Source of the DNA: Deltaproteobacteria bacterium
GTDB lineage: Bacteria > Bdellovibrionota_C > UBA2361 > JAFLCA01
NCBI GenBank assembly: GCA_017302875.1
Contig: JAFLCA010000002.1
Coordinates: 1,118-65,117 of the forward strand
Length of the DNA stretch: 64,000 bases
Direction: 5' to 3'
Shown: positions 1 to 64,000 of the stretch, in pieces
Layout of the letters: each line of letters starts with the position of its first letter
How positions within the stretch are numbered: position 1 is the stretch's first letter
The notes under the pieces: model-generated
Seen by the model: only the letters and a program-made list of their open reading frames with translations
Database searches by the model: none
What the model was told of the DNA's origin: nothing
Position numbers and translations under genes: made by a program

Positions 1-376
1 CCAAAGCCGCTTGCACCTTTTGACGCTGTTCCCCAGTGACTGGATAAAAACGTCCGAGCTGGGAATACAGTCCCATCAGAACGAATTCCTGAACGCTGTG
101 AGGAAATTCAATGGTGAATAGCTGCGGCACGTACCCGATACGCTGGGCCAAAACACGGTTGGCGACACTTCGCAGCTCACTGCCCTCGAACATTACCTGC
201 CCCTGATACCCGCTCAGGACTCGAGCGATAATCTTCAGCAGGGTGGACTTTCCCGCCCCATTCGGGCCGACGATGGAGAAATAACTGCCCTTGTCGACCG
301 CGAACGAAACCTGCGTCAGCAAGCTTTTGCTGCCAATTGAGTAGGAAAGATCCCGGACCTGCAATAGTTCAGACAT
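1..376 (-). CDS. ABC transporter ATP-binding protein, N-terminal part (gene continues past window start); probable cobalamin/iron-chelate importer ATPase
   Basis: Not in ORF track because it is truncated. Reverse-strand translation from the ATG at 376 gives MSELLQVRDLSYSIGSKSLLTQVSFAVDKGSYFSIVGPNGAGKSTLL..., with Walker A GPNGAGKST. It starts 4 nt after the stop of the upstream binding-protein gene. Confidence 0.85.
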   Translation of the reverse strand, partial: MSELLQVRDLSYSIGSKSLLTQVSFAVDKGSYFSIVGPNGAGKSTLLKIIARVLSGYQGQVMFEGSELRSVANRVLAQRIGYVPQLFTIEFPHSVQEFVLMGLYSQLGRFYPVTGEQRQKVQAAL

Positions 377-380
377 ATGA

Positions 381-1250
381 CTAGGCGTCGGGGTGCAAAT
401 AACGGGCGAAGTCTTCGAGCACCCGCACAAAACGTGGACCAGGAACGGAAACATAGTCCTGGTCAACGATGAAGATCTTATTATTCTTTACCGCAGCCAC
501 GCTAGGCACGTCGCTCCAGGCCTGACGAATGGTGGCATGATTGAGCTGCTGGCCTCCATTTGCAAGCACAATCTCGATAACCACGTCCGGATTGAGATGC
601 ATAACGCCCTCGGCGCTAATCGTCGAAATACCGAGAGTCTTACTGGTCACCACATTCCTCCCCCCTGCAAGAGAGAGCACCTCATTGTAGAAACCATCCG
701 TGCCGGAAAGAAACAAACTCGTTAGTGTTCCATCTCCTGAGCTCTCACCCACCACCACCATGGTGCGAACCTCTGGCCGCCCCTTGACGCGCGCCTTTAC
801 TACCTCGATGCGCCTAAGAATATCATCCGCCATTACCCCCGCTTGCTGCGGCTGGCCGCACAGCGCACCAATTCGACGGATAGAATCATCGATACCGCGT
901 AAGGTACGATGCTCGAACGTTTCTGTTTTGAGACCGAGTGATTCAAGGTAGGGCAATTTCTCTCGGAATTCACTAAGGCCAAGGACAATGGTGGGCCTCA
1001 AGGCCACTATCGCTTCAAAATTCGGATCGAGTAGTGCACCTACTCGTGGCTTGGCACGCGCTTCGACCGGATAATCCGAATAGCGCGATACTCCGACAAC
1101 TCGATCGCCTAGTCCCAACGCAAAAAGGATTTCCGTGATGCTAGGGGCTAGGGAGATGACCCGTTCACACGAGCCTGAGCTAACTGGCTGTGCGTTTGCC
1201 GAAGCCGCTAGGCACAGGAAAACGACAACGATCGAGAAGACAATTCTCAT
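381..1250 (-). CDS. Periplasmic substrate-binding protein of ABC importer, BtuF/FhuD-like (cobalamin/iron-chelate class)
   Basis: 289-aa ORF with signal peptide MRIVFSIVVVFLCLAASANA. Contains the ISLAPSITEILFALGL..VVGVS pattern typical of class III binding proteins. Overlaps the TonB-receptor gene by 4 nt and sits in a riboswitch-controlled operon. Confidence 0.8.
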   Translation of the reverse strand: MRIVFSIVVVFLCLAASANAQPVSSGSCERVISLAPSITEILFALGLGDRVVGVSRYSDYPVEARAKPRVGALLDPNFEAIVALRPTIVLGLSEFREKLPYLESLGLKTETFEHRTLRGIDDSIRRIGALCGQPQQAGVMADDILRRIEVVKARVKGRPEVRTMVVVGESSGDGTLTSLFLSGTDGFYNEVLSLAGGRNVVTSKTLGISTISAEGVMHLNPDVVIEIVLANGGQQLNHATIRQAWSDVPSVAAVKNNKIFIVDQDYVSVPGPRFVRVLEDFARYLHPDA

Positions 1251-3184
1251 AGTTTCAGCTTTATGCCGCCGTATGCCGCAGCCCCGCGAGTTCCATATCC
1301 ATACACCTCTTCGTAATCGCGATCGAAGAGATTATCCACGCGAGCGAAGAGTTCGACATTCTTATGAATCTCGTAATTGGTCGCTACATTCACTGTGGTA
1401 TAACTGGGCAGATTGATGCGGGAAGCAGGATAGGTTGAAAAATCATTGTCGACGCTCTGACCTACCACCAAGACGCTCAGGATTACATTGCCCTTCGCAG
1501 AAAACTGATAGGTTGTATCAGATGCAAACTTGCTCTTTGGGCGGCGCAACAGCTGCTCACCCGTGTCCAAATCCCTCGCGCGCAAATAGGTATAACTGAG
1601 CTTCGTCGTCACTTGTTTCAGGGGACGAGCGCTCAAAGAAGTTTCCAAACCTTGGGTTCGGGCACGCGCAATATTCTCGGAAATAAAGGTGTTGGGATCG
1701 AAGGTGATCAGATCATCAAAGTCGTTCCAGAAATAAGTTACCCCTGCCGCCAACTTGTCTCCGATAATCTGCTGCTCGATACCGCCGTCTACGCCGAGAC
1801 TCTTTTCCGGCTTCAAGTCAGGATTTCCAAAACTGGAGTACAGCTGGTAGAGCGACGGGGCTTTAAAACCTGTGCCGACCGAGCCGGTCAGACGCGTGCC
1901 GGTCGAGTCAATCTGATAGCCCGGCGCGACTTTCCAAGAAACCTCGGATCCGAATTCAGAATGATCATCCACTCGAATACCGGTCGTGCCGAAAAACTGC
2001 CCGGCGTTAAAGTGTCCCTGCGCAAAATAGCCGTTCGTTCGGGCTGACTGCGGATCAAAGTCACCATTATATGGCCCAAAAGGCCCCTCCGAGTAGTACT
2101 GAGAACTACCGCGCTCACGCTCTGTCTCCGCGCCGAAAATGAAATTGAACCATTCCGTAACGGCGACATTATTCTGCCAATCAAATTTGAGCAGCTTTCC
2201 GTCGTAGCGGCTGCGGAGCATCTCGCTCGACTGGGCATCGACATCGTTATTGTCGGTGAACCATTGATCGGCGTAACCCACTCCAAAAGTCTGCTTAAGC
2301 TTTCCATCAAAGAAGGAGGTGCCAGCTTCGAAACGTGAGAAGGACTCCTCATGCTTCAACATCCGATTAGGATCATCAGCGCCCGGGCCACCGCCATTGT
2401 CGAGCTTTGCGTCGGAATGGTTGTAGCGCGAGGTTAGCTTAAACTGCAGTTGCTCGAGGGGTTGGTATCCAAGACGGCCCGAAAACCCGGTGTTCTTGTA
2501 GCTATCTTTCTCCGTATTCCCGAATTTTTCATCGGCGGCAGAAATACTGTGCGAGTTCTCCTGGGTCATACCGAATGAAAAGTCGACTTGCTTTTCAGAG
2601 CCCGAGAGCCCGGCTTTTTCCGTGTAGGTGTTATATGAACCGGCTTCAGCAGAAGCAAAAGCATGCGGAGTACCATCTCCTTTTTTGGTGATAATATTTA
2701 TCACGCCGCCCATAGCATCAGAGCCGTACAAAGTGCTTTGGGGTCCGCGCAATACTTCGATCTGCTCGATATTCTCGCTATCGAGATCGGCAAAGTTAAA
2801 TGAGCGAGTTGGAGAGATAGGATCATTTGCTTCCACACCGTCAATTAACACCAAGGTGTGTTCGGAATTGGCGCCGCGAATAAAGACCGCCGTATTACCT
2901 CCCACCGGACCGCTGCGAACAACGTCAACACCAGGCAAGTTCCGCAGAGCCTCACTCACGTGTGTAATTTGCTTCTCTTCTATTTCTCGCCCTGGAACGA
3001 CCGACATGGAGCTGGCAACCTGCTCGATTGGCATCTCGGTGCGATTGGCGGTGACAACAACGACACGGGCCGGCCTGTCGGATTCACTTGCTAATTCTGA
3101 GGCGAGATCTTCAGAGATCGCAGGGGCTGGGGCACAGGCAAGACAGACAAGGACGAAACTCAGCGTCGAAATGCGGAAGCTCAT
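1247..3184 (-). CDS. btuB: TonB-dependent outer-membrane receptor, BtuB-like
   Basis: 645-aa ORF with a signal peptide. TonB-box-like VVVVTANR (compare E. coli BtuB DTLVVTANR). Plug motif IEVLRGPQSTLYGSDAMGGVINIITK, followed by a long beta-barrel region. Lies directly downstream of a cobalamin riboswitch. Confidence 0.85.
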   Translation of the reverse strand: MSFRISTLSFVLVCLACAPAPAISEDLASELASESDRPARVVVVTANRTEMPIEQVASSMSVVPGREIEEKQITHVSEALRNLPGVDVVRSGPVGGNTAVFIRGANSEHTLVLIDGVEANDPISPTRSFNFADLDSENIEQIEVLRGPQSTLYGSDAMGGVINIITKKGDGTPHAFASAEAGSYNTYTEKAGLSGSEKQVDFSFGMTQENSHSISAADEKFGNTEKDSYKNTGFSGRLGYQPLEQLQFKLTSRYNHSDAKLDNGGGPGADDPNRMLKHEESFSRFEAGTSFFDGKLKQTFGVGYADQWFTDNNDVDAQSSEMLRSRYDGKLLKFDWQNNVAVTEWFNFIFGAETERERGSSQYYSEGPFGPYNGDFDPQSARTNGYFAQGHFNAGQFFGTTGIRVDDHSEFGSEVSWKVAPGYQIDSTGTRLTGSVGTGFKAPSLYQLYSSFGNPDLKPEKSLGVDGGIEQQIIGDKLAAGVTYFWNDFDDLITFDPNTFISENIARARTQGLETSLSARPLKQVTTKLSYTYLRARDLDTGEQLLRRPKSKFASDTTYQFSAKGNVILSVLVVGQSVDNDFSTYPASRINLPSYTTVNVATNYEIHKNVELFARVDNLFDRDYEEVYGYGTRGAAAYGGIKLKL

Positions 3185-3289
3185 ATCGGGACTCCAATTG
3201 AATATCGCCTGGCAACGAGTGCCTTCCGCTACGAGGTAACGTACTTAGAACCACGACCGGCAATAACAGCTCACCCCACTCCACGAGGG

Positions 3290-3490
3290 CGTTTAAAGTG
3301 TTTGACGCGTAGGTCTTCTGGCTAGCAGACAAAACTCCGATTTCTAGCCTTCCCGGATAAAAACACCCAGTGGCTGAAGTGAAAGCGGCGGTCACAACAT
3401 GCTATGTCTGTTACAGCGGCGGGCCCGCGACGGATTCTCACCGTACTTCCCTTGAACGCATCGGCGCAGTTTTTACCACAAAGCCCCTCG
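3290..3490 (-). promoter_or_regulatory. Cobalamin (B12) riboswitch in the 5' leader of btuB
   Basis: Reverse strand reads ...AAGGGAAGUACGGUGAGAAUCCGUCGCGGGCCCGCCGCUGUAAC... (core, about 3413-3451). It continues ...GCCACUGGGUGUUUUUAUCCGGGAAGGCUAGAAAUCGG...CUAGCCAGAAGACCUACG (B12 box at 3311-3323). About 125 nt of expression platform lie before the btuB ATG at 3184. Confidence 0.8.
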
Positions 3491-3567
3491 TAAAAGTAGT
3501 GCCGCAGGCACTCCCCGAAAAAGAGCTGCTGCCGCAACAGTTCGAATATGAGAAAATTCAGGAAGAT

Positions 3568-5061
3568 ATGTCTGCATCTCTTTTCAGAAGCTTACTCTCC
3601 AGCTGGATCGGCCTCGTCGTCGCGATATTCATCGGGCTTTGCATTTCACCCTTCGTGGTGCACACCCTGGGCACGGAAGACTACGGATACTGGACCTTCG
3701 TTTTAGCCCTGACCAGTCAGTTCATCATTCTAGACCTGGGCGCCCGTGAAGCAATCGTTTCGCTCGTCGCCAAGTATCGCCATGAAGGGAGCCCAGCAAA
3801 AGTTTCGGAGGTTCTCTCAAGCGGGACTTTCTTTTTCGCCTGCAGCGCGCTGTTAGCGTTATTGCTTATGTGTGCCGTACTTCCCTTTCTGGGATCGCTA
3901 ACCCACGTTGAGCCGCACCGCTTACAAATTCTGCAATGCATATTTCTGATCTCGGCTTTGGATACGGCGATAGAAATTGTATTTGGAGTTTTTGATGGCG
4001 CCCTAGCAGGATCGGAACGCTACGACGTTCTAACTAGCCTGAATGTCGTTCGATTGATCGTAAACGCACTGGCGCTCTGGATCGTATTGAGTGCGGGACT
4101 AGGTTTGATCGGGCTTGCCGTCACCATCGTGAGCCTGCGCTTTTTACAACGCTTGGCCAGTTGTGCATTCGCGTTTCACTTTAATCCCCAGGTTAAACTT
4201 CGACGCTCTGGAGTTACACGAAACACCCTGACCACAATCGCAAAATACGGCGTGTGGGCTTCGATTATCCATATCTCGAATCGACTCATCTACCGCGTCG
4301 ACACGGTAATTGCGGGCATTTTTATCGGAGCAAGCGGTGTTACTCTCTACGCGATCCCCCTTATCTTAATCGATCAGTTTCGCATGTTTGCCGAAACCGG
4401 CAATGGAATCCTCACGCCACGCTTCAGCAGACTGGCGGCATCCGGCGACACCGAAACCACCAAACTTATTCTTTTGAAGTGGTCCCGCTACAGCCTAATG
4501 CTGGCGTTGGCTGTAGGTGGACCGCTCATGGTTTTCGGCGGAGATTTCCTGATCTTGTGGATGGGAAAAGGTTTTGCGGCTTCTATCCCGATCTTGCTGC
4601 TGCTGACCCTGCCCTCATTCCTCACGCTTCCGACCATGGTCTTTAACTACTATTTATACGCGACCAACAGGCACAAGCTTAATGCGAGAGTTCTGGCACT
4701 TGAAGCGAGCAGCAACGTGCTTCTTTCGGTTTTATTTGTGCGTCATTTTGGTTTGCCGGGTATTGCGCTCGGAACCCTGATTCCAGCCCTCCTGTGCCGA
4801 GGATTGATTCTCCCGCTCGAAGCTACCAAAAGCTCTCCCATCACTTTGGCCGACTACGTCCGTGGTTCCTTCATTTCCTGCTTACCTCTGGCGGCGGCTC
4901 ACTTTGCGGTGCTCTTCCTGCTGCGCTCAGCCATTGGAGCCCAAAGCTGGCTCGGCTTCCTCAGCTGTAACGCCCTGGGGATCGCGTTCTTTGCATCGCT
5001 ACTATGGATTTTTTACCTGGGTAGCGAGGAGAAAGCCTATCTAGCTCGTCGCCTACGCTAA
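3568..5061 (+). CDS. Polysaccharide/oligosaccharide flippase (MOP/Wzx-type polysaccharide biosynthesis protein)
   Basis: The ORF track starts at 3370, but the first 198 nt overlap the riboswitch region and encode non-hydrophobic sequence. The ATG at 3568 (MSASLFRSLLSSWIGLVVAIF...) begins a highly hydrophobic multi-TM protein with Wzx-like architecture. Confidence 0.65.
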   Translation: MSASLFRSLLSSWIGLVVAIFIGLCISPFVVHTLGTEDYGYWTFVLALTSQFIILDLGAREAIVSLVAKYRHEGSPAKVSEVLSSGTFFFACSALLALLLMCAVLPFLGSLTHVEPHRLQILQCIFLISALDTAIEIVFGVFDGALAGSERYDVLTSLNVVRLIVNALALWIVLSAGLGLIGLAVTIVSLRFLQRLASCAFAFHFNPQVKLRRSGVTRNTLTTIAKYGVWASIIHISNRLIYRVDTVIAGIFIGASGVTLYAIPLILIDQFRMFAETGNGILTPRFSRLAASGDTETTKLILLKWSRYSLMLALAVGGPLMVFGGDFLILWMGKGFAASIPILLLLTLPSFLTLPTMVFNYYLYATNRHKLNARVLALEASSNVLLSVLFVRHFGLPGIALGTLIPALLCRGLILPLEATKSSPITLADYVRGSFISCLPLAAAHFAVLFLLRSAIGAQSWLGFLSCNALGIAFFASLLWIFYLGSEEKAYLARRLR

Positions 5062-5154
5062 GTCCGCGACCTCCCGGCCCACCTCGATAGACGCTTTCGA
5101 GCCTCAGAATTAGGATGTATTAGCCTCACTTTTCCAAGTACTATTCTGAGCACT

Positions 5155-6027
5155 ATGGGGAAGAAACTCGGATTCATCGGTCTTGGGATCATGGGCACGG
5201 CAATGGCGGAAAACCTGCTCAAAAAAGGGTATCCGCTTATCGCTTTCAATCGATCTGCGCATAAGACGGCGGCACTCTCCAAGCTCGGAGCTGAAGTCGC
5301 TCCCTCGGCAGCGGAATGCGCGGCAAGCTGCGACGTTCTACTCATTAATTTACCCGACGGTCCCTCCATCCAGGAACTTTTGTTTGGCCCCAGCGCTACC
5401 GCGCAGTCCCTGCGAAGCGGATCCACGGTAGTCATTTTTTCGACCATCGCACCCCGCGAAGCCGTGCAGATCGCGCGCGCGCTGGGCGAAAAGGGAATCA
5501 ATTGTCTTGATGCCCCGGTCAGTGGCGGAGATATCGGAGCAAAGAATGCCAGCCTCAGCATTATGGTTGGTGGTGAACGACAGATCTTTGACCAGCAATT
5601 GGATGTATTTGAAGCGCTCGGAAAGAAGATTTCCTTTATGGGAAAAAGCGGCTGCGGACAGATGATGAAAGCCGTAAACCAAATCGCAGTTGCGCTTAGC
5701 GTCGCGGCTATGACTGAAAGCTTGGTGTTGGCGAAGAACGCTGGACTTGACCAACAAGCGGCGCTTGAGATCCTTCAATCAGGCGCGGCCGGGTCTTGGT
5801 CGATGAGCAATTACGCTCCGCGTATCCTGAGCGGGGATCTCAAACCCGGGTTCTTCGCTAAACACATGCTCAAGGATTTGCAAATTGTGCTTGAAGAGTC
5901 GCGCGCGCTGGGGCTCTCCCTGCCCGGAGCGAACCTCATGAAGGAGCTCTACCAATCGCTCTGCGAAGGCCCCGGCGCCGAATTAGGCAATCACGCACTC
6001 ATTGAGCTGTATACTCGGCATTGCTAA
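5155..6027 (+). CDS. NAD(P)-dependent oxidoreductase, 3-hydroxyisobutyrate / 2-hydroxy-3-oxopropionate reductase family
   Basis: 290 aa with N-terminal Rossmann motif LGFIGLGIMGTAMAENL. Internal DAPVSGG and GxxGxGQxxKxxNQ patterns are typical of the HIBADH family. Confidence 0.8.
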   Translation: MGKKLGFIGLGIMGTAMAENLLKKGYPLIAFNRSAHKTAALSKLGAEVAPSAAECAASCDVLLINLPDGPSIQELLFGPSATAQSLRSGSTVVIFSTIAPREAVQIARALGEKGINCLDAPVSGGDIGAKNASLSIMVGGERQIFDQQLDVFEALGKKISFMGKSGCGQMMKAVNQIAVALSVAAMTESLVLAKNAGLDQQAALEILQSGAAGSWSMSNYAPRILSGDLKPGFFAKHMLKDLQIVLEESRALGLSLPGANLMKELYQSLCEGPGAELGNHALIELYTRHC

Positions 6028-7031
6028 TGGACGTTTCGATCTTAATTCGATCGCTTAACGCGGAAGCGCTGCTCACGCGATGCCTAACCGCCCTAGCCAA
6101 ACAACAGACTAAGCTGCGCAGCGAGATCGTACTGCTTGACTGCAGCTCCGACGATAGAACACGTGAAATTGCGCGTTCGTTCGGGGTCAACATCTACACC
6201 ATTCCCCGCAACCTATTCACCTTCTCCTCAGCCCTTAATGCCGGGGCGCAGCTTTGCCGCGGAGAATTCATGATTTCGCTTTCCGCCGACGCGGTGCCGG
6301 CCAGGGAAGATTGGCTCGATACACTAATCGCTCCACTGCTTAGCTCCCCAAATGTAACCGCTAGCTTCTCGCGGCAAGTGCCCTGGGAGCAGGACCCTAT
6401 CCCGCAACAGCAGGAAATCGCGACCGAGTTCGGCGAAGCGGCCTGGCTACGCGACAAAGCCAACTTCCAGCAGCTTTTAAATGAGAACTTAGAGCCCTTC
6501 GCCCTTCTCACCTTTTCCAACGTCAGCTCATGTATGCGCCGCGACTTTATCCTGAGCCACCCCTTCTACGAGCTGCCGTACTTCGAAGATCGCGCTTTTG
6601 CGCTTGATGTGTTGAGCGCAGGGACAGCCTTCGCCTACGCTCCCGAAAGTGTCGTGTATCACAGCCACGCCCCCCACCTCCCCGCCGCGCTATCGGTCTC
6701 GGAGCGCGGCGTCGTATCACGAGCCGCGATCAATCGCGAGGCGGCACGGCGCTTCAATAAACCGCTGGAGAACCTCTTCATTTCCACCCCCAGGAGAGCG
6801 CTCCTAGAGGTCCCCGCCACGTTCTCGCGATCTGCGTTGAAGATTCTTAAAACTCTGCTAATTTCAAGATCCGCAAGCCGCCGTAGCGAGATCGCGTACT
6901 ACATTTCGCAAGGAGGAATTGCTCTCGGCACGTTGCGAGCGGTCACGGCTGTTCATCAAGACGGCCCCTTGGCGCTTAAACGGTCCGACCCCACAAAACT
7001 TTTTTTGCAGGCTCGAAAGGATCGCACCTAG
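6027..7031 (+). CDS. Glycosyltransferase family 2
   Basis: ATG at 6027 overlaps the stop of the previous gene (TAATG); the ORF track's TTG at 6021 is an alternative start. N-terminal GT-A pattern SILIRSLNAEALLTRCLTALAKQ...LLDCSSDDRTREIA. Confidence 0.7.
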   Translation: MDVSILIRSLNAEALLTRCLTALAKQQTKLRSEIVLLDCSSDDRTREIARSFGVNIYTIPRNLFTFSSALNAGAQLCRGEFMISLSADAVPAREDWLDTLIAPLLSSPNVTASFSRQVPWEQDPIPQQQEIATEFGEAAWLRDKANFQQLLNENLEPFALLTFSNVSSCMRRDFILSHPFYELPYFEDRAFALDVLSAGTAFAYAPESVVYHSHAPHLPAALSVSERGVVSRAAINREAARRFNKPLENLFISTPRRALLEVPATFSRSALKILKTLLISRSASRRSEIAYYISQGGIALGTLRAVTAVHQDGPLALKRSDPTKLFLQARKDRT

Positions 7032-8204
7032 ATGTCGAATGAACGACAATTTATTTTTTTGATAGACGGCCTTCGCCACGACTACGTAACAGCAGGCGGA
7101 ACTCCGTTCCTGCACCACCTGAAAGAGAAGTCTTTGCACGCAGTGGTCGAAGAACCTCTGTTTGCTGACGCAGAACTCGCCTACAGCGCCGGACCTTCGG
7201 CGAGCAACTGCGGCTCCTGCTTTGCCTTCGACTTCGATCCGCAACATTCGCCATTTTCCTTCCTGAAGCGGCTTGCTCCACTCTGCAAATTTTTCGAGTC
7301 TCTGCGTTGCGATGGATTTTTTCGTGGCAGTATCCGTCGTCACGCTGAAGGCCTCGAGGAGAGCAAGGGCAGCCAACTTGCTAATCCTGCACTAGGAACA
7401 GCCTTTGTGCCCCTGCACCTCTTACCATTCTTTCGCCCGCGCCGAGCAATTCAGAGTAACTCTATCTTCGATGCGCTCACTGCTCACGGAACAACTTGCA
7501 ACACGATTGCCGCTCCGGAGCAATCTGAAAGCACAGAAACCACGCTCCAGCGATATGCGGCAGCACCTGATGCGCAAGTTGCCTTCATTCGTTTTTCTGA
7601 AGTAGGTCAGCTCGGCACACAGCACGGACCAAAGTCAGCACAGGTCGCCAAGTCTCTCCGAAAAATTGATGCGGCTGTTCGCCGACTGCTAGAGCCAGCG
7701 GAGAATGGCATTCGAGCAATCATCTTTGGAACCTACGGACTTGTGGAAGTTACCTCCCGTATCGATCTTCGAGCAGCACTCGGCAAGCTGCCCTTTCAGG
7801 AGGGCAAAGACTATGTCCCATTCATTGAGGACACGCGGGCGCTATTTTGGTTTCCGAATCCGAAATCTCGTAGCGCCGTTGAAGGACTCCTGTCCGGAGT
7901 TACACAAGGTAGGATTCTCTCGGAAGAGGAGCTGCAAAAGAACGGAATTAGAAGGGATGCGGCGCACTGCGGCGAGATTTTCTTCGCTCTAGCCGGGGGC
8001 GCAGCCTTCTCCCCGTCCTTCACGAGCCCGCTTCGCAGCCTGCCGAAAGGCCTGCATGGGAACCTCCGCGAGGTCGCCGACAGCACATTCCAGCTAATAG
8101 CGACGGCCCCGCAACTGCGATCTGAAGACTTGGGTAAGCTCCCAATGACTCAGATCTACAGCATTATTCGCGACAACGTGATCCCGCCCGCCCTGCGAGT
8201 CTAA
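7032..8204 (+). CDS. Alkaline-phosphatase-superfamily protein (nucleotide pyrophosphatase/phosphodiesterase-like)
   Basis: 390 aa. N-terminal FIFLIDGLRHDYV resembles the metal-ligand motif of the PF01663-type family. The ATG immediately follows the GT2 stop codon. Confidence 0.45.
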   Translation: MSNERQFIFLIDGLRHDYVTAGGTPFLHHLKEKSLHAVVEEPLFADAELAYSAGPSASNCGSCFAFDFDPQHSPFSFLKRLAPLCKFFESLRCDGFFRGSIRRHAEGLEESKGSQLANPALGTAFVPLHLLPFFRPRRAIQSNSIFDALTAHGTTCNTIAAPEQSESTETTLQRYAAAPDAQVAFIRFSEVGQLGTQHGPKSAQVAKSLRKIDAAVRRLLEPAENGIRAIIFGTYGLVEVTSRIDLRAALGKLPFQEGKDYVPFIEDTRALFWFPNPKSRSAVEGLLSGVTQGRILSEEELQKNGIRRDAAHCGEIFFALAGGAAFSPSFTSPLRSLPKGLHGNLREVADSTFQLIATAPQLRSEDLGKLPMTQIYSIIRDNVIPPALRV

Positions 8205-8294
8205 AGACCTTGATCTAGCATCAGATTGAAGGCATCATGTAATGAGTGGAGTTTATTGTGTTTTTATGTCCCCAACCTTTTTAGGAGTTAGTAT

Positions 8295-8873
8295 TTGAGC
8301 ACCTTCCAAAATTCCGGTTCCGGTGACCGCGGCCCTCGTTTCAAGCGCCCTCAGCAACCCCCCGACGCACATAGAATTAACGATCGCATAATCGCACGAG
8401 AAGTCCGTTTGATCGGCGATGGCGGGGAGCAACTCGGAATAGTGCAAACTCGCGACGCGCTCCTGCGCGCCGAACAAGAAGGATTGGATCTCGTCGAAGT
8501 TTCCCCCGAAGCTAAGCCGCCCGTCTGTCGTCTCATGGACTACGGCAAGTTCAAGTATCGCGAACAGAAGCGTGAAGCTGAAGCGCGCAAAAAACACCAC
8601 GAGAGTTCTCTTAAGGAATTGCGCATCCGCTATCGCACGGACGTGGGTGACTTGGAAACCAAGCTCAAGCAAGCACGAGATTTTCTCGCCGAAGGCAACA
8701 AAGTTAAGTTTTCAATGAGATTCAAAGGGCGTGAAGCCATGTATCTCAGCCTCGGAATCGAGAAGTTCAACTTAATTGCGCAGCGTCTTGCCGACGTGGC
8801 AACAGTGGACGAGAAGTCCCCTGCCTACGGGAAGCAAATTCATATCGTCTTTGCTCCGGCAAAAACGAAGTAG
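8295..8873 (+). CDS. infC: Translation initiation factor IF-3
   Basis: 192 aa. RINDRIIAREVRLIGDGGEQLGIV...EQEGLDLVEVSPEAKPPVCRLMDYGKFKYREQK matches IF-3 closely. TTG start with an AGGAG Shine-Dalgarno 7 nt upstream. Confidence 0.95.
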   Translation: MSTFQNSGSGDRGPRFKRPQQPPDAHRINDRIIAREVRLIGDGGEQLGIVQTRDALLRAEQEGLDLVEVSPEAKPPVCRLMDYGKFKYREQKREAEARKKHHESSLKELRIRYRTDVGDLETKLKQARDFLAEGNKVKFSMRFKGREAMYLSLGIEKFNLIAQRLADVATVDEKSPAYGKQIHIVFAPAKTK

Positions 8874-8930
8874 CGCGACGCTTCCGCACGCACCGTACCG
8901 CGGCATAGCGCGGAAGATCTGGGATACGCC

Positions 8931-10220
8931 ATGGCAGCCGATGATACCCCTATTGTAAGCCCCAAACGGGGACTCTCAATCGCGAATCTTGCGAAGATGC
9001 TCTTTCGCTCTGACGCTTCGGAAGACTACATTCGCTCGTTACCCGCACAGAGTCTGTATTTGGCGGTAAAACATCTCGGGATTACCTCATCAGCCGACAT
9101 TCTTGAATCGGCCAGCCTCGAGCAGTGCCGTTTGATGTTCGACTTTGACTGCTGGTCGAAGGACAATTTCCTCGAAGAGAACTTCTGGGAGTGGCTCTCG
9201 GTTGCCGATGACGAGCATGGCCTGCGCCTGCTGCAGAAGTTTATCAAATTCGTCGACTTGAAGCTGGTCAGCCTTATGATCTCGCGTCACGTCGACGCCA
9301 AAACATTCGAAGAGAAAACGGACAATCCCCCTGCGCCTGGTTTCTATACGCCGGACGGCGGCTTTACCTGGGTGAACGTAAAAATAGAAGAAAGCACGCG
9401 CAACTTCCTATTTTCACGATTGCTCGCACTTATCTTCGAAACTGACGGCGACCTCTTCTACAAGTTGCTGCAAATTCCCGGCGTGGCAACTGAAAGCGAT
9501 CTCGAGGAGGAGTCGTATCAAGCTAAATCTAAGCGCTTGCAGTCCGAGGGTTTTCCTAGCGACGATTACGCCTTTGAGCTGAACAGCCCGCTCGATGAGG
9601 CGCTATTGCCGAAAGAGCTTTCATCGCGGGCAAAGATGCCGATGAGCAAAGATATTCCGGCCATTGAGCCGATCATTTATGACGGCGTGATGGTTCGACC
9701 GCTCGCCGATCTAATTTCGCAGGCGGGCTCGCGAGACGAACTCGAAAGCGAACTTAGCCTCATTATGAATGCCGCTTTCGTGCGCTGGTCGGTGGATCTC
9801 ATCGACGAAGAGCGCGTACGGCACTGGATAAGCAAGGTGCGCGGAGCTATTAACCTTGGCCTTGAGACGGCCATGAAACGCAGCGGCAAAGATGCGCTGG
9901 AAATTTATAATCTGATTGGCCTACAGAAACTGTACCGCTTAGGCTTATGGAAGCTACATTCCTTATATTTGCGCGCTTCTAAGATTTCGGAAGACTCCAT
10001 TCGCGCGCTCGCGGACGATTCGGCCATCTTTGGCATCGTCGCGGGCGCTCGCGAACGCTTTCCTGAAACCCCCAACTACGTACGAAGTGACGGCACGATA
10101 GATGCTCCTGGAGGCGAGCTACATTCTGGCTTCCGTGCGATTGAGCACCTTGGCGAGCTGGAAAGCATTATGCGGTTGCTATCTGACAAAGTGCCGGCCA
10201 AAGAGACCAAGTCTCCATAA
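8931..10220 (+). CDS. Hypothetical protein (soluble, 429 aa)
   Basis: Long uninterrupted ORF with coding-like composition. No family recognised with confidence. Confidence 0.6.
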   Translation: MAADDTPIVSPKRGLSIANLAKMLFRSDASEDYIRSLPAQSLYLAVKHLGITSSADILESASLEQCRLMFDFDCWSKDNFLEENFWEWLSVADDEHGLRLLQKFIKFVDLKLVSLMISRHVDAKTFEEKTDNPPAPGFYTPDGGFTWVNVKIEESTRNFLFSRLLALIFETDGDLFYKLLQIPGVATESDLEEESYQAKSKRLQSEGFPSDDYAFELNSPLDEALLPKELSSRAKMPMSKDIPAIEPIIYDGVMVRPLADLISQAGSRDELESELSLIMNAAFVRWSVDLIDEERVRHWISKVRGAINLGLETAMKRSGKDALEIYNLIGLQKLYRLGLWKLHSLYLRASKISEDSIRALADDSAIFGIVAGARERFPETPNYVRSDGTIDAPGGELHSGFRAIEHLGELESIMRLLSDKVPAKETKSP

Positions 10221-10238
10221 ACCGGGCAAGCCTGCCGC

Positions 10239-10727
10239 TTACTTCTTCTTCTTGGCGCCCTTCTCTTTTTCTTCCTTGGCAGCGTCCTTTGCGTCAGGTT
10301 TCGCGGCTACGACAATCAGACTGCAAGTTGGCTCGGAGACAACGCTCTCCACGCACTTGCCCTGCTGAGCCTTGCAATCAGAGGCAATCGAGTCTTCCAG
10401 CAATTTGCGGGAGGAGAAAGTCATTGAGTGGAGAGCTGCCGACATTACATTGATCTTCGCCGCAACACAGCCGGCTTGATTTTCGTGATCGTGAGAGCAC
10501 TGCTCGGCAGCCTTGGACTTCAAAGGCTCGACCAATTCCATCAAGGCCGCTTTGGCGGCTGCCTCGTCCGCTCCCTTAGCCTCCACGCGGGTGGTGAATA
10601 CCATGATCTTGGTCATCTCCTTCTCGCGCTGCCAGGCGTAGCTTACGCTGGCGCGGCAAAGATGCTCAGCCCAAACGGCAGAGGGAACCAAGACAGCGAC
10701 GAGAAATAGATTCAATAGGAGTTTCAT
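10239..10727 (-). CDS. Hypothetical secreted protein with Lys-rich C-terminal tail
   Basis: The internal ATG gives MKLLLNLFLVAVLVPSAVWA, a signal peptide. Six Cys in the mature part. C-terminus is KDAAKEEKEKGAKKKK. The ORF track start at 10745 is an alternative. Confidence 0.5.
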   Translation of the reverse strand: MKLLLNLFLVAVLVPSAVWAEHLCRASVSYAWQREKEMTKIMVFTTRVEAKGADEAAAKAALMELVEPLKSKAAEQCSHDHENQAGCVAAKINVMSAALHSMTFSSRKLLEDSIASDCKAQQGKCVESVVSEPTCSLIVVAAKPDAKDAAKEEKEKGAKKKK

Positions 10728-10975
10728 ATACCTGCTTTGTAACATGGCATGCAGCTTCCGAAGAAGGCTGCATCAAAGAGGGAGGTCGCCGCCAAACCGT
10801 GGTTCTACGCACAATGGATTGAGGTAGTTACAGGGTACGAGAATTTTTTATTCCTGACCATGAATATTGGAGCGGCCGTTACGTCTCTCCTGCATGCCCT
10901 GCTGACTAGCTTCGGTGGCCGGACAGGCTGCTTTTGCTGAAAAGACAGTGCTTTTTTGGAGATTAAAGGTTTCCC

Positions 10976-11302
10976 ATGCTTTACCCAGCGATAGACGATG
11001 AAGCGGTTTCTTTGTTCGATATTCCGAACCAGACAGGAACCCCGGAACGTCGCCTTTTGGCGGCGATCCTCGAGCGCGCAATTCTTGATTTTGTCGGAAA
11101 CGATGAGAAAGAAATGCTCGAAGCGGAAGAATGGCTCTTTTCGGAACTTGAGACAGCCGAGCAACATGCCGGAGAATTTACATTCCCGTGGCTGTGCCGC
11201 GAATTAGATTTGGATGTTCAAACGATAGCGAAGAAAATTAAGTCGATGCCCAAACGAGGTTCGCACCGCATCGCGCCTTGGTATTTTGCCAAAGCGAGCT
11301 AA
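10976..11302 (+). CDS. Hypothetical protein (108 aa)
   Basis: ORF followed by a very strong intrinsic terminator. No recognisable family. Confidence 0.45.
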   Translation: MLYPAIDDEAVSLFDIPNQTGTPERRLLAAILERAILDFVGNDEKEMLEAEEWLFSELETAEQHAGEFTFPWLCRELDLDVQTIAKKIKSMPKRGSHRIAPWYFAKAS

Positions 11303-11337
11303 ACAGAGTTCCCCAAACTAAGATAGACATTGCACAC

Positions 11338-11379
11338 CCGCCGTTATGATTGGAAACAATCGTAGCGGCGGTTTTTTTT
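11338..11379 (+). terminator. Rho-independent terminator
   Basis: CCGCCGTTATGATTG-GAAA-CAATCGTAGCGGCGG forms a 15-bp stem (two G-U pairs) with a GAAA loop. It is followed by T8. Confidence 0.85.
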
Positions 11380-11983
11380 AATGGAAGATGGTGAACGCGG
11401 CGCTACGCGCGGAGCCCGGGGACTTCTGAGCAATAAAGTCGGTAAATGCGAACTGCGGATTAGCCGGCTGCCGTGGGCCTTTGTCAGATCCGCGACGTCG
11501 CGAAACTTCATGTGAAACTATCTGCGCAAAGCCAATCCGTCTGGTCACCCCGCCGCGTGGCGCATAGTTCCAGAGAACCGCAAACGGCAAGGCCAATGCC
11601 GCGGTCAGGGCGAAGGAGGCAAACAATGACGCTCCTGTAGACGCCGCATAAAGTCCAAGGCTAGTGGCCCCAGAAAGCCCCAGCAAAGAGACGAACATCC
11701 ACTTTAAGTTCGGAGACTCGCGCTTAATAAAGAGGCGGTCTTCAGAAACATCGAGGTCGAGAAGGTCTTCTAAGTAGGACTCCAGCACCTCGACTGAAAC
11801 GAAGGACACACCTTCACGAAAATGCGAAAAAGCAGAAAACGAACCGCGGCCATAACGCCGCGTACTGGCTTCATACTTTAAAAGCTCAGAACCGATACAA
11901 CTGTACTGGGAAAGCAAACGATTACAGCCGCCAAAAGGATGCGGCTCAAGGGGGATCTGGCTGTTATTCTGCTCGTCGGTCAT
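11378..11983 (-). CDS. Hypothetical membrane protein (201 aa)
   Basis: ORF with two central hydrophobic helices (WMFVSLLGLSGATSLGLYAA, LFASFALTAALALPFAVLW). No family recognised. Confidence 0.45.
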   Translation of the reverse strand: MTDEQNNSQIPLEPHPFGGCNRLLSQYSCIGSELLKYEASTRRYGRGSFSAFSHFREGVSFVSVEVLESYLEDLLDLDVSEDRLFIKRESPNLKWMFVSLLGLSGATSLGLYAASTGASLFASFALTAALALPFAVLWNYAPRGGVTRRIGFAQIVSHEVSRRRGSDKGPRQPANPQFAFTDFIAQKSPGSARSAAFTIFH

Positions 11984-12350
11984 ATGAACACGCTACGAAC
12001 GGTAGCTTGACCGCAAATTTCGAACTAAGCAACTAGCGTCGGCGCGACGTGGCGCGAACCTTCACCGGCACCTTAGGCACAAAGAAGTGAAAGTAAGCAG
12101 CGTTCAAACTTTCGGTCAGGCGGGATAAAATGGCCCGGATTTGTTTCATAGCCTAAGCTTACCAAATAAAGCTCGCATACCAAAAGGCAGCGAAATGACT
12201 CTTCTACTAATTGTGATGTCTCACAGAGACTATCGACGCACAGTTATAGGAGATTGAGCCTTTTTAGATGTATTTTCACCAGGCGTTATTCAACAACACG
12301 AGTAAAATAGCGTGGTTGTACGCAAATGGTGCGCTTTTGGCCTAAGAAAT

Positions 12351-13733
12351 CTAGAGACCCGGCTTGGTCATAGCCATAAGGTCGAGGACCTTATCGAGCT
12401 CCGCTTCAGGCAGCACTTTCATCTCCAATGCCGCCTGCCGCACCGTCTGGTCATCCTGATAAGCCTTCTTAGCTACCTTAGCCGCCAAGTCATACCCAAT
12501 TTTTGGGGCCAAGGAGGTGCAAGTAGCCAAACTTTTTTCAGCGTAATCTGCACACTTTTCAACATCGGCCTCAATTCCGCTCACGCAACGGTCGGCGAAA
12601 TTACTGGCAGCAGCTCCTAAGATTTCAAGGGACTCAAGAACGTTGTGAGCCATCACCGGCATCATTACATTCAGCTCAAAGTTTCCATGCTGTCCGCACA
12701 CTGTCACGCAGGCATCGTTGCCAATAACTTGCGCGGCGACCATCATAACCGACTCGCAGATTACCGGATTCACCTTGGCCGGCATAATGCTGGAACCGGG
12801 CTGAGTCTCGGGAAGCGTAATCTCTGCTAAGCTTGCGCGTGGTCCCGAGGACAACCAACGTAGGTCATTTGCAATCTTCATCATTGAACAGGCTATGGTG
12901 CGAGCCTGACCGCTGAGCTCAACGAGAGCGTCTCGGCCGCCCTGCGCTTCGAAGTGATTACGAGCTTCAATAAAGTTCGCGCCAGTCTGCTTATTGATAT
13001 GCGCGATAGCTCGAGCAGCGAATTCTGGATGCGTATTTAGGCCCGTTCCGACTGCTGTTCCGCCAAGGGCGAGTTCCTGCAATGAGACGAGAGCGCGGTC
13101 CAAACGCTCGATGCCATGCTCGATTTGCGAAGCATACCCGCCAAATTCCTGCCCCAACGTGATGGGCGTTGCATCTTGTAGATGCGTACGGCCCGACTTG
13201 AGTACCTTAGAGAACTCCTTAGCTTTTGCCTGTAAGGCAGTATGCAGCTTCTTTAATCCAGGCTTCAGCACTTCGACCACGGCCTGATAGGCCGAAACAT
13301 GCATGGCAGTTGGAATCACGTCGTTAGAGGACTGGCAGAAATTGACATGATCATTGGGGTGAATGCTCTTGTCGCCTCGCTTGCCGCCGAGCAATTCAAT
13401 CGCTCGATTGGCGATAATTTCATTGGCATTCATGTTCGTCGACGTACCGGAGCCGGTTTGGAAAATATCGACAACGAAGTGCGAATGCAGCTTTCCCTCA
13501 ATCACCTCGTCACAGGCTTTTGAAATCGCGTCTGCCTTATCGGCGGGGACCAGGCCGAGCTCTTTGTTGGCGTGCGCGGCTGCCTTCTTGATGATTCCGA
13601 CGGCACGGGTAAAGCGACGAGAGAATCTAAGATCAGAAACGGGAAAATTCAGCACCGCGCGCTGGGTTGAAGCGCCATACAAAGCGTCTTCAGGAACATG
13701 CATCTCACCCATCGAATCTCGTTCAATACGCAT
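12351..13733 (-). CDS. fumC: Class II fumarate hydratase
   Basis: 460 aa with signature GSSIMPAKVNP. HPNDHVNFCQSSNDVIPTAMH carries SSND as in fumarases, rather than the STND of aspartases. Confidence 0.9.
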   Translation of the reverse strand: MRIERDSMGEMHVPEDALYGASTQRAVLNFPVSDLRFSRRFTRAVGIIKKAAAHANKELGLVPADKADAISKACDEVIEGKLHSHFVVDIFQTGSGTSTNMNANEIIANRAIELLGGKRGDKSIHPNDHVNFCQSSNDVIPTAMHVSAYQAVVEVLKPGLKKLHTALQAKAKEFSKVLKSGRTHLQDATPITLGQEFGGYASQIEHGIERLDRALVSLQELALGGTAVGTGLNTHPEFAARAIAHINKQTGANFIEARNHFEAQGGRDALVELSGQARTIACSMMKIANDLRWLSSGPRASLAEITLPETQPGSSIMPAKVNPVICESVMMVAAQVIGNDACVTVCGQHGNFELNVMMPVMAHNVLESLEILGAAASNFADRCVSGIEADVEKCADYAEKSLATCTSLAPKIGYDLAAKVAKKAYQDDQTVRQAALEMKVLPEAELDKVLDLMAMTKPGL

Positions 13734-13982
13734 ACGAAAATCCTCTAAAAATTTGCTCAGAGCAGTTTATATTGCTGCCCACATTTCCCGACCTCTTCGG
13801 TCAGCGTCGTAATAATAGATCACAGCGGCAGGCTGTCCACCCCCTCGAGGCTGCCTTCATTTAGCTCGAAATCTTCGGGGCTTATGACATTAAGTTCTTC
13901 GCAATTCCGGTCGACTGAAGAAGGTATGTGGAAGCTGCCCCAGGGGCATGAACGTAACTAGTTAGAATCTCACGATCTATTC

Positions 13983-15716
13983 ATGGAAGACCAAAAGCCG
14001 AATGCTACCAATCCCGACGGGACTGCTGCCGAGGCGCAAGCAGAGGGCGGAAAAGTATCAGGCCGGCCCTTCTCGCTGCTCTTGCCGCCGGATATGGCGA
14101 TTTGGCAGGAGGCGCGCCGCCTCGTTACAGATAAAAGCATTCGTGTCGAAGATTTGGCCATCTGCGCTTCGCAGGATCCAGTTATCGTAATCGAGCTTCT
14201 ACGCATTTCAAATGCCATGTTCTTCTCAGGCGGACGCTCGCCGATTACGACGGCAAAAACCGCCATTGTTCGACTGGGCTCCGACGTCGTACTCGATTCT
14301 CTCGAAAAGATGAAAGATCGTCCGCGCCTCGAAAACGAGGACGTGCGGCACTGGTTTGAATCCCATCGTAGCCGTTGCAAACGAGTTTCGATCGTCTCAA
14401 CCATCCTTGCCGAAGCACTTGCTCGCACCATGACTGATGATTGCCAAGCCGCCGCCTTGCTTATGTACGTCGGCGAGATGCTGGCCGTCGCTCACTTGGG
14501 CGAAGCCTACGTGAAGATTGCCGAAGAACTTTCCCGCAGCGGTATCATTTATCGCCTTGCTCAGGATCATAAGTTCGATGTTGAGAAGATGGGCGTTACC
14601 TATCTTCGTCGCCAAGGAATTCCAGAAGCTCTTTTGTTTGTCCTCGACCGCGACGCGCGTACCCGCGCTCCCGATCGTGCGATTATGAAGCCAATTTGCA
14701 TGTGCGCCAGCGAGATGCTTGAAGCATTCGACGCAAATCGTTGGGAAAAGCTTGCTCCCGGCAAAACTCTACCGCCGAAGAGCGCCATTCGCATGCTACA
14801 GATGTCAGACGCTCAGTACCTGCGAGTGTATGAGCGCGTTTCGGAATTCTTGTTCTCCTTGCGCATGCTCGAGGAAAAGAAGAAGCAAGAAGCGCTCCTG
14901 GGAACTCAAGCACAGCAGGCAGCTCCTGTATCGATTCCAAGTGACGAAGAGCAAGTGCTCGACAGTGAAATCCGCAATCTTTTGAATGACTCCAACTCCG
15001 AAGAAGACGAGGAGGAGGAGATCGAGGAGGCGCCGAAGCCAGCGAAGGCTGCTCCGAAGCCAGCAGCCAAGGCGGCTCCGCCGAAAGCGGCGAAGGAAAC
15101 TGTTATCGCGAGCGTCAAGCAGCCGCTTAGCTCCGCAGAAGATCAGTTCAGTCTCAGTAACGCAAAAACAACCTCGCGCACCGTTCCGCGCGTTGAGCCC
15201 GTACGTCGCAACATCGAACCGCCAAAACTACGAACTGCGGGCGGAAATAAAGTTCTCACCTCGATTACATCAATGTTCGACAACGCAAAAAGCAGCGAGG
15301 AATTGCTATCGCAACTGCTGCAGATGCTGGTCGACGGCGGACCGTTTAAAAAATCCGCCCTGATAGTGGTCTCCAAAGATCGTAAGCACGCTATTGTCGT
15401 AGCAGCGCGAGGGCTCAATATCGGAAATGGCCAGAAGCTGCTTTTGGAAGACCCGCTCTCACCTTTGGCGCAATGTTTCTCAAAGGTGCAGTCTTTCGGG
15501 AACAAGGGGCATAGCTCCTCGCCCTTCGGCAGCAAAGCATTTGCACTTTCTCCAATTGATGCCGACCATGACACCCCGGTTGCCCTTTACGCTGATTGCG
15601 GCAACGACGGCTCTCTGACCTTTGAGGCGCGTCGAGTCTTCCGCACGGTCGTCGACATCTTGAACCAAAAATTACCGCAGATTCCCGGTGGCATACCGGT
15701 AGAACTTAATTCCTAG
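13983..15716 (+). CDS. HDOD-domain signalling protein with acidic/Lys-Pro-Ala-rich linker and C-terminal GAF-like region
   Basis: N-terminal LLPPDMAIWQEARRLVTDKSIRVEDLAICASQDPVIVIELLRISNAMFFSGG..ITTAKTAIVRLG matches the HDOD pattern. The linker reads EEDEEEEIEEAPKPAKAAPKPAAKAAPPKAAKE. Confidence 0.6.
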   Translation: MEDQKPNATNPDGTAAEAQAEGGKVSGRPFSLLLPPDMAIWQEARRLVTDKSIRVEDLAICASQDPVIVIELLRISNAMFFSGGRSPITTAKTAIVRLGSDVVLDSLEKMKDRPRLENEDVRHWFESHRSRCKRVSIVSTILAEALARTMTDDCQAAALLMYVGEMLAVAHLGEAYVKIAEELSRSGIIYRLAQDHKFDVEKMGVTYLRRQGIPEALLFVLDRDARTRAPDRAIMKPICMCASEMLEAFDANRWEKLAPGKTLPPKSAIRMLQMSDAQYLRVYERVSEFLFSLRMLEEKKKQEALLGTQAQQAAPVSIPSDEEQVLDSEIRNLLNDSNSEEDEEEEIEEAPKPAKAAPKPAAKAAPPKAAKETVIASVKQPLSSAEDQFSLSNAKTTSRTVPRVEPVRRNIEPPKLRTAGGNKVLTSITSMFDNAKSSEELLSQLLQMLVDGGPFKKSALIVVSKDRKHAIVVAARGLNIGNGQKLLLEDPLSPLAQCFSKVQSFGNKGHSSSPFGSKAFALSPIDADHDTPVALYADCGNDGSLTFEARRVFRTVVDILNQKLPQIPGGIPVELNS

Positions 15717-15827
15717 AAATTCCAGCCCGTTACGGCTAGTGGTTGCGCGCAAGGGGCAGCGTTGCAATGCTGATGCGCTTCGACAATAATCAGCCCTCAG
15801 TCTGAATTTCTCTTTCGAGTGTACATC

Positions 15828-16325
15828 ATGAAGCTAAGCTCTATCCTTGTTACCGGACTTGTTCTCCTTTCATCCGCCGTTGCGCAGGCCGACTATCGTG
15901 TTGCCACGGTCGATGTAAATCGCATTCTCAATGAAACGAAGGAAGCCAAGACGAAGAAGAAGGAGCTTGATGACATCACGCTAAAGGCGAAGGCCAAGAT
16001 CGAAGAGAAGCGCAAAGTACTAAAGGCTACTGAAGATAAACTTAAGGCAGCTTCTGTGTCTCCCGAATCCAAAGAGGCAGAAAAGTTTCGAACTGACGCA
16101 CGCGAGTTTGCGCGCTTCGTTAAAGACACCGATGAAGATATCAAAAAGCAATTCATGGTAACGAACAAAGCCTTGACCGACAAAGCCCTTGATATCGTTA
16201 AGAAATACGCAGAACAACACAACATTGATTTGGTTCTCGATAAAGGCGAGAAAGGCCGTGGCCCGGTCCTGTTCGGAGATGACTCTGCCGATATCACCGA
16301 CGACATCATTAAGTCCCTTAACTAA
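15828..16325 (+). CDS. skp: OmpH/Skp-family periplasmic chaperone
   Basis: Signal peptide MKLSSILVTGLVLLSSAVAQA, then VATVDVNRILNETKEAKTKKKELDD and a Lys/Glu-rich coiled coil, about 165 aa. ATG at 15828 is preferred over the upstream GTG at 15819. Confidence 0.8.
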   Translation: MKLSSILVTGLVLLSSAVAQADYRVATVDVNRILNETKEAKTKKKELDDITLKAKAKIEEKRKVLKATEDKLKAASVSPESKEAEKFRTDAREFARFVKDTDEDIKKQFMVTNKALTDKALDIVKKYAEQHNIDLVLDKGEKGRGPVLFGDDSADITDDIIKSLN

Positions 16326-16355
16326 CAAACACTGCGCCGCTGTTAGTACTTCCGT

Positions 16356-17183
16356 ATGACTGACGCACCGAGCGTTCTTGAAAGATCTCTACTGCCGGCG
16401 CTGGAAGGCGATCGCACCGCAGCGCAGGCCTTTTTTGAAGCATTCCTGCGAGATCCTCTGGTGGTGCCCGAGCGACGTCAGGCTCAAAAGATGAGCGACG
16501 AACCGCGCTATCCAAACGAGTTCCTCAACATCTTAGGCGTTCAAGCAAAAGAGCGCGTGCTCGTTCCCGTCTTTTCCCGACGCGATTTGATTGTCGAATG
16601 GTGCGGCAGTGAACTTGCGACACGGTCGATAAGCGGCGCTGAGTTATTGACGCTTATGCCTGAAGAGTGGTGGATCTGCCTTAACCCCGGCGCGGAAATT
16701 GAGAAGGAAATCTCCCCTTGGGAAATTGAGCAACTCAAAGAAGGGACTGCCGGCATCCCCGCCGTGCTGGATGAAATTTATCAAGACACGATTGTTGAGC
16801 CGCTCGAAGTGCAAGCAGTCAATGCTGAGGAGTATCCCAGTTTACAGCGAGAGTTGCGCATCTTCGCCGAGAAGAACTCTGCAATTTGTAAAATGTATTT
16901 GATCCGACAGAGCGGAAAGGACGCTGAGGAAGCGCTCATCAATAAACTCTTGCTCGGCCTGGAAATTTCCGCGGCTAACGAGGCCGAGGTTGATAGGATA
17001 AAGGCAGAGGCACAGAACGTTTCGGATCGTTGTCAGGTTGGTAATGATAAGGTTTCAGTATTCACCGCGATATCTGGGCAAGGCGATATGTCTTTCGGCC
17101 TCTTTGGCAAGTCCACTCCATTTTATACTAATTCTTCGGCTACTAAGCCTAAGAACCTCCTGGCTAAGCTCTTCGGGCGTTAA
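16356..17183 (+). CDS. Hypothetical protein (possibly SseB-like)
   Basis: 275-aa ORF. The N-terminal FFEAFLRDPLVVP...VPVFS pattern weakly resembles the SseB family. Assignment is uncertain. Confidence 0.4.
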   Translation: MTDAPSVLERSLLPALEGDRTAAQAFFEAFLRDPLVVPERRQAQKMSDEPRYPNEFLNILGVQAKERVLVPVFSRRDLIVEWCGSELATRSISGAELLTLMPEEWWICLNPGAEIEKEISPWEIEQLKEGTAGIPAVLDEIYQDTIVEPLEVQAVNAEEYPSLQRELRIFAEKNSAICKMYLIRQSGKDAEEALINKLLLGLEISAANEAEVDRIKAEAQNVSDRCQVGNDKVSVFTAISGQGDMSFGLFGKSTPFYTNSSATKPKNLLAKLFGR

Positions 17184-17247
17184 AATAGCCCCATTCTACC
17201 CATCTCAAGCAATTGCCGGACTTTGCCGATCCATTAGGTGAGGGTTT

Positions 17248-17511
17248 ATGCAGATTATAACCATAGATGACGTCGACTTTCCGCGCTTACTGAGCGCTTT
17301 CGGTGATGCGAAGTCTGTTGGCCGTTACTGGCGTAACGGACAAGTGCAGGTCGTGCGCATTACCGAGCACTTTGTATTCGTGGTTAGCGAGAACATTCCG
17401 GGGAAAATCGCTATCAAACCGGTGCGCTCAATGAATGACGCCGAAACTCTTGGCCGCCAGCTGCTGACACGGGAAGAGCAACGCGGGAATAGGGTCGAAC
17501 TACAGCGCTAG
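17248..17511 (+). CDS. Hypothetical small protein (87 aa)
   Basis: ORF only; converges on rpiA with a 4-nt overlap. Confidence 0.35.
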   Translation: MQIITIDDVDFPRLLSAFGDAKSVGRYWRNGQVQVVRITEHFVFVVSENIPGKIAIKPVRSMNDAETLGRQLLTREEQRGNRVELQR

Positions 17512-18194
17512 AGCGATTTGCTCTTCAAACTGCGAACCGCCGAGTCGGTTCCTACCAGCACCTCGTGCGCGTATCCTACAAAAAGACCGCTCTCGACGAC
17601 TCCTACGATACTCTTAATTTCTGCTTCCAGGTTCGCTGTGATCTTGGAGAAATGCGCATCAAAAACTAGATTTCCGGCCTCGGTAATGACCGGCCCATGC
17701 TTGCCAGTACCCGCGGCCCGAATCTCAACCGAGGTTGCGCCGATTTTCATTAAAGACTGCTCCACGAAGGCGGAGGCAGTAGGAATCACTTCAACGGGGA
17801 TAGCCGCTGTGCCGCCGAGCTGCTTCACGAGCTTTGATTCGTCGACGATAATGACGAAAGACTTGCAGCGTACGGCCAAGATTTTTTCTTGCAGCATCGC
17901 GCCACCCTTGCCCTTGATGGCCCAAAGATTTTCATCCACCGCGTCAGCGCCATCAAAGCCCCAAGCCAATTCTCCCCGGTAAGCCGGATACATGACTTCC
18001 AAGCCCGCTTGCTGACACTTCCAAGCGCTCTGTAATGACGTAGGCACAACCCGAATGTGCAACTTTTCGCGTTGTAAACGCTGGCGAATCGCATCAAGCG
18101 CTGCTTCTACCGTGGTCCCCGTTCCAACCCCGATTATTTCTCCGTCTTTTATGCGTGAAGCTATTTCTTGGGCTACCTTTTCGCGGGCGCTCAT
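17508..18194 (-). CDS. rpiA: Ribose-5-phosphate isomerase A
   Basis: 228 aa. GVGTGTTV, FDGADAVD and IKGKGGAMLQEKI match RpiA motifs. Confidence 0.9.
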   Translation of the reverse strand: MSAREKVAQEIASRIKDGEIIGVGTGTTVEAALDAIRQRLQREKLHIRVVPTSLQSAWKCQQAGLEVMYPAYRGELAWGFDGADAVDENLWAIKGKGGAMLQEKILAVRCKSFVIIVDESKLVKQLGGTAAIPVEVIPTASAFVEQSLMKIGATSVEIRAAGTGKHGPVITEAGNLVFDAHFSKITANLEAEIKSIVGVVESGLFVGYAHEVLVGTDSAVRSLKSKSL

Positions 18195-18201
18195 ACTGAC
18201 T

Positions 18202-18996
18202 CTATTGTTTTTTACTTTTCAGCGAGGATGCTAGCATTTTTTTGGTGAGCCAAGTACTGATTTCCTTGGGCGTTAACCGACTTCCCCACACCATCAGCTT
18301 TGATCGTAAACCAGTTACGACAAAAGGCTTATTCGCGCGCAGAGCTCGCAGGCTTTCCGAGACGACCGCCTCAACGCTGTCGCGCCGCGCGCCGGTTGGC
18401 TGACCAGGCACTCTAGCCACCCCGGAAAACTCGGTCTCAGTCGGTCCGGGGCAAACCGTCAGTACACGCACGCCGAATTCCTTAAGTTCATGGCGTAATG
18501 CCATCGAATGAAAAAAATTAAAGGCCTTCGTCGCGCAGTAGGTAGCCATGTAAGGAATCGGCTGAAAACCCGCTACCGAGGACAGGCTAATGATGGCCCC
18601 CATGCGGCGCGCCTTCATCTGCGGGATAACGGCGTGCGCCAAGCGCAAGGTGGCTGAAACATTTAGTTCAATCTCACTAATCTCGTCTTCAATATCGAGC
18701 TCTTCGAAATAGCCGAAGGATCCACGACCGGCGTTGTTTACCAAGATGTCAATTCGTTGCCCTCGAATGTACTCAATGACTTTCTGCATGTCCGCACGAG
18801 CAGTCAGATCAGCCCCCACCGCACGAGCGGATCCCACGCGAAGAGCGTTGAACTGGTCGCATTGTGCTTGAATTGCCGCAACTCGCCGCGCGACGAGAGT
18901 GACCGAAGCTCCGGCTTGATGCAGCTGTTTTGCAAACTCAAGTCCGATTCCAGCCGAAGCGCCGGTGATTAAAGCGTGCGCACCTCTGATTTCCAT
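18202..18996 (-). CDS. SDR-family oxidoreductase
   Basis: 264 aa. Cofactor motif ALITGASAGIG, NNAG, and catalytic YxxxK (YCATK). Confidence 0.85.
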   Translation of the reverse strand: MEIRGAHALITGASAGIGLEFAKQLHQAGASVTLVARRVAAIQAQCDQFNALRVGSARAVGADLTARADMQKVIEYIRGQRIDILVNNAGRGSFGYFEELDIEDEISEIELNVSATLRLAHAVIPQMKARRMGAIISLSSVAGFQPIPYMATYCATKAFNFFHSMALRHELKEFGVRVLTVCPGPTETEFSGVARVPGQPTGARRDSVEAVVSESLRALRANKPFVVTGLRSKLMVWGSRLTPKEISTWLTKKMLASSLKSKKQ

Positions 18997-20106
18997 TTAT
19001 GCTTTCTCCGCAAAGGGAACATGCTGAAACCAGCGCCGCAAATTTCCCGCTGACCAGCGCCGGTCGCGCGCCTTATGAAAAACCCTGCGGCGTCTCTCCC
19101 AGGCTCGCCCCGCCAGGGCGAAGGCCTCCGCTAATCCAGAAAGAGAGCTACGTTCGCGAAGCAGCACCCCCAGAATTACCAACAAATTCCGAATCAACAA
19201 CCCCTCGAGCAGGCAACGCAAACCGAGCCCCAGGGTAAAGTTATTAAGCTGTAGCAAGAACCGATTCCGCACCCCCAGCTTGTTCAGCTCGTCAGGAAGC
19301 TCCGAGCGGCGCTCCGGAAGCACTACCCGTTTATGATACGCCACCGCCAGCGGCTCATATATGCATTTCCACCCAAATAGTTCAGCCCGCCATGCCAGAT
19401 CGGCGTCCTCACGGTAGGCGAAAAAGGCTTCGTCGAAGAGAGGCGCGCGCTGGGCTGGAAAATCCCGCAACTGCGGATACAAACTAAAAAGCGCGGAGGC
19501 TCGATCGCCCTCTTCAACCAACAAATCGAGGACACACTCGCGCTTGAGTAGGAGACATGCGCCGGTTCCGCCAAACACATACTCCCGAGTGCGATACTGG
19601 CCGCTATCAACTTCCCCCGAGCCGCGATCAAAGTGGCGCAGGGAGGGCGTCATCACGATTCCAGCAGAATCAAAGACTGCTGGATCAACCGGATTAAGTT
19701 GAGCGTCGCTGCGCATCAGCCGTGCGCACGCCATTCCAGCTCTCGAGTCGGAAGCCAAAGAGGAGGCCAACTTCCGTAGGGAGTCGCGCTCCAATCGAAC
19801 GTCAGGATTTAGAATCAAGAGAAAAGCGGCGCTGGAATCCAAAAAAGCGCGTACGCCCTGGTTGTGCCCACCACAGAATCCGAGATTTGCCGTATTGGGA
19901 TGGATTTCTACCTTGCCCCCGAACTCAGTTTCAAGGACTGCGACGGAATCGTCCCGCGAAGCGTTGTCAGTCACTCGTACAAAGAGGTCCTGGCCAAGCT
20001 GATACGAATCCTGCTCAAGAACCGAGCGTAAACATGGAACGAGATACGGCGCGCTGTTGTACGCAACGATGTGAACAAAAATCGACGGAGCAAACTCGCG
20101 TGTCAC
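18997..20106 (-). CDS. Glycosyltransferase family 2 (rhamnosyltransferase-like)
   Basis: 369 aa. VHIVAYNSAPYLVPCLRSVLEQ, NLGFCGGHNQG and YREDADLAWR patterns. GTG start overlaps the pckG stop by 1 nt, and its stop abuts the SDR start. Confidence 0.75.
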   Translation of the reverse strand: MTREFAPSIFVHIVAYNSAPYLVPCLRSVLEQDSYQLGQDLFVRVTDNASRDDSVAVLETEFGGKVEIHPNTANLGFCGGHNQGVRAFLDSSAAFLLILNPDVRLERDSLRKLASSLASDSRAGMACARLMRSDAQLNPVDPAVFDSAGIVMTPSLRHFDRGSGEVDSGQYRTREYVFGGTGACLLLKRECVLDLLVEEGDRASALFSLYPQLRDFPAQRAPLFDEAFFAYREDADLAWRAELFGWKCIYEPLAVAYHKRVVLPERRSELPDELNKLGVRNRFLLQLNNFTLGLGLRCLLEGLLIRNLLVILGVLLRERSSLSGLAEAFALAGRAWERRRRVFHKARDRRWSAGNLRRWFQHVPFAEKA

Positions 20107-21872
20107 TACAGACCTAGACGCTGCCGCAATGCACGATGCTCAGTCCAAATCTCCTTGGGAAGTTTTGCGCCGATCTTGTTGAAGAACTTCTCTTGGGACT
20201 CGAGCTCTTCTTCCCAATCAGCCTTCTTTACGGCGAGCAATTCTTCGACTGCCGCTGCGCTGAGGGTGGCACCCTGCAAATTCAAATCTTCCGCGCGCGG
20301 CTGGAAGCCAAGGGGAGTTTCAGCCGCCCCCGCCTTACCGGCCACTCGGCCAAGGACCCACTCGAGCACTCGCATGTTATCGCCAAAGCCCGGCCACAAG
20401 AATTTACCAGCGTCATCGGTACGGAACCAATTTACGTGGAAAACTCCAGGCATCTTAGCTCCCGCGCGTTTGCCCATATCGAGCCAATGCTGGAAGTAAT
20501 CGCCGGCGTGATAGCCGATGAAAGGCAGCATCGCCATTGGATCACGGCGCAACTCCCCGACTTTCCCGGTTGCCGCGGCAGTTGTCTCCGAAGCCATCGT
20601 CACACCGACAAAGGTCCCATGTTGCCAATCACGCGCCTGATAGACGAGTGGAGTTGTGTGCGCTCGACGACCGCCGAATATGATAGCGGAAATAGGAACG
20701 CCACCAGGCGACTCCCAATTTGCATCGATACTTGGACACTGCCGAGCAGGTGCGGTGAATCTGGAGTTTGGATGAGCCGCTTTCGTCTTGGAGGCCGGCG
20801 TCCAGTCGTGCTTCATCCAGTCGCGAACCCGTTTGGGCGGTTCCCCCAAACCTTCCCACCACGGAACCATCTCATCTAGATCGAGGGCCGTGTTGGTGAA
20901 TATCGTGTTGGATTTGATGGTATCCATGGCATTGGGATTCGTCTTGTACGAGGTGCCCGGTGCAACACCAAAGAACCCTGCTTCTGGATTAATGGCATAA
21001 AGACGCCCATCTGAACCGAAATTGAGCCAAGCGATATCATCACCGACTGTTTCAACCTTCCAACCCTGCTCCAAATAGGACTGCGGTGGAATCAACATCG
21101 CGAGATTGGTCTTGCCGCAGGCTGAAGGAAAAGCTGCGCAAACATAGTGCTTCTCGCCCTTCGGGTTAGTAATTCCGAGGATCAGCATGTGCTCCGCCAA
21201 CCAGCCCTGCCGTCGAGCCAGGGTTGAGGCGATACGCAAGGCAAAGCATTTCTTGCCCTGCAAGGCATTGCCGCCGTAATTCGAATTGAAGCTGGCGATG
21301 ATATTCTGTTCTGGGAAATGGCAGATGTATCGATGTTCCGGATCCAAATCACCAATCGAGTGAACACCGCGCACGAAATCGTTACTGTCGTCTTTCAAAT
21401 TCCGCAGTGCGGTATCGCCAATACGCGCCATGATGCGCATATTCGCAACAACGTACAGAGAATCCGTCAGCTCAAAACCAACGCGAGAGAAAGGAGATCC
21501 GTCGGGCCCCATCAAGTACGGCACCACATACATGGTGCGGCCTTGCATACACCCTTCCATGAGGGAATTAAGGGTCTTGAACATTTCGCGCGGGTCAGCC
21601 CAGTTATTGGTCGGCCCGGCATCGTCCTGCGAACGAGTGCAAATAAAGGTGCGATCTTCGACACGCGCGACATCAGAGGGATCAGAAACCGCCCAATAAC
21701 TATTCGGGAATTTTTTCGGATTGAGAGGAGTAAAGGTGCCGTCCGAGACGAGCTGATCGCAAATGGAACGGTACTCCTCATCCGAACCATTCACCCAGAC
21801 TACATTAGTTGGTTTCAGTCGGGCCGCTGTCTCTTCGACCCATTTAACAACGAAAGGATTTGAACAGGTCAT
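20106..21872 (-). CDS. pckG: Phosphoenolpyruvate carboxykinase (GTP)
   Basis: P-loop FPSACGKTN and overall GTP-PEPCK pattern. The internal ATG at 21872 (MTCSNPFVVKWVEE) is preferred over the ORF-track start at 21926. Confidence 0.92.
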   Translation of the reverse strand: MTCSNPFVVKWVEETAARLKPTNVVWVNGSDEEYRSICDQLVSDGTFTPLNPKKFPNSYWAVSDPSDVARVEDRTFICTRSQDDAGPTNNWADPREMFKTLNSLMEGCMQGRTMYVVPYLMGPDGSPFSRVGFELTDSLYVVANMRIMARIGDTALRNLKDDSNDFVRGVHSIGDLDPEHRYICHFPEQNIIASFNSNYGGNALQGKKCFALRIASTLARRQGWLAEHMLILGITNPKGEKHYVCAAFPSACGKTNLAMLIPPQSYLEQGWKVETVGDDIAWLNFGSDGRLYAINPEAGFFGVAPGTSYKTNPNAMDTIKSNTIFTNTALDLDEMVPWWEGLGEPPKRVRDWMKHDWTPASKTKAAHPNSRFTAPARQCPSIDANWESPGGVPISAIIFGGRRAHTTPLVYQARDWQHGTFVGVTMASETTAAATGKVGELRRDPMAMLPFIGYHAGDYFQHWLDMGKRAGAKMPGVFHVNWFRTDDAGKFLWPGFGDNMRVLEWVLGRVAGKAGAAETPLGFQPRAEDLNLQGATLSAAAVEELLAVKKADWEEELESQEKFFNKIGAKLPKEIWTEHRALRQRLGL

Positions 21873-22192
21873 TCTCAGCGAGCTCCTATGCAAAAATCGA
21901 ATGAGAGGCCAACGCTCTCCTGGCAAAGCGGCGTAACGTACTGTAATAACTAACTTTAAAAGTGTCTTTCGGTTTGGCTACTATACTCCAAGGCGCTCAT
22001 TTTGCAAACGAATCCTGCGTAAATCCCGGGCCCTGTAATTTCCGCTTAAGTTTTAGATCGTCATGGACGACTTCTAGGATTGAGTAGAGATCCTTTTGGA
22101 GCTCCGCTCAAAGATGCAACGGAATGCGTCTACCAAAACAGTAACGCCCCTTTTTGGTAGGCAAAGTTAATCTCCAAGGAATGGAGTGCTGT

Positions 22193-22537
22193 ATGGAAGT
22201 AATAATACCTTTAGGGGTTCCTCGTTCGTTCAACTTCGACTCTGCAGTGAGCCTTGCACGGGCAAAGCTCAGCGCCCCCAGCGTTCAAAAGTCAGTGCAC
22301 AGTAGCGGTCGCGATTTTCCCGATCCGCGCCTCTTTGACTTTGATCAGAACGGCACAGTCGATGCCAGCGACATAATCCAAGAACGTCAGATTCGGCGCC
22401 TCACGCAGGCGGCCGTGGAAGCTAAAACTCCGCTCTCCAAGTACGCGGCGCAAGCCGGCGAACAAGGAAGCGAAGAGGCTTCTCCTCCGACTGCCAGCTC
22501 GAAAGAGGAGCAAAGCGGAATTTCGATCTTGGTATAA
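22193..22537 (+). CDS. Hypothetical protein with EF-hand/dockerin-like Ca-binding loop
   Basis: ATG at 22193 has a GGAG 6 nt upstream; the ORF track start at 22154 is a TTG. Contains DFDQNGTVDASDII. Confidence 0.35.
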   Translation: MEVIIPLGVPRSFNFDSAVSLARAKLSAPSVQKSVHSSGRDFPDPRLFDFDQNGTVDASDIIQERQIRRLTQAAVEAKTPLSKYAAQAGEQGSEEASPPTASSKEEQSGISILV

Positions 22538-22547
22538 ACCCGAGTAG

Positions 22548-23855
22548 CTACTTTTTATCGATCGGCGCAGAGGCGAGAATCTTATCGAACATCTCCTTGA
22601 GGATGGCGCCATGTGCCACTTTAACCTTGCGGCCATTGAGCCACACCGACGGCGTGCCGGCCACTCCTAGACGCTCGCCCTCCGCAATGTCTTGCTGAAT
22701 CCGAGTAAGCTGACGTCCAGATTGCAAACACTCCTGTATCGCCTGTTCATCCAAGTTCAATACTTGGGTAGTGCGCAAAATCGCCGCGTCCACTTCCTCC
22801 TTGCTCTTCTGCTCATCTATCTCAGGTAATTGGAAGAGATAGTCGATGGCCGGCCAGAACTTGCCCTGCTCCCCGGCACAACGAGCGTACACGGCGGCAG
22901 AACAGGCGTTGCGATGCATCTCCATATCCATGGCCGGGTTACACGCGCGATCGAGCGGGAAGTTTCTAAATACGAAGTGAACCTTGTCTCCGTACTCCTT
23001 CAATAGTTCTTCGATTGCCAAATACAAATGGCGGCAGTGCGGGCACTCGAAGTCGGAAAATTCGACCAATTGCAGCGGGGCAAACTCCGGACCACGCGTG
23101 TAGTCTCTGTTTACTCCCTCTGAGTTGAGAGTGATATCGACCGGGACCTGCTTACTCCAGTCAGCAATCGCCGCTTTGACGACTTCCTCGAACTGCGCGC
23201 GGTTTGTTCCCGAGTTTGCAATCATCATTGCAACGAGCGGCGGAGACGCAAGAATCACATACGAGAGCACAGCAATCAGAAAACTCAGGGACCAACGCTT
23301 AAGGCGAAGACCGGCTGGGGCAAACACGACGAACTTCGGTGTCAGTGCAAGCGTTGCTACTCCGCGCGAAATCCGCGTGAAGAATCCGCCTGAAGGCCCA
23401 AAGGCGAGAGCGAGCATCAAGAGACTGAAATTAGCTATGTGCATCCCAAGGCACAGGATGCAGAGCGCTCCGACCAAAAACTCAGAGATGTAGAGAAGCA
23501 CCACAGAGAGAGCGCTGGATAATGCACTGAGAACCAGCAACACATCCCAAAAGGTGCGCCTCGGCAGCAAGCGATCCTTTAAGCTGACAAGCGCAAGAAT
23601 GAAAACACCGACGTAGAACGCCAAACCGAAAGCATCAAGCGGAATGCCAAAAGGAGTGGAGTATTTGCTGGCACTAACCGCATCGCAATTGACTCGATCG
23701 CTAATGTTACAGAACGAGGGGCCGCTTTTTAGGCCGTACATCAACTCGATATGGTTAAGGAGCGAGGCTGTCGCAAAACCCACTCCAACGAGACATACCA
23801 GAGGGACGCCGAAACGAGAGAGTTTTGAAAACTTATGTGAAAGCTCATCAGACAT
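22548..23855 (-). CDS. VKOR (vitamin K epoxide reductase family) - DsbA/thioredoxin fusion protein
   Basis: The N-terminal polytopic part has CNISDRVNCDAV and CILC motifs (VKOR type). The C-terminal thioredoxin fold has FSDFECPHCRHL. Start at the internal ATG 23855, 4 nt after the stop of the upstream membrane-protein gene. Confidence 0.8.
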   Translation of the reverse strand: MSDELSHKFSKLSRFGVPLVCLVGVGFATASLLNHIELMYGLKSGPSFCNISDRVNCDAVSASKYSTPFGIPLDAFGLAFYVGVFILALVSLKDRLLPRRTFWDVLLVLSALSSALSVVLLYISEFLVGALCILCLGMHIANFSLLMLALAFGPSGGFFTRISRGVATLALTPKFVVFAPAGLRLKRWSLSFLIAVLSYVILASPPLVAMMIANSGTNRAQFEEVVKAAIADWSKQVPVDITLNSEGVNRDYTRGPEFAPLQLVEFSDFECPHCRHLYLAIEELLKEYGDKVHFVFRNFPLDRACNPAMDMEMHRNACSAAVYARCAGEQGKFWPAIDYLFQLPEIDEQKSKEEVDAAILRTTQVLNLDEQAIQECLQSGRQLTRIQQDIAEGERLGVAGTPSVWLNGRKVKVAHGAILKEMFDKILASAPIDKK

Positions 23856-23859
23856 CGAG

Positions 23860-25443
23860 TTACCGCTGAGAAGGAAGTTCAAATAGAATCGAGTGGGAAT
23901 CTTCGAAAAGAGGGAGAGCTTCCCCGGTTTGCTTGATAAAAATCGCAAGAGGATCGTTTGCGGGAAGCAGCAAACGATTCGCCCCACGCTCACTTAAGTA
24001 TGTCATCCAATCACTTCCCACCTTAAGAGCATCATAATAGGCGTTGTAAAAATCGTCGCCAATCATGGTTCCGCGATCATCGATGATTGCCTTCATCGAC
24101 CCCTCACCATACAGCGTAATGAAGCCGCCCCATGCTAGAGGTGCGGCAATCACAATCTGCCCCTCCGACAGAGAAGTTTCCTTTACAACGTCAAGCGCCG
24201 CATAGGGAAACCTATCAAAGCTCGGTCCAAACGGGCCTTCGTATAATAGAAGCTTACGGTTAGCAGTGCAATCGACCAGCAAAAGCAACAAAACCGCACT
24301 CAAGACCGCATATCCATGTAGCGAGCGTTTCTCGCGACTTTCAAGCAGGGAGAGCTTCTCCAAATACCACTCCGCTCTGGGGATGCGAGCGAGCAGCTCA
24401 CTGCTGCCGAGCGTTTGGAACGCATAAACCAAGGGAAGACTGACTACAATTCCGAAATACGGGACACAGCGCAGAACCGACGCGCCAAGGTGTCCAAAAA
24501 CTAGAATTGATAAAATCCCGAACCACCCAATGCGCGCACGCAGCGAAGACTCCAAGAAGAAACCAAGCAGAACCATTGCGATAGAAAATTGGAATAACTG
24601 ACCTTCCAGGCGACGGAAATCTACGGGCGCCCACTCTTCGAAATGGGTAGCTGCGAAATTTCCGAACTGTAGGAAAACCTCCTCGTGCAATCGGTATCCA
24701 TAGGGATTGCATAGGGTGGCAAGCACACAAACGCCGAGCAATAAAAACAGCGCACGGATAGAAACTTCTGTAGACAGCGACTTTCGAAGGCCACTAAAGC
24801 GATCAAGCCACACTCCCACCGGAAGCAAAGCCACAAGGAGTAAGCCTAAGGGGAAGGTCGGGTGAAGGTTTGCCCAGGCCACGAACAATAGCGGCAGAAG
24901 AAAAAACATGCGGCGAAGGGAGGCGGAAGTCTCCTCTCCACTCTGGGTCGACCGATACATCTTTGCGACATAGCCGAACACGAGCACAAAGAAGAAAAAA
25001 CCGAAAACCACCGGTCTCAGGATAAAGTGAACCTGCGCAATTTTAAATGCAACGATGAGTGCCAATGAAGATAGGAGATAACTGCCGCTCACCTGCGTCA
25101 GCGTTCTATAGAGCAGCCCAAGGAAGGTGAACGCAAACACGATCGTAAAGAAGCTATACAAGAGCGGCCACGACCCTAGATTGTACAAGGACCACAGCAG
25201 TACGTCGCTTAACCACTGAGTGGAAATCCAGGGTCGTGCAGTCTCCAAAGCTAAGAAGGGATCGCTAGTTGGAACGCTCGCATGCGAAATGCTCCAGTGT
25301 CCGGCAGCGAGGTGCCATCCCAGCCCGGGATCATCCGCAAACCCAACAAGCTGGACGGCGACAAGACTATGCAAAGCAAGCAGAACCAGGATATCTTGAA
25401 ATCCGACCGGGGACAGAAATTTATTCGGCGCTTGCGTGGTCAT
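23860..25443 (-). CDS. Large polytopic membrane protein with C-terminal periplasmic domain; putative GT-C-type glycosyltransferase
   Basis: About 527 aa from the ATG at 25443 (ORF track 25530). More than 10 hydrophobic helices with an acidic first loop (FADDPGLGWHL). Sits within the array of GT-C-like genes. Confidence 0.45.
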   Translation of the reverse strand: MTTQAPNKFLSPVGFQDILVLLALHSLVAVQLVGFADDPGLGWHLAAGHWSISHASVPTSDPFLALETARPWISTQWLSDVLLWSLYNLGSWPLLYSFFTIVFAFTFLGLLYRTLTQVSGSYLLSSLALIVAFKIAQVHFILRPVVFGFFFFVLVFGYVAKMYRSTQSGEETSASLRRMFFLLPLLFVAWANLHPTFPLGLLLVALLPVGVWLDRFSGLRKSLSTEVSIRALFLLLGVCVLATLCNPYGYRLHEEVFLQFGNFAATHFEEWAPVDFRRLEGQLFQFSIAMVLLGFFLESSLRARIGWFGILSILVFGHLGASVLRCVPYFGIVVSLPLVYAFQTLGSSELLARIPRAEWYLEKLSLLESREKRSLHGYAVLSAVLLLLLVDCTANRKLLLYEGPFGPSFDRFPYAALDVVKETSLSEGQIVIAAPLAWGGFITLYGEGSMKAIIDDRGTMIGDDFYNAYYDALKVGSDWMTYLSERGANRLLLPANDPLAIFIKQTGEALPLFEDSHSILFELPSQR

Positions 25444-25514
25444 GTCAGTGTTGTTCAGGAGAATAACAATATTTTCGCCCACGGGAAGAGTTTTCGACAG
25501 AGCATTTAAACCGC

Positions 25515-27698
25515 ATGGCGCAAGAACCATCAGCCTGTCCGCAGCCCTGCACCATTAAGCAGTTCGCCTTGCTCATAGCTGGGCTTAGTATTCTGGTCGC
25601 TTTTACCCTCGGCGCCGCCTGGATTTGCGCAGAGGATGCCGCAGCCGGTCGCATTTCGCTCAGCGTTTTACAACCCGCCGTCGATTTAATTTCGAGACAC
25701 GGCGAGCCCTGGGTGGCTCAGGCTTCCCTCGTTTTCCCTCGCATCGGGTTCGGGCTTTCCGCTGTGCTCATCCTATTAGCTTTCATTTGTCTCATTCAAC
25801 GCACCTCGCGCGCGGCGACGCTCCCGCTGATCTGCTTAAGTCTTGCAATCAGCATTCAAGTGCCTGCGCTCATGAACGAGCTACAATGGTGCATTCCCCT
25901 ACTCACGCTCCTCGGGATCCTAGTTCTGACGTCGCTTCACTTCACCACAGAGGCGCAGGAAGCATCATCTCAGGATTCACGAAGCGGCATTTTTGAAATT
26001 ACAGTCCTCTCGCTGATCGTTTTTGCAGGCGCCCTCCTGCGTCTCTACGCCCTCAATCAAGTGCCTGATAATTTCGAAGGAGAGCTCACCCCATTTTCAA
26101 TAGGGGCGACCTCAATTCCTGGAATGGTGGCGGCCAATGCCGGTGTTGGCGGACCATGGGCTCCTCTCGGGTTACTCTACTATGTGCCGATTTGGCTGAG
26201 TGCCCATCTTTACGGCACCACTATTGTTTCCTTACGTATTTCGTCCGCAATCGTCGGAATTGTCAGCATTCCTCTGCTTTATATTTTTATGCGCAGCGCA
26301 TTCAACAAGAGCGCGGCGTTGTGGGGCGCATTCTTTTTTGCGATGGATTCACTGCATGTCGGATGGAGTCGCACTGACGTACACCCACATGATGTAACGA
26401 CGTGGCCAACCATACTGCTGTGCCTTTGCACGGTGAAAGCTTTCCAGACGGGGAAAAATCTCTATTTTGCGGCGACTGCGCTGCTGATGGGGTTGACGTG
26501 GCATCAGTACCCCTCCGGACAATCGGCTTTTCTAATTCCCGTGCTTGCGCTCGTCCTTTCTCTATTCGCAGAGCCAAAGATATTTAGTCGACTTAACTGG
26601 CGACTAGGCTGGCTTGCCTTGGGCGTTACCTTGTGGGCAGTTGGACTTCCCGTCAGTTATTACGCGGCGACGGGTGAATGGCACTGGAGCAATCCTTTCA
26701 CACTGACGGGCGAACGCGCGCTCTGGGCGAATCAGCAAAGCAATCTAGAAGTTGCAGTGCAAATCGCTGAAGCGACTCTGCTGCATAGCGCCCAGTACAT
26801 CCAAGGACTATTTTATCGAGCCCCCTTCCTCTTTCACCAGGACATCCTTCCGGTTGTCCCGCCTTTCCATCCAAGAACTTTTCCCTGGATGCTGTCCGCC
26901 TGTCTTATTCCAGCTAGCTTGCTCTTACTCTCACGCCTCAATCGACGCCACGCCGGATATGCTGTGCTGGCAGCTTGGATAGTAATTGCGATTCTTCCCG
27001 GTGCGCTTTCCAAGGAACCATTTCCGAAGAGATCGGCCACATTCTATGTCGCCTTGGATTGCCTGGTTGCCGTCTACGTGGCGTGGATGCTCGCGATTTT
27101 AAAGAGACATGCCAGCAAATTCATTGTCATTCCGGTGCAGGTTGGATTGGCATCTCTGTGCGTCGCATATTTCTGCTTCTGCTCAATTCTTTGGTTTAGC
27201 GAACGTCAATGGAAGTTCGGAACCCCCGGTGAGCAGATTGTCGCAGACAGAGCTGCTCCGTTTATTCATTCCGGCACCGTGGTAATAACAGATCTCTGGG
27301 AAGACTACTCCGAGGGCAAGATCCTGTGGCTGATGCTGGATACCTTAGCCAACCCACACAATCGACCGAACGCTTGGATATTTGCGAGCCCCCCGGATAC
27401 CGAAATGTGGAAGCGCTACGCCTGCTCGCCGCGCAGTGCGGTGGAGAACCTCAACTTCAGCGCCTGGCCATATCGTTGGAGTAAACTGCGGGAGCAGGTC
27501 CCCGAGATTCAAGCCACCACAACCTGGAGCAATTCCGTCTATATTTTCAAGGATCGACGCCGCGAACGCTCGGGAGACCCTCCGCCTGCGCTCGCCGAGC
27601 TAATCGGCTGCTGCCCGCAGGCTGCTGTCACCAAGATCCCGCGCCAAGCATCTCTAACAACAGACTATTATATAGTAGAGTGCCAACGCGCATTTTAG
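25515..27698 (+). CDS. GT39/PMT_2-like (ArnT / protein O-mannosyltransferase-like) membrane glycosyltransferase
   Basis: 727 aa, polytopic. LLRLYALNQVPDNFEGE...SLRISSAIVGIVSIPLLYIFMRSAFNKSAALWGAFFFAMDSLHVGWSR matches the typical PMT_2 N-terminal pattern. Confidence 0.65.
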   Translation: MAQEPSACPQPCTIKQFALLIAGLSILVAFTLGAAWICAEDAAAGRISLSVLQPAVDLISRHGEPWVAQASLVFPRIGFGLSAVLILLAFICLIQRTSRAATLPLICLSLAISIQVPALMNELQWCIPLLTLLGILVLTSLHFTTEAQEASSQDSRSGIFEITVLSLIVFAGALLRLYALNQVPDNFEGELTPFSIGATSIPGMVAANAGVGGPWAPLGLLYYVPIWLSAHLYGTTIVSLRISSAIVGIVSIPLLYIFMRSAFNKSAALWGAFFFAMDSLHVGWSRTDVHPHDVTTWPTILLCLCTVKAFQTGKNLYFAATALLMGLTWHQYPSGQSAFLIPVLALVLSLFAEPKIFSRLNWRLGWLALGVTLWAVGLPVSYYAATGEWHWSNPFTLTGERALWANQQSNLEVAVQIAEATLLHSAQYIQGLFYRAPFLFHQDILPVVPPFHPRTFPWMLSACLIPASLLLLSRLNRRHAGYAVLAAWIVIAILPGALSKEPFPKRSATFYVALDCLVAVYVAWMLAILKRHASKFIVIPVQVGLASLCVAYFCFCSILWFSERQWKFGTPGEQIVADRAAPFIHSGTVVITDLWEDYSEGKILWLMLDTLANPHNRPNAWIFASPPDTEMWKRYACSPRSAVENLNFSAWPYRWSKLREQVPEIQATTTWSNSVYIFKDRRRERSGDPPPALAELIGCCPQAAVTKIPRQASLTTDYYIVECQRAF

Positions 27699-27716
27699 TC
27701 GCTATATCTGAGATAA

Positions 27717-29486
27717 ATGGCCGCAAACACTTCTTATAATCCAACGGCGCGAGGATCGAACCTCGCTCTTGAACTACTCCTCAACCTCCTGTTGGTGGCC
27801 GTGGTGTCGGTGGATCTTATCTCGCCCTGGTCAGTTGAAGTGTCATGGCACGCGAGCTGGATCTGGATCGCAGTTCACATCGTTCTTTTCATCGCCGCGC
27901 TCGGATCACTACTGAAGTCTCTGCTAAGACCCGTAAAATTCCTCTCCGTCATCGGCCTGGGAATCGCGCTGGCATACCTGTACCTCGCGATGGTGGATGC
28001 GAGAAACATCAGCCACGAGGCTACTCAGCAGGTTGCTTGCGTTCTAAAGAAGTGGGCGGTCCCCGATCACGCTTTTGGAGACTGGTGTTTTTTGGGATAT
28101 CCGGCTCGCTCGTACTATCTGAATGCTTTCCCCACCCTACTATTCGGTCCGAGTCAGCTGGCGTTAAATTTTGGCTTCGCGAGCTACTTCATCATTGGCT
28201 TGCTTGCCTTCGTTGGCGGAATCCTCTCGCTTTTTAAGGATAGACGCGCCGACTTGGTTGCTCTGCTCGCCGTGGCTTTACTCCTGCACTCGAATCACTT
28301 CGACGTACTCCTACTAAACTTCGAACAATCTTTCGTGCCGACAAGCTATGCGCTTATGGTGGCGGGATTCTTTCTGCATTTCGTTTCAAGCGGCCGCTCG
28401 CGATATCTAACTTTAACTGCGCTGGCATTGTATTTAAGTATTTATGCATACACGCCGGCTCTGGCTTTAAGCGTTCTCGCTCTAATTCTGTTACCGCTCT
28501 TCCTACTAAGTCCGCTCAGTATAGGGAATCGTCGCCTGGCATCGCTGCTTGGCCTAGGACTCATCGCGGGAATTATTCGCTCACTGTGGGCACGCGAAGA
28601 CTTAAAGCTAAACCCTGAGGGAGGAGTAGGCGAAGCTCTGTGGCACAAACTGGGAGAGCTGGGCTCCGCCCTCACCACGTTCACTCCGCCTGATGGGGTT
28701 ATCTCTCTGGCCTTGGCGGCCGTTCTCGGCGCTTTCACCCTACTTACCTTTGGCATATTTTTGCTGCGCCTCTATCAACTTCTGTCGCGCCGAGGCGCTG
28801 CGTCAAGCGAAGGCACATCGCTACTCATAGCAGATCCAATTTTTGCCGTTTCTGGTCTATATCTCCTGCTCTGTGTATGGGCAGCGGCAGTCGCGATTGC
28901 CTCGATCCTCTCGCCGGGATACGCAAAACCACCTCCTGCCTTTGCCATACATCGAGCCACTTTCGTGCTACCGCTTTTAATCGCCTGCGGCGCAGTCTTC
29001 GAAAGCAAGTGTCGCCGTTTTCTGACTTTGCACTACCTCGCACTCTTGGCTGCTTGCATCTATTTTGGATGGTTGGGCTGCCAGTATCTCGCTCTCCATC
29101 AGTCGCGCAAAGCGGCCGATCCAAAGATTGCCTTCTTCAAAGAACTGCGTCGGCAGTTTCCCCACAAAGAACCCGGAGATTCGATCACCATCCTGATGTC
29201 GGGCAATCTGCGCTGGCTGCTCGGGAATACCTCCGACTATGCAGAATACCTTTGGCCGCAGCTCGAATACTACTTCTATGAAACGTGCCGAGAGTTTGCG
29301 GACTTGCCCCAACGTGCGAAGGCGTCCCTCCTGATCACAGAAGCGCCTTTTCCTGATTGCGCTGCCGAGCTTGGCTGTGAAGTGGAGGCATGCGAGAATT
29401 TCTCTACGTTGCAACACACGCTCCAGGCATGCAAACTCTCAGCCTGTCGCGCTGAAACGACAGATCACCTAGAGCCCGTGAATTAG
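27717..29486 (+). CDS. Polytopic membrane protein, putative GT-C-type glycosyltransferase
   Basis: 589 aa with more than 10 hydrophobic helices and a Cys-containing soluble C-terminal domain. No diagnostic motif recognised; the call rests on context. Confidence 0.4.
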   Translation: MAANTSYNPTARGSNLALELLLNLLLVAVVSVDLISPWSVEVSWHASWIWIAVHIVLFIAALGSLLKSLLRPVKFLSVIGLGIALAYLYLAMVDARNISHEATQQVACVLKKWAVPDHAFGDWCFLGYPARSYYLNAFPTLLFGPSQLALNFGFASYFIIGLLAFVGGILSLFKDRRADLVALLAVALLLHSNHFDVLLLNFEQSFVPTSYALMVAGFFLHFVSSGRSRYLTLTALALYLSIYAYTPALALSVLALILLPLFLLSPLSIGNRRLASLLGLGLIAGIIRSLWAREDLKLNPEGGVGEALWHKLGELGSALTTFTPPDGVISLALAAVLGAFTLLTFGIFLLRLYQLLSRRGAASSEGTSLLIADPIFAVSGLYLLLCVWAAAVAIASILSPGYAKPPPAFAIHRATFVLPLLIACGAVFESKCRRFLTLHYLALLAACIYFGWLGCQYLALHQSRKAADPKIAFFKELRRQFPHKEPGDSITILMSGNLRWLLGNTSDYAEYLWPQLEYYFYETCREFADLPQRAKASLLITEAPFPDCAAELGCEVEACENFSTLQHTLQACKLSACRAETTDHLEPVN

Positions 29487-29498
29487 CATCAGACGCTT

Positions 29499-31142
29499 AT
29501 GCACCGCATCACTCTCCTTCTGTCTCTTCTCAGCCGCGCGCTTCCGGTACTCGCGCTCATTTTTCTGCTTGTCGTCGCTTGGAACCTTTCCGATTTTATC
29601 CCGATTTGGGATGGAGGTTGGTTTTTGGGCTGTGCGATGGATGCCAGCCTCAACCTAGGCGACATCTCCAAGTTCAATTGCGGCGTGCATGAACCTGCGA
29701 TTTTCTATATGGGACTGCTCGCCCTCGTGCACTACGTGAGCGGCGGCAGCTTGTCCGTGCTGCACTTCTTCAACCTTGCCCTTCTCTTCGTGGCGATGTG
29801 GGCGAGCTTCCGATTGTTGCGCAGCCTATTCCCCGCTGAAGAGAATCAACGTGAGTTGGCGCTCGTCGCGGCGATTTCGGGAACCTTCCCCATTCTGGTT
29901 GCAATTGTGTTTAACACCAGCTTGGACTTTTCTGTTGCCGTATTCCTAGTGCTGTATGCGCTGGCTATAGCAAAACGCAGCGTGCTGGGGGCTCTTCTTG
30001 CGGCGTCAGCCTTGGCCTTCTCGAAAGAGACCGGCTTGCTGATGTATGCCTTAAGTCTGCCCTTTGTGGCGCTCTTTGCAACTGAAGGTCCGCTCTTTTC
30101 AAAGCAACGTTTCCGCTCCGCGCTGCGCTACGCACCCCTGCTGCTTCCCGGAATATTTCACTTCGTCTACTTTCTCATGCGCCCCGACGGATACTCGCTG
30201 CAGGGAAAAGTGGCGACTCAATTATGTTGGACTGAAGCAAAGGAGTGGTACCAGCTGTTTCTACAACTAAACTTCAGCAGTAAGACCATTCAAAATTATC
30301 TCTTCAATATCTTCGCCCTCAACTTCAATTGGATTTTGACGGCGATTATCGCGGTAGCTTTGTTCAAAATACTGGCTGCTTTCGCGCGCGCCAAGTTCTC
30401 ACGGGCTTTTTTTGCGGTGCCAACTCAGCAAACGAGAGCACAACTGTTCGTGTTGGCACTATTCATCGTTTCAATTTACGCATCGACGCGCTGCCCCTTT
30501 TACAACAATCCAAAGTACATCGCTCCGTCACTGATGCTTTTGGCAATTGTTTCTTACGGCGCCCTGCTGCGAGTCGTGGCTTCCGCCCCCCTGCGGCAAG
30601 CCTTCCTGAGCGGCTTTTTGATTCTCAATTGCTTTTCTCTCTTTCGAACATTGGATCCAATTTCACGTTCCTACTACGGCACGATTCCCTTCGGGCAGCA
30701 CAGAATTTTACATATGACGAGCCGCACCAACGAGTGCTGCGGATACGGACAGGATCAGCTCGTATACAATCTAGAATTCACCAATTTGCACTATCTAGTC
30801 GGCGAGGCTTTTAAAGAACTCCGCATCAAGGCTTCCGATCCCTTGGTGGTCCCAACCCGAGCTTGGATGTTGCGGTTCTTCGATTCTGAATCTTGGGATC
30901 GTGGCCTGAATCCCAAGAACCCCGTCTCCTACTGGGAATTATCGGCTGACGAGGCCATACACAATGAAGACATCGGCTACGTGTATTATATCGACTACGC
31001 CTTCCACGATACTCGCGAGGACTTGGAGAAACTTCGCGGCTGCTTCCGGCAGGAGTGGCGCAAGGAATTCTTCCGGGATGGATATAGTCTACCTATATAC
31101 CGCTTTGTTCGAACGGGTAGCTGCCCCGCCAAGACACCCTAG
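29499..31142 (+). CDS. Polytopic membrane protein, putative GT-C-type glycosyltransferase
   Basis: 547 aa, polytopic N-terminal two-thirds (...LALVAAISGTFPILVAIVFNTSLDF...AFSKETGLLMY) plus a soluble C-terminal domain. The call rests on context. Confidence 0.45.
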   Translation: MHRITLLLSLLSRALPVLALIFLLVVAWNLSDFIPIWDGGWFLGCAMDASLNLGDISKFNCGVHEPAIFYMGLLALVHYVSGGSLSVLHFFNLALLFVAMWASFRLLRSLFPAEENQRELALVAAISGTFPILVAIVFNTSLDFSVAVFLVLYALAIAKRSVLGALLAASALAFSKETGLLMYALSLPFVALFATEGPLFSKQRFRSALRYAPLLLPGIFHFVYFLMRPDGYSLQGKVATQLCWTEAKEWYQLFLQLNFSSKTIQNYLFNIFALNFNWILTAIIAVALFKILAAFARAKFSRAFFAVPTQQTRAQLFVLALFIVSIYASTRCPFYNNPKYIAPSLMLLAIVSYGALLRVVASAPLRQAFLSGFLILNCFSLFRTLDPISRSYYGTIPFGQHRILHMTSRTNECCGYGQDQLVYNLEFTNLHYLVGEAFKELRIKASDPLVVPTRAWMLRFFDSESWDRGLNPKNPVSYWELSADEAIHNEDIGYVYYIDYAFHDTREDLEKLRGCFRQEWRKEFFRDGYSLPIYRFVRTGSCPAKTP

Positions 31143-31233
31143 GAATCCACCCCCAAGTTTCGATCAGGACATAAAGCAAGCCGCCCGGGGCTCCAGATAG
31201 TTCTTTTTTCCGAGAAAAAGAGTTAATCTTTCC

Positions 31234-34200
31234 GTGCACCTATCAAGACTTCCTGCTACGCTCACAACGATGGAACGATTGCGATTCTTAAGCTTCAGAG
31301 GCCTGTCCCGTTCGACCTACTGCCTGCTTGGCGTCCTACTCCTCGGCATATTCTTTCGTCTGTACGCGATCACGCATGGCGTGACGTTTCACCCAGACGA
31401 GCGACATATCGTCGATGTGACTACCAAGCTGAGTCGTGCGGACATGAACCCGCACTCGTTCGCCTACGGCAGCTTCCCGTTCTACTTCTCATGGGCAGTC
31501 GCCCAATTGCTGGGACTACTTTGGCCGAGCTTGATGCGCTACGACGGAATGTTCATCGTCGGACGTTGCGTGGCAGCCTTCTTCGGGGTCGCTTCAATTC
31601 TGCTGACCTACCTGCTTGCTCAACGCGTCTATGCTTCGCGTTCTGTATCAATCTTGGCAGCTGCCCTTGTTGCGCTGAACGTATTTCACATTCAACTGTC
31701 TCGCTTCTTTGCGGTCGATATTTTTCTGACCGCTTGGTGCATCGCGGCTCTGGTCGCCTGCGTCCGCCTGTCTCAACAAAATCGCGCGCGTGACTATCTG
31801 CTGGCTGGCGTCTCACTTGGATTTGCATTCGCCACGAAGATAAGCGCGATGACCCTTTTGGCGCCGCTTTTTGTCGCCATCGCCCTGCATGGCATCGCTT
31901 CGAATCAGCTCTTTTCCTGGCGGCGCATTGCTTGGACTGTTGCCACCCTGCTTCTAGCCGGCCTTGTTTTCTTGGCCGTCGAGCCCTATGCGGTGCTCGA
32001 CTCGGTAACATTCCTGAAGAACACCAAAGAACAAACCGACATGGTGCAGGGTTTGTGGCGTCCGCCCTATACAATTCAGTACGCCGACACGACCCCGTAC
32101 CTGTACGTACTTTCGCAGATGACCTTCTACACGATGGGCATCCCCTTGGCGCTCGCCGTATTTTTGGGCTTTGGCTACTCCTTCTTTAGACAGTTCTCCA
32201 AGATTCGCCCGGCAGAACTCGTACTGCTGGCCTGGGTCATCCCGCTGTTTCTCTCTTTCGGTGGTCTTCAAGTTAAGTTTCCCCGTTACTTCCTGCCCAT
32301 ATATCCCGTGCTATTCGTCTTCGCAGCACACTTCCTTATCGAAATAGGCAGCGCTCTTGCTCGAACGAGAGTCCGCTTCTTGCGCAACGTTCCGACCGCG
32401 ATCGTCGTGACTTGGTGTTTTGTATATGCCGTGGCGTTTTCGCGAATTTACTCAGTCGATCATGGCTACGAAATTGCCAGTCGCTGGATTTTTCAGAATG
32501 TTCCGGCTGGCTCCACCATTTTGGGCGTGGACTGGGATGATAAATTGCCGCTCTTCCTGCCCGGCCTTGATCCACGCCGCTTTAGAGCAGAAGGGCGCGC
32601 GTGGGAACTCCCCCTCTATGGAAATGAAACCCCTGAAAAGTTAGCCGAAGTTTCCGAAAAGCTCGCACGCGGTGACTATATTATTTTCCCAACCGCACGT
32701 ACCTATGGGTCGATCCCACGAATCCCCGAAGAGTACGTATTCACGACCAACATGCTGCGATTACTGTTTGCCGAAAAGCTCGGGTACAAGCTTGAGCAAA
32801 CTATAAAAATTCGCCCGCACTTCGGCCCGATAGAATTTAATGATGATTTAGCCGATGAAAGCTTGTCGGTCTACGATCATCCAAAAATTTCAATATTCAA
32901 GAAAACCGAGGCCCTCTCAGCGCTCGACATTCGCCAGCGCATTCTCGACGCCTATCAGTATAGGCCCCTTCCTACGCTTCAAGATATGTTGTTGGCTGAT
33001 AGCGGCTCGGGTGAGTTAGCCACGACTACTGTGCGACCGACACTCCTTCCAACCTTCTTGTGGTTGCTGATCTTGGAGCTACTAGGACTCATTGCATTGC
33101 CATTTGCGATGAGTCTATTCCCGACTGCTCCGGACAAGGGTTATGGAATCGCAAAAACGGGCGGCCTTCTCCTCGTAGGGGCCAGCGTGTGGATCCTCGG
33201 TAGTTTGCATTGGATTCCCACGAATGCGCGATGCACCTGGATCATTCTCGGCATGCTGGCCGCAACGGCAATGTTTCTGTTTTCCCGGCAACATCCTTCA
33301 TTGCGGCAAATCCTCAAGCAGAATCACAAGCCGTTTTTAGTTGGCGAACTTCTCTTCCTCGTGGGATTTTTCGGATTTGTTATTTTGCGCGCTTTTCAGC
33401 CAGAGATTTTTTGGGGCGAAAAGCCGATGGACTTTACCTTCCTCAACTACTTCATTCGGCTTGAGAGCCTACCGCCCCAAGATCCCTGGGCCGCAGGGCA
33501 AGTCATGCGCTACTACTATTTCGGATCGTTCTTGATGGCGCTGTTGCATAAGCTGAGCGGTATTGATTCCGCAATCGGCTATAACCTTTCTATCGCAACA
33601 ATCGCCGGACTTTCTTTGTCAGGCGCCTACACCTTTATCCTTATCTGTTGCAGAAAAATTTGGCCCGCGGTGATTGGCGCCTTGGCGGTGCTTCTGATGA
33701 GCAATTTGGAAGTACTACGCTTGGTCTTCTTCAGCGAGAAGAAAGGTTTCGATCTTTTTTGGGCAAGCTCGCGCTTGTACCGCGAGCCCGGCATCACCGA
33801 GTATCCGCTGTGGGCATTACTATTCGCGGACCTCCACGCGCACCTGATTGTCTACCCGCTCATTTTCTTGTTGCTCGCTCTGGCGACCCGTTTCCTTCAT
33901 CACGAGCGGGACTCGCTCACCCTCTCCTTAGTCGCTCATCGCTTCGCCTGCGGCGTAGTTCTGAGCAGCTTGGTCGCCACTAATTCTTGGGATGCAATTT
34001 CTTACGGCTTTCTTTTCGGCGTCCTCATGCTCTACCGCTCCTTGCTTGTGGTGGTTGGTAGACGGGGTCGCTTTAAGCGCTTCTGTTCTGCGCTCCTCGA
34101 TTTGCTTCGTGACATTCCGCTGGTCAGCCTCGGAATACTGCCAATTTTTGTTCTCTTCATGCTGTCGTCCGGATCACAGGTGGCGTTGGGGTTCGGCTTT

Positions 34201-35295
34201 AATCAAAAGATCGAGTTCGACACTCTCGATCAAGTCCTTCGCCACCTGGGACAGTGGTTGCTGCCTATCTTTTTAGCCTTCCTCCTACTCTCCTTTAAGA
34301 ATTTACGGAGAACTCCGATCCGAGAAATCGTAGGAAGGCTACTGCTTGGACTGTTCTTCGGCGCCTTCCCGTTGGGGATTTGTTTTCTTACGCTGCTCCC
34401 CGCGTTCGAAGGCCGCGTACCAGCTCTTCAAGATTTACCGTGGTCCATTCCGGCGCTGTGCTCCGGGATTTCCTTCTTGGCGGTGTTTGTCGGGATGGGC
34501 AAACGCTACTCCCACGCCGTCCGCATGGCTTCCGTGTTCTGCTACTGCGCCATGTTGCTCATTTCGGGTGCCGAGCTGTGTTTCCTGATGGATCACATGA
34601 ACACGATCTTCAAGTTCTACAACGCCGTGTGGATGCTGTGCGGCTTGTCGGTGGCCTGCCTCCTGCCAACCTTGGTGTTGGAGCTATGGAATTTGCGACC
34701 ACGACTGCTTGCCTACACCGTTGGAAGGCCTCTGTGCTTGGCCGTCACGTCTGTATTTGCAATTGCGTGCGCCGGCTCACTGATGAACATGCATACCATG
34801 GTGACTTTCCAACGTGTGGCCGGGCCACGCCCGACGCTCGATGGCATGGCATATCAGCACTGGATGTATCCGCAGGAGGGCGAAGCCATTCGCTGGATTC
34901 GCAAGAATATTCGCGGCACTCCAACCCTTCTTGAAGCGCACGGGGACTCCTATCAGAACTTCACGCGCATAAGCATGAACACTGGTTTGCCAACGGTCTT
35001 GGGCTGGAGCTATCACGTACAGCAGCGTGGCACAGCCGACATTTCCATCGCCGAACGTCGCCGGCTTATAAACGAAATCTACTCGGCGCCCGACCCTGAA
35101 TCCGCAGTGGCGAACCTACAGATGCTGGGAGTCGATCTTATTTACGTCGGACCTCTGGAACGCGAACTTTACGAACGCGGCACGTACAATAGAGCGGGTC
35201 TACGCAAATGGGACGAACACCCAGACGTGTTCCAGCCGCTTTTCCGCTCCGGCACGAGCGTTGTTTACAAAACAACCTGGGCAAGGCTACCGTAG
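31234..35295 (+). CDS. Fusion protein: N-terminal GT39/PMT_2-like glycosyltransferase + C-terminal DUF2298 / 'YYY' membrane domain
   Basis: 1353 aa (GTG at 31234; alternative ATG at 31270). The N-terminus has FRLYAITHGVTFHPDERH...VGRCVAAFFGVASILLTYLLAQRVY...HIQLSRFFAVD. The C-terminal half has GQVMRYYYFG, ITEYPLWALLFADLHAHL and MNTIFKFYNAVW, and is paralogous to the next gene. Confidence 0.7.
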   Translation: MHLSRLPATLTTMERLRFLSFRGLSRSTYCLLGVLLLGIFFRLYAITHGVTFHPDERHIVDVTTKLSRADMNPHSFAYGSFPFYFSWAVAQLLGLLWPSLMRYDGMFIVGRCVAAFFGVASILLTYLLAQRVYASRSVSILAAALVALNVFHIQLSRFFAVDIFLTAWCIAALVACVRLSQQNRARDYLLAGVSLGFAFATKISAMTLLAPLFVAIALHGIASNQLFSWRRIAWTVATLLLAGLVFLAVEPYAVLDSVTFLKNTKEQTDMVQGLWRPPYTIQYADTTPYLYVLSQMTFYTMGIPLALAVFLGFGYSFFRQFSKIRPAELVLLAWVIPLFLSFGGLQVKFPRYFLPIYPVLFVFAAHFLIEIGSALARTRVRFLRNVPTAIVVTWCFVYAVAFSRIYSVDHGYEIASRWIFQNVPAGSTILGVDWDDKLPLFLPGLDPRRFRAEGRAWELPLYGNETPEKLAEVSEKLARGDYIIFPTARTYGSIPRIPEEYVFTTNMLRLLFAEKLGYKLEQTIKIRPHFGPIEFNDDLADESLSVYDHPKISIFKKTEALSALDIRQRILDAYQYRPLPTLQDMLLADSGSGELATTTVRPTLLPTFLWLLILELLGLIALPFAMSLFPTAPDKGYGIAKTGGLLLVGASVWILGSLHWIPTNARCTWIILGMLAATAMFLFSRQHPSLRQILKQNHKPFLVGELLFLVGFFGFVILRAFQPEIFWGEKPMDFTFLNYFIRLESLPPQDPWAAGQVMRYYYFGSFLMALLHKLSGIDSAIGYNLSIATIAGLSLSGAYTFILICCRKIWPAVIGALAVLLMSNLEVLRLVFFSEKKGFDLFWASSRLYREPGITEYPLWALLFADLHAHLIVYPLIFLLLALATRFLHHERDSLTLSLVAHRFACGVVLSSLVATNSWDAISYGFLFGVLMLYRSLLVVVGRRGRFKRFCSALLDLLRDIPLVSLGILPIFVLFMLSSGSQVALGFGFNQKIEFDTLDQVLRHLGQWLLPIFLAFLLLSFKNLRRTPIREIVGRLLLGLFFGAFPLGICFLTLLPAFEGRVPALQDLPWSIPALCSGISFLAVFVGMGKRYSHAVRMASVFCYCAMLLISGAELCFLMDHMNTIFKFYNAVWMLCGLSVACLLPTLVLELWNLRPRLLAYTVGRPLCLAVTSVFAIACAGSLMNMHTMVTFQRVAGPRPTLDGMAYQHWMYPQEGEAIRWIRKNIRGTPTLLEAHGDSYQNFTRISMNTGLPTVLGWSYHVQQRGTADISIAERRRLINEIYSAPDPESAVANLQMLGVDLIYVGPLERELYERGTYNRAGLRKWDEHPDVFQPLFRSGTSVVYKTTWARLP

Positions 35296-35301
35296 AAGGC
35301 A

Positions 35302-37350
35302 ATGGAAATTTGCCTGACTGTCGCTCTCATCGCTCTCGCACTTTGCGCCGTAGGAATAGCTCCTTTTGAAGGAACGCTTGCCCTTCTATTGCTGACTCCT
35401 ATTTGCGCCTACCCTTTGGGTCTGCTTTTACCGGCGGGGAAACCACTCTACGTTATCTCCTTCGCCTTCCTTCTGACCTTGTTGATGGTTCTTAGCAAAG
35501 GCCGCTCGCTATATAGCCGCGATGAAGCCCTACAAGCACTTCTTCCCGTCGGCTATTTTGTAGTTTGCTTCTCAGTTTTTTCCTATCTCTGCCACTCGTG
35601 GCCGGACTTCTATCAACTAGGCGAACGTCTGCGTGATTTTGCCGTGCTGAGCGCGGTTATCAAATCTCCAATTGAAGCGCGTGAACCCTGGCTTTCGGGG
35701 TTTCCGCTAAATTACTACCTATATTGGTATCGCTTTGGGCATATGCTCAGCAGCGTGCTGAAGCTTCCAATCTGGGAAGTCTATCATCAGCTGCAAGCCT
35801 TCACCTTCGCGCTCTTTAGCACCTCGATTTTCGTGCTCTTTAGAAAGTATGCGAAGTTTCCAGTCTGGGGGGCGCTATTCACCGCCGCGATTATTACGCT
35901 TGGCTCAAACGCCGAGGGAATTTTGTACTTTATCAAGAACGACCCCAATTGGTGGGGGCCGTCACGAGTCATTCCGGGCGCAATCAACGAGTTCCCGGCT
36001 TGGTCGTTCCTTCTGGGCGACGTACACCCACACTATTTAAATCTGGGGCTAATTCCTTTTCTCTTGGGTATTTTCCTGTGCGTCTCACGCTCCACGCTGC
36101 AAATCGGCGCAAAATTATACTCTATTGTGGGCATACTGGCAGTTGGCACGTTGTGGTCGTACAACGCGAACGCTTGGGAACTTCCCGTATGGCTGGGTTT
36201 AAGCGCCGCGATCTTTACGAGCTCGCTTGCCGTTCTGCCTGTCGCTGAACTCAGAAAGATAGAGCGCCGAGACTTCCTGTCACTCCCGGCAGCTCTTATT
36301 GTCGCGCTCGTTGTCTACCTTGCTTACTCGCTGGCCCTTTCCTCTCTCAACATCGTTCCGGCGCACATGCCGTTAAAACTCGTCGAGATGCCGGTACCTC
36401 GTACCAGCGCCTTAGATTTGCTGCGACATTGGGGAATCCCGCTGGCAATCATCATTTTGAGCAGCATTCTTTCTTTACGAAAAATCGAATGGATGGTGAT
36501 TGCCGCGCTGGCATTTGGATTAGCTTTCGCCACTCGCAGCGCCATCGTTGTTCTGACTCTTACCTTCGTACTTGCCGCGTTGATAGCTTGGAATTCTCGC
36601 AAGGAGCCCGGCAGCGCAAGCTTAAGCAACTGCGTCTTCACGTCGATGGGGCTCCTCGCGCTCTTGCTCATTATATTTCCCGAATTGGCGTTCCTCGACG
36701 ACTCCTACGGCGGAGAAAACGAGCGAATGAACACCATTTTCAAAGCCTATAGCGCAGCTTGGTTTCTGCTGCACGGCTTTGCATTTTATTTGCTGGCGAA
36801 ATTGCCGAGAGCTTGGCTCAATCGCTTCCCGGACTTTCCGTTATTGCCCTTGGTGTTGGTGGTAGGAATTTTATGGATTGGATTTTTCTTCCGCACTATC
36901 AAACTCAGAAAGTCGAGCGAATTTGGCGTACAGCCTGCGGCACAAGGTCTTAGCGACATTGAAAGACGCTTCCCAGGTTCTGCAACCACGATACAGATTC
37001 TCACGAGAAGCCGTCCGGGAATTGTGCTGGAAGCGCAGGGCCCCGCCTATGACTTCACCTCACACATCGCGACTCTTTCGAGCCAGACTGCATACCTAGG
37101 CTGGGCAAACCACATCAATTTGCTTTTACAGGTATACCCGGAAGTTTCTCGCCGCGAGAAAATTACAGAAGATATGTACCGTGAAGCTGATTGCGCCAAG
37201 AAAAAGACTCTGGCGACTCAGGAACGCATCAACTACATAGTGCTGGGCCCGCTTGAAAAGCGCGCCTTCCCAGAAGCAAATGCAGAGCAATTTTCCTGCT
37301 TCAAGGAACTGATCAGGTCTAAAGAGTATCTGGTCTTCGAGAACCAATAG
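35302..37350 (+). CDS. DUF2298 / 'YYY'-domain polytopic membrane protein
   Basis: 682 aa. GFPLNYYLYWYRFGH, INEFPAWSFLLGDVHPHY, MNTIFKAYSAAW and YLGWANH align with the C-terminal half of 31234-35295. Confidence 0.65.
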   Translation: MEICLTVALIALALCAVGIAPFEGTLALLLLTPICAYPLGLLLPAGKPLYVISFAFLLTLLMVLSKGRSLYSRDEALQALLPVGYFVVCFSVFSYLCHSWPDFYQLGERLRDFAVLSAVIKSPIEAREPWLSGFPLNYYLYWYRFGHMLSSVLKLPIWEVYHQLQAFTFALFSTSIFVLFRKYAKFPVWGALFTAAIITLGSNAEGILYFIKNDPNWWGPSRVIPGAINEFPAWSFLLGDVHPHYLNLGLIPFLLGIFLCVSRSTLQIGAKLYSIVGILAVGTLWSYNANAWELPVWLGLSAAIFTSSLAVLPVAELRKIERRDFLSLPAALIVALVVYLAYSLALSSLNIVPAHMPLKLVEMPVPRTSALDLLRHWGIPLAIIILSSILSLRKIEWMVIAALAFGLAFATRSAIVVLTLTFVLAALIAWNSRKEPGSASLSNCVFTSMGLLALLLIIFPELAFLDDSYGGENERMNTIFKAYSAAWFLLHGFAFYLLAKLPRAWLNRFPDFPLLPLVLVVGILWIGFFFRTIKLRKSSEFGVQPAAQGLSDIERRFPGSATTIQILTRSRPGIVLEAQGPAYDFTSHIATLSSQTAYLGWANHINLLLQVYPEVSRREKITEDMYREADCAKKKTLATQERINYIVLGPLEKRAFPEANAEQFSCFKELIRSKEYLVFENQ

Positions 37351-37380
37351 TCCGCTAACGTTCCCGCATACGCGAAGAAC

Positions 37381-39366
37381 TTACTGCGGCTTCTGCGCCT
37401 CAGGATTTGCGTTCGCCTTGGGATTCACGAGGAACCATGCGTACGAATATCCGACCGGGCTCCACGGAGTATGATTCAAGGAATAGCCAAGAAATCGCTT
37501 CAGGGTCATCAGTCGCAAATCTGGAACCCACCAACCTCGTAAATTAATGCGCTGCGCGCGGAACTGCTCAGGCGCTGGCGGTTCATTGTCTTTCCAGTCA
37601 CGAATAATGTAGTCGAACTTCGCATACTCTTCGGCAGGAGCCTGGAATTTGTATTGCGGGATATCTCGCATATACCATGTCATTGGCCAGGTTGATTCTC
37701 CCATCACCAGGAGCTGAGGTTTGTACCCTTTTGTCTCCGTGGCAATCTCTTCCTTGATGGTGTTGGCGATGCCGTGAATTTCTTGAGTGGTATGAACCTG
37801 GCTTATGTACTCACGTGCTTCACCGGCATAGACATAGTTCGTCAAAATGGCCGCACGGGTCGTATAGATACAGAACAGCGCCAGCAAGAACCACTTCAAG
37901 TTCACGGTTCCGAGCATTCCAGCCGCGCGAAAGCTCATCCCCAACACGATCAGAAAAACTCCGCTCGCCACCCAGAAGAGATTCTCAGGGCTGCCTTCAT
38001 CAGCTGTGAAAAGAACGCCCAAGACAAGGACAATGATGCCCGTGCTGCGAATCAGTCGGGCCACCGAAAAATGCTGCCAATCGCTCACAGGAAAACGGCG
38101 GAAATAATCATCAAAATAGAGCGCTAGGTAGATCAAACCTGCAATGAAGGGGTACGTGGTCAGCCACGGAACCTTCTCCCCGAGATAACTGTACGTGCAA
38201 AAGTTTGCTAAGAACAAATAGCCAAAAAAGGCTAAGCGTCGATTGCGTTCAAGCAGGTGCACGACCGTCGTTAACACCGCCTGCGGCACTAAAATTAAAA
38301 AGCCGCACACGTCGTAGGCGTCCTTGAGCTTCAACAATCCGAGATACTTGTAGTCAGCGATCGTCTTGTCACTGAGGTATAGAGAAACGACCAAAGCCAT
38401 GACGAAAATAACAACGCCGCATACCTGCACCCAGCGCGCAGCGCTTCGGTAGAATGTCCAAAGGTACAAGCCAAAGGCGACAATGAAGGCCAATTCGTAC
38501 CAGGACAGCATATAGAAATGAAAAAGCCAGGGCCCGGTAATGCGATCGATATTGTGCTGATGCATCCAGTAGCCCAGGCTCTCGCGGTACAAACCGTCCA
38601 AGATACCCTGCATGTAACGGAATCCTGCACTGTAAAGATAGCAGTAAATGAAAACTCCCAAGCAGACAGCATTTAGCACCGCAAATGAGTGCGTCTTTAT
38701 GTGTCGAGCCATCTGCGCAAAGAGTGGGTTCTTATCTCCAAGCGCCTGAGCAGCGAAGCAATATTCAAACACCAAATAGCCGAACAAGATCGCGACCGTC
38801 ACATAGGCATTCTCTTTAATGCAGAACTGTAAGGTCAGTGCGACAAAAAAGATCAGCGCCTTACGACCGGGAGCGGCCAAGGTCGCGCCGTACAGCATTG
38901 CGACCATGCAGGCGATGATAAGCGTGTCCTCGCGTAAGAATCGGGACCAGTAAATTAGGGTCGGAGACAAAGCAACAGCCGCCGTAAGTGCCAATACTGC
39001 AAATCGCGAAAAGTAGTGCCGAAACAGGAAAGGAACAAAGATCAGACAAGAGCCAACGAAGTTAATCGGAACTCGCGAAGCCCAGTCTCCCTGACCAAGC
39101 GTGTTGTACACGATGCGATACAAATTATAGAGAAAGGGCCCGTGGAGGAGCGCTTGATAGCGATAGTAGTTCTGATCCGGGAAATCAAAAAAATATTTCC
39201 CATACATGCCATGCAAGGACTCATCGTGATGAAAGGGACGCATGTCCAGGGCGAACCAGCGCAGCAGCAAGCCCCCGGCAATCAGAAGGACAAACACGCC
39301 CCATTCCAGTGGGGAGAAGAAATCACGCGCACGCGACTCAGGGGGAGCGGTCTGCTCTAGACTCAT
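37381..39366 (-). CDS. TIGR03663-like / GT39-like polytopic membrane glycosyltransferase
   Basis: 661 aa. LLLRWFALDMRPFHHDESLHGMYGKYFF...LLHGPFLY...ALSPTLIYWSRFLRED pattern. Confidence 0.6.
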   Translation of the reverse strand: MSLEQTAPPESRARDFFSPLEWGVFVLLIAGGLLLRWFALDMRPFHHDESLHGMYGKYFFDFPDQNYYRYQALLHGPFLYNLYRIVYNTLGQGDWASRVPINFVGSCLIFVPFLFRHYFSRFAVLALTAAVALSPTLIYWSRFLREDTLIIACMVAMLYGATLAAPGRKALIFFVALTLQFCIKENAYVTVAILFGYLVFEYCFAAQALGDKNPLFAQMARHIKTHSFAVLNAVCLGVFIYCYLYSAGFRYMQGILDGLYRESLGYWMHQHNIDRITGPWLFHFYMLSWYELAFIVAFGLYLWTFYRSAARWVQVCGVVIFVMALVVSLYLSDKTIADYKYLGLLKLKDAYDVCGFLILVPQAVLTTVVHLLERNRRLAFFGYLFLANFCTYSYLGEKVPWLTTYPFIAGLIYLALYFDDYFRRFPVSDWQHFSVARLIRSTGIIVLVLGVLFTADEGSPENLFWVASGVFLIVLGMSFRAAGMLGTVNLKWFLLALFCIYTTRAAILTNYVYAGEAREYISQVHTTQEIHGIANTIKEEIATETKGYKPQLLVMGESTWPMTWYMRDIPQYKFQAPAEEYAKFDYIIRDWKDNEPPAPEQFRAQRINLRGWWVPDLRLMTLKRFLGYSLNHTPWSPVGYSYAWFLVNPKANANPEAQKPQ

Positions 39367-39414
39367 GGCTTTCTTTAAGAGTTCAGGTAAACGCTATAGA
39401 CTATGAGGTATAGG

Positions 39415-40776
39415 CTATACTTTGAAGGTGCTCTCCTCAACACCCTTCAGCATATAGTCAGCCCATTCCACGCCCTGCATAAAGGAGTGATCCTGATTGG
39501 CGACCTCGTATTTCCAGCCACCGAATCGGCCTCGCGAGTAAACGCCCAGCTTTTGAAGGGCCGGCATCACGTCCTTAATAATGGCATCACGCTCCAATGA
39601 CGGGGTCGGATACCCGTATGGAGCATGGAAGGTCCACGTCGATACGATCTGATCTTTGTCGGAAATGAGCTTGGTATTACGCAACCCGGAAATGGTCTCC
39701 TCCAGAAGCGTTTTGTGGTTCACTGGTTTTGCCGGAGACTCGCTGGTTTCAGTCATCAGAGAAAACTGCGTCTTTATATCAGGAACATTGAGAGGACTGT
39801 ATTTGGAAAACAAAGTGACGCGGTAGAAGGGACAGTCGCTTTCCGGAAAGTACATCCAGCATTTGCTTTCAAGTTCAGGCTTGGGCTGTCCGCGTAGTCC
39901 CACGCCAACAATATTTGTTGAAGAATACTTCAGACCACCTGCGCGTTGCTTTAGGGCATCCGGTATTTCACTAACCAGCCCTGCGCAAATATCAAGCGGC
40001 ATGGTTGAGAGCAGATGCTCATACTGCACGCTGCTTCCATCCGAGAGCAGCACCGAGCGCTCTTGAGCATTAATTCTAGTGACGGTGCAGTTCGTGCGGG
40101 TCTTATCAGCTCCTACCATCTTGCCGACGGCATGCCAGATTGCACCAGTTCCTCCCTGCTTGGGAAAACGAAATTTGTTGTTCGGCCCCCAGGAAACATC
40201 ATCGCGCTCAAGTATTACATTCTCGAGCACTCGGTTCAGATCAACAACTGAAACTCGCTCCCCGATCCAATGATAGGCCAGCTCAGTAAGCGGATAGGCC
40301 CATACCTTGAAGTTATAGGGGTTCATGAACTCTTCGCCGATTCCGGCACCAAAGATCGACTGCGTCCATTCCGCAAAGTTCGCGGGCTTACGGGCAAGTG
40401 GATTCTTGGTGATTTCAATGATGCCCTTGAGGCACTTCCACACGGATTCTTTAGGCAGATAGCGAATGTTATTTTGGAAGGGATAGGGCACGAAGCGATT
40501 CTTTATCCATACCCAAGACTCTCGTTCATGCTCGAGCCAGCCGTCCTTGCCGAGCGATAAATCCATGACGTCATCGAAATACTTGTAGTGCGAGAACTGC
40601 ACGTGCCCGCCGATATCCCACCAAAATCCGGCATCATCTTTAAAGCTCGTGGCTAGCCCACCAACCCAAGGGTTTTTCTCCAGCAGTAAATAGTCCTGCT
40701 CGCCGAGATCTTTGAGACGATAGGCAGCACCAAGCCCTGTCGGGCCGGCACCAAGGATGAGGTATTTTACTTTCAT
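39415..40776 (-). CDS. glf: UDP-galactopyranose mutase, eukaryote-type (long form)
   Basis: 453 aa with FAD motif ILGAGPTGLGAAYRL. Shared blocks include GGHVQFSHYKYFDD, VPYPFQNNI, PYNFKVWAYP, WIGERV and WGPNNKFRFPKQGGTGAIW. Further blocks are CWMYFPESDCPFYRVTLFSKYSP, YGYPTPSLERD and SRGRFGGWKYEVANQDHSFMQGVE. These match my recollection of fungal/protozoan UGM sequences. Confidence 0.7.
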   Translation of the reverse strand: MKVKYLILGAGPTGLGAAYRLKDLGEQDYLLLEKNPWVGGLATSFKDDAGFWWDIGGHVQFSHYKYFDDVMDLSLGKDGWLEHERESWVWIKNRFVPYPFQNNIRYLPKESVWKCLKGIIEITKNPLARKPANFAEWTQSIFGAGIGEEFMNPYNFKVWAYPLTELAYHWIGERVSVVDLNRVLENVILERDDVSWGPNNKFRFPKQGGTGAIWHAVGKMVGADKTRTNCTVTRINAQERSVLLSDGSSVQYEHLLSTMPLDICAGLVSEIPDALKQRAGGLKYSSTNIVGVGLRGQPKPELESKCWMYFPESDCPFYRVTLFSKYSPLNVPDIKTQFSLMTETSESPAKPVNHKTLLEETISGLRNTKLISDKDQIVSTWTFHAPYGYPTPSLERDAIIKDVMPALQKLGVYSRGRFGGWKYEVANQDHSFMQGVEWADYMLKGVEESTFKV

Positions 40777-40789
40777 AAGCGCGTTCTTA

Positions 40790-41566
40790 TTAGCGTCCGC
40801 GCAAATTTAGAGCAGCACGCTGGGCTTTAATATCCTTGAGTGCGGAGGGAAGCGCCAATCGAAAATCGATTAATTCTCGCACGCAGCGTAAGCAGGCTTT
40901 TATAAGTCGCCAGCGAACAATAGAGACAGTTCCCGTTTCGCGTTCGCGATGCGTTATTGGAATAGCCATCAAGTCTTGACCGTCGCGCGCGGCCAGAACT
41001 GCCAAGAAAATGTTCGGTGCAAAAACTGTTGGGTTAATATGCCCAAGCAAAATCTTTAAGTAGTCACCCTGAATGAGCCTGAATGGAATATTGGAGTCCC
41101 GCAGCCAGGAGCCAAAGAGCACAAAATTTAAAACGCGCAGAATGCGAGTGATAACGAGTCGATGGAAAGCATCGTGGCGGTCACGACGAAACCCTAAGAT
41201 AAAATTTGACTGCGAGCGCTTATTCCAAAGTATCGCGAGCTCTGCACTATCGAACTGATCGTCGCTGTCGACATGGAAAACCCATTGCGCACCAAGCTCA
41301 ACAGCCTTGTCGTAGGCTGTCCGTAAGGCCTTACCATGCCCGCCGTTAGTCTGATGCACCACCACAAGTTTCGGGTAGGTTTTAGCCGCCTCATCAAGCA
41401 TGGCGCCCGTACGATCTTTTGAACCGTCGTTGACGACGATTAACAGTCCCGATTCGAGACCAAGGCCGTCGATGGCGCTGATCCATTTTTTGACTACGTC
41501 TTTAATGCAGCCCTCTTCGTTGTAGGCCGGCATAACGATGCAAAGTTCAGGGCGCGAAGTCGGCAT
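40790..41566 (-). CDS. Glycosyltransferase family 2, Dpm1/Ppm1-like (candidate polyprenyl-phosphate hexosyltransferase)
   Basis: 258 aa. CIVMPAYNEEGCI...VVNDGSKDRT...GGHGKALRTAY...HVDSDDQ GT-A motifs. The polyprenyl-phosphate acceptor is inferred from its position next to the GT-C genes. Confidence 0.6.
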   Translation of the reverse strand: MPTSRPELCIVMPAYNEEGCIKDVVKKWISAIDGLGLESGLLIVVNDGSKDRTGAMLDEAAKTYPKLVVVHQTNGGHGKALRTAYDKAVELGAQWVFHVDSDDQFDSAELAILWNKRSQSNFILGFRRDRHDAFHRLVITRILRVLNFVLFGSWLRDSNIPFRLIQGDYLKILLGHINPTVFAPNIFLAVLAARDGQDLMAIPITHRERETGTVSIVRWRLIKACLRCVRELIDFRLALPSALKDIKAQRAALNLRGR

Positions 41567-41812
41567 GAGGTACCTGGAATTTAAGGAACTGTATTAACAG
41601 CGGTTTTTTCTAAAGCTAGCCGGTTTAGGCAGTAACTTCAATAAGTTAAATAACTTAGTCGTCAGCTTTTAGATGCGGCTAAACGACAAACTCCAGACTC
41701 AAATTAACGCAATAATATTAGTGGGTTAAAGATTATTTGAAGCATTGTTATATTTCCTGCTGATAGATAAGTGGGGGACAGGGTGTGAAGTGTGCAATCG
41801 CGAGAGATTCGT

Positions 41813-42358
41813 ATGCGTGTGTCATCAAAATCCCCCCTTCGAGAACGCGGCGGCGTTATCACCGAGTGCGTGCTGGTAATCCCCGTCATGCTGGTTCTCT
41901 TTACCGGCCTTACTGAGCTGGGTCGAACCTTCTCCCAGATAAACTGGGTCGCCAATATTTCCTACGAAGTTGCTATGGTCGGCGCCAGCGTATCCGAGAC
42001 TGCCGGTGGCGCGCTTGCAATGGACGGGCGCTATGCTCAGCTTAGTGCGATTCCGTACTACAAAGTCACCTTGCCGAGCGATCCAACCTCCAAGGTCTAC
42101 AATCAGACTGACCTACACGTCAGCGGGCAACCACCTCGAAGCGTTGAAGTTGCTATCCATGCGACACTACCCACGTTGCTGTCACATGTATCACCCACCT
42201 TTGACGTACGCGCGACCGCGCCGATTTTGGTGCTTTCGAATGTGCTCCCGGGGGGACTCAGCACCTTTAGCAATCCAAATCCGCTTTATGACTGCTGCGG
42301 CCGCGAGTATTCGGGCGCGCCCATTGATACGTGCTTGAATCCCCCGCCCGCTTGCTAG
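41813..42358 (+). CDS. TadE-like pseudopilin-type protein (cassette A, gene 1)
   Basis: MRVSSKSPLRERG|GVITECVLVIPVMLVLFTGLTELGR is a TadE-type N-terminus with Glu at +5 after the Gly. The upstream GTG at 41792 is an alternative start. The C-terminus is Cys/Pro-rich. Confidence 0.65.
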   Translation: MRVSSKSPLRERGGVITECVLVIPVMLVLFTGLTELGRTFSQINWVANISYEVAMVGASVSETAGGALAMDGRYAQLSAIPYYKVTLPSDPTSKVYNQTDLHVSGQPPRSVEVAIHATLPTLLSHVSPTFDVRATAPILVLSNVLPGGLSTFSNPNPLYDCCGREYSGAPIDTCLNPPPAC

Positions 42359-42502
42359 TTGAACGCTAAGATACTCCATTGAGGAAAGGCGACACGCGCA
42401 ATAGAATCAATGGATTAAGCGGCCCGCGATCTTTTTAAGCCCTTTTTGATAGAACTGTGTCGTACGCTGGTGCGGCGCTTTGGACTTTAAACAAGTCGGT
42501 AC

Positions 42503-43900
42503 ATGCGTTTGTTTTCTCGTAGAATTTTCAGCAGCAAGCTTCCCGCCCAAGACGGTGCCTCATTTATTGAAGCGGCGCTGACGTTGCCAATATTTTTGAT
42601 GGTGCTTCTCTTCACTATCGACATGGCGCGCTTCTTCTTTATTTGGGCAGTGATTAATTTTGCCGCCCACCACGCGGTCGATTACGCTGCGAAGATCGAA
42701 GTCGAGGCGCGAACAGATGAGGCAAGCTGCTTCTCGCAACCGGCAAGCTGCACCGATTATCGAAATCGAATTTTATCTCCAACCGGCGTACTCGCCAAAG
42801 CCGAGAGGTACGCGAAATATGCCGCAACCGAAGGCCCCAGTGCTTCCCAACTTGTCCCTTTTAATCACTATTGGAACCCGGACTACACGCAAGCACCGCC
42901 TGCTGGCCACTATGGATCAGGCCTTGTTGCGAGCGGCAACATTCGATTGGCAGGATTTTTACGCCCTGGCGAGTACATTCGCCGAGAAGACGGGAGCGGG
43001 CAGTTTATAGAGCATCCGACCCGTAAGCCTTTAACGGATCACTTGTATTGGCCTGGAATCAGCGAGAACTGGGCGACTATTTTAGAGAACAATCCGCTGC
43101 TCGTGCACATCGAAGTGCGCTTCAAGGCAGTAACACCGTTCATCCCTGAGTTGCGCATCGTTGCCAATCAGATTGCGTATCGCCGCAGCCGTACGCCGGG
43201 AATCGGCGGGCCGATTACTCCAATTCCATCGAACACCCCAACAGCGACAGCAACGGCGACGGCATCCAACACGTTCACGCCGCGACCTTCAGAGACAGCA
43301 ACCGCGACCGCTTCTCCGACGGAGACGACCACTCCGACGCAGACGGCAACCATGACACCAACGGGCACCGAGACCCCAACGGCAACTCAAACTCCCACGG
43401 GAACCGCTACTCCAACTTTTAGCCCGACTGGAACGGTAACCCCAACGCCATCGCTATCACCAACGCCGACGCAGACGCCAACATTTACGGCAACGCCAAC
43501 AGCTACCCCAACTCCGACACCGACGGGTACGCCAACGCCGACACCAACGTATACGACTAGCCCCACACCAAGCATCACTCCGACCGAATCGCCAACGGGA
43601 ACCGTAACTCCAACGGCCACTCAATCTCCCACGGCCACACAGTCGCCAACTCCATCGTTAACGCCGAGTGAAACACCGACAGCCACGGCAACACCGACTC
43701 ACACGGCCACACGCACGCCTACAGCAACCCCAACTCCGAGCCTCACGGCGACTGCAACGCCCACGCATACGGCAACTATAACACCAACTCCTACTCATAC
43801 ACCGACGGTTCATTGTGGTGATTGCGTAACGAATGGCTGCCAGCAGGACTGTCGTGAATACTGTTGTTCAAGTGGCTGCGGCGATTTGTGCGGAGGATAA
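42503..43900 (+). CDS. TadE-like N-terminus + globular domain + Thr/Pro-rich stalk + Cys-rich C-terminal tail (cassette A, gene 2)
   Basis: 465 aa. ...PAQDG|[28 protein letters not shown] at the N-terminus. Residues about 231-436 are almost entirely T/P/A/S. The last 28 aa are [28 protein letters not shown]. Confidence 0.75.
43193..43810 (+). repeat. Degenerate in-frame ACN/CCN repeat region encoding the Thr/Pro stalk
   Basis: Runs of TPTATxTPTxT peptide units, seen in the nucleotide sequence as repeated acg/aca/acc-cca/ccg/ccc codons. The mirror V/G-rich ORFs on the opposite strand are artefacts. Confidence 0.85.
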
Positions 43901-43958
43901 GTTGATGCAGACTTTTGACCTGCCTCACATTGCGAATAGTCTCTAAGAGGTTTTAGCT

Positions 43959-46184
43959 ATGCGCCAAGAAAAAGGTCTCTATATCGTATTCTTCGCTCTC
44001 CTGCTTTTCGTGCTGCTCGGATTAGTGGCGCTGGCGCTCGGCCTCGGCTACATCGGCACTAATAAGACTCGCCTGCAAAATGGCGTCAACTTAGCCGCTC
44101 TCGCGGCGCTTGAGAAATTCGCCGGTTTACCTCAGAGCGATTCGTACCTAGTGCGCGCCGACAAAGCCCGCGATCGGGCGAGTGAGATTTTTGCAGCAAA
44201 TATTTTACCCGGTGTAGAGCACCCCTTGGGAGAACTTGGCCACCATGGCGCAGCCGGGCCCGGTGGAACAATTACCCTTGGCAACTGGTATCAGAAGAAA
44301 CCAAATCCCGTCGACGATCCCTGCACGGGAAGCTACCCCTGCTTCGTCGCGAACCCCGATCCAAGCGGTTCCGTGCCTAACAACCAACCAATGAATGCAG
44401 TGCGTATTGAAGCCCACAATCAAAGCAACAATCCGCTGCTTTTCAGACTTGGAAGATTTTTAGGAAAAGATAGCTTCATCCTGTCGTCGAGCGCCACAGC
44501 GACGGTCGTTCCACGCTGTACCGCGTACTTGATGGACGTTAGCGATTCATCTTACTTCGAAACTCATCCAACGTTGCCGATTGGATCAAGCCAGGTAAAT
44601 TCCTGCATTACTCCTGGCAGTGTTCCCCCGGCCTGCCCGGACCCTAGCTGCCTTCCCGGATGTTTAGCCGGAGAACCTGCATGTTATGGCGGCTGTAATC
44701 CTTACAAAACAGCGAATTTAAGCGTCACACCGATTAATTTTGGTCTTGGCGCATATCGGTATAGCCCTCAGTACACGCCAACTCATTTGGAATGCGCAGC
44801 TTCGACGAACTACGATCTGGGCAACCAACTTTCCCGTCAGACAGTGTATTGGTGTAACTCGCCTCATATTGGCGCCCCTGATGGAGCACGTCCCGGCGTT
44901 CCACCTTCCTCAGGCATCTTCCGTCACTATCAGTCAGACTATGAACTAGAAGATTCACCGCTTCCAGGAGGCGGCGTTGGTCAAATCTGGGTTGATAAAC
45001 TGTATGTCGCAGGGGCAACGGCGGCAGACCCAGTGTACGATGGTCCGCAACCCTTCACTCGGAATTTTTTGGCCTTCAACGCCGGGCTGCGACAAGTTCA
45101 GTCCACGACAGTTGGCGGAGATCTTTCCTATATCATGGCTTTCACCGGACAGCCGCGCAGTTCAGTTCCAGCCACGGGATTAACTTCGGATTTGGGATTC
45201 CTGATTCAATTAACCAATCTCGACAACCGTGGAAAAAGAGATTGGCAAGGCGTTCCTGTAACTACAGAAATCCACCCCAATTTTATTGATTTCGGCTGGG
45301 CACCGTTTCCGGGCGAAGGATTCGACTCAACCAGCGCGATTGGAAATGCTGTGTATTTCGCAGCCGAGCGCCTTCACTCCAGCTGCCCGTCGCAGTCGCG
45401 CAAAACTATTTTGCTGGCATCTGACGGACAAGCCAACACTCACTTCGGCGCGATTCCGGAACCGCAGGGCCTAAACGGATACAACAACTATGTCGCAGCC
45501 GTAAATCAACTTCTTAATACTTCGATCCCGGTACTCGGCGGCGGCCCCAATAAACCGCCGATTCTACAGATGCTCAAAGAGTATGAAATTTCATTCTCGA
45601 TGATTATGGACGGGTTCCATATTGCACCGAACTTTCTCAACATAGCGAGCGGTGAGTGCGGAGCGGCGTCGACTTGGACACCGGGTTCCGGCTTCGGAAA
45701 TGACGACCCGAAGTGCTATTTTTCCTTTCAGGAAGGTTACGCGCACGGCTTTGGCGGCAAACGTTCCCCTTCGCCCCTGTTTGACTGGGAAAGCTACGAC
45801 CCCTCTGGAACACCGACCGATCCAGCGACCGCGTACGACAACGCCGGAAGAATTCCTGGCTGGTCATTCGGAGATCCGATTGGGGTATGGAGCGACGTTG
45901 CGCTGGAGACCGGCGGGTATTTCTGCCCACTTCTGGCAGTTGCGCCAGTCGGGCAGTATGTCGACTTTTATGGCGATCGCGGCGGAGCTGCTTGTGATGC
46001 TCCCTGTCCAGGCGGGGTAAATTGCAGCCCCTGTGTACTACGCAGCGCGGCACGAAATCCCAATCCAGGTCAAAACATTCAGAAGTTTGCACCGCAGTAC
46101 ACTAGGAAAAGCGAGCAGGCAGCGCAGTGCGCGCGTCAGGCAGTTGGACTCAATCCATTTACCCTGGTCGAGAAAGACAATTAA
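43959..46184 (+). CDS. TadG-like protein with N-terminal hydrophobic helix and vWA domain (cassette A, gene 3)
   Basis: 741 aa. MRQEKGLYIVFFALLLFVLLGLVALALGLGYIG matches the Tad/TadG N-terminal pattern. MIDAS DVSDS at 44535-44549, later LLASDGQAN. Good AAGAGG Shine-Dalgarno. Confidence 0.7.
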   Translation: MRQEKGLYIVFFALLLFVLLGLVALALGLGYIGTNKTRLQNGVNLAALAALEKFAGLPQSDSYLVRADKARDRASEIFAANILPGVEHPLGELGHHGAAGPGGTITLGNWYQKKPNPVDDPCTGSYPCFVANPDPSGSVPNNQPMNAVRIEAHNQSNNPLLFRLGRFLGKDSFILSSSATATVVPRCTAYLMDVSDSSYFETHPTLPIGSSQVNSCITPGSVPPACPDPSCLPGCLAGEPACYGGCNPYKTANLSVTPINFGLGAYRYSPQYTPTHLECAASTNYDLGNQLSRQTVYWCNSPHIGAPDGARPGVPPSSGIFRHYQSDYELEDSPLPGGGVGQIWVDKLYVAGATAADPVYDGPQPFTRNFLAFNAGLRQVQSTTVGGDLSYIMAFTGQPRSSVPATGLTSDLGFLIQLTNLDNRGKRDWQGVPVTTEIHPNFIDFGWAPFPGEGFDSTSAIGNAVYFAAERLHSSCPSQSRKTILLASDGQANTHFGAIPEPQGLNGYNNYVAAVNQLLNTSIPVLGGGPNKPPILQMLKEYEISFSMIMDGFHIAPNFLNIASGECGAASTWTPGSGFGNDDPKCYFSFQEGYAHGFGGKRSPSPLFDWESYDPSGTPTDPATAYDNAGRIPGWSFGDPIGVWSDVALETGGYFCPLLAVAPVGQYVDFYGDRGGAACDAPCPGGVNCSPCVLRSAARNPNPGQNIQKFAPQYTRKSEQAAQCARQAVGLNPFTLVEKDN

Positions 46185-46414
46185 ATCGGGCGTTCCCTAG
46201 CGTGCGTTTACGCATCAAAACCTCTTACCGAGGGAGCTGAACGGCTCTGCGCAGGGTGAAAATCTACGAGTTTTTCCTAGTATGGCTACGATGTACTTGG
46301 ATTTCTCGCCAGTTACCGCACTTCACCTGAAGCAAAAGTAAACTACCCCCTCTAAAGAGCCGATAGGTGACATAGGAGCTTCATGCTGGGGCTTCTTAAA
46401 CATATTGTGAAATC

Positions 46415-47230
46415 ATGCGTGACTACACTTCATTGAGTCCTCGTTCCCTCAAGCGAGCTAACATGAAAGGTTCAGTCCTGCTGGAGTTCGCTATCGTCGT
46501 GCCCCTTCTGGTGGTCTTTTTTCTGGGCATCTCCGGAATTGGACAGCTACTTGGGCATGTAACTTGGATCTCACAAACGACCTACGCTGCGGCTCTCTTC
46601 GCAGCCGACGTGCCGCAGCCTGACGGGCCAGCTAAAGTTCAGCAAGCTACCGAGCGTTTAAGCGAAGCTCAAAATCGAGGTCAAGTCAGCGGTGATTGGA
46701 ATGCGCCAGTCTACACCGTAGGACAGATCACAGGCAAACCCATTGTAAGCGTAAGCGTCCCTGCGAATGTTTCGCCTCTCGTAAGCGCCATGTTTTCATC
46801 CAGTATCGGTGTGAGCGTAGCAGCTCCCTACCTTGTACCGAGCCAAGCAGCCTTCGCTGGGTTTAACGATTTTGCCAATCCCTCTGGCATCGTTACCTGC
46901 TATGCAGCCTCTTGTAACCCGATCGCACCGTATAATCCCGGGATTAGGAAAATAACCACCTTACCGGGTGAGACGAATTACGCTTACTATAATCCCACGA
47001 ACGAAGAGTCCACGAGAGCTTTTGAAACCTTTATGTCCACCATGGGCGGCCTGGATCGAAGTAGTCCGACTTACATAGAGGATGCTGCTGCTACGTACGA
47101 GAAGCTTATGTCAGCTTTTGAGGGTGCTATTTCCAACGATCCCTCGCTAGCCAAAGCGCTGACTCGATTGGACCCGATGACGACTGAATCGAAAAAAAGC
47201 ACCCGTACAGAGTATACGATTCTAGATTAG
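46415..47230 (+). CDS. TadE-like pseudopilin-type protein (cassette B, gene 1)
   Basis: 271 aa. ...SLKRANMKG|SVLLEFAIVVPLLVVFFLGISGIGQ TadE-type N-terminus with Glu at +5. Confidence 0.65.
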   Translation: MRDYTSLSPRSLKRANMKGSVLLEFAIVVPLLVVFFLGISGIGQLLGHVTWISQTTYAAALFAADVPQPDGPAKVQQATERLSEAQNRGQVSGDWNAPVYTVGQITGKPIVSVSVPANVSPLVSAMFSSSIGVSVAAPYLVPSQAAFAGFNDFANPSGIVTCYAASCNPIAPYNPGIRKITTLPGETNYAYYNPTNEESTRAFETFMSTMGGLDRSSPTYIEDAAATYEKLMSAFEGAISNDPSLAKALTRLDPMTTESKKSTRTEYTILD

Positions 47231-47339
47231 AACCTAAGGGCTTGGCCGCACTGACATTTACCGGGGTGATAGGGGCGTGCTAAGGTAAGTATTCTGTATA
47301 AGAATGCGTGCTGATTAAAAGACTTACCCTGGGGAAAGT

Positions 47340-48818
47340 TTGAGCTTCCCGTTTCGTAAAATTTTCCGATTGCCGCCTGCCTTGGCCCGCTGGGGTTCCC
47401 AGCGCTCAGAGCTTGGCGCCTCCATTCTGGAAGCGGCTATCTCCCTGCCGATCTTCTTCTTATTTATTTTCTTCTTGATCGATCTCGCCCGGTACTTTTT
47501 CATCTACGCGATTCTGAACTATGCGGCGTACAGCGGAGTGGATCTCGCTTCAAAACTCGAAGTTGAAGCCAATACAACTGTCACCGGCTGTGCCGCAGAA
47601 TCGACCCCCTGTGCTCGTTATGGAAATTCAGTCGCCTCCATTTTAGATCGCACTACACGCCTCGCGTATTTAGTTGCGAGCCCCTCAACCGTCGCAAGCG
47701 GAGCTCGACTACAGTCATTCGCTCACTACGTTCCTTCGATGTACGACAGTGGGCAGAACAATTCGGGCCTTAGTCCGTTTTTAACGGTACCCTTTTCAAA
47801 AGATGCTGCTTTTCTTCGTCCGGGAGAAGTCGTTTGTCGTAATGGAACCTGCGATTCGCCTAACCAGGTTCAGCACAACTTTCGAGAGTACGGAACCGGA
47901 ATTGGAAAAGGCTGGCCTTCAGACAATGAAAACTGGGCGTCGATTCTAGAAAGCTCCCCCTTAGAGATGCGACTTGAAGCAGAGTTTACGCCGGTTACTC
48001 CATTCTTCCCACACCTTAGAATTCACGCCGTGCAGTACGCCTACCGCAGCGTGAAGAAGGCGGGCCGCCCCTATAGCTTCGTCTCGGCACCCACAAATGC
48101 GCCTTCAGCAACTTCGACGATGACACCGACCTCCACCCCGGTGCCGCCTTCACCGACACCGCCCGTCACGCCTACGGCGACCCTCTCTCCGACGACGACG
48201 GTAACTCCGACAGCCACCAGCAGTCCGACGGCAACAACGAGTCCGACCGCGACCATTACGCCGACTAATAGCCCAACAGCCACGCAGACCCCGACTGCAA
48301 CGAATTCGCCGACGGCCACAAACAGCCCGACGGCGACGAGCACTCCGACTTTGAGCCCAACTGCGACTAGAAGCCCGACGCCAACTCAGACCCCCACGGC
48401 GACGAACAGTCCAACACCAACTGCGACACCTTCAAATTCGCCAACATTTACGTACTCGCCAACTGCAACACACACGCCAACGGCGACTAGTACGGCAACG
48501 CCAACCGTCACTCCGACTTTCACCCCGACGGCTACGTCGTCGCCAACAGCAACACAGAGCCCGACGCCAACGTTATCGCCAACCCCAACAGCTACGGGAA
48601 CTGTTACTCCGACAGCGACACTCTCGCCGACGGCTACCATTACCCCAACGGCAACTTCAACGCCGACAGCGACACAGCGTCCTGAGTGCGCCAACTGCGC
48701 TTGCGGAAACACCGGGTCATGCTGCAGCCAGGCGGGGATGATGTATGTGTGTAACGTACTTTGTGGTGGCATTCCGCTGTGCGGTCAAGCGAATTGCTGC
48801 CCAGGAACGGGCGGATAG
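47340..48818 (+). CDS. TadE-like N-terminus + globular domain + Thr/Pro-rich stalk + Cys-rich tail (cassette B, gene 2); paralog of 42503-43900
   Basis: 492 aa with TTG start. ...SELG|[28 protein letters not shown] at the N-terminus. Residues about 250-447 are T/P/S/A-rich. The tail is [43 protein letters not shown]. Confidence 0.75.
48087..48680 (+). repeat. Degenerate in-frame ACN/CCN repeat region encoding the Thr/Pro stalk
   Basis: SPTATxSPTAT / [11 protein letters not shown] peptide units. Opposite-strand V/G-rich ORFs are artefacts. Confidence 0.85.
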
Positions 48819-48866
48819 TGCGCAAATTGCTTGGCATAGGATAGGATTTTTATAGTAAGAATTTTT

Positions 48867-51113
48867 ATGAAAATCTCGGCGAATCACTCCAAGAATGAGA
48901 AAGAACGGGGACTATATCTAATCCTCGTGGCTTTTTTCATTTTCGTTCTTGTTGCCCTGTGCGGCCTGGTGATTGGTCTTGGGTTTCTCTCTACCAATCG
49001 CTCTCGCCTTCAGAACATTGCTAATGTCAGCTCTATAGCGGCACTCGACGGCTTCATCCAAGCTCGCAATCCTTCTACAGGGGATCCCTTGGCGTACGAT
49101 GTTCGAAAGACTGTCGCGATGAACCGCGCCAATGAACTAATTGTGGCGAATAAGAAACTACCGGGAGTCCGGTTTGATCTTGGGGAAGTTGGACTGGCCC
49201 CTGCAGGAGGCAATGGCGGTAAACTAACAGTCGGAATGTGGTATCCGGAAATACCCGCTACCGGAACACCGTGCGGAGCCAATGCCTCCGACTACCCTTG
49301 CTTCCGGGAGAATCCGGTCGTGCCCACAGGAACGCCGATAGCCAATGCGGTGAGACTCGAAGTATTCAGTCAACCGACAAATCCTCTAATTGCTCCCTTC
49401 GCATCCTTTTTTGGTCAACATGGAATTACTCTTAACACGACCAGCATTGCCCGCGTCGTTCAACGTTGCGTAGTGTTCCTGCTAGACGTTTCACTATCCA
49501 CAGTTCAGGAGACTCATTTATACGGCAGAAATGCGCCTGCCCCGCTGCCTCCCGATCCGGCATGCATTCCTCCGGAGCTCGGTGGAGCCTGCACGCCGTT
49601 GATGCAGGTGACGCTCGCTCCGACGCCGGCACTGGTTATCAGCGAACCGCAGCCGCCATCGCTTTTTGCCTATCGCGTAAGTGCGCTTGGCCCGCTTGCA
49701 TCGCGCACTCCGCCGCTGACTCCGCCACCATTTCCAACGCCGAACCCGTGTCAGAATCTGACGAGCTATTGGGCGGCCAATTCCGGGGAAGATCTGCTCT
49801 ATTTTTGTAATATGAAGACTTCGCGTACGGGATTTATGTCCCCGCCGTATGTTCAGCATTATCGCTCAGATTACCGGATCCACCCCTCGATATTTGGCGA
49901 CGTCTTCATTGATAAATACGAGGAGAATATCAACACGTACGTTGGTCCAGAACCGCTTAGCCGATTCTTCCTTTCCTTTAACGCGGGGCTGCGTGCGGTT
50001 AATCAGGTGCGATCGCCTGGCGACAAGGCGCTGCTATACGTGTTTACGGGCAAAGCAGTCGGCACAGAGCCGCAATCCACGCCTCCAACCTACGAACTGA
50101 CCGAGAACCTAAATTCGCTTATTCAACTGACAAATATTTACAACCGTGGAACCATCGATCGAAACGGAGCCATCGTACACCCAGTCGTAACTCCGAACTT
50201 CGTATCACGCGGATTTTTCCCGATTCTTGCTTCGAGCGCTGACACCATTAGCACCACTACGAACTTAGGCCTGGCACTTTGGGACGCGATTGGAGCCCTC
50301 AGCAGCTGCCCGGACTCTGCTCGACGTTCCATCATCGTAGCCACAGACGGGATTCCGAGTTGTGGTTGGAATACACAAGGCAGCCTTAACGGCACCCCGC
50401 GTCCCGATCCCATTTTTGACTGCCCTCCACCGACGAACGGCGATTACTACACCAATTACCTTCAGGCAGAACAATCCATTCTTGGCCCCATCAAGGATGA
50501 ACTGGTCCGACGCGGCATTTCAGTGACTGCGCTGCTCGACGCTGAAAACATTCAACCAAATTTTATAAATGCAACGATTCCTCCCGGAGCCGGCACACCG
50601 ACAGGAGACTTTGTGGACCCTGAAGATGCCGCTCAGAACGGATTCTGCGCCGGAGTTCCAACTCCGATTGGAGGCGGCGCCGCACCTTGCGATAAACCAT
50701 TCTTCCTCTCTAGCCCTGTAATTCCTGACGAGGCACTGGGCCCGTACAATGCCTGGGTGGCAGGCGGACCCTCAGCCCCCGTGGACTACGATCATTTCGC
50801 ATTCAAGTACAGCGACACCCCAAATTTAGGAGTCAAATTCCGCCGTCCCAACGCACTATGGGGACAGCTTGCACTCGACACCCAAGGCGTCATTTGCCCG
50901 TTATTGCCAGAGTGTCCTCCACAGGCGTACGCTCCGGGAATTCCTCCAAATCCGCCGCAGATATTGCCGACCTGGAGACAAGGTATGTCCGTTATGGACT
51001 GCTCTCCAGCCAAACAGAGTAAGGCGCAACAAGCGGTGAACTGCGTGCTTGCAGCGATTGGCGTGAACCCATATCAGAACGTCGAAGAAATTCCTCCAAC
51101 CGTTGCTCCATAA
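48867..51113 (+). CDS. TadG-like protein with vWA domain (cassette B, gene 3); paralog of 43959-46184
   Basis: 748 aa. KERGLYLILVAFFIFVLVALCGLVIGLGFLS at the N-terminus. MIDAS DVSLS at 49485-49499, later IVATDGIPS. Colinear with 43959-46184 over the whole length. Confidence 0.7.
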   Translation: MKISANHSKNEKERGLYLILVAFFIFVLVALCGLVIGLGFLSTNRSRLQNIANVSSIAALDGFIQARNPSTGDPLAYDVRKTVAMNRANELIVANKKLPGVRFDLGEVGLAPAGGNGGKLTVGMWYPEIPATGTPCGANASDYPCFRENPVVPTGTPIANAVRLEVFSQPTNPLIAPFASFFGQHGITLNTTSIARVVQRCVVFLLDVSLSTVQETHLYGRNAPAPLPPDPACIPPELGGACTPLMQVTLAPTPALVISEPQPPSLFAYRVSALGPLASRTPPLTPPPFPTPNPCQNLTSYWAANSGEDLLYFCNMKTSRTGFMSPPYVQHYRSDYRIHPSIFGDVFIDKYEENINTYVGPEPLSRFFLSFNAGLRAVNQVRSPGDKALLYVFTGKAVGTEPQSTPPTYELTENLNSLIQLTNIYNRGTIDRNGAIVHPVVTPNFVSRGFFPILASSADTISTTTNLGLALWDAIGALSSCPDSARRSIIVATDGIPSCGWNTQGSLNGTPRPDPIFDCPPPTNGDYYTNYLQAEQSILGPIKDELVRRGISVTALLDAENIQPNFINATIPPGAGTPTGDFVDPEDAAQNGFCAGVPTPIGGGAAPCDKPFFLSSPVIPDEALGPYNAWVAGGPSAPVDYDHFAFKYSDTPNLGVKFRRPNALWGQLALDTQGVICPLLPECPPQAYAPGIPPNPPQILPTWRQGMSVMDCSPAKQSKAQQAVNCVLAAIGVNPYQNVEEIPPTVAP

Positions 51114-51114
51114 A

Positions 51115-51146
51115 GAAAGGGCTGACCAGTATTGGTCAGCCCTTTC
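51115..51146. terminator. Hairpin between convergent genes (probable bidirectional terminator)
   Basis: GAAAGGGCTGACCA-GTAT-TGGTCAGCCCTTTC forms a 14-bp perfect stem. It is flanked by short T-rich/A-rich runs and lies between the stop codons at 51113 (+) and 51177 (-). Confidence 0.65.
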
Positions 51147-51176
51147 TTGTAGAAGCCAGTTCCCGATCCGAGCGGA

Positions 51177-53168
51177 TTACTTCAGCCAGCCAGCAATCTT
51201 TGTAGCTACCGCAGCCGGAGTGAACCCGAACTTCTCGGCCACCACTTCGCCCGGTGCGGAGGCTCCGTAGTGATCGAGCCCGATTAACAAACCGTCGGCA
51301 CCAACCATGCGCTCCCAACCCAAGGTAATACCGGCCTCAAGTGAAACCTTTTTGGCTTGCGGTGGAATCACGCTGTCGCGATAAGATTTATCCTGCGCAC
51401 CGAAAAGCTCCCATGACGGCAGTGACACCACTCTCACCTTGGTTCCCTTCTGTTCAAGAATTTTTGCAGCTTCACAGGCCAGCCCCACTTCAGATCCCGT
51501 CGCGACAATCACCAGACTCTGGCACTCCGCACCGTACGCGACATAGCCGCCCTTCAGAATGTCGTCCGGCTTGAATGACTTCGGCCTCTCGAACGGCATA
51601 ATGTTCTGACGCGTGAAGAGCAAGGCACTTGGTCCATTCTTCTTGGTAATTGCTGCGTAGTAGCACATGCCTACCTCAAGCCCATCGGCTGGGCGGAAGA
51701 CATTTAGCTTGGGAATGGCTCGCAGCGCCATATAATGCTCAATCGGTTCGTGAGTCGGACCATCTTCACCAACCCAGAAACTGTCATGCGTAAACAAGAA
51801 CAGACTCTGTAAGTGTGAGATCGCGGCCAAGCGCATCGGCGGTCGCATGTAATCAGAGAACACCAAAAACGTGGCCGTGTATGGTAGCCAAGCCTGGCAG
51901 TATGCCAGGCCGTTCGCGATCGAACCCATGGCGTGTTCCCGTACACCGAAATGAATGTTACGGCCGGCGAAGCTTCCGGTCTTTACATCACCGCAGTCCT
52001 TCAGATAGGTCTTGGTCGATGGATCGAGGTCAGCAGAACCACCAACCAGGAAAGGCACTTCCTTGGCAATAACTTGCAAAGCCTTTCCCGACAGATTTCG
52101 CGTCGCATCCTTCTTATTGTCCGAAAAAGCAGCGATCAGATTATCTTTCAACGTGACAGGAATCTCGCGCGAGAGCTGATTGCAGTAGTGCTTGCCTTTC
52201 TCCGGATTTGCCTTCGACCAGCTCTCAAAGTCAGACTGCCATTTCGAGTACACTTTCGTTTTCTCGGCAACAAGCGATCCAAGAAAGTCCTTCACATCAT
52301 CTGGAACCAAGAACGGAGGTTGTTCCGGCCAGCCTAAATTCTTCTTAGTCGCTTTGACTTCATCCGCGCCAAGCGGCGAACCATGCGCCTCATGCGTATT
52401 GGCCTTATGCGGACTTCCAAATCCAAGCGTCGTGCGGCAGCAAATAATGCTCGGGCGCGAAGGCTCGGCAATGGCTTTTTCCAAACAAGCTTGGAAGGCC
52501 GTCATGTCGTGACCATCAACGCTCTGCGCAAACCAGCCGTAGGATTCGAAACGCTTCGGGACAGACTCGGTGAAACATACGTCAGTGCCACCAGCGAGCG
52601 AGATATGGTTATCGTCGTACAGATAGACAAGATTGTTGAGGCCCAGATGCCCCGCTAACGAAGCGGCCTCAGCGGCGACACCTTCCATCAAGTCACCATC
52701 GCTGACGAGTCCGTACACACGATAGTTGAAAAGCTCCTTCGAATAGCGTTCACCGAACATCTTTCCGGATAGAGCGATACCCACACCATTGGCGAAGCCT
52801 TGGCCAAGCGGCCCGGTGGTGGTCTCCACTCCTGGGGTCATTCCAAACTCAGGGTGACCAGGCGTAATACTCTCCCATTGGCGGAAGCTCTGCAGAGCAG
52901 ACATAGGAACGTCGTAGCCAAAGAGGTTTAGAAGCGAGTACCACAACATGCAGCCATGGCCGGCTGAGAGGACAAATCTGTCGCGATTAGCCCAGCTCGG
53001 GTCCTTGGGGTTAAAGCGCAAATAGTTCGCCCACAGCACGGTGGCGTAGTCAGCGGCACCCATCGGCAGCCCGGGATGGCCAGAATTCGCCTTTTCAATG
53101 GCGTCCACCGAAAGCATTCTAACCGTCGTGGCTAAACGCTTAAGCTGCTCAAGTTGAAGCTTCTGCAT
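51177..53168 (-). CDS. tkt: Transketolase
   Basis: 663 aa. [18 protein letters not shown] and [19 protein letters not shown] motifs. Confidence 0.95.
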
Positions 53169-53386
53169 GGGCTCTCTCCTAATCTAACAAATTCAAGTAG
53201 TTAATTTACCTAGTTCGCCTACAGCTGTTTTTTATGTAAGAGCCCGGAAGGCAGCGGGATCAGTAACAGGTGCAGTAACACAGAAAATCCTGTGTCCTAA
53301 CCAGGTTGGCACGTTTTTGGCTAATTAGCCTGGTAACCCTTTAGTTCGTCGCCTCAAAAGCGGCGAATTCATAATGCCTGACTCCT

Positions 53387-53423
53387 GGTTAAGTGGGTTC
53401 CCCCACCCACTTAACCTTTTTTT
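53387..53423 (+). terminator. Rho-independent-terminator-like hairpin oriented on the + strand
   Basis: GGTTAAGTGGGT-TCCCCC-ACCCACTTAACC forms a 12-bp perfect stem followed by T7. Both flanking genes are on the - strand. Confidence 0.55.
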
Positions 53424-53482
53424 CTTTCAGGCCGCAATTTCTGATTACATCAAAGACCGCAAGCGCACTAAGCGCCGCTACC

Positions 53483-54037
53483 CTACAGTCGCCACTTAAT
53501 CGAGCAGCCTAAAGCATGAGTATAGGCCGGGCTTGGGTTTTGTCCCTGTAGGGTTTGGGCAATAGCCGTAGAGAGGTAGTCCTTGGTGACTTTGGCCGGA
53601 TCTCGAGGGCTGTCGTTGATTGTTCCGTGATACACCAAGGTCTGCGAAGCATTAAAAAGATAGAACTCCGGAGTGCAAGCAGCGTCGAAAAGCTTAGCTA
53701 CCGCTTGAGACTCATCATAAAGGTACGGATAAGGTAACTGCATGGCGCGAGCCTTAGCCTGCATATGGGGAAAGCTGTCGTCCGGATACTGCACAGCATC
53801 GTTCGAGCTAATAGCAATCGTCTTTAGTCCCTGCCCCTCAAATTTCTTCACAATAGAAATCAGCATCTCTTCGCTGCCCTTAACGTACGGACAGTGATTG
53901 CAGGTAAAAGTGACGAGACAAGCCTTAGCGCCCTCAAAATAGCGCGACGAAACATTCTTTCCGTCAACGTTCGGAAGATCGAATTGAGGGAGCTTTGATC
54001 CAAGAGGAAACTTCTGACTAGCTGATTCGCGCTGCAT
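53483..54037 (-). CDS. Thioredoxin-fold redoxin family protein (AhpC/TSA/TlpA-like)
   Basis: 184 aa with CxxC in TFTCNHCPYVKG. Confidence 0.7.
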   Translation of the reverse strand: MQRESASQKFPLGSKLPQFDLPNVDGKNVSSRYFEGAKACLVTFTCNHCPYVKGSEEMLISIVKKFEGQGLKTIAISSNDAVQYPDDSFPHMQAKARAMQLPYPYLYDESQAVAKLFDAACTPEFYLFNASQTLVYHGTINDSPRDPAKVTKDYLSTAIAQTLQGQNPSPAYTHALGCSIKWRL

Positions 54038-54057
54038 GCCCGACTCCGCTTACGTAA

Positions 54058-54909
54058 TTAGGCTTTTTTGTAGTACCGAGAGTGTTTTGCCAAGAAATTC
54101 TTGGTCTGCTCTGCAAACCACTCCGGATGTTCAATCATCGGAGCGTGGCCGCACTTCTTGATGGTTATCAAGGTCGAATTAGGAATATTGGCATGAAACT
54201 GCTCGGCAACATCCATGGTGGTGACCAGATCATCCTCGCCCCACAGCAACAGCGTCGGCACTCGAATCTGCTTTAACAAATGCAGAAGATTATCGCGCTT
54301 GGCGCTGCGTGCCGCATGGATAATATTCAGCACGTTCATGCGATTGGAAAGAATCTGATAAATTTCTTCAACAGCTTTATCCGTCACGAGTTTCGGATCG
54401 CAGAACACGCGCCCCATGTGCTCGCGAATATAATTACGATCCGGACGCACCGGAAGCGCGTCTACCGAGTGTTCGTAGAGACCAGAAGTGCCGGTAAGAA
54501 TCAAACAATCCACCAGCTCAGGCGCGGCCAAGCAGAGCCGCATAGCGACATGCCCGCCCAATGAGTTGCCGCAAATCGCAGCCGGCTGCAAATTACGCTG
54601 ACGAATAAAAAACTCAGTATAAGAAGCGAGCGACTTAACCTTCACTTCAGAGCGGTGCGCCGTGAGTATCGGAAGATGCAAAGCGAGCGGACGGCAGAAA
54701 TGCGTCAAATGCGGGAAAACGGAATCCCAATTAGAAAGCGCTCCAAGCAGACCATGCAACAAAACCAGTTCAGGCCCCTTGTTGCCCGCACTGGAGGGAT
54801 CTGCTTCTACGACTTGAAACTGCGGAGTTTCTTCAGCCTTTAGCCAATGCGGGTCCGAGCCTGAACGAGCAGCAGTATTTTTTACTTCTTGGAAGATCTT
54901 GCTGAGCAT
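54058..54909 (-). CDS. Alpha/beta-fold hydrolase
   Basis: 283 aa. HGLLG oxyanion region, nucleophile elbow GNSLGGH, C-terminal CGHAPMIEHP. Confidence 0.8.
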   Translation of the reverse strand: MLSKIFQEVKNTAARSGSDPHWLKAEETPQFQVVEADPSSAGNKGPELVLLHGLLGALSNWDSVFPHLTHFCRPLALHLPILTAHRSEVKVKSLASYTEFFIRQRNLQPAAICGNSLGGHVAMRLCLAAPELVDCLILTGTSGLYEHSVDALPVRPDRNYIREHMGRVFCDPKLVTDKAVEEIYQILSNRMNVLNIIHAARSAKRDNLLHLLKQIRVPTLLLWGEDDLVTTMDVAEQFHANIPNSTLITIKKCGHAPMIEHPEWFAEQTKNFLAKHSRYYKKA

Positions 54910-55073
54910 TACATCATCTTTCTTGCTGAACCCGCAGTGATGGTAGCGACAGTTGGAGTTCCACCTTCATGGCCGGCCTCTGCAGTGAGGAGGGCGTCGC
55001 GTGTTGATTGAGAGTTCTAATTCCTAGCCTTTTGCGGATAACCAGTAATATTCAGTGGTTATACATAAACTTT

Positions 55074-57008
55074 TTAGACATCCAGTTCAAGTCTATGGGC
55101 GTTTTCCTGGATAAGCCTATAGCGGTCACCGGTATCTTTCCCTAATAAACTCTCGAACATAGAGGCCGCTTCAGCCGCATCATCTATCCGTATTCTCAAG
55201 ATATTTCTGGTGCGGGGGTTCAATGTCGTCTCCCAGAGCGTCGAGGGGTTCATTTCACCAAGACCTTTGAAGCGGGTGATGTGAACCTTAGCTTTTGCTC
55301 CAAGCGTCTTGAGCATCTTCTCTTTCTCTTCATCAGAATAGACCCAATGATCTTCTTCCTTGGCACCCGAACCAACCCGAATACGATAGAGCGGTGAAAG
55401 ACCAATATACAAATGTCCGGCATCGATAAGCGGACGCATGAACTTAAAGAAGAAGGCCATCAGAAGAGAGGAGATGTGCATTCCGTCTGCATCAGCATCA
55501 GTCAGTATGATGACTTTGCCGTAGCGCAATTTAGCCAGCTTCAACGACTCACCTAAACCACAGCCCAGCGCGGAAACTAGATCTAACAACTCTTTATTAT
55601 CTTTAAGTTTGCCTTCGCCAGCCGAAATCGAATTCAGGATTTTACCGCGTAACGGTAAAACAGCCTGAGTTTCGCGATCGCGCCCTTGCTTAGCACTGCC
55701 GCCGGCGGAATCACCCTCTACGATAAAAACTTCGCATTTGTCCTGACGATTCGATGAGCAATCAGCTAATTTTCCGGGCAGGTTCAAGCGGTGACTGATG
55801 CCGACCTTGCGAGAAACTCCTTCGGCGGCACTACGGGCCGCCGCGCGCGCCTTCGCCGCCAGCAATACGCGTTCGACGATCTGAGAAGCCACATTAGGCT
55901 TAGAATTCAGCGAATTCTCAAAACTGCGCAGCAACGCTTCAACCGGCGGCTCAACTTCGGGATTATTCAGCTTGTCTTTGGTCTGACCTTGGAATTGAAG
56001 TTGAGCAACAGCTCCCGGCACGTTCACGGAGAGTACCGCGAACAGTCCTTCACGCAGATCCTCTCCTCCCAGCTTCACGCCTTTGGGAATTAGATCGTGT
56101 ACGGACATGTAATTTCGCAGCGCCTTGGAGAGCCCCGAACGGAACCCGTCTTCGTGGCTTCCGCCCTGCGCCGTATGAATGCCGTTGACGTACGAGAGCA
56201 CTTTCTCTGCCGTCGACTCAGTCCAGCAAAAGGCAACTTCGATTTTAATCCCATCGGCGCGTTCGAGATAAAAGCTTTCATCAGCCACGGGTTTTAGCGA
56301 CTGTTTCTCGAGCATCGCGCCGAGGAAGGATTTCAGTCCATCTTCAAAACAAAAAGTCTTCTCGGTCTTGGCAACTTCATTCAGAAACTCAAGTTTAAGA
56401 CCCTTATTCAGGAAGGCTTTTTCTTCCAGCAACTTTTCCAGACGTTCCGCGCTGAACTTTATATTGCGGAATATCTCAGCATCCGGCTTGAAATAAATCC
56501 GCGTGCCGTGCGCCTTAGTCTTCTCCCCACGAATCAGCTTCGAGGTAGGCTTGCCACGGGAGAAAGTCTGCTCCCAGGTATAACCGTCACGCTGAATGCA
56601 GGCTTCAAAATCCTCGGAAAGAGCATTTACCACCGAAGCGCCCACACCGTGTAATCCGCCGGCTGACACATAGTTGTGATCAGAAAACTTTCCGCCTGAA
56701 TGCAGCGTTGTCAAAATAATCTCGAGCGCCGACTTTTTGAATTTCGGATGAATGTCGACCGGAATGCCGCGACCATTATCCTGCACGGAGATGCTTTCCG
56801 AGTCTTCATGCAAGGTCAGCGTAATCTTATCGGCGTGCCCGTTCATGGCTTCGTCGATGGAGTTGTCCAGAATTTCCTTCGCCAAGTGATGCAATCCGGC
56901 AGGCCCTTCAGTTCCGCCGATATACATGCCGGGTCTACGCCGGACAGGCTCCAAGCCCTCCAACACTTCGATGTCTGCTGCACTATAATTTGAAGCTGGC
57001 TTTGCCAT
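55074..57008 (-). CDS. parE: DNA topoisomerase IV subunit B (type IIA topoisomerase B subunit)
   Basis: 644 aa. HHLAKEILDNSIDEA, GLHGVGASVVNALS, EGDSAGGSAKQGRDR, PLRGKILN. Paired with an A subunit that lacks a GyrA box. Confidence 0.8.
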   Translation of the reverse strand: MAKPASNYSAADIEVLEGLEPVRRRPGMYIGGTEGPAGLHHLAKEILDNSIDEAMNGHADKITLTLHEDSESISVQDNGRGIPVDIHPKFKKSALEIILTTLHSGGKFSDHNYVSAGGLHGVGASVVNALSEDFEACIQRDGYTWEQTFSRGKPTSKLIRGEKTKAHGTRIYFKPDAEIFRNIKFSAERLEKLLEEKAFLNKGLKLEFLNEVAKTEKTFCFEDGLKSFLGAMLEKQSLKPVADESFYLERADGIKIEVAFCWTESTAEKVLSYVNGIHTAQGGSHEDGFRSGLSKALRNYMSVHDLIPKGVKLGGEDLREGLFAVLSVNVPGAVAQLQFQGQTKDKLNNPEVEPPVEALLRSFENSLNSKPNVASQIVERVLLAAKARAAARSAAEGVSRKVGISHRLNLPGKLADCSSNRQDKCEVFIVEGDSAGGSAKQGRDRETQAVLPLRGKILNSISAGEGKLKDNKELLDLVSALGCGLGESLKLAKLRYGKVIILTDADADGMHISSLLMAFFFKFMRPLIDAGHLYIGLSPLYRIRVGSGAKEEDHWVYSDEEKEKMLKTLGAKAKVHITRFKGLGEMNPSTLWETTLNPRTRNILRIRIDDAAEAASMFESLLGKDTGDRYRLIQENAHRLELDV

Positions 57009-57010
57009 TA

Positions 57011-59278
57011 CTACGCCCTTTGAACCATTTTTATCTCACCGCGCGAGATCACCTTGTTACCCTTGAGGGCTCGATGCCCTGCCAACACTTCCGACGAAGC
57101 CAAGTCGCTGGTCTTTCCGGAGTCAAAGGTTAAAAGCAATTTTGCCGAGGTGTTGAAGGAGATTGCGGAAACGAGACGATCCTCATCGCGCACGCCAATA
57201 AGGGAAACACCAATCGCGGCGCTGTCACGAACGGGAATCTCCTTTCCGTCAATAACCAAGCCCGAACCGCGCTGCGTGAACAGCGCCAGTTTCTTATCGT
57301 GCGGAGCCACTGCCGCCAAGAAATCTCCATCACGAAGCTTCAGAGCGCGTTTTCCGTTGCGCTTTACCGCTTCGAGTCCGGTAACCTTGAGGGCAAACCC
57401 AACGCCGTTCTTCGAAACGAGCGTCATGACGTCATTCTCTTTGATGAGATCCGAGCCGGGAACGGCCAGCTCTCCCTGCTTGCCTTCGGAAGCCTTCATG
57501 CCGAAGCAGGCTACTATTGTTTCACCGTCCTTGAACTTCAGAATCTTCTGCACTGGATCGCCGTACCCGCTCGAGGACGGGAAATCGGCGACTCGTAACG
57601 CAAAGAGCGAGCCTAAGTTGGTAAAGAATACGACCGAATCGAGGGTTGAGAGCGGCAGCGCCTTTAAGATCTGATCGCCTTCGCGCAAACGGGTCGAGGC
57701 AAGCTCGTTGGTCTGACGTACACGCTTGAGCCAACCGTCGGAGGTGATAATGGCATAGACATCCTCCTGCACGACGTAGTCTTCTTCGCGGAACTCGATC
57801 TCCGCACTCTCCTTGACCATCTTGCAGCGTCGATTGTCACCATAGGTTTCGCTGACAAGCTCCAAATCCTTACGAACGATCTCGAGCATCTTCGCTTTGC
57901 TCTTGAGAATCTTTACGATCTCATCGATGCGCTTGAGCTTCGCTTCCAACTCCGCGCGAATCTCGTCGATGTTCGTTTTGGAGAGCTGATAAATACGCAT
58001 GTCTACGACGGCGAAGGCCTGAATGTCGGTCAGCTTGAAACGCGCTTTCAGTTTCTCAGCTGCGTCGGTTCTGCCTTCGCTCTTGCGAACAATCTTCAAC
58101 GCTTCATCAAGTGCGTCGTAGATTTTTACCAGTCCTTCCAGAATATGAATTCTGGCTTCAAGCGTACGCTTCTCGAACTCCAAGCGGCGCTGCACGACGG
58201 TCTGCCGGAAGGTAAGAAATTCGCGTAAACAGTCCTTCAAGGTGAGAAGCTGCGGAACGCAAGCTCCAGTCGAACCAGGAATGAGTGCAGTTAAATTGAC
58301 CGGGAAACCGCTTTCAACCGGAGTATGTTTATAGAGATACGCCATCGCGACTTCGGCTTCAGCGCCACTGGCAAGCTCTATGACCACACGCACTTTGTCA
58401 GTCGATTCATCGCGAATGTCGACAAGCTGCGGAACTTTCTTGTCCACGATCAAGCCGGCAATCTTCTCGACAAGCTGTGATTTATTCACGGCGTAAGGAA
58501 TGGACGTGATGATAATGTTTTTCTTGCCACGCGCCTCTTCCTCGACTTCCCAATCCCCGCGCATGCGAATCATGCCGCGACCCGTGGCATAGATATCGTC
58601 AAGTTCCTTGCGCGAATTCAGAATCTGGCAACCAGTTGGGAAATCCGGGCCCTTAATAATCGTGGTCAGCTTTGAATTGCTCATCTCAGGATCCTGAGAC
58701 AATTCGATCAAAGCTTTGCAAACGTCGCGCAAGTTATGCGGCGGTATGCTGGTGGCCATGCCGACGGCGATACCAGTCGCCCCATTCACCAACAAGTTTG
58801 GGATTCTGCTAGGGAGAACGATAGGCTCAGTGACGGTCCCATCGAAGTTATCGCGATAATCAACCGTTTCTTGGTCAATCTCTCCGATCACTTCAATCGC
58901 TAAGGGGAGCAGTCGGGCCTCGGTGTATCGATAGGCAGCTGCATTATCGCCGTCGAGTGATCCGAAGTTTCCCTGTCCATCGACCAGCGGATAGCGCAGC
59001 GAAAAATCCTGCGCCATGCGCACCATTGCTTCGTAACAGGCCGTGTCGCCGTGCGGATGGAAGCGTGCCAACACCTCACCGACAACAGCGGCCGACTTAC
59101 GGTGGCTGTGCGAGGGCGTCAAATTTAAATTGTTGAACATTGCAAACAAGATGCGGCGCTGTACGGGCTTCAAACCGTCACGCACATCAGGCAAGGCTCG
59201 ACCGGAGACTACGCTCAAGGCGTACGTAAGATAACGATCGCGTGATTCTTGGGGGAGTTGTCGGTCTATTACAGCCAT
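57011..59278 (-). CDS. parC: DNA topoisomerase IV subunit A
   Basis: 755 aa. [13 protein letters not shown], active-site [11 protein letters not shown] could not find a QRRGGKG-type GyrA box, and the length fits ParC. Confidence 0.8.
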
Positions 59279-59363
59279 GGATGAGCGCTCTGGGATGAAA
59301 CTACATGAAAATAAGCACGAAGCAGCGTACTAAAGCCTCTGCACGACGTAAAGATGGGCCTTT

Positions 59364-59813
59364 CTAACTACCTGCAGAATCGTGGTTAATTCGACTTTGC
59401 AAATGAATGATACCTAGGATGAAAGTCCACACGATGGAAAGGGCTCCCTCACTCGCAGGCTCCGCACGAAGTAGTTTATTGAAGCGATCACGAAACACAA
59501 GTGACAATCCCAAGAACAGCGCGAAGTATGCCAATTCAGTACCTATATCTTTAAGGACACCGAAGGCCATGTCCCGGACTAACAGGTCCGTATCAAGCGC
59601 AAGCGACAAATCGGGGACACTCAGATCGAAGGAGCTCAAACTGCTATAGGCGCTCCATAGAGCGAAGAAGGCGAATCCAGCCACGACAGTCATTGAGACC
59701 GGCGGGACGTCCGGCCGAGCAGTTCGAACAATACGATTCAGGATTCTGGCGCTACGAAAGAACCAATACGGTGCATACAGACCGAGCGTGCACAGCAATA
59801 AGATTGAGAGCAC
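59364..59813 (-). CDS. Hypothetical small membrane protein (DUF4234-like YxPYW motif)
   Basis: 149 aa with about 4 hydrophobic segments. GLYAPYWFFRSARI lies near the N-terminus. No GDVK-type prepilin peptidase motif. Confidence 0.45.
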   Translation of the reverse strand: MLSILLLCTLGLYAPYWFFRSARILNRIVRTARPDVPPVSMTVVAGFAFFALWSAYSSLSSFDLSVPDLSLALDTDLLVRDMAFGVLKDIGTELAYFALFLGLSLVFRDRFNKLLRAEPASEGALSIVWTFILGIIHLQSRINHDSAGS

Positions 59814-59924
59814 GAGTAAGTTCTCATAGGGGAATTCTTGAAGATTCTTTTCGATGGCGCAAACCTCCGCGTACCCTAGTTTGACGCACTCCCTGGCAGG
59901 GGAACACCCCGCAAAAACGCATCT

Positions 59925-60806
59925 TTACTGGGGCCGGGCAGCCGTGTCGGGACGCCACTTTTTCAGAAATTTAGCGCCGCCGCGCTGCTTTGGTTCATAG
60001 CGGAAATACATTAGTTCTGAAGCAATTCCGCGCAGCCGATCCTGAACAGAAGCTTCGGCACAGTCATAGAAGGAACGTCCGGGGCTACCCCACTCCCGCC
60101 CGCGCTCTGAGAAAGGAACGACGAAGAGAGTCGCATTTGCCGGGAGAAATCCCGCGCGTTTTACCTCGCTTTGAATGTCTTGGGGGGAAATAAGGCGTCC
60201 CGTATAGCCATTCAATAGAATTGACCAACGAGAGAAGTCAAACTCTGACGGCTCATCAGACTCGCGCTTTAAACGTTGCAGGACTTCAAGTGAGCGATCT
60301 ACCGAAACCGGATCGTCGTCGGTTACGAGCACTACGTGCTGACAAAGAGGCAAGGCCGCAAAGGTCGCCAGGCCCCAAGACCGACCGAGATCCAGAACGA
60401 CTACGTCGAACTGAGCAGAAAGCTGCCCTACTAAAGAGTGAATGAACTCACTGGCGCTGGCGGCCCCTTCGATTACCTTAGCCTTGAAGTGAAAACTTTC
60501 GTGATAGGAGTTGGGCTGGCCGACTGCGAAGAGCTTGCCGTTGTATCCCTCGACTGCAAACAGAATTTCCGTCAACCGCTGGGCCGGCACCTCGCCCATT
60601 TGCAAAAATTCAGAGGTAACCTTGCGGCAGGATGTATCAACGCGAGCCCAATCGCTGAGCTGAGGATTTACGTCATCCAGATCAACGAGCGCCACCGACA
60701 ACCCATGACGGGCCCAGCAGGAAGCGAGCGCAGCAGCCATCGTCGAGGCACCAACGCCTCCCTTGAGCTGACAGATGCCGATAACGCCTTTTGCAAAATC
60801 CAACAT
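59925..60806 (-). CDS. TadZ/CpaE-like ParA/MinD-superfamily protein (no receiver domain)
   Basis: 293 aa. N-terminal GICQLKGGVGASTMAAALA...VALVDLDD is a deviant Walker A KGGVGAST. Located downstream of the flp and CpaB-like genes. Confidence 0.6.
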   Translation of the reverse strand: MLDFAKGVIGICQLKGGVGASTMAAALASCWARHGLSVALVDLDDVNPQLSDWARVDTSCRKVTSEFLQMGEVPAQRLTEILFAVEGYNGKLFAVGQPNSYHESFHFKAKVIEGAASASEFIHSLVGQLSAQFDVVVLDLGRSWGLATFAALPLCQHVVLVTDDDPVSVDRSLEVLQRLKRESDEPSEFDFSRWSILLNGYTGRLISPQDIQSEVKRAGFLPANATLFVVPFSERGREWGSPGRSFYDCAEASVQDRLRGIASELMYFRYEPKQRGGAKFLKKWRPDTAARPQ

Positions 60807-60897
60807 GATAGAAAGGAGATCGGCTTATGCAGCGGAATTCTAAAAGGCAAAGCTGAAGCCCAATAAGACTAGCGCATTTAGGCGGTTAGGCCCGTTT

Positions 60898-61524
60898 TTA
60901 CTGATTACCGATTGGTTTGATTGTGCCGGAATCGGCAATGCCGAACCCGCGGCTCTCGCCTGGAATCCAGGCATAGCCCTGTTGCTTTCCTCGCGAGGCG
61001 GGCCGCAGCGAAGATTGCGCAGAGAGAGGTGTCATGAGGCGCGCCAATTGATCACTGTCACGCACCCCCTTTCCGATATAGGGACTAGCGCCCTGGCTGG
61101 GAATCTCAATGAAATGGAAAGATCCGTATGAGCGCGCCGACTGCAAAACCAACGCCTGCTCCGGATGAAGGCGAAGCACGACTTCGCGCCCAACTGATTT
61201 TGAAACCCAAGCATCCTCAATTACGACTACCGTATCACCGCGTGCATCGTTGAGAGTTAAAGCAATACGCGCTCCACGTCCCGGTGCTAACGTTTCAAAG
61301 GTCAACGGCACCGCAACAGTTTGCTGCTCCACTTCACGCAGGGCCGAATCGACCTGCGCTTCCAACTTGAGTTCACTGGGAGAAGTTCTAGATTGAACTG
61401 CGTTCACAACCTGGCTTGGTCCGCGCACGACCGTAAAACCAAGCAAAACAAGGAGAATCGCTACGTACGCAGGAAAGCGCCAGGCTGGTGTTTTCGGTGT
61501 TAGAAAATCAGGATGAACTCGCAT
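60898..61524 (-). CDS. CpaB/RcpC-like Flp pilus assembly protein (short form)
   Basis: 208 aa with an N-terminal TM helix (FPAYVAILLVLLGFTVV). REVVLRLHPEQALVLQSARSYGSFHFIEIP resembles the RcpC/CpaB C-terminal motif. The call also rests on context. Confidence 0.4.
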   Translation of the reverse strand: MRVHPDFLTPKTPAWRFPAYVAILLVLLGFTVVRGPSQVVNAVQSRTSPSELKLEAQVDSALREVEQQTVAVPLTFETLAPGRGARIALTLNDARGDTVVVIEDAWVSKSVGREVVLRLHPEQALVLQSARSYGSFHFIEIPSQGASPYIGKGVRDSDQLARLMTPLSAQSSLRPASRGKQQGYAWIPGESRGFGIADSGTIKPIGNQ

Positions 61525-61615
61525 CTCTATTCGCGTGCCTCAAGTTGCAACATGTCTACGCGTTCAGGCACCGGCTACGTCATCGAGCACACTCGCGACG
61601 CGGCACAGAGACTTC

Positions 61616-61777
61616 CTAAGGGTGAGCTGCGCCGTGCTGTTCAACCGCGGCATTGGTGGCCTGCTTTTCCACCTGCGGTCCAACATCACCTAAGAGAGGG
61701 ATCGCCAACACCACAATAAGTGCGGCCAACAATCCGAGGACGACGAGCTCAGTTGATCCTTGTTGATACTCTTTCAT
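61616..61777 (-). CDS. flp: Flp-family type IVb pilin precursor (53 aa)
   Basis: Below the ORF-track size cut-off. Manual translation gives MKEYQQGSTELVVLGLLAALIVVLAIPLLGDVGPQVEKQATNAAVEQHGAAHP*. Short polar leader, then Gly, Glu and a 20-aa hydrophobic helix as in Flp pilins. Lies upstream of the CpaB-like and TadZ-like genes. Confidence 0.65.
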   Translation of the reverse strand: MKEYQQGSTELVVLGLLAALIVVLAIPLLGDVGPQVEKQATNAAVEQHGAAHP

Positions 61778-61974
61778 GCTAGTTCCCAAAATAAACGACG
61801 CACCCGTGTGTTAGTCGCCAAGCCTCCCCGAAGGCCTCGGCCCCAGCTGCGTAACAAGCTGCTTTAGAGCCAATCGACGTAATACCCTCAACTCTTTAGA
61901 TTATGAGGCGAACTAAATGATGCTCGCGTCGCTAAAACAGCGTCACGGATAAGTGCTCGATTTAACTAAGGGCA

Positions 61975-63069
61975 CTAGGGGCCAAGCAAAATATATCTTT
62001 GCTCTTCCACGCTCATGGGCTTTTCGCGGGGTGGAGTTTGCTGTCCCGCGTAGACGATTCCGAGTGCCACCACCCCTGCCAGCACTCCCATTCCGGCAAT
62101 CAGAATGCGCCGCTGTAAGGTACGATTCTTGGGCCTCAGCAAGTGCGCCTGAGGAGGAAGCCGCATCGTCTCGATCAATGGATCGGGCGCTGACAATCGT
62201 GCCGCTTTGGGAGCCTCAAACTCCGCTTCATCGAATAAAAGTTGATGTTGCAGGCGTTCCAGGTCTGCGCGCATCTCAGTCGCACTCTGGTATCGCTCGG
62301 CTATTCGTATCGACATCGCTTTCTCGACGATACGCGCTAATTCAGGGGGACAATGGGCCAATAGCTCACGCAGCGCCGGTGGACGATTATTAAATCGCTC
62401 CAACATTGCTGTCACCGTCGACTGCGATTTAAAGGGGGAAGTCCCCGAGAGCATCTCATAACCAATAACCCCAAGCGCATAAATATCGCCGCGATGATCA
62501 CATTCACCGGTTTCGATATACTCAGGCGCCACATATTGCGCAGTCCCAACCAGGGCACCGACATGCGTAACAGCCTGCGCTCCTTGTAAACGGGCCACTC
62601 CGAAGTCGCTGATTTTCACGACTCCCTTTTTGCTCATCAGCAGATTTTCCGGCTTCAGATCGCGATGCACGATGCTCTTGGCATGCACCGCCTCAAGGCC
62701 GGCACTTACCTGCAACAAAATATTGGTGGTGAAAGTTGGATCTAAGGGACCCGATTGCAAGAAATTCTTGAGCGTTCCGCCATCAACATATTCCATGGCG
62801 TAAGCTTGAAAATCAGCCTGATCGAAATACTCATAAGCGCGAACGATATTGGGATGATCCACTCCGTATGTTGCAACAATCTCATTGCGAAAGCGCGTCA
62901 GAGCTTCCTTCGAATTCAACATCGAGGCATCCAGGACCTTCAGGGCGACCAAGAAGTCACGCTTGCGCGGATTGCAGGCAAGGTACACAGCACCCATGCC
63001 CCCGGCACCGATTGGTGCAAGGATCTCATAGCGCTCCGCGAACACTGAACCCGATTGGAGACCGATCAT
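61975..63069 (-). CDS. Hanks-type Ser/Thr protein kinase, C-terminally membrane-anchored
   Basis: 364 aa. GAGGMGAVY, VALK, HRDLKPEN, DFG, YVAPE. C-terminal TM helix ILIAGMGVLAGVVALGIVYAG. Confidence 0.9.
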   Translation of the reverse strand: MIGLQSGSVFAERYEILAPIGAGGMGAVYLACNPRKRDFLVALKVLDASMLNSKEALTRFRNEIVATYGVDHPNIVRAYEYFDQADFQAYAMEYVDGGTLKNFLQSGPLDPTFTTNILLQVSAGLEAVHAKSIVHRDLKPENLLMSKKGVVKISDFGVARLQGAQAVTHVGALVGTAQYVAPEYIETGECDHRGDIYALGVIGYEMLSGTSPFKSQSTVTAMLERFNNRPPALRELLAHCPPELARIVEKAMSIRIAERYQSATEMRADLERLQHQLLFDEAEFEAPKAARLSAPDPLIETMRLPPQAHLLRPKNRTLQRRILIAGMGVLAGVVALGIVYAGQQTPPREKPMSVEEQRYILLGP

Positions 63070-63274
63070 ATATCCCTCGCCCCTTGGATCGGCCTAAACC
63101 GGGAAGATCTTGAATATTCAAACGACGTTGGCGCGATAAACCCGTAAAAAGTGCTCGCTCTTGGAGGAATTTCGGCCTCCTAGGCCAAAACGAGAGCTCA
63201 CTACCGCTTATTCAAATCTTCACATAACGTGGATACATCGAAATACAGAGCTAGCATTTCAGCCGGTTAGAGCC

Positions 63275-63715
63275 ATGAGCGTTTGCCAAATTTCCACGAA
63301 ACCCAAATACGAGGTCTTAAACCGCTTCCTCTTGGACGAGTACGTGCTCATTCACCTCGATCCTTCGCGAGCCGGCGTCGTGGTGCCAAACCATCTAACC
63401 AAAAGTCAGGTGCTGACCTTGAAGCTCAGTAAACTGTTCCGCGGAGCAATGGAGCTAACGAAGGAAAAGGTGACAGCCGATCTTCTGTTTGAGCAGGATT
63501 ACTTTAGCTGCACGGTCCCCCTGGATGCAGTTTGGGGAGCGACTAATGAAAAAGGCGATACCGTCGTATGGCCTGAAAGTGCCCCACCGAATGTTTTAAA
63601 GGGTATGCCGGCACCTCAAGCTGCGCCCAGCGAACCCGAAAGCGCCGCAGCACCGGAACCTCAGGTCGCCGAAACCGTTCTGAAGAAAAAAGGGCACCTT
63701 ACTCGCGTTAAGTAA
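63275..63715 (+). CDS. sspB: SspB-like ClpXP adaptor (stringent starvation protein B family)
   Basis: ATG at 63275 is preferred over the ORF-track start at 63161. KPKYEVLNRFLLDEYVLIHLDPSRAGVVVPNHL...LKLS...TVPLDAVWG follows the SspB pattern. The tail is disordered and ends in a basic C-terminus. Confidence 0.55.
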   Translation: MSVCQISTKPKYEVLNRFLLDEYVLIHLDPSRAGVVVPNHLTKSQVLTLKLSKLFRGAMELTKEKVTADLLFEQDYFSCTVPLDAVWGATNEKGDTVVWPESAPPNVLKGMPAPQAAPSEPESAAAPEPQVAETVLKKKGHLTRVK

Positions 63716-63730
63716 CGCTGAGTTCGTGAA

Positions 63731-64000
63731 CTAGCGTCTTTTCTTTAGGAACTTTGAAAAAACATTTAGCGTCTCTTTGCTAACGTGGTGCTCGATGCCC
63801 TCAGAGTCGGATTCCGCAATTGCGGGCGGCACCCCCAAGGCTACCAAGAAAGTACGCACTATTTCATGGCGCGCGCGTGACTCTTCAGCTAAAGATCTGC
63901 CCGCTTCCGTAAGAAAGATGGAGCGATAAGGCTGCGCAACTACCAATCCCAAACGCTGCAGACGACGCACGGTGCGGCCCACCGTTACATGCGAAACGTG
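63731..64000 (-). CDS. DtxR/MntR-family metal-dependent transcriptional repressor, C-terminal part (gene continues past window end)
   Basis: GRTVRRLQRLGLVVAQPYRSIFLTEAGRSLAEESRARHEIVRTFLVALGV...EGIEHHVS matches the DtxR-family HTH end plus dimerisation/metal-binding region. The reading frame is open to 64000. Confidence 0.75.
   Translation of the reverse strand, partial: HVSHVTVGRTVRRLQRLGLVVAQPYRSIFLTEAGRSLAEESRARHEIVRTFLVALGVPPAIAESDSEGIEHHVSKETLNVFSKFLKKRR

Follow-up and report, generated by a model that had tools for sequence, protein, structure and literature searches.

In an uncultured Bdellovibrio-like bacterium, we found a 27-kb block in which no fewer than six membrane sugar-transferases and a GT2/mutase pair adjoin pilus-like proteins with very long Thr/Pro stalks. 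The whole block behaves as one island, and its glycosylation machinery is real and unusual; very probably, it performs periplasmic glycosylation by GT-C enzymes that draw on lipid-phosphate-linked sugars. More tentatively, we read the region from 23.9 to 51.1 kb of the window (the whole stretch of 64,000 nucleotides analysed) as a single envelope-glycosylation island running on lipid-phosphate sugar donors, with likely acceptors including the Thr/Pro-rich (PT) stalks encoded beside it. The machinery is confirmed, and the stalks are plausible substrates. All open reading frames named in an initial annotation of this DNA were found at their coordinates (23860–51113), and the features are as follows.

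22548–23993, minus: VKOR-DsbA fusion (periplasmic disulfide oxidation), a context gene and the conserved neighbour of M1
23860–25530, minus: M1, GT-C glycosyltransferase without family assignment (AlphaFold2 model and Foldseek)
25515–27698, plus: M2, GT-C glycosyltransferase (PMT_2, E 1.4e-9, 38.8 bits)
27717–29486, plus: M3, polytopic membrane protein of putative GT-C-like architecture
29499–31142, plus: M4, GT-C glycosyltransferase of an unnamed family (profile–profile match to the M5 N-module)
31234–35295, plus: M5, two fused GT-C modules, N-terminal PMT/PMT_2-like and C-terminal DUF2298/TIGR03662 'YYY'
35302–37350, plus: M6, stand-alone DUF2298 GT-C protein (DUF2298, 173.5 bits)
37381–39366, minus: M7, TIGR03663 (Agl23 family) GT-C-like protein (219 bits versus a cut-off of 126)
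39415–40776, minus: UGM, eukaryote-type UDP-galactopyranose mutase, makes UDP-Galf (PDB 4dsg match)
40790–41566, minus: GT2s, soluble or peripheral ArnC/GtrB/DPMS-like GT2, predicted polyprenyl-P-Galf synthase
41567–41791, no strand: intergenic gap separating GT2s from the divergently transcribed cassette 1
41792–42358, plus: TadE-like pseudopilin, short form, cassette 1 (PF07811, 25.6 bits versus a cut-off of 22.9)
42503–43900, plus: TadE-like pseudopilin with PT stalk and Cys-rich C-terminal knob, cassette 1 (PF07811, 34 bits)
43271–43816 (aa 257–438): cassette-1 stalk, candidate acceptor (78 Thr, 13 Ser and 39 Pro in 182 aa)
43959–46184, plus: TadG-like protein, cassette 1 (PF13400, 35.3 bits, and Tad_C)
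46415–47230, plus: TadE-like pseudopilin, short form, cassette 2 (PF07811, 24.5 bits)
47340–48818, plus: TadE-like pseudopilin with PT stalk and Cys-rich knob, cassette 2 (PF07811, 41.3 bits)
48075–48686 (aa 246–449): cassette-2 stalk, candidate acceptor (78 Thr, 27 Ser and 43 Pro in 204 aa)
48867–51113, plus: TadG-like protein, cassette 2 (PF13400, sub-threshold, 19.2 bits)

The initial annotation had placed the glycosyltransferase genes divergent from the Tad cassettes, which holds for the GT2s-UGM-M7 operon alone; M2–M6 are co-oriented with the cassettes and convergent toward M7. The only promoter-like site in the divergent gap of 225 bp is weak, lies on the minus strand and is no more than shuffled sequence yields. 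It had also counted seven GT-C-like membrane proteins, six of which were established as GT-C by family models (M2, M5, M6 and M7), AlphaFold models (M1 and the DUF2298 module) and profile–profile comparison (M4). The exception, M3, has about 13 hydrophobic segments ahead of a soluble C-terminal part, matched nothing in Pfam or the PDB, and aligned with the M4 family at an hhalign probability of only 35% (E 4e-4).

M1 had no match in Pfam or NCBIfam. Its AlphaFold2 model (52-sequence alignment; pLDDT 93.2) gave STT3 as the best Foldseek match (E 4.6e-8, TM 0.53), together with DPY19, AglB, PglB and ArnT, and on this model M1 is a GT-C glycosyltransferase; its D51, after TM1, is nearly invariant. 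M1 orthologues adjoin the VKOR-DsbA gene in five compared loci (L001, L003, L005, L006 and L095). M4 is likewise assigned to GT-C by profile comparison: its family (551 representatives in a library of 1.84 billion proteins), in which D38 of a WDG motif is invariant and 3 of 70 members matched PMT_2, aligned with the PMT-like N-module of M5 over 276 columns (96.7% probability, E 4e-10). M2 matched the same module (hhalign 85.9%), as did M7 (86%). M5 itself, with 539 homologues spread over several phyla, carries a PMT (GT39-type) domain in its N-module (PF02366, 41 bits), and its C-module scored 439 bits for TIGR03662 (cut-off 300); the AlphaFold2 model of the DUF2298 module (pLDDT 93.9) matched DPY19, AftA and STT3, and M6 aligned with the C-module at 100% (E 8.5e-55). 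No characterised role was found for DUF2298 partner proteins in the literature searched. M7, in which HHDES and LHGP motifs are present, is a candidate user and/or translocator of lipid-linked sugar. Experiments have tied Haloarcula Agl23 to the use of Glc/Gal-P-Dol (Dol-P-hexose) in both N- and O-glycans, and in liposomes the protein translocated a lipid-linked glycan (PMC11182771).

The neighbours of these genes form two triads, each encoding a short TadE-like protein, a TadE-like protein with a PT stalk and a TadG-like protein. The long Thr/Pro stalks noticed earlier are borne out, with 78 Thr per stalk in about 180–200 residues. In the stalked protein of cassette 1, the prepilin-type motif G-A-S-x-x-E is invariant. 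Between the cassettes, the short TadE-like proteins share 27% identity, and the cassette-2 TadG-like protein shares 31% with TadG1 over its full length.

The co-occurrence of the two gene sets across genomes, a check proposed in the initial annotation, was found in part. In four lineages only (the window, L003, L008 and L012), whose proteins share 32–65% identity, GT2s-UGM-M7 has a Tad cassette as its immediate neighbour, and the PT stalks are retained. In L095, transketolase abuts M1, indicating that the glycosyltransferase genes and Tad cassettes together occupy one insertion site. The four lineages, however, also have in common the transketolase, AhpC, hydrolase and parE/parC (topoisomerase IV) flanks, so that shared ancestry accounts equally well for the adjacency. 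Moreover, glycosylation modules lacking Tad genes are found in other relatives and phyla (GT2s-UGM-M7 in L067 and L071, M5/M1 cores in L004, L005, L006, L095 and L096), and three short metagenomic Tad cassettes (L087–L089) have no GT2s within 750–1800 bp upstream; the stalk of L088 is Gly/Thr/Ala-rich rather than PT-rich. The Tad cassette is both younger than the machinery core (M5/M1 and the GT2s-UGM pair) and more restricted in its distribution, and the machinery as a whole is not dedicated to PT stalks. Glycosylation of the stalks by the island is accordingly put forward as plausible, falling somewhat short of probable.

The same distribution bears on a competing explanation, possible though on the doubtful side, in which the island builds or modifies an envelope glycan after export (LPS core, O-antigen, exopolysaccharide or another lipid-linked polymer), in the manner of the mycobacterial Emb/Aft arrays or of a three-component system of the Gtr, Arn or pentofuranose kind; on this view the Tad cassettes would be unrelated neighbours kept by descent, and the PT stalks plain spacers. 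Consistent with it are the far wider spread of the core and the gene company it keeps elsewhere. In Cytophagales, the GT2s-UGM pair is grouped with O-acyltransferase genes (Acyl_transf_3 and MBOAT), pointing to polysaccharide modification, and in L006 and L096 the M5/M1 homologues lie amid sugar-nucleotide, carbamoyltransferase, GT1 and GT87 genes. The M1–M5 interval, moreover, varies among close relatives like a serotype locus: it holds M2–M4 in the window, is empty in L003 and L008, and in L001 contains other GT-C genes along with genes for a GDSL protein and a GT2. M2, with no orthologue found among relatives, sits in a variable segment missing from L003, L008 and L012. AftA and ArnT among the structural matches fit this explanation as well, whereas the presence of the peptide-acting GT-Cs STT3 and DPY19 among the best matches speaks, with weak discrimination, against it. 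More directly opposed are the single insertion site, with both gene sets together in four lineages, and the lack of O-antigen ligase, Wzy, Wzz and ABC exporter genes within the island.

The mutase at 39415–40776 was correctly recognised in the initial annotation as forming UDP-Galf, but it is of the eukaryotic type. It aligned over its full length with the Trypanosoma cruzi enzyme (PDB 4dsg; 47.7% identity, E 3e-136) and also with Aspergillus fumigatus UGM (E 1e-134). Assignment as the usual bacterial Glf was rejected (TIGR00031, 18 bits versus a cut-off of 304).

GT2s (258 aa), described earlier as Dpm1/Ppm1-like, is indeed of the polyprenyl-phosphate-transferase type. Its family profile aligned nearly full length with ArnC (E 2.8e-21, positions 4–228 of 248), long alignments were also obtained with GtrB and DPMS, and the aligned part takes in a ...H-x-E-R-x-x-G-x-S... 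segment, where PVTHxERxTGxVS of GT2s meets PVHHAEREFGESK of ArnC. In 41 of 80 bacterial loci, from Bdellovibrionota, Bacteroidota, Verrucomicrobiota, Planctomycetota and CPR, GT2s immediately precedes UGM, an adjacency that suggests an undescribed polyprenyl-P-galactofuranose donor; on balance, we slightly favour polyprenyl-P-Galf as the lipid donor. Bacterial galactofuranosyltransferases known so far take UDP-Galf directly. WpsC/WpsF provide an example (PMC10821137). In line with this precedent, GT2s could be an ordinary cytoplasmic Leloir galactofuranosyltransferase with UDP-Galf as its donor and a lipid-PP-linked oligosaccharide as its acceptor; no polyprenyl-P-Galf would then be formed, and the GT-C enzymes would take other donors or polymerise and ligate the finished glycan. 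GT2s lacks TM helices, its scores to ArnC (52 versus an equivalog cut-off of 529) and AglJ are under the curated cut-offs, and no report of polyprenyl-P-Galf was found in the literature searched. We nevertheless consider this unlikely: non-polyprenyl GT2 enzymes match the GT2s profile over the first ~105 residues only, in contrast to the near end-to-end alignment with ArnC, and GT-C genes, dependent on lipid-P donors, often flank the GT2s-UGM pair (L007, L031, L058, L067, L071, L076 and L078).

Broad O-glycosylation of many exported proteins, the adjacent pseudopilins being just two of them, would suit the PMT domain of M5, the STT3/DPY19 likeness of M1 and the DUF2298 module, the N- and O-glycan roles of the Agl23 family and an exported 843-aa protein with a PT-rich linker that adjoins VKOR/M1/M5 in L005, but it is improbable, the last being a single anecdotal neighbour and no further PT-rich ORF being found in the other UGM loci.

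Under the preferred reading of one island with lipid-phosphate donors, the eukaryote-type mutase would convert UDP-Galp to UDP-Galf, and the ArnC/DPMS-like GT2s would transfer the sugar to polyprenyl phosphate on the cytoplasmic face, giving polyprenyl-P-Galf. The donor would then reach the periplasmic face, M7 being the best candidate for translocation, first transfer, or both, and M1, M2, M4, M5 (with two modules), M6 and probably M3 would glycosylate periplasmic acceptors. In this clade, the likeliest acceptors may include the 180–200-residue stalks of the two TadE-like pseudopilins, presumably anchored by the prepilin-type N-terminal helix with the stalk exposed to the periplasm. Of the O-glycosylation logic initially proposed, the loading of a lipid-phosphate sugar by a GT2 and its use by GT-C enzymes agree with the enzyme identities, and the stalks as acceptors are plausible only.

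Collectively, the island belongs, as a variant, among the three-component systems for periplasmic glycosylation. As in GtrABC, ArnC/ArnT and the pentofuranose extracytoplasmic systems (Kelly et al. 2024; PMC11194591), a cytoplasmic GT2 would make a polyprenyl-monophosphate sugar for periplasmic GT-C transfer. The island differs in its predicted sugar, a hexofuranose (Galf) from a eukaryote-type mutase, in having no GtrA- or MATE-type dedicated flippase gene within it, and in carrying six to seven GT-C proteins where those systems have one; unlike ArnC and GtrB, GT2s lacks the C-terminal TM helices. Haloarchaeal Agl22/Agl23 are similar in that M7 exceeds the TIGR03663 cut-off and the gene for a DPMS-like GT2 is close by. 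The pairing of TIGR03662 with TIGR03663 genes known from Archaea and Chloroflexi recurs in the M5 C-module and M7, both above cut-offs; here, however, the host is a Gram-negative bacterium, the lipid carrier presumably undecaprenyl rather than dolichyl, and a mutase gene lies between GT2s and M7. The analogy drawn initially with actinobacterial Ppm1/Pmt (GT39) holds for the functional logic of a lipid-P-sugar synthase with a PMT-type GT-C (PF02366 in the M5 N-module) that would act on Thr/Pro-rich exported proteins, but not as orthology (Pmt equivalog NF058602, 25 bits versus a cut-off of 800); the sugar differs, PMT is fused to DUF2298, and the host is Gram-negative. Mycobacterial Emb/Aft arrays likewise comprise several GT-C paralogues using a polyprenyl-P-furanose donor, with AftA among the best matches of the DUF2298 module, but they build a polysaccharide (arabinan) and have no sequence-level relationship to the island, and mycobacteria add Galf from UDP-Galf in the cytoplasm. 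By description, Pseudomonas aeruginosa TfpW also resembles the island and offers a precedent in favour of the preferred reading: this GT-C, encoded beside the pilin gene, O-links furanose from a lipid-phosphate donor to pilin Ser/Thr in the periplasm (bioRxiv 10.1101/2020.04.19.049825; PMC11194591). Its target, however, is the major type IVa pilin and its glycan D-Araf oligomers made from PRPP, whereas here the candidate acceptors, TadE-type pseudopilins, carry long PT stalks, and the donor would derive from UDP-Galf.

The genes form one island flanked by housekeeping genes, and the ORFs named in the initial annotation were all found as described. The island encodes seven membrane proteins (M1–M7, 23860–39366), a mutase (hereafter UGM, 39415–40776), a 258-residue GT2 (hereafter GT2s, 40790–41566), and two Tad-like cassettes, arranged as follows.

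Features of the island (window positions)
22548–23993, minus strand: VKOR-DsbA fusion
23860–25530, minus strand: M1
25515–37350, plus strand: M2 to M6, with gaps of 6 to ~90 nt
37381–41566, minus strand: M7-UGM-GT2s operon
225 bp: divergent gap between GT2s and cassette 1
41792–51113, plus strand: two tandem triads (cassettes 1 and 2) of TadE-like, TadE-like with PT stalk, and TadG-like genes
51177–53168, minus strand: transketolase

The glycosylation genes had been described as divergent from the cassettes, which applies to GT2s-UGM-M7 alone; M2–M6 share the orientation of the cassettes. In the divergent region, the number of sites from a promoter and terminator scan did not exceed that of shuffled sequence, and an Rfam search of the island returned no RNA element. 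Recent horizontal transfer of the island was rejected because its GC content (0.50–0.56 throughout) equals that of the flanks. The AT skew, −0.13 to −0.22 over M2–M6 (26000–36000) and +0.18 to +0.20 over M1 and M7-UGM, follows the coding strand of the membrane proteins rather than reflecting replication. The island has no flippase gene of the GtrA or MATE type. The window contains one flippase-like gene only, for a Wzx-like/MATE membrane protein; it lies roughly 35 kb from the island, in a separate small glycan-related cluster (3370–8204) that also has genes for a GT2 and a member of the type I phosphodiesterase family. The listed start of this Wzx-like ORF (3370) overlaps an opposite-strand cobalamin riboswitch match (3291–3476, minus strand; 76 bits), so that the ORF probably begins further downstream than listed; the riboswitch lies upstream of genes for a TonB-dependent receptor and a periplasmic binding protein (381–3184).

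The 453-residue UGM matched only generic flavoprotein models in Pfam and scored 18 bits against the bacterial Glf model TIGR00031, far below its cut-off of 303.75. In the PDB, it aligned end to end with the UGMs of T. cruzi (E = 3e-136) and A. fumigatus (E = 1e-134), and showed 47.7% identity with the former over 442 aligned positions, including the identical segments GGHV, FRFP, YPTP, RGRFG.W.YE, and NQDHSFMQG. Eukaryotic UGMs are 47–60% identical to one another and 14–18% identical to the bacterial class (PMC3624792). These alignments with solved structures support the earlier designation of a UDP-Galf-forming mutase, and indicate that it belongs to the eukaryotic class; what Pfam alone would suggest, an amine oxidase or phytoene-desaturase-like flavoprotein of a generic kind, was rejected on the same PDB match. 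An exact-sequence look-up of UGM gave no match. Among species-representative genomes, a single scan confirmed the eukaryote-type enzyme in at least 591, with hits in Bdellovibrionota, Bacteroidota, Verrucomicrobiota, Planctomycetota, Sumerlaeota, Chthonomonadales, and CPR. The eukaryote-type UGM is common rather than rare in bacteria, and this abundance is relevant to where the fungal and kinetoplastid enzyme, a drug target, came from.

The description of GT2s as a Dpm1-like GT2 agreed with profile comparisons. Its family profile matched ArnC best in the PDB (E = 2.8e-21), nearly over the full length (positions 4–228 of 248), as well as GtrB over positions 3–185 and archaeal DPMS over 2–214, whereas non-related GT2s matched over the first ~105 residues only. 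The D100-S-D102 (DxD) motif is invariant, as are H206, R209, and G212, which align with the H-x-E-R-x-x-G of ArnC; the GT2s segment PVTHxERxTGxVS corresponds to ArnC PVHHAEREFGESK. However, GT2s has no TM helix and scores only 52 bits against the ArnC equivalog NF007986 (cut-off, 529). Thus, judged by its profile, GT2s is assigned as a DPM1/ArnC-type enzyme distinct from ArnC orthologues.

The genes for these two proteins recur as a pair. When a GT2s homologue was required to be at least 45% identical and to lie within 400 bp of the mutase, it directly preceded UGM in 41 of the 80 loci kept, spanning Bacteroidota, Verrucomicrobiota, Planctomycetota, Bdellovibrionota, and CPR. In several phyla, the pair has GT-C neighbours (loci L007, L031, L058, L067, L071, L076, and L078); in Cytophagales, the genes beside it are Acyl_transf_3 and MBOAT instead. 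HMMs built from the window GT-Cs found GT-C neighbours of UGM in at least 8 of the 80 loci, a lower bound because Pfam finds more. GT2s-UGM is a two-gene module conserved across phyla and apparently uncharacterised, and this phylum-spanning association of a GT2 with a eukaryote-type mutase is the most robust new element of the analysis. In the simplest reading of these sequences, the pair would make polyprenyl-P-Galf; no report of such a donor was found in the literature searched.

All seven membrane proteins had been proposed to be GT-C enzymes. Family models, AlphaFold2 models, and hhalign confirmed six of them, leaving M3, which is polytopic and of the right size for a GT-C but gave only a weak hhalign hint (35%). 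Pfam and NCBIfam models support four: M2 (PMT_2), M7, M6, and M5, a fusion protein whose N-terminal part matches PMT/PMT_2 and whose C-terminal part matches DUF2298/TIGR03662. The M5 N-module exceeded the cut-off of the generic domain PF02366 (41.4 versus 22.7), and the C-module that of TIGR03662 (439 bits versus 300.25), with an invariant Y171-Y172-Y173 (YYYxG motif). M6 passed Pfam DUF2298 (173.5 versus 27.8) and missed the TIGR03662 cut-off (205.7 versus 300.25). M1, M3, and M4 had no Pfam match even at E = 10, and the sequences of M3, M4, and M7, like the M4 family profile, matched nothing in the PDB.

Structure prediction and profile–profile comparison extended these assignments. The AlphaFold2 model of M1 from a 52-sequence alignment (pLDDT 93.2, pTM 0.92) matched STT3, DPY19, AglB, ALG12, PglB, and ArnT in the PDB with a Foldseek probability of 1.0, and that of the M5 C-module (pLDDT 93.9) matched DPY19, AftA, STT3, AglB, and PglB with the same probability. 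On this model, the DUF2298 family therefore adopts the GT-C fold, which makes M5 a double GT-C and M6 a GT-C as well. The M4 family is unnamed and counts 551 representatives; of 70 members, 3 touched PMT_2. Its profile matched the PMT-like module of M5 with 96.7% probability (E = 4e-10, 276 columns, hhalign). By the same method, the M5 N-module paired with M7 (86%) and M2 (86%), and the M5 C-module with M6 (100%). Calling the seven proteins paralogs was nevertheless an overstatement, as all-against-all BLAST gave no recent paralogues except M6 and the M5 C-module. Each verified GT-C protein keeps an acidic residue right after the first hydrophobic helix, such as D51 (nearly invariant) in M1, D38 (invariant) in M4, a nearly invariant H-P-D-E in the M5 N-module, E140 (invariant) and D161 (nearly invariant) in its C-module, and HHDES in M7; by predicted topology, these residues would lie in the first extracytoplasmic loop. 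Homologues of the PMT–DUF2298 fusion in other phyla (P0025 and P0044–P0076, from Schekmanbacteria and others) often carry inserted NHL/SMP-30-type beta-propellers and reach 1500–2300 residues.

M7 scored 219.3 bits against the NCBIfam model TIGR03663, above its curated cut-off of 126.25, and carries 'HHDESLHG' and 'LLHGPF'. Members of this family have DE and HGP motifs close to their N-termini. Agl23 of Haloarcula hispanica also belongs to TIGR03663, and the purified protein translocates lipid-linked oligosaccharide in liposomes; its partner Agl22 is named there simply as an N-glycosylation-pathway glycosyltransferase (PMC11182771).

All four TadE-like ORFs passed the PF07811 cut-off, and a putative prepilin-type site (G18-A-S-x-x-E23; Gly at −1, Glu at +5) is invariant in five orthologues. 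Both long TadE-like proteins consist of a prepilin-type N-terminus, a conserved domain of ~230 residues, a stalk with 78 Thr and ~40 Pro that spans 182 or 204 residues, and a Cys-rich tail of 30–45 residues. The two cassettes are 27–41% identical in protein sequence and represent old duplicates. Beyond these triads, the 64-kb window has no Tad machinery gene: an ATPase, a secretin, TadB/C, Flp, and a prepilin peptidase are all absent. The stalks should face the periplasm, where the active sites of GT-C enzymes lie, and the VKOR-DsbA fusion, though a general enzyme, could oxidise the Cys knobs of the stalked proteins.

In L003, L008 (same organism as L092), and L012 (same organism as L094), a Tad cassette again lies divergent from GT2s-UGM-M7, with M6-M5 next; protein identities there are 32–77%, and the PT stalks and Cys knobs are kept. 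However, the four lineages with this adjacency, including that of the window, also share the housekeeping backbone, so that descent by itself could account for it. In L067 and L071, GT2s-UGM-M7 is present but Tad genes are absent, and the same holds for the M5/M1 cores of L004, L005, L006, and L096. Searches of the other 77 mutase loci with HMMs of the three Tad proteins gave no additional copy. The core enzymes are clearly older than the cassette. A metagenome scan with the N-domain of the stalked TadE-like protein yielded five short contigs only, and a word-indexed protein search yielded five proteins. In three short metagenomic cassettes (L087–L089), GT2s was absent from the 750–1800 bp upstream, and in one of them (L088, 1741–3126), (Gly-Thr-Ala)n and EGF-like Cys modules take the place of PT in the stalk; another (L087, 1390–2904) has two PT blocks with a Cys-rich module between them. 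The backbone of a more distant relative (L095, GCA_020635175.1) consists of parC, parE, a hydrolase, AhpC, transketolase, M1, and VKOR; a PMT-type gene lies beyond RpiA instead. Its transketolase directly abuts the M1 homologue (7939–11509), and the block at 25.5–51.1 kb of the window is absent, indicating that M2–M6, M7-UGM-GT2s, and both cassettes fill one insertion site.

Several further features of the surrounding region were observed. The VKOR-DsbA fusion adjoins M1 in every relative examined (L001, L003, L005, L006, and L095), down to 33–35% identity. The slot between M1 and M5 is variable: it holds M2–M4 in the window (25515–31142), nothing in L003, L005, and L008, and three other GT-Cs, a GDSL-like gene, and another GT2 in the closest relative (L001, 2106–9867; M5 73% identical), a pattern that resembles serotype-type variation. 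An SDR gene and a 369-residue GT2 (18202–20106) stay paired close to the VKOR/M1/M5 core in all relatives (L003–L006 and L011); the best NCBIfam match of the SDR is mycolate reductase, below cut-off, and PEPCK lies between this pair and the core in the window, L003, L004, and L005. In the last, an Oligoflexia MAG without a Tad cassette at this place, an exported 843-residue protein (4235–6766) with a Lys-rich and PT-rich N-terminal linker sits between PEPCK and VKOR/M1/M5, adding a second protein with a PT tract to the surroundings of the GT-C core.

The initial annotation proposed that GT-C enzymes O-glycosylate the PT stalks in the periplasm, and the machinery part of this proposal is well supported. 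In the proposed mechanism, the ArnC-like GT2 and the eukaryote-type UGM would produce polyprenyl-phospho-galactofuranose, lipid-linked galactofuranose being the most likely sugar donor; the GT-C battery, including two orphan families (DUF2298/TIGR03662 and the Agl23-type TIGR03663), would use this donor to form Galf-containing O-glycans on the 180–200-residue Thr/Pro stalks of the Tad-type pseudopilins. The stalks are plausible candidate acceptors because of their topology, because they belong to the one island, and because there is a precedent in TfpW of P. aeruginosa, a GT-C enzyme encoded beside the pilin gene that adds D-arabinofuranose (bioRxiv 10.1101/2020.04.19.049825). Modification of a glycan, with the cassettes as unrelated neighbours, fits the results equally, and a system acting on polysaccharide only is a possibility that we take seriously while doubting it. 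The pseudopilin stalk as acceptor is the most striking and least secure element: the full chain ending on the stalks is held tentatively, at somewhat less than even confidence, and the joint claim that the pair makes polyprenyl-P-Galf and that the GT-Cs build Galf O-glycans on pseudopilin stalks in this clade is unlikely to hold in its entirety. If true, the polyprenyl-P-Galf scheme would apply to at least 41 species-level genomes of many phyla that carry the pair, and would offer the first biochemical handle on the large orphan families DUF2298/TIGR03662 and TIGR03663. The host, by its nearest relatives an uncultured Bdellovibrionota/Oligoflexia-like organism, belongs to a lineage of predatory bacteria, in which Tad-like surface fibres may matter in prey contact.

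Compared with known systems, the parallel drawn initially with actinobacterial Ppm1/Pmt holds as an analogy of logic but not as family membership, the M5 N-module scoring 25.4 bits against the Pmt equivalog NF058602 (cut-off, 800). With M7 in the Agl23 family, the window repeats in a bacterium the TIGR03662/TIGR03663 pairing of Archaea, with a DPMS-like GT2 alongside and a mutase gene lying between this GT2 and M7. Were the stalked TadE-like proteins the acceptors, they would represent a second case of pilus-component glycosylation by GT-Cs, independent of TfpW. Three-component systems have so far involved hexopyranoses and, since 2024, pentofuranoses (PMC11194591), and the scheme would extend to galactofuranose if the pair makes polyprenyl-P-Galf. 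Collectively, the island may be regarded as a periplasmic glycosylation system on the known three-component, GT-C-dependent theme, with new elements.

Follow-up and report, generated by a model that had tools for sequence, protein, structure and literature searches.

Seven consecutive large membrane proteins of predicted GT-C type beside putative galactofuranose-supply genes in a Bdellovibrionota-like bacterium

Gene organization of the locus

We analysed a stretch of 64,000 nucleotides (the window) from a bacterium whose closest named relatives were Bdellovibrionota/Oligoflexia MAGs. This agrees with an earlier note, made from the sequence alone, that took the host to be diderm and mentioned a TonB receptor and Skp/OmpH; both were present in the window. 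The note had also described seven consecutive large multi-TM proteins, and checking of the ORF coordinates located seven polytopic membrane proteins (P1 to P7) in succession between positions 23860 and 39366, each with 8 to 27 hydrophobic 19-residue segments (Table 1). Alignment with orthologues, which start at a Met giving 527 aa, shortened P1 relative to the count from its first ATG. The genes P2 to P6 were co-directional with intergenic gaps of 6 to 91 bp, and mutual sequence comparison showed that P1-P7 were not recent paralogues of one another. The run of seven genes is extreme: across 80 DUF2298-bearing loci of other species, compared with flanks of up to +/-10 kb, the longest run of large polytopic ORFs was one to five and never six or more.

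Table 1 Features of the locus and their positions in the window
Feature	Position	Strand	Length (aa)	Description
MOP/Wzx-like protein	3370-5061			
GT2	6021-7031			
SDR	18202-18996	-		Pfam adh_short
GT2a	18997-20106	-		Pfam Glycos_transf_2
VKOR-DsbA fusion	22548-23813	-		VKOR + Thioredoxin_4 + DSBA; periplasmic disulfide oxidoreductase
P1, from first ATG	23860-25530	-	556	
P1, from orthologue start	23860-25443	-	527	Polytopic, predicted GT-C fold, without Pfam/NCBIfam family; first-loop motif FADDPG
P2	25515-27698	+	727	PMT_2-type GT-C; opens strain-specific slot
P3	27717-29486	+	589	Polytopic, no Pfam match; strain-specific slot
P4	29499-31142	+	547	Predicted divergent GT-C, rare family; strain-specific slot
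P5	31234-35295	+	1353 (1341 by database gene call)	
P5 N-terminal half	31234-33030	+		PMT/ArnT-like GT-C module (HPDERH loop), then conserved soluble linker domain
P5 C-terminal half	33031-35295	+		DUF2298 / TIGR03662 'YYY': predicted second GT-C module and C-terminal globular domain
P6	35302-37350	+	682	Stand-alone DUF2298 paralogue, starting 6 bp past P5
P7	37381-39366	-	661	TIGR03663/Agl23 family, predicted PMT-like GT-C relative; last in GT2b-UGM-P7 operon
UGM	39415-40776	-		UDP-galactopyranose mutase, eukaryote-type
GT2b	40790-41566	-	258	Soluble GT2 of polyprenyl-phosphate glycosyltransferase type (DPMS/GtrB/ArnC-like); first in operon

The VKOR-DsbA gene was a conserved neighbour of P1/P5, adjacent in L001, L002, L003, L005 and L006 (loci of relatives); its true start, according to the alignment of orthologues, is probably some 60 codons into the listed ORF. 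Upstream, the SDR-GT2a pair kept its synteny in L001 and L005, at 64-66% identity, and was present in L002 and L006, and a link to the glycosylation pathway proposed below is possible. In the window as in L005 and L006, GT2b had TadE-like genes (pseudopilins) beside it. Because synteny with relatives extended over the entire region, PEPCK and RpiA included, conserved adjacency supports a shared pathway of the outer genes only weakly.

Family assignment and predicted fold

In HMM searches P2 matched PMT_2 (38.8 bits; cut-off 26.1), and P5 matched PMT_2 (43.9 bits), PMT (41.4 bits), DUF2298 (254 bits) and TIGR03662 (439 bits; cut-off 300). P6 scored 173.5 bits on DUF2298 (cut-off 27.8) and 205.7 bits on TIGR03662, and P7 scored 219 bits on TIGR03663 (cut-off 126). 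Both families named in the earlier note, DUF2298/YYY (TIGR03662) and TIGR03663, are thus present at or above curated thresholds; its two 'YYY' proteins, P5 and P6, do carry DUF2298 and the motifs, P6 falling below the TIGR03662 cut-off. The motifs it had quoted were located in P5 (HPDERH, aa 53; RYYYFG, aa 759), P6 (NYYLYWY, aa 137) and P7 (HHDESLHG, aa 46; LHGPF, aa 74). P1, P3 and P4 gave zero Pfam or NCBIfam matches even at E<=10, and none of 206 P1 homologues had a Pfam domain. Each of P1-P7 presented an acidic motif at the loop that bears the catalytic Asp/Glu of GT-C enzymes.

AF2 models were obtained for P1 (pLDDT 94.0, pTM 0.93) and for DUF2298, the C-terminal half of P5 (pLDDT 93.8, pTM 0.94), and the top 12-17 Foldseek matches of these models were all GT-C enzymes at probability 1.00. 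P1 matched best STT3 (8age, E 1e-8, TMq 0.55), then DPY19, AglB, ALG12 and ArnT; DUF2298 matched DPY19 (E 2e-7), AftA (TMt 0.46-0.52), STT3, AglB and PglB, and its C-terminal domain resembled the AglB globular domain (3vu0, TMt 0.51). These confident models indicate a GT-C glycosyltransferase fold, akin to that of STT3/AglB, DPY19 and AftA, for DUF2298 and the family-less P1. Like STT3/AglB/PglB and DPY19 (GT-C class A), both would have a membrane core of multiple helices, with acidic residues in the loops, and DUF2298 shares the C-terminal globular domain with AglB; they differ in that identity is ~10-14%, TM-scores are 0.33-0.57 and the STT3 and DPY19 HMMs match neither DUF2298 proteins nor P1. 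Unlike oligosaccharyltransferases, DUF2298 has no WWDYG-type motif at the equivalent position, its invariant W-D lying mid-membrane in the model, and has an invariant set of its own (the E of EKPMDF, YYY, the D/H/H of FADLHAH, and MNTIFKF). P6, 23% identical to the C-terminal half of P5 over 673 residues (E 7e-15), retains GERLRDF, GDVHPH and MNTIFKAY. NHL/beta-propeller inserts occur in many DUF2298-family members.

The N-terminal family profile of P5 matched PDB chains of Pmt1/2/4, ArnT and ALG9 (E 3e-4 to 1e-2). Aligned to this PMT-like module with hhalign, P7 reached 97.2% probability (E 4e-11) with HHDE intact, P4 95.1% (E 3e-8, 290 columns) and P3 54% (E 1.3e-4, 341 collinear columns), which suggests that P4 and P7 are also GT-C and P3 weakly so. 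P3, whose family counts 326 representatives, is probably a divergent GT-C and the weakest call of the seven; a PMT_2 match at 2e-3 was seen in 1 of 46 family members, and its SxETTQE motif aligned with HHDE when P3 was matched, collinearly but less strongly, to the families of P7 and P4. The P4 family comprised 12 proteins among 5.8 billion, the nearest being 30% identical and from Gemmatimonadota. P7 has HHDE and HGP motifs and the invariant residues D47, E48, H74, G75, R97 and R144. The additional GT-C paralogues noted earlier are hence borne out, and indeed all seven proteins are very probably GT-C, for a locus total of about eight predicted modules.

Conservation and distribution

Four to five relatives shared P1, P5, P6, P7 and both flanks in synteny, with identities of 38-73%. 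Orthologues of P1, which adjoins VKOR-DsbA within the clade, were found in L002, L003, L005 and L006; those of P6 came immediately after P5 in L001 and L003-L007, as a conserved partner gene, and those of P7 in L005 (65%), L006 and L007. P2-P4 alone had no orthologues in relatives, the sole match for P2 being a 70-residue local stretch of a slot gene in L003. In L003 the P1-P5 slot was filled by other GT-C genes together with a GDSL-like gene and a GT2; in L005 and L001 it was empty.

The earlier note had proposed to test for horizontal acquisition and to compare GC and codon usage with housekeeping genes. GC, GC3 and RSCU distance of P1-P7 fell within the spread of those genes in the window and, given also the synteny in relatives, recent transfer is not indicated. 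Nor is it unusual, as had been supposed, to find TIGR03662 and TIGR03663 together: co-occurrence is the rule and the P5-P6-P7 triad is widespread. The order fusion protein, stand-alone DUF2298, TIGR03663-like gene recurred in Chloroflexota, Acidobacteriota and Bdellovibrionota loci, and a P7-like gene lay at most 10 kb away in 28 of the 80 DUF2298 loci. Presence in diderms is indeed a minority pattern but not a unique one, since Thermoanaerobaculia/Acidobacteriota, Bdellovibrionota and candidate Moduliflexus also carry the families. Triads occurred without UGM in Chloroflexota and Acidobacteriota loci, and methanogen loci, likewise without UGM, had DUF2298 and, in one locus, a P7-like gene; galactofuranose (Galf) therefore cannot serve every DUF2298 enzyme as donor.

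Donor-supply genes next to the array

The most informative neighbours, UGM and the DPMS-type GT2b, had apparently been overlooked, UGM lying outside the coordinates of the earlier note. In phmmer searches against the PDB, UGM matched over its full length the enzymes of T. cruzi (4dsg, 458 bits, E 3e-136) and A. fumigatus (452 bits), with no match to bacterial Glf structures at E<=1e-3; Pfam and NCBIfam gave merely Amino_oxidase and PRK07208 'hypothetical'. It was 78% identical in L005. For GT2b the best NCBIfam models were ArnC, AglJ, PpgS and Dol-P-hexose transferase, every one below its cut-off, and it matched ArnC structures at E 2e-11. GT2b is without membrane anchor, and its DSDDQ (aa 100-104) corresponds to DxDxQ, the hallmark of polyprenyl-phosphate glycosyltransferase-type GT2 (PMC10821137).

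The genes for GT2b, UGM and P7 share a strand and are separated by 13 and 48 bp; the trio is kept in L005 and L006. Among 59 independent metagenomic loci, 30 had a GT2b-like gene directly upstream of UGM, and DxDxQ was present in 34 of 34 such GT2b-like proteins. Similar trios were found in L108 and L109; elsewhere the pair neighboured PMT_2 genes (L104, L114), a GT87 gene (L137) or a translationally coupled protein of 505-520 aa that was GT-C by hhalign (93.9%, E 1.5e-7). GT2b and UGM probably make a lipid-linked Galf donor. No GtrA-type small flippase was found in the window, and no report of a polyprenyl-P-Galf donor in the literature.

Proposed function and alternatives

We read the locus, with a probability of about 0.6, as a periplasmic (extracytoplasmic) glycosylation locus fed by lipid-phosphate-sugar donors. 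That periplasmic glycosylation here depends on polyprenyl-P-sugars is in itself likely, and the balance tips slightly towards Galf as a donor sugar. UGM, an enzyme identified by sequence, would turn UDP-galactopyranose into UDP-Galf. Soluble GT2b would then move the sugar onto polyprenyl phosphate at the cytoplasmic face, giving polyprenyl-P-Galf; we infer this step from its subfamily, its DxDxQ motif and the conserved GT2b-UGM pair. The lipid-linked sugar would reach the periplasmic face via P7, as an Agl23-family candidate, or another flippase. There the GT-C enzymes (P7 itself, conserved P1, P5 as a double enzyme together with P6, its partner, and strain-specific P2-P4) would put Galf, and possibly other polyprenyl-P-sugars, on periplasmic acceptors; their fold is that described above, and their activities and acceptors are our proposal. 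So many modules would give different linkages or acceptors, much as Aft/Emb enzymes assemble mycobacterial arabinan with one polyprenyl-P-furanose donor, and the P2-P4 slot, differing between relatives, would vary the product. Against this reading, UDP-Galf might be consumed by an ordinary transferase of the cytoplasm, and the triads without UGM, the sub-threshold scores of anchorless GT2b, the missing small flippase and donor report and the weak assignment of P3 count in the same direction.

The mycobacterial AftA-EmbC-EmbA-EmbB array (decaprenyl-P-arabinofuranose) is alike in that large GT-C enzymes bearing C-terminal periplasmic domains follow one another and, presumably, share one polyprenyl-P-furanose donor. 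AftA ranked with the closest structural matches to DUF2298, and EmbA/EmbB have a parallel in the pair formed by the P5 C-terminal half and P6. Unlike that array, the present one shows no sequence-level membership, its host is a diderm Bdellovibrionota-like bacterium, and its donor route is UGM plus GT2, not PRPP-derived DPR with DprE1/E2 epimerisation. A polyprenyl-P glycosyltransferase, a flippase and a GT-C enzyme make up the established three-component scheme of periplasmic glycan modification (PMC11127046). The locus resembles GtrA/GtrB/GtrC-type systems and the pentofuranose systems of Kelly et al. 2024 (PMC11127046) in the DxDxQ GT2 polyprenyl-phosphate glycosyltransferase beside a GT-C enzyme, the co-encoded sugar-activating enzyme and, as predicted here, a lipid-monophosphate donor used outside the cytoplasm. 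It differs in having an Agl23-family protein in place of the GtrA-type flippase, a predicted hexofuranose (Galf) for which we found no lipid-P donor precedent, about eight GT-C modules versus one, and uncharacterised GT-C families (DUF2298, TIGR03663 and those of P1, P3 and P4).

TIGR03663, which the earlier note took to be without an assigned function, is now titled 'flippase activity-associated protein Agl23' in NCBIfam. Haloarcula hispanica Agl23, a putative hexose-P-dolichol flippase, moved lipid-linked oligosaccharide in proteoliposomes and rescued a yeast rft1 deletion (PMC11182771). Its pairing with the synthase Agl22 in Dol-P-hexose synthesis and use (PMC11182771) is mirrored here by a DPMS-like GT2 encoded with P7, itself above the TIGR03663 cut-off. 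The differences are a bacterial host with presumably polyprenol, not dolichol, as carrier, a UGM gene between the GT2 and the Agl23-family gene, and a GT2b score of only 19 bits on the Dol-P-hexose transferase model (cut-off 375). P7 also has intact GT-C catalytic-type motifs and so may be a transferase. It is conceivable, at somewhat less than even odds, that P7 is a GT-C using the GT2b and UGM product directly, the flippase label would not transfer, and translocation is unassisted or due to another protein; its alignment to the PMT-like module and the unrelated GT-C proteins that follow UGM in other GT2b-UGM loci speak for this, and the archaeal translocation and rescue results (PMC11182771) and its score above the cut-off against it. 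The two roles of P7 need not be mutually exclusive.

The DUF2298 proteins (P5 C-terminal half, P6) and perhaps P1 might, rather than build a polysaccharide, be protein glycosyltransferases like oligosaccharyltransferases or C-/O-mannosyltransferases, acting on secreted or envelope proteins such as the neighbouring TadE-like pseudopilins. We consider this rather unlikely. In its favour, the best structural matches (DPY19, STT3, AglB, PglB) are protein-modifying GT-Cs, the DUF2298 C-terminal domain is AglB-like and the P5 N-terminal module PMT-like, many family members carry the NHL/beta-propeller inserts, and the triad is found in archaea, in monoderm Chloroflexota and in diderms, which points to a type of acceptor that all of these possess, e.g. 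proteins, and not to LPS or peptidoglycan. However, AftA, a glycan-building arabinosyltransferase, matches DUF2298 equally or better by TM-score, the STT3 HMM and the position of the W-D motif give no support, and the Tad adjacency (window, L005, L006) may be incidental because housekeeping genes are equally syntenic.

It is less probable still that no single pathway exists and that VKOR-DsbA and the UGM operon enclose a chromosomal hot-spot gathering GT-C genes for unrelated envelope modifications, with UGM feeding a conventional cytoplasmic Galf transferase. The wholly different slot content of close relatives, the distant Gemmatimonadota kin of P4, the lack of recent paralogy among P1-P7 and the further glycan genes in the window (MOP/Wzx-like, GT2) would fit this; the close spacing of co-directional P2-P6, the co-occurrence of core genes across phyla, the specific recurrence of GT2b-UGM beside GT-C genes and the polyprenyl-monophosphate-type motif of GT2b do not. 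Ordinary ArnT-like lipid A/LPS-core modification enzymes, which the earlier note had offered as its refutation, are very improbable in spite of the diderm host with TonB receptor and Skp, the PMT_2 domains and ArnC as best named GT2b match, given 19 bits on the ArnT equivalog (cut-off 567) and 52 on ArnC (cut-off 529), no Arn pathway genes within the locus, UGM instead of an Ara4N enzyme, and the same DUF2298/TIGR03663 genes in archaea and Chloroflexota, which are not known to produce LPS.

In the reading as a periplasmic glycosylation locus fed by lipid-phosphate-sugar donors, two poorly understood families, DUF2298 and TIGR03663, gain a testable role from their galactofuranose-supply neighbours.

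Seven large membrane proteins and their families

The seven consecutive genes P1 to P7 were found to encode giant polytopic membrane proteins with 8 to 27 hydrophobic stretches of 19 residues each, so that the back-to-back arrangement announced in the earlier note is borne out by the ORF list (see table). P2 to P6 are all transcribed in the same direction and are separated by intergenic gaps of 18, 12, 91 and 6 bp. Promoter and terminator scans were uninformative, e.g., 10 promoter-like sites against 12.9 in shuffled sequences.

Features of the locus and its surroundings, in window coordinates
Feature	Position	Strand	Description
Second possible glycan locus	3370-8204	+	MOP/Wzx-like, 3-hydroxyisobutyrate-dehydrogenase-like, GT2 and phosphodiesterase-like proteins
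MOP-like protein	3370-5061	+	12 TM, weak MatE match
Soluble GT2	6021-7031	+
GT2a/SDR	18202-20106	-	SDR and 369-aa GT2; pair kept across relatives, beside PEPCK
VKOR-DsbA fusion	22548-23993 (listed ORF)	-	adjoins the GT-C core here and in 5/5 relatives examined
P1	23860-25530	-	556 aa if read from the first ATG; orthologues begin at a later Met, which gives 527 aa
P2	25515-27698	+	727 aa
P3	27717-29486	+	589 aa
P4	29499-31142	+	547 aa
P5	31234-35295	+	1353 aa
P6	35302-37350	+	682 aa
P7	37381-39366	-	661 aa
UGM	39415-40776	-	predicted UDP-galactopyranose mutase
GT2b	40790-41566	-	putative polyprenyl-phosphate glycosyltransferase, soluble, 258 aa
TadE/TadG cluster	41792-51113	+	four TadE-like and one TadG-like pseudopilin genes; 748-aa ORF without Pfam match

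Curated HMMs upheld most of the proposed family assignments, namely those for P2, P5, P6 and P7, the exception being P6 as a TIGR03662 protein. P5 scored 254.1 bits with PF10060 (DUF2298; cut-off 27.8) and 439.2 bits with TIGR03662 (Chlor_Arch_YYY; cut-off 300.25), while P6 reached 173.5 bits with DUF2298, above the Pfam cut-off, and 205.7 bits with TIGR03662, below its cut-off; by these scores P6 is classed as a DUF2298 member divergent for TIGR03662. P7 matched TIGR03663 with 219.3 bits (cut-off 126.25), profile positions 3-431 of 435 being aligned. PF13231 (PMT_2, GT39/GT83-like; gathering cut-off 26.1 bits) was matched by P2 (38.8 bits) and by the N-terminal half of P5 (43.9 bits), which also matches PMT; P7 gave no PMT_2 match even at E<=10, and P1, P3 and P4 gave no Pfam or NCBIfam match at that same threshold. 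Sub-threshold scores, which the earlier note had named as a reason to abandon its assignments, were thus not seen for TIGR03662 (P5), TIGR03663 (P7), PMT_2 (P2, P5) or DUF2298 (P5, P6).

In the TIGRFAMs description the hallmark of TIGR03662 is a YYYxG motif. P5 carries RYYYFG at residue 759, with Y161-Y163 invariant across 47 family members, and P6 a degenerate form, NYYLYWYRFG, at residue 137. The corresponding hallmarks of TIGR03663 are an invariant N-terminal DE, an HGP tripeptide and two Arg; P7 carries HHDESLHG and LHGPF, and residues D47, E48, H74, G75, R97 and R144 of this type were invariant in 16 aligned relatives. Recent duplication within the array was ruled out: clear similarity was limited to the C-terminal half of P5 versus P6 (E 7e-15), that between the N-terminal half of P5 and P7 being marginal (E 6e-4). 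The P4 family is extremely rare, with 12 proteins in a collection of 5.8 billion, the nearest being 30% identical and from a Gemmatimonadota MAG; its conserved cysteines C45 and C61 suggest periplasmic disulfides.

Predicted GT-C folds

No function or fold for DUF2298/TIGR03662 was found in the literature, where "DUF2298" is mentioned only incidentally and "YYY domain" refers to the unrelated Y_Y_Y domain. Sequence-profile searches of the PDB returned no match for the P1 and P7 families, for the P4 family a single match, insignificant (E 1.7) and outside GT-C, and for the P5 family a match to the N-terminal module only; hence the fold had to be taken from structure prediction. The DUF2298 half of P5, modelled from 46 family members (pLDDT 93.8, pTM 0.94), was compared with the PDB, and ranks 1-14 were all GT-C enzymes: the C-mannosyltransferase DPY19, the arabinosyltransferase AftA, STT3, AglB and PglB, then ALG3, with ArnT and Pmt enzymes coming next. 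Its C-terminal globular domain also resembles that of AglB. In the family alignment the E of EKPMDF, YYY, the E of EYPLW, the D/H/H of FADLHAH, W-D and the N/F/K of MNTIFKF are invariant, as are several residues of the C-terminal domain, and most of the invariant residues are retained by P6. The set would form an acidic/His cluster of the kind expected at a metal-dependent GT-C site.

The P1 family (about 200 proteins, none with a Pfam domain) gave a model with pLDDT 94.0, for which PDB ranks 1-20 were all GT-C (STT3, DPY19, AglB, ALG12, ArnT). The remaining families were compared by hhalign with the PMT-like module of the P5 family: P7 matched at 97.2% probability (E 4e-11), P4 at 95.1% (E 3e-8) and P3 weakly (54%, E 1.3e-4, 341 collinear columns), P3 reaching 16-17% with two other GT-C profiles. 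A profile relation between the P1 and P5 families was left unused, as only the C-terminal domains matched (2.9% probability). Acidic motifs occur in all seven proteins and are invariant wherever family alignments were made. Fold models and profile comparisons together point to about eight GT-C modules in the array, P5 being a predicted double enzyme and P3 weakly placed.

Two better-known identities were rejected. For ordinary ArnT or LPS-modification genes, the alternative raised by the earlier note, the best score with the NCBIfam equivalog NF009784 was 19.1 bits (N-terminal half of P5) against a cut-off of 567. As to STT3/AglB/PglB, the likeness is one of fold only: none of the seven proteins had an STT3 Pfam match at E<=0.01, and in DUF2298 and P1 no WWDYG-type motif was seen at the corresponding position, behind the final membrane helix. 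We therefore assign the proteins by HMM to DUF2298/TIGR03662, TIGR03663 and PMT_2 and, by predicted fold, to the GT-C superfamily, outside ArnT and STT3.

A eukaryote-type mutase and a DPMS-type GT2 next to P7

P7 is followed in the window by two genes of its own strand, UGM (48 bp away) and GT2b (a further 13 bp on). The UGM product is labelled merely Amino_oxidase by Pfam and PRK07208 "hypothetical" by NCBIfam, and a polyprenol reductase or a CrtI-like or DprE1-like oxidase was considered first; these candidates were dropped on comparison with solved structures, in which the protein matched the UGM of Trypanosoma cruzi with 458 bits (E 3e-136, residues 4-449 on 11-458) and that of Aspergillus fumigatus with 452 bits, and no bacterial Glf structure at E<=1e-3. 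By sequence it is identified as a UDP-galactopyranose mutase of the eukaryote (trypanosome/fungal) type. A literature search on such enzymes in bacteria returned nothing relevant, and a paper on a tunicate UGM concerns the bacterial-type enzyme. At least 588 relatives were present on prokaryote-like metagenomic contigs, so the class seems widely under-annotated in bacteria.

GT2b has its best matches with ArnC, AglJ, PpgS and a Dol-P-hexose transferase, scoring under every curated equivalog cut-off, and carries DSDDQ, a DxDxQ motif, which has been proposed to mark those GT2 enzymes whose acceptor for the sugar is polyisoprenyl phosphate (PMC10821137). GT2b is thus putatively an ArnC/DPMS-like polyprenyl-phosphate glycosyltransferase. 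A GT2b-like gene lay directly upstream of UGM, on the same strand, in 30 of the 59 metagenomic loci with enough upstream DNA, and DxDxQ was present in such proteins without exception (34/34). The gene adjoining the pair is often polytopic: P7-like in L108 and L109, PMT_2 in L104 and L114, GT87 in L137. A family of 505-520 aa, GT-C by hhalign (93.9%, E 1.5e-7), is translationally coupled to the pair in seven to eight loci. The A6-type GT-C seen in such UGM loci showed no relation to the P7 family in profile comparison (1.1% probability), and therefore the GT-C proteins beside UGM belong to more than one family.

An independent metagenomic lineage (L137, L141, L142, L146, L152, L157 and L164) combines the coupled 505-520 aa protein, there with an invariant EPLERD loop, with two or three further polytopic proteins (GT87; a TPR protein with a weak TMEM260-like match), by its gene content apparently another multi-GT-C array around a GT2b-UGM donor module.

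Conservation, distribution and composition

Five relatives were compared, with P5 identities of 73, 58, 57, 49 and 38%, the named ones being Oligoflexia/Bdellovibrionota MAGs. They share the backbone RpiA-SDR-GT2a-PEPCK-...-VKOR/DsbA-[P1]-[slot]-P5-P6-...-P7-UGM-GT2b-TadE-like genes, in which the slot is the strain-specific stretch between P1 and P5. P1 occurs in four of the five relatives and orthologues of P2-P4 in none; the slot holds two PMT_2 proteins, another polytopic protein, a GDSL-like protein and a GT2 in the 73% relative, and is empty in two others. The GT-C array is real and unusually long; its core is conserved, and its slot varies.

DUF2298 was found in more than 550 species-level genomes scanned, most of them Chloroflexota, the further carriers including Thermoanaerobaculia/Acidobacteriota, Bdellovibrionota, candidate Moduliflexus, FCPU426 and methanogens. 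The view that these families are unusual in a diderm thus holds in part: the domain is mostly chloroflexotal, yet several of the other bacterial carriers (Thermoanaerobaculia/Acidobacteriota, Bdellovibrionota, candidate Moduliflexus) qualify it. The order fusion, stand-alone DUF2298, TIGR03663-like gene is repeated across bacterial phyla, and a P7-like gene lay <=10 kb away in 28 of 80 DUF2298 loci. Runs of large polytopic ORFs in such loci comprised 1-5 genes; the seven of the window, the longest seen, result from the insertion of P2-P4. Many PMT_2+DUF2298 fusions of 1550-1970 aa (proteins P0025 and P0044-P0076) contain NHL/SGL-type beta-propeller inserts, pointing, for some lineages, to a domain that binds substrate outside the cytoplasm.

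Horizontal acquisition, also raised earlier, is unsupported, except possibly for P2-P4, and no trace of it was seen in composition. GC (0.51-0.54), GC3 (0.555-0.631) and codon usage of P1-P7 were indistinguishable from those of the housekeeping genes of the window, the RSCU distances being 0.20-0.33 and 0.26-0.38, respectively.

A proposed periplasmic glycosylation pathway

The best-supported reading, to which we give a probability of about 60%, is a periplasmic glycosylation locus dependent on a lipid-phosphate sugar. It builds on the observed protein identities and folds, operon-like layout and recurrent gene pairing, and its logic is modelled on the three-component periplasmic glycosylation systems (PMC11127046). 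UGM would produce UDP-Galf, GT2b would place the sugar on polyprenyl phosphate, the lipid-sugar would be presented at the outer face, and the GT-C enzymes would transfer the sugar; we infer the polyprenyl-P-Galf donor, the side to which the active sites face, the activity of the transferases and the acceptor. Galf is slightly favoured as the donor sugar. Searches with lipid-linked Galf terms found no polyprenyl-P-Galf precedent in the literature. Inversion of configuration is established for the known GT-C enzymes and for the polyprenyl-P transferases of GT2, and alpha-Galf would therefore be expected in the product. UGM is missing from the DUF2298 loci of Chloroflexota, Acidobacteriota and methanogens, which excludes Galf as a donor common to DUF2298 enzymes in general; the core seems to be older, and the UGM-GT2b module to have been added to it at the level of the clade.

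At the level of sequence, the locus shares the GT2 plus GT-C logic of the three-component systems, but differs in the absence of a GtrA-type flippase, in the donor pathway, in having more GT-C modules and in its uncharacterised families. GT2b has its GT-C partner close by: P7 shares its operon, and the other six predicted GT-C genes lie next to it. The window holds no free-standing ORF of 80-220 aa with >=3 hydrophobic segments, as sought for a GtrA-type small flippase; P7 or the MOP-like protein could substitute for it. The statement of the earlier note that TIGR03663 has no assigned function is outdated, since the family is now named for flippase-associated activity (Agl23), for which only the Haloarcula hispanica protein has been assayed (PMC11182771). 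P7 looks like an intact GT-C that retains the GT-C motifs, and in other GT2b-UGM modules undoubted GT-C families take the place that P7 has here; its role is thus ambiguous between flippase-associated and transferase. The second possible glycan locus, in which the MOP/Wzx-like gene is accompanied by genes for a 3-hydroxyisobutyrate-dehydrogenase-like protein, a soluble GT2 and a type I phosphodiesterase-like protein, could be a source of flippase or acceptor glycan.

Regarding the acceptor, protein-modifying enzymes as best fold matches and the occurrence of the triad P5-P6-P7 in archaea, monoderms and diderms make LPS or peptidoglycan, by analogy, a less likely acceptor than a protein or a polymer built by the system itself. 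With its AftA match and its many GT-C enzymes, the array resembles the mycobacterial machinery for arabinan assembly; as proposed from genes and folds, the locus would work like the Aft/Emb array, with a different donor pathway and number of modules. TadE-like pseudopilin genes adjoin the GT2b operon in three genomes: the TadE/TadG cluster is divergent from GT2b and the adjacency is kept in two relatives (L005, 21027-22784; L006, 18533-22161). These pseudopilins are possible glycosylation targets, and the adjacency is treated as a lead, since housekeeping genes are equally syntenic. The listed VKOR-DsbA ORF overlaps the P1 end; alignment with orthologues suggests a true start about 60 codons downstream. 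The SDR of the GT2a/SDR pair had a mycolate-reductase-like best NCBIfam match, below cut-off, and, speculatively, the pair might modify a sugar or a lipid within this pathway.

A more specific joint reading is tentative and on balance doubtful. The conserved pair of DPMS-type GT2 and eukaryote-type UGM would make a lipid-linked hexofuranose donor, an undescribed bacterial polyprenyl-phospho-galactofuranose, to be consumed outside the membrane by orphan GT-C families (TIGR03663/Agl23-like, DUF2298 and the unnamed P1-type and A6-type). The donor would feed a multi-GT-C assembly line yielding a Galf-containing envelope polymer or glycoprotein, with alpha linkages provided that inversion takes place at both transfers, as it does with other enzymes of GT2 and GT-C type, and the DUF2298 pair P5/P6 might act as a heteromeric transferase.

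Significance

The most valuable features lie partly outside the array itself: with the eukaryote-type UGM and the DPMS-type GT2, a concrete biochemical hypothesis that can be put to the test becomes available for the orphan families. The OST/DPY19/AftA-like GT-C fold predicted for DUF2298 turns this orphan family into a set of biochemical experiments, which its travelling with a PMT-like module and an Agl23-like protein likewise guides; the findings further raise the question of whether proteins of the Agl23 family act as flippases, as transferases or in both ways. The recurrent GT2(DxDxQ)-UGM-GT-C module predicts a new lipid-linked donor, polyprenyl-P-galactofuranose, and an extracytoplasmic galactofuranosylation route. 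Galf is a recognised antimicrobial target and, to our knowledge, absent from mammals, hence new Galf pathways are of practical interest. For the organism, a conserved glycosylation core with a hypervariable GT-C slot probably diversifies the surface glycans of this uncultured lineage, which is related to predatory bacteria.

Follow-up and report, generated by a model that had tools for sequence, protein, structure and literature searches.

The window, a stretch of 64,000 nucleotides from a deltaproteobacterial contig, carries three genes that lie on the minus strand between 41566 and 37381 and are separated by gaps of 13 and 48 bp. They encode a GT2 glycosyltransferase, a UDP-galactopyranose mutase (UGM) candidate, and an Agl23-like polytopic protein, and form one operon. 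A scan of 37000..42600 for promoters and terminators gave counts no higher than in shuffled sequence, and the window contains no GalE gene. RNA contigs exist over the operon, with a depth too low to demonstrate expression. Next to the operon lies a block of large membrane proteins, some of which are related to GT-C glycosyltransferases (Table 1).

Table 1. Genes of the operon and of the adjoining membrane-protein block, in window positions (TM, transmembrane helices).
Product	Length	TM	Position	Strand	Basis
GT2 partner, first operon gene	258 aa		40790..41566	-	Pfam Glycos_transf_2; ArnC match; Foldseek
Probable UGM, "eukaryotic" class, FAD-dependent	453 aa		39415..40776	-	PDB phmmer; active-site residues; AF2 model
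Agl23-like polytopic protein, GT-C/ArnT-related	661 aa	~9	37381..39366	-	TIGR03663; ArnT profile match
DUF2298 / Chlor_Arch_YYY membrane protein	682 aa	~11	35302..37350	+	PF10060 E = 1.1e-50; TIGR03662 E = 1.5e-60
PMT/ArnT-like GT-C N-terminus fused to DUF2298/Chlor_Arch_YYY	1353 aa	~25	31234..35295	+	PMT_2, PMT, DUF2298
Uncharacterised polytopic membrane protein	547 aa	~7	29499..31142	+	no Pfam/NCBIfam match
Uncharacterised polytopic membrane protein	589 aa	~11	27717..29486	+	no Pfam/NCBIfam match
PMT_2-type GT-C-like membrane protein	727 aa	~11	25515..27698	+	PF13231 E = 1.4e-9
Uncharacterised polytopic membrane protein, block edge	556 aa	~9	23860..25530	-	no family match

The product of the second gene is homologous over its full length, at 48% identity, to the UGMs known from eukaryotes, that is TcUGM of Trypanosoma cruzi (4dsg), AfUGM (UgmA) of Aspergillus fumigatus (3ute/3uka) and Leishmania GLF. 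By phmmer against PDB, TcUGM is matched over residues 4-449 (E = 3.4e-136) and AfUGM over residues 3-451 (E = 1.8e-134). Judged from sequence, this similarity is far beyond chance. The sequence-only reading had recognized blocks of fungal and kinetoplastid UGMs in this 453-aa ORF, and all the motifs it quoted occur literally: GGHVQFSHYKYFDD, VPYPFQNNI, PYNFKVWA, WGPNNKFRFPKQGGTGAIW, CWMYFPESDCPFYRVTLFSKYSP, YGYPTPSLERD and SRGRFGGWKYEVANQDHSFMQGVE. They fall into matching columns when aligned with the enzymes of T. cruzi and A. fumigatus. The comparison with characterized UGMs that it had proposed as a check thus returned TcUGM and AfUGM, and the protein failed the model of classical bacterial Glf.

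The active site tells the same story. All 29 active-site and mobile-loop residues listed for AfUGM (PMC3322874) are identical in the window protein. AfUGM R182, R327, R447, Y419 and Y453 correspond to R174, R319, R417, Y389 and Y423, and N457, E373, W167 and Y162 to N427, E343, W159 and Y154. The protein has the same FAD motif of the GxGxxG type (GAGPTG, residues 9-14) and the same histidine loop (G56-G57-H58), the latter reported to be unique to eukaryotic UGMs (PMC3624792). The class-specific substrate residues are kept as well (F66, R91, Q107, N163, P206-N207, W315, Y317 and Q458 in AfUGM), and classical Glf differs at class-diagnostic residues (PMC3322874, Table 2). A signature of 23 residues is identical across 40 named bacterial and eukaryotic sequences. 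The AF2 model (pLDDT 91.5) adopts the three-domain long-form fold and superposes on 4dsg with TMq/TMt of 0.95/0.91 and an rmsd of 1.6 Å, and on AfUGM with TM of 0.92-0.94. The shorter window protein lacks the fungal insert of about 18 residues (349-366) and the C-terminal extension of AfUGM, and is closer to the compact TcUGM. From sequence and model together, the protein is very probably a UGM of the class so far characterized only in eukaryotes, as had been proposed.

Other identities for this flavoenzyme fare poorly. Classical bacterial Glf (E. coli, Klebsiella, M. tuberculosis, D. radiodurans) shares the reaction and the three-domain flavoenzyme superfamily. However, the window protein stays at 18 bits on TIGR00031, whose cut-off is 303.75, has no match to PF03275 in Pfam, and finds no classical Glf chain in PDB at E < 0.01; the first classical Glf among structural matches to its model stands at rank 48 (TMq 0.65). 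The earlier statement that the protein is unlike the shorter classical Glf is borne out. Annotation pipelines call its relatives something else again: many carry the JGI label "protoporphyrinogen oxidase", Pfam Amino_oxidase, a broad superfamily model, passes its gathering threshold with 65 bits, and protoporphyrinogen oxidase structures form the second tier among fold matches. Against this, TIGR00562 (protoporphyrinogen oxidase) gives 28.7 bits where the cut-off is 97.85, the oxidases match the fold at E of about 1e-25 and 14-17% identity compared with 1e-58 and 44-46% for UGMs, and the UGM active site is complete. An amine oxidase or protoporphyrinogen oxidase is therefore effectively refuted. 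A mutase acting on another nucleotide sugar, e.g. UDP-GalNAc, UDP-arabinose or a 6-deoxyhexose, deserves slightly more thought, given that some homologues of classical Glf have relaxed or altered specificity. However, the galactose and uridine contacts of AfUGM (R182, N207, W315, R327, N457, Y104, F106 and Q107) are all identical here, and the gene order GalE-GT2-Glf, seen in two of the six related loci with a classical Glf described below, points to UDP-Gal. Such a shift of substrate is improbable.

The "eukaryotic" class of UGM is not unusual in bacteria. It comprises at least 7,988 clusters at 90% identity, with 1,033 representatives at 50% identity (E <= 1e-30), and is found in at least 591 bacterial species representatives from many phyla. 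An exact look-up of the 453-aa protein over public contigs returned no record. The sequence-only reading had raised the idea of inter-domain transfer, and a recent acquisition from a eukaryote might be suspected from the fact that the sole characterized relatives are eukaryotic. However, identity to bacterial relatives reaches 60-86%, with a best match of 69% in Bdellovibrionota, as opposed to 46-51% for eukaryotic sequences. In a neighbor-joining tree, used only as unrooted splits over named sequences, the window UGM falls in a multi-phylum bacterial clade A, and the split of this clade from eukaryotes plus a bacterial clade B was recovered in 199 of 200 bootstraps. Divergent family members tried as a root did not stay together in the tree, whose deep branches were star-like, and hardly any of the cluster representatives branching near the eukaryotes are named. 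Bdellovibrionota MAGs share the gene order of the locus, and the GC content of the gene (50%) is close to that of the window (50-56%). Since the protein belongs to a bacterial clade and no eukaryotic relative exceeds about 51% identity, the idea does not hold for a recent transfer into this bacterium, the probability of which is negligible.

The GT2 gene that precedes the UGM gene did not figure in the sequence-only reading. The best PDB sequence match of its product is ArnC (E = 1.9e-11, residues 8-232), with GtrB also among the best. Its AF2 model (pLDDT 94.4) has a GT-A fold, and the DxD motif is present as D100-S-D102 and is invariant. In Foldseek, the top 25 matches are exclusively ArnC, GtrB or DPMS (TMq of at most 0.77, E between 2e-14 and 6e-10). 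Ordinary GT-A enzymes first appear at about 1e-8, so that the protein is closer to ArnC, GtrB and DPMS than to other GT2 enzymes. Unlike ArnC and GtrB, it has no TM helices, and its C-terminus is formed by one long helix (218-252). Polyprenyl-phosphate glycosyltransferases without TM helices exist, for example PpgS and human DPM1, and the missing helices thus do not exclude a lipid-phosphate mechanism. From its fold and gene linkage, the protein is predicted to make polyprenyl-phosphate galactofuranose, as a synthase of the ArnC/GtrB/Dol-P-Man-synthase type.

The association of this GT2 with UGM is widely conserved. In 42 of the 74 usable UGM loci, the gene directly before UGM is an orthologue of this GT2 with 49-60% identity, and these pairs span Bdellovibrionota, Bacteroidota, Verrucomicrobiota, Planctomycetota and CPR. 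Conversely, in a survey that started from GT2, this class of UGM was present in 31 of 75 loci, directly downstream in 29. In six further loci, a classical Glf lies 3-24 bp downstream of GT2; the four that were scored reach 312-441 bits on TIGR00031, above its cut-off. Classical Glf in the slot of UGM is a non-orthologous replacement. In around half of the loci with a GT2 of this family, neither class of UGM occurs within 4 kb, and some of them keep the same synteny minus UGM. Other UDP-sugars may therefore serve as substrates of the family, or those genomes may encode their UGM elsewhere. From fold and gene linkage, it is reasonably likely that the GT2 of the window uses UDP-Galf. The wider proposition, an ArnC/GtrB-like GT2 family dedicated to polyprenyl-phosphate-galactofuranose and coupled by gene linkage to either class of UGM across many phyla, stands at about even chances.

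The third gene of the operon encodes a polytopic protein that scores 219 bits on TIGR03663 (cut-off 126). A sequence-only search of PDB with this protein gave no match, and a family profile was required to reach ArnT (5ezm, E = 1.6e-7). The family aligns with the PMT_2 group at an hhalign probability of 90%, and an acidic motif in the first loop, RPxHHDES after TM1, is invariant in it. GT2, UGM and the Agl23-like gene follow one another in the window and in six other loci (L002, L006, L061, L146, L147 and L156), and the Agl23-like gene directly follows GT2 in L081 and L152. In the neighboring block, the DUF2298 gene is convergent with the operon and is syntenic in L002, L006 and L065. The adjacent fusion protein, syntenic in L002 and L006, scores 439 bits on TIGR03662 (cut-off 300) and has an HPDER motif after TM1, and the protein at the block edge has a relative in L002. 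More generally, large polytopic proteins are encoded within 2.5 kb of 25 of the 42 GT2-UGM pairs, compared with 9 of the 32 UGMs without GT2 (p = 0.0098), and several of them are PMT_2 or GT87 proteins. In Bacteroidota loci, the neighboring membrane protein is an acyltransferase-3 or unclassified, without a recognizable GT-C. No gene for a small flippase (GtrA, SMR, MATE), and no small ORF with three or more TM helices, was found in 22000..42600. By analogy with the archaeal Agl23 (PMC11182771), the Agl23-like protein may supply the flippase function.

The sequence-only reading had concluded from the UGM beside a GT-C cluster that the product of this cluster contains galactofuranose. GT-C enzymes take sugars linked to lipid phosphate and not UDP-sugars, and the neighborhood of UGM and GT-C genes alone is therefore insufficient to imply a Galf product. 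The missing link between the two is the conserved ArnC/GtrB-like GT2 encoded immediately upstream of UGM. In the proposed route, UGM with reduced FAD would interconvert UDP-Galp and UDP-Galf, a step that its sequence and model strongly support. On the cytoplasmic side of the inner membrane, GT2 would then move Galf from UDP-Galf onto polyprenyl phosphate; fold and gene linkage point to polyprenyl-phosphate-Galf as the product. Once flipped, the lipid-linked Galf would serve in the periplasm as donor for the Agl23-like protein and/or the GT-C-type proteins encoded at 25515..37350, which would put Galf on an envelope acceptor. The Agl23-like protein is accordingly the predicted user and/or flippase of lipid-linked Galf. 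In short, the operon probably loads galactofuranose on a lipid carrier for use beyond the cytoplasm. Points against this route are the TM-less GT2, the lack of a small flippase gene in the locus and of GalE in the window, the GT2-family loci that have no UGM within 4 kb, and the Bacteroidota loci where no GT-C is recognizable. Taken as a whole, from mutase to acceptor, the lipid-linked route has an even or marginally better chance of being right.

A simpler arrangement has to be weighed against it, in which UGM is a true mutase, GT2 is an ordinary cytoplasmic galactofuranosyltransferase with UDP-Galf as its direct donor and a lipid-PP-linked glycan or some other molecule as acceptor, and the neighboring GT-C-like proteins are unrelated to Galf. 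Bacterial Galf transferases known to date act in the cytoplasm, belong to GT2 and take UDP-Galf as direct donor. Those characterized are of the GlfT1/GlfT2 type (PMC7278926). The lack of TM helices in the 258-aa protein, and the many GT2-UGM pairs without a recognizable GT-C alongside, also fit this arrangement. However, the structural neighbors of GT2 are polyprenyl-phosphate glycosyltransferases throughout the top 25, with soluble GT-A transferases at least four orders of magnitude behind in score, polytopic proteins are enriched beside GT2-UGM pairs, and an Agl23-like gene directly follows GT2 or the GT2-UGM pair in the loci named above. A direct cytoplasmic transfer is therefore rather unlikely, and synthesis of polyprenyl-phosphate-Galf by UGM and GT2 for periplasmic use by GT-C enzymes is the best explanation overall, at somewhat better than even probability.

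Several known systems resemble parts of this route. In eukaryotes, UDP-Galf is used in the Golgi, whereas the host of the window UGM is a bacterium, which encodes it in an operon with a putative lipid-phosphate glycosyltransferase and a GT-C-like protein. In the three-component periplasmic glycosylation systems ArnC/ArnT and GtrA/GtrB/Gtr*, and in the mycobacterial PpgS system, a GT2 polyprenyl-phosphate sugar synthase is co-encoded with a GT-C enzyme; ArnC and GtrB are nearest to the window GT2 in sequence and structure, and ArnT is nearest to the membrane protein. The window differs from these in the sugar, which would be Galf from the embedded UGM, in the TM-less synthase, and in having no small flippase gene. 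Lipid-linked furanoses are known as well. In mycobacterial decaprenyl-phospho-arabinofuranose and the undecaprenyl-phospho-ribofuranose systems (GT136), pentofuranoses are made from PRPP via a phosphoribosyltransferase (PMC11127046), and the furanose reaches a periplasmic GT-C enzyme on polyprenyl phosphate, as proposed here. The difference is that here a GT2 would transfer a hexofuranose, with a nucleotide sugar as its source, and Galf is not mentioned in that paper (PMC11127046). Finally, Agl22 and Agl23 of Haloarcula hispanica make and use hexose-P-dolichol, and flipping or use of the hexose on its lipid requires Agl23 (PMC11182771). This pair of a Dol-P-hexose synthase and a TIGR03663 protein is a precedent for the pairing of GT2 with the TIGR03663 protein in the window operon. 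However, this archaeal pair works on dolichol with Glc/Gal in the pyranose form and includes no mutase, and the window GT2 is likened to Agl22 by role only.

Mammals lack galactofuranose, and the pathway that makes it is a target for drugs and diagnostics. In the field, a distinction is drawn between "prokaryotic" and "eukaryotic" UGMs (PMC3624792). Bacteria carry many and diverse members of the "eukaryotic" class, regularly under a wrong label, which affects genome annotation, the Galf glycans inferred for environmental bacteria, and debates on the origin of the eukaryotic enzyme. If the present assignment is true, this class would be largely bacterial and systematically misnamed by annotation pipelines. 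The conserved GT2 partner suggests a second mode of Galf delivery, by a lipid-phosphate donor. Reviews give UDP-Galf as the sole Galf donor (PMC7278926), and no report of a lipid-phosphate-linked one was found in the searchable literature. Cultured carriers are known in Flectobacillus, Aquirufa and Siphonobacter, and the idea of lipid-linked Galf is thus directly testable. If it is true, a lipid-linked hexofuranose donor, previously unreported in the searchable literature, would be used by GT-C enzymes on envelope glycans, and three-component glycosylation would widen from hexopyranoses and pentofuranoses to a hexofuranose.

The 453-codon reading frame encodes a UDP-galactopyranose mutase (UGM) with a complete active site, as sequence and structure prediction indicate, and adds a new, still uncharacterised bacterial protein to an enzyme class already known. 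When it was searched against all PDB chains with phmmer, the best matches were the enzymes of Trypanosoma cruzi (TcUGM, 4dsg; E = 3.4e-136 over query residues 4-449) and Aspergillus fumigatus (AfUGM, 3ute; E = 1.8e-134), and the next were unrelated flavoenzymes at E > 1e-6. No chain of the classical bacterial mutase, Glf, was found at E < 0.01. All seven sequence blocks by which the sequence-only reading had named the enzyme, and set it apart from classical Glf, are present and align with both eukaryotic proteins. Two other identities were rejected, since the score with the classical Glf model TIGR00031 was 18 bits (cut-off 303.75) and that with a protoporphyrinogen oxidase (PPO) model 28.7 bits (cut-off 97.85). 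Pfam assigned only the broad Amino_oxidase and NAD_binding_8 models.

The active-site residues of AfUGM (Table 2 of PMC3322874), together with those of the histidine loop and the mobile loop (PMC3322874; PMC3624792), were transferred to the window UGM through the phmmer alignment. All 29 are identical, including the class-separating G-G-H loop, F66, R91, Q107, N163, P206-N207, W315, Y317 and Q458 (AfUGM numbering). The protein is 48% identical to AfUGM and 48% to TcUGM, a value inside the published range for eukaryotic UGMs compared with each other (47-60%) and far outside that between classes (14-18%; PMC3624792). Two parts of AfUGM, an insert of about 18 residues and the C-terminal extension, are missing from it, so that it resembles the compact TcUGM form. 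An AlphaFold model built from a 58-sequence alignment (pLDDT 91.5) superposes on TcUGM with TM 0.95/0.91 and rmsd 1.6 Å, and on AfUGM with TM 0.92-0.94. PPO structures form the next tier of fold matches (E ~1e-25), and the first classical UGM (3mj4) appears only at rank 48 (TMq 0.65). The identification first proposed is correct.

The class is not unusual in bacteria. A search of 5.8 billion proteins found at least 7,988 relatives at E <= 1e-10; the best 120 are 59-86% identical to the window UGM and, where labelled, are called "protoporphyrinogen oxidase", "FAD-dependent oxidoreductase" or "NAD(P)-binding protein". An exhaustive search of 50%-identity representatives gave 1,033 at E <= 1e-30, and among the best 150 the majority retain 21 or more of the 23 residues of a signature that is identical in all 40 named bacterial and eukaryotic sequences aligned. 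In GTDB contigs (one genome per species), at least 591 stretches encode a relative. Among the matches listed, these belong to Bdellovibrionota, Bacteroidota, Gloeobacterales, Leptospiraceae, Verrucomicrobiota, Planctomycetota, Lentisphaerota, Armatimonadota, Sumerlaeota, Myxococcota and one CPR lineage; cultured Bacteroidota carriers include Flectobacillus, Aquirufa and Siphonobacter. The label eukaryote-type reflects which members were studied, not where the family lives. The family also includes long fusion proteins (P0256, P0310, P0312, P0343): the longest, of 1551 aa, has two UGM-like stretches, and the remaining three measure 1191, 1017 and 1186 aa. One Bdellovibrionales contig (L001) carries two paralogues of 453 and 455 aa in one locus, one at 4641..6002 and the other three genes downstream.

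The sequence-only reading had also raised inter-domain transfer. With TcUGM as query, kinetoplastids come first, followed by the chromerid Vitrella (54%) and then bacterial MAG proteins at 52-55% (Acidimicrobiales, Gemmatimonadota and Sumerlaeia); none of the top 120 matches is a fungal UGM. Identities between bacteria and eukaryotes (43-57%) overlap those between eukaryotic supergroups (48-58%). In bootstrapped neighbour-joining trees of named sequences (200 replicates), eukaryotes were monophyletic in only 131 replicates, and a split between a clade A and eukaryotes plus a bacterial clade B appeared in 199. Clade A contains the window UGM, Bdellovibrionota, Bacteroidota, Planctomycetota, Leptospiraceae and cyanobacteria. 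Adding unnamed representatives gave a star-like tree with the intended outgroups scattered. Among the GTDB matches listed, the closest relatives are Bdellovibrionota MAGs at 68-69% identity with synteny kept, and the GC content of the gene is unremarkable. Because of this placement, these relatives and the GC content, recent acquisition from a eukaryote was rejected.

Features of the window with their coordinates and supporting observations
Feature	Position	Strand	Basis or remark
TonB-dependent receptor	1247..3184	-	directly downstream of cobalamin riboswitch
Cobalamin riboswitch	3291..3476	-	76 bits, E = 4.7e-17
Second GT2, 336 aa, weakly MftF-like	6021..7031	+	far from Galf operon
VKOR-thioredoxin/DsbA fusion (disulfide-bond formation system)	22548..23993	-	adjoins polytopic membrane protein block
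Membrane protein, 661 aa, Agl23-like	37381..39366	-	TIGR03663, ArnT/PMT_2 profile matches
UGM, 453 codons	39415..40776	-	ORF, PDB phmmer, active-site mapping
GT2, 258 aa	40790..41566	-	ArnC/GtrB sequence relatives, model
TadE/TadG-like pilus-assembly gene run	41792..51113	+	divergent from GT2-UGM operon

The glycosyltransferase GT2, the UGM and the 661-aa membrane protein follow one another on the same strand, separated by 13 and 48 bp. ArnC and GtrB are the closest solved relatives of GT2 by sequence, and the top 25 structural matches of its model (pLDDT 94.4) are polyprenyl-phosphate glycosyltransferases only (ArnC, GtrB, Dol-P-Man synthase); ordinary GT-A enzymes follow at a distance of some four orders of magnitude. 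No transmembrane (TM) helices were predicted in GT2, which ends in a long helix. The source gene call has 247 aa (P0419), but orthologues conserve E-L-x-I-V before its methionine, so the 258-aa start looks correct. The membrane protein passes the model for "flippase activity-associated protein Agl23", and the motif R-P-x-H-H-D-E-S after TM1 is invariant. A profile of five orthologues matches the GT-C enzyme ArnT (5ezm) over TM1 and the first loop (E = 1.6e-7), and PMT_2 proteins with 90% probability in hhalign. A further six polytopic proteins (7-25 TM segments predicted), PMT_2-type and DUF2298/Chlor_Arch_YYY among them, are encoded at 23860..37350; synteny of both DUF2298-family genes extends to L002 and L006, two related loci in which TadE/TadG-like genes also flank the operon. 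A small flippase gene was not found in the locus, nor GalE in the window.

The pairing of GT2 and UGM was examined from both sides. Starting from UGM, a GT2 orthologue (49-60% identity) lies directly upstream on the same strand in 42 of 74 loci with enough upstream sequence, in at least five phyla. For no fewer than 24 of the top matches to GT2 in the protein database, the longest contig has exactly the length given for a top UGM match, which suggests that both lie on the same contigs. Starting from GT2 alignments in metagenome contigs, 31 of 75 loci with downstream sequence have this UGM class, immediately downstream in 29. Six further loci have classical Glf 3-24 bp downstream of GT2; the four that were scored gave 312-441 bits with TIGR00031, above the cut-off. 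The order GalE-GT2-Glf occurs in two of the six, L153 (2258..5062) and L154, where the compact cassette encodes a complete route from UDP-Glc to UDP-Galf around GT2. The strongest evidence for use of UDP-Galf by the GT2 family is that two very distantly related mutases can each occupy this one slot. Within 4 kb, roughly half of the GT2 loci lack any mutase. In L145 (858..2905) and L150 (1248..3339), the gene upstream of GT2 overlaps it and codes for a distant UGM-like flavoprotein with ~25% identity to the window enzyme. Bacteroidota-type loci show the order 7-8-TM 564-aa protein, acyltransferase-3, GT2, UGM or none, and 893-aa beta-propeller protein, the same with or without UGM (L089, L092, L099, L103, L110 and others versus L009, L011, L023, L027); this polymorphism may be a switch of sugar form.

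A membrane partner (at least 300 aa and six TM segments, within ~2.5 kb) accompanies 25 of 42 GT2-UGM pairs versus 9 of 32 UGMs without GT2 (Fisher p = 0.0098). Partners that were identified include PMT_2 proteins in L001 (on both sides of the pair) and L070, a GT87+PMT_2 fusion in L025, and Agl23-like proteins in the window, L002, L006, L061, L065, L146, L147 and L156. The Bacteroidota neighbour is acyltransferase-3, an unclassified 7-9-TM protein or a MauE-like protein. Where UGM lacks this GT2 partner, the loci resemble ordinary polysaccharide clusters and contain GT2, GT4 and Wzt genes.

Ordinary chromosomal DNA of a Gram-negative bacterium makes up the window, which also encodes topoisomerase IV, PEPCK, fumarase, transketolase, a TonB receptor that probably serves B12-regulated uptake, and Tad-like pilus genes. 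By best hits and synteny, the bacterium probably belongs to Bdellovibrionota. Metagenomes from activated sludge, biofilm and bioreactors contain DNA near-identical to 36800..42200. In two runs labelled RNA-Seq, a few contigs of low depth overlap each of the three operon genes in part, which hints only weakly at expression.

In the proposed route, GT2 would transfer galactofuranose (Galf) from UDP-Galf to polyprenyl phosphate, and the Agl23-like protein and/or neighbouring GT-C-type proteins would flip the lipid-linked Galf and use it in the periplasm. Such a route would be analogous to ArnC/ArnT, GtrB/Gtr* and Agl22/Agl23. Agl22 reportedly makes Dol-P-hexose, going by the title of Lu et al. 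2020. In Haloarcula hispanica, Agl22 is a glycosyltransferase of the N-glycosylation pathway, Agl22 and Agl23 act in making and using the lipid-linked Glc/Gal on which extracellular glycosylation draws, and in liposomes purified Agl23 carries out the translocation of lipid-linked oligosaccharide (PMC11182771). A 2020 review names UDP-Galf as the only origin of Galf residues (PMC7278926). No report of a lipid-phosphate-linked Galf donor was found in the literature searched; a 2024 paper extending three-component systems to furanoses deals with PRPP-derived pentofuranoses only and never mentions Galf (PMC11127046). More interesting than the identity of the enzyme is the conserved GT2-UGM module, together with the lipid-linked Galf pathway that it predicts.
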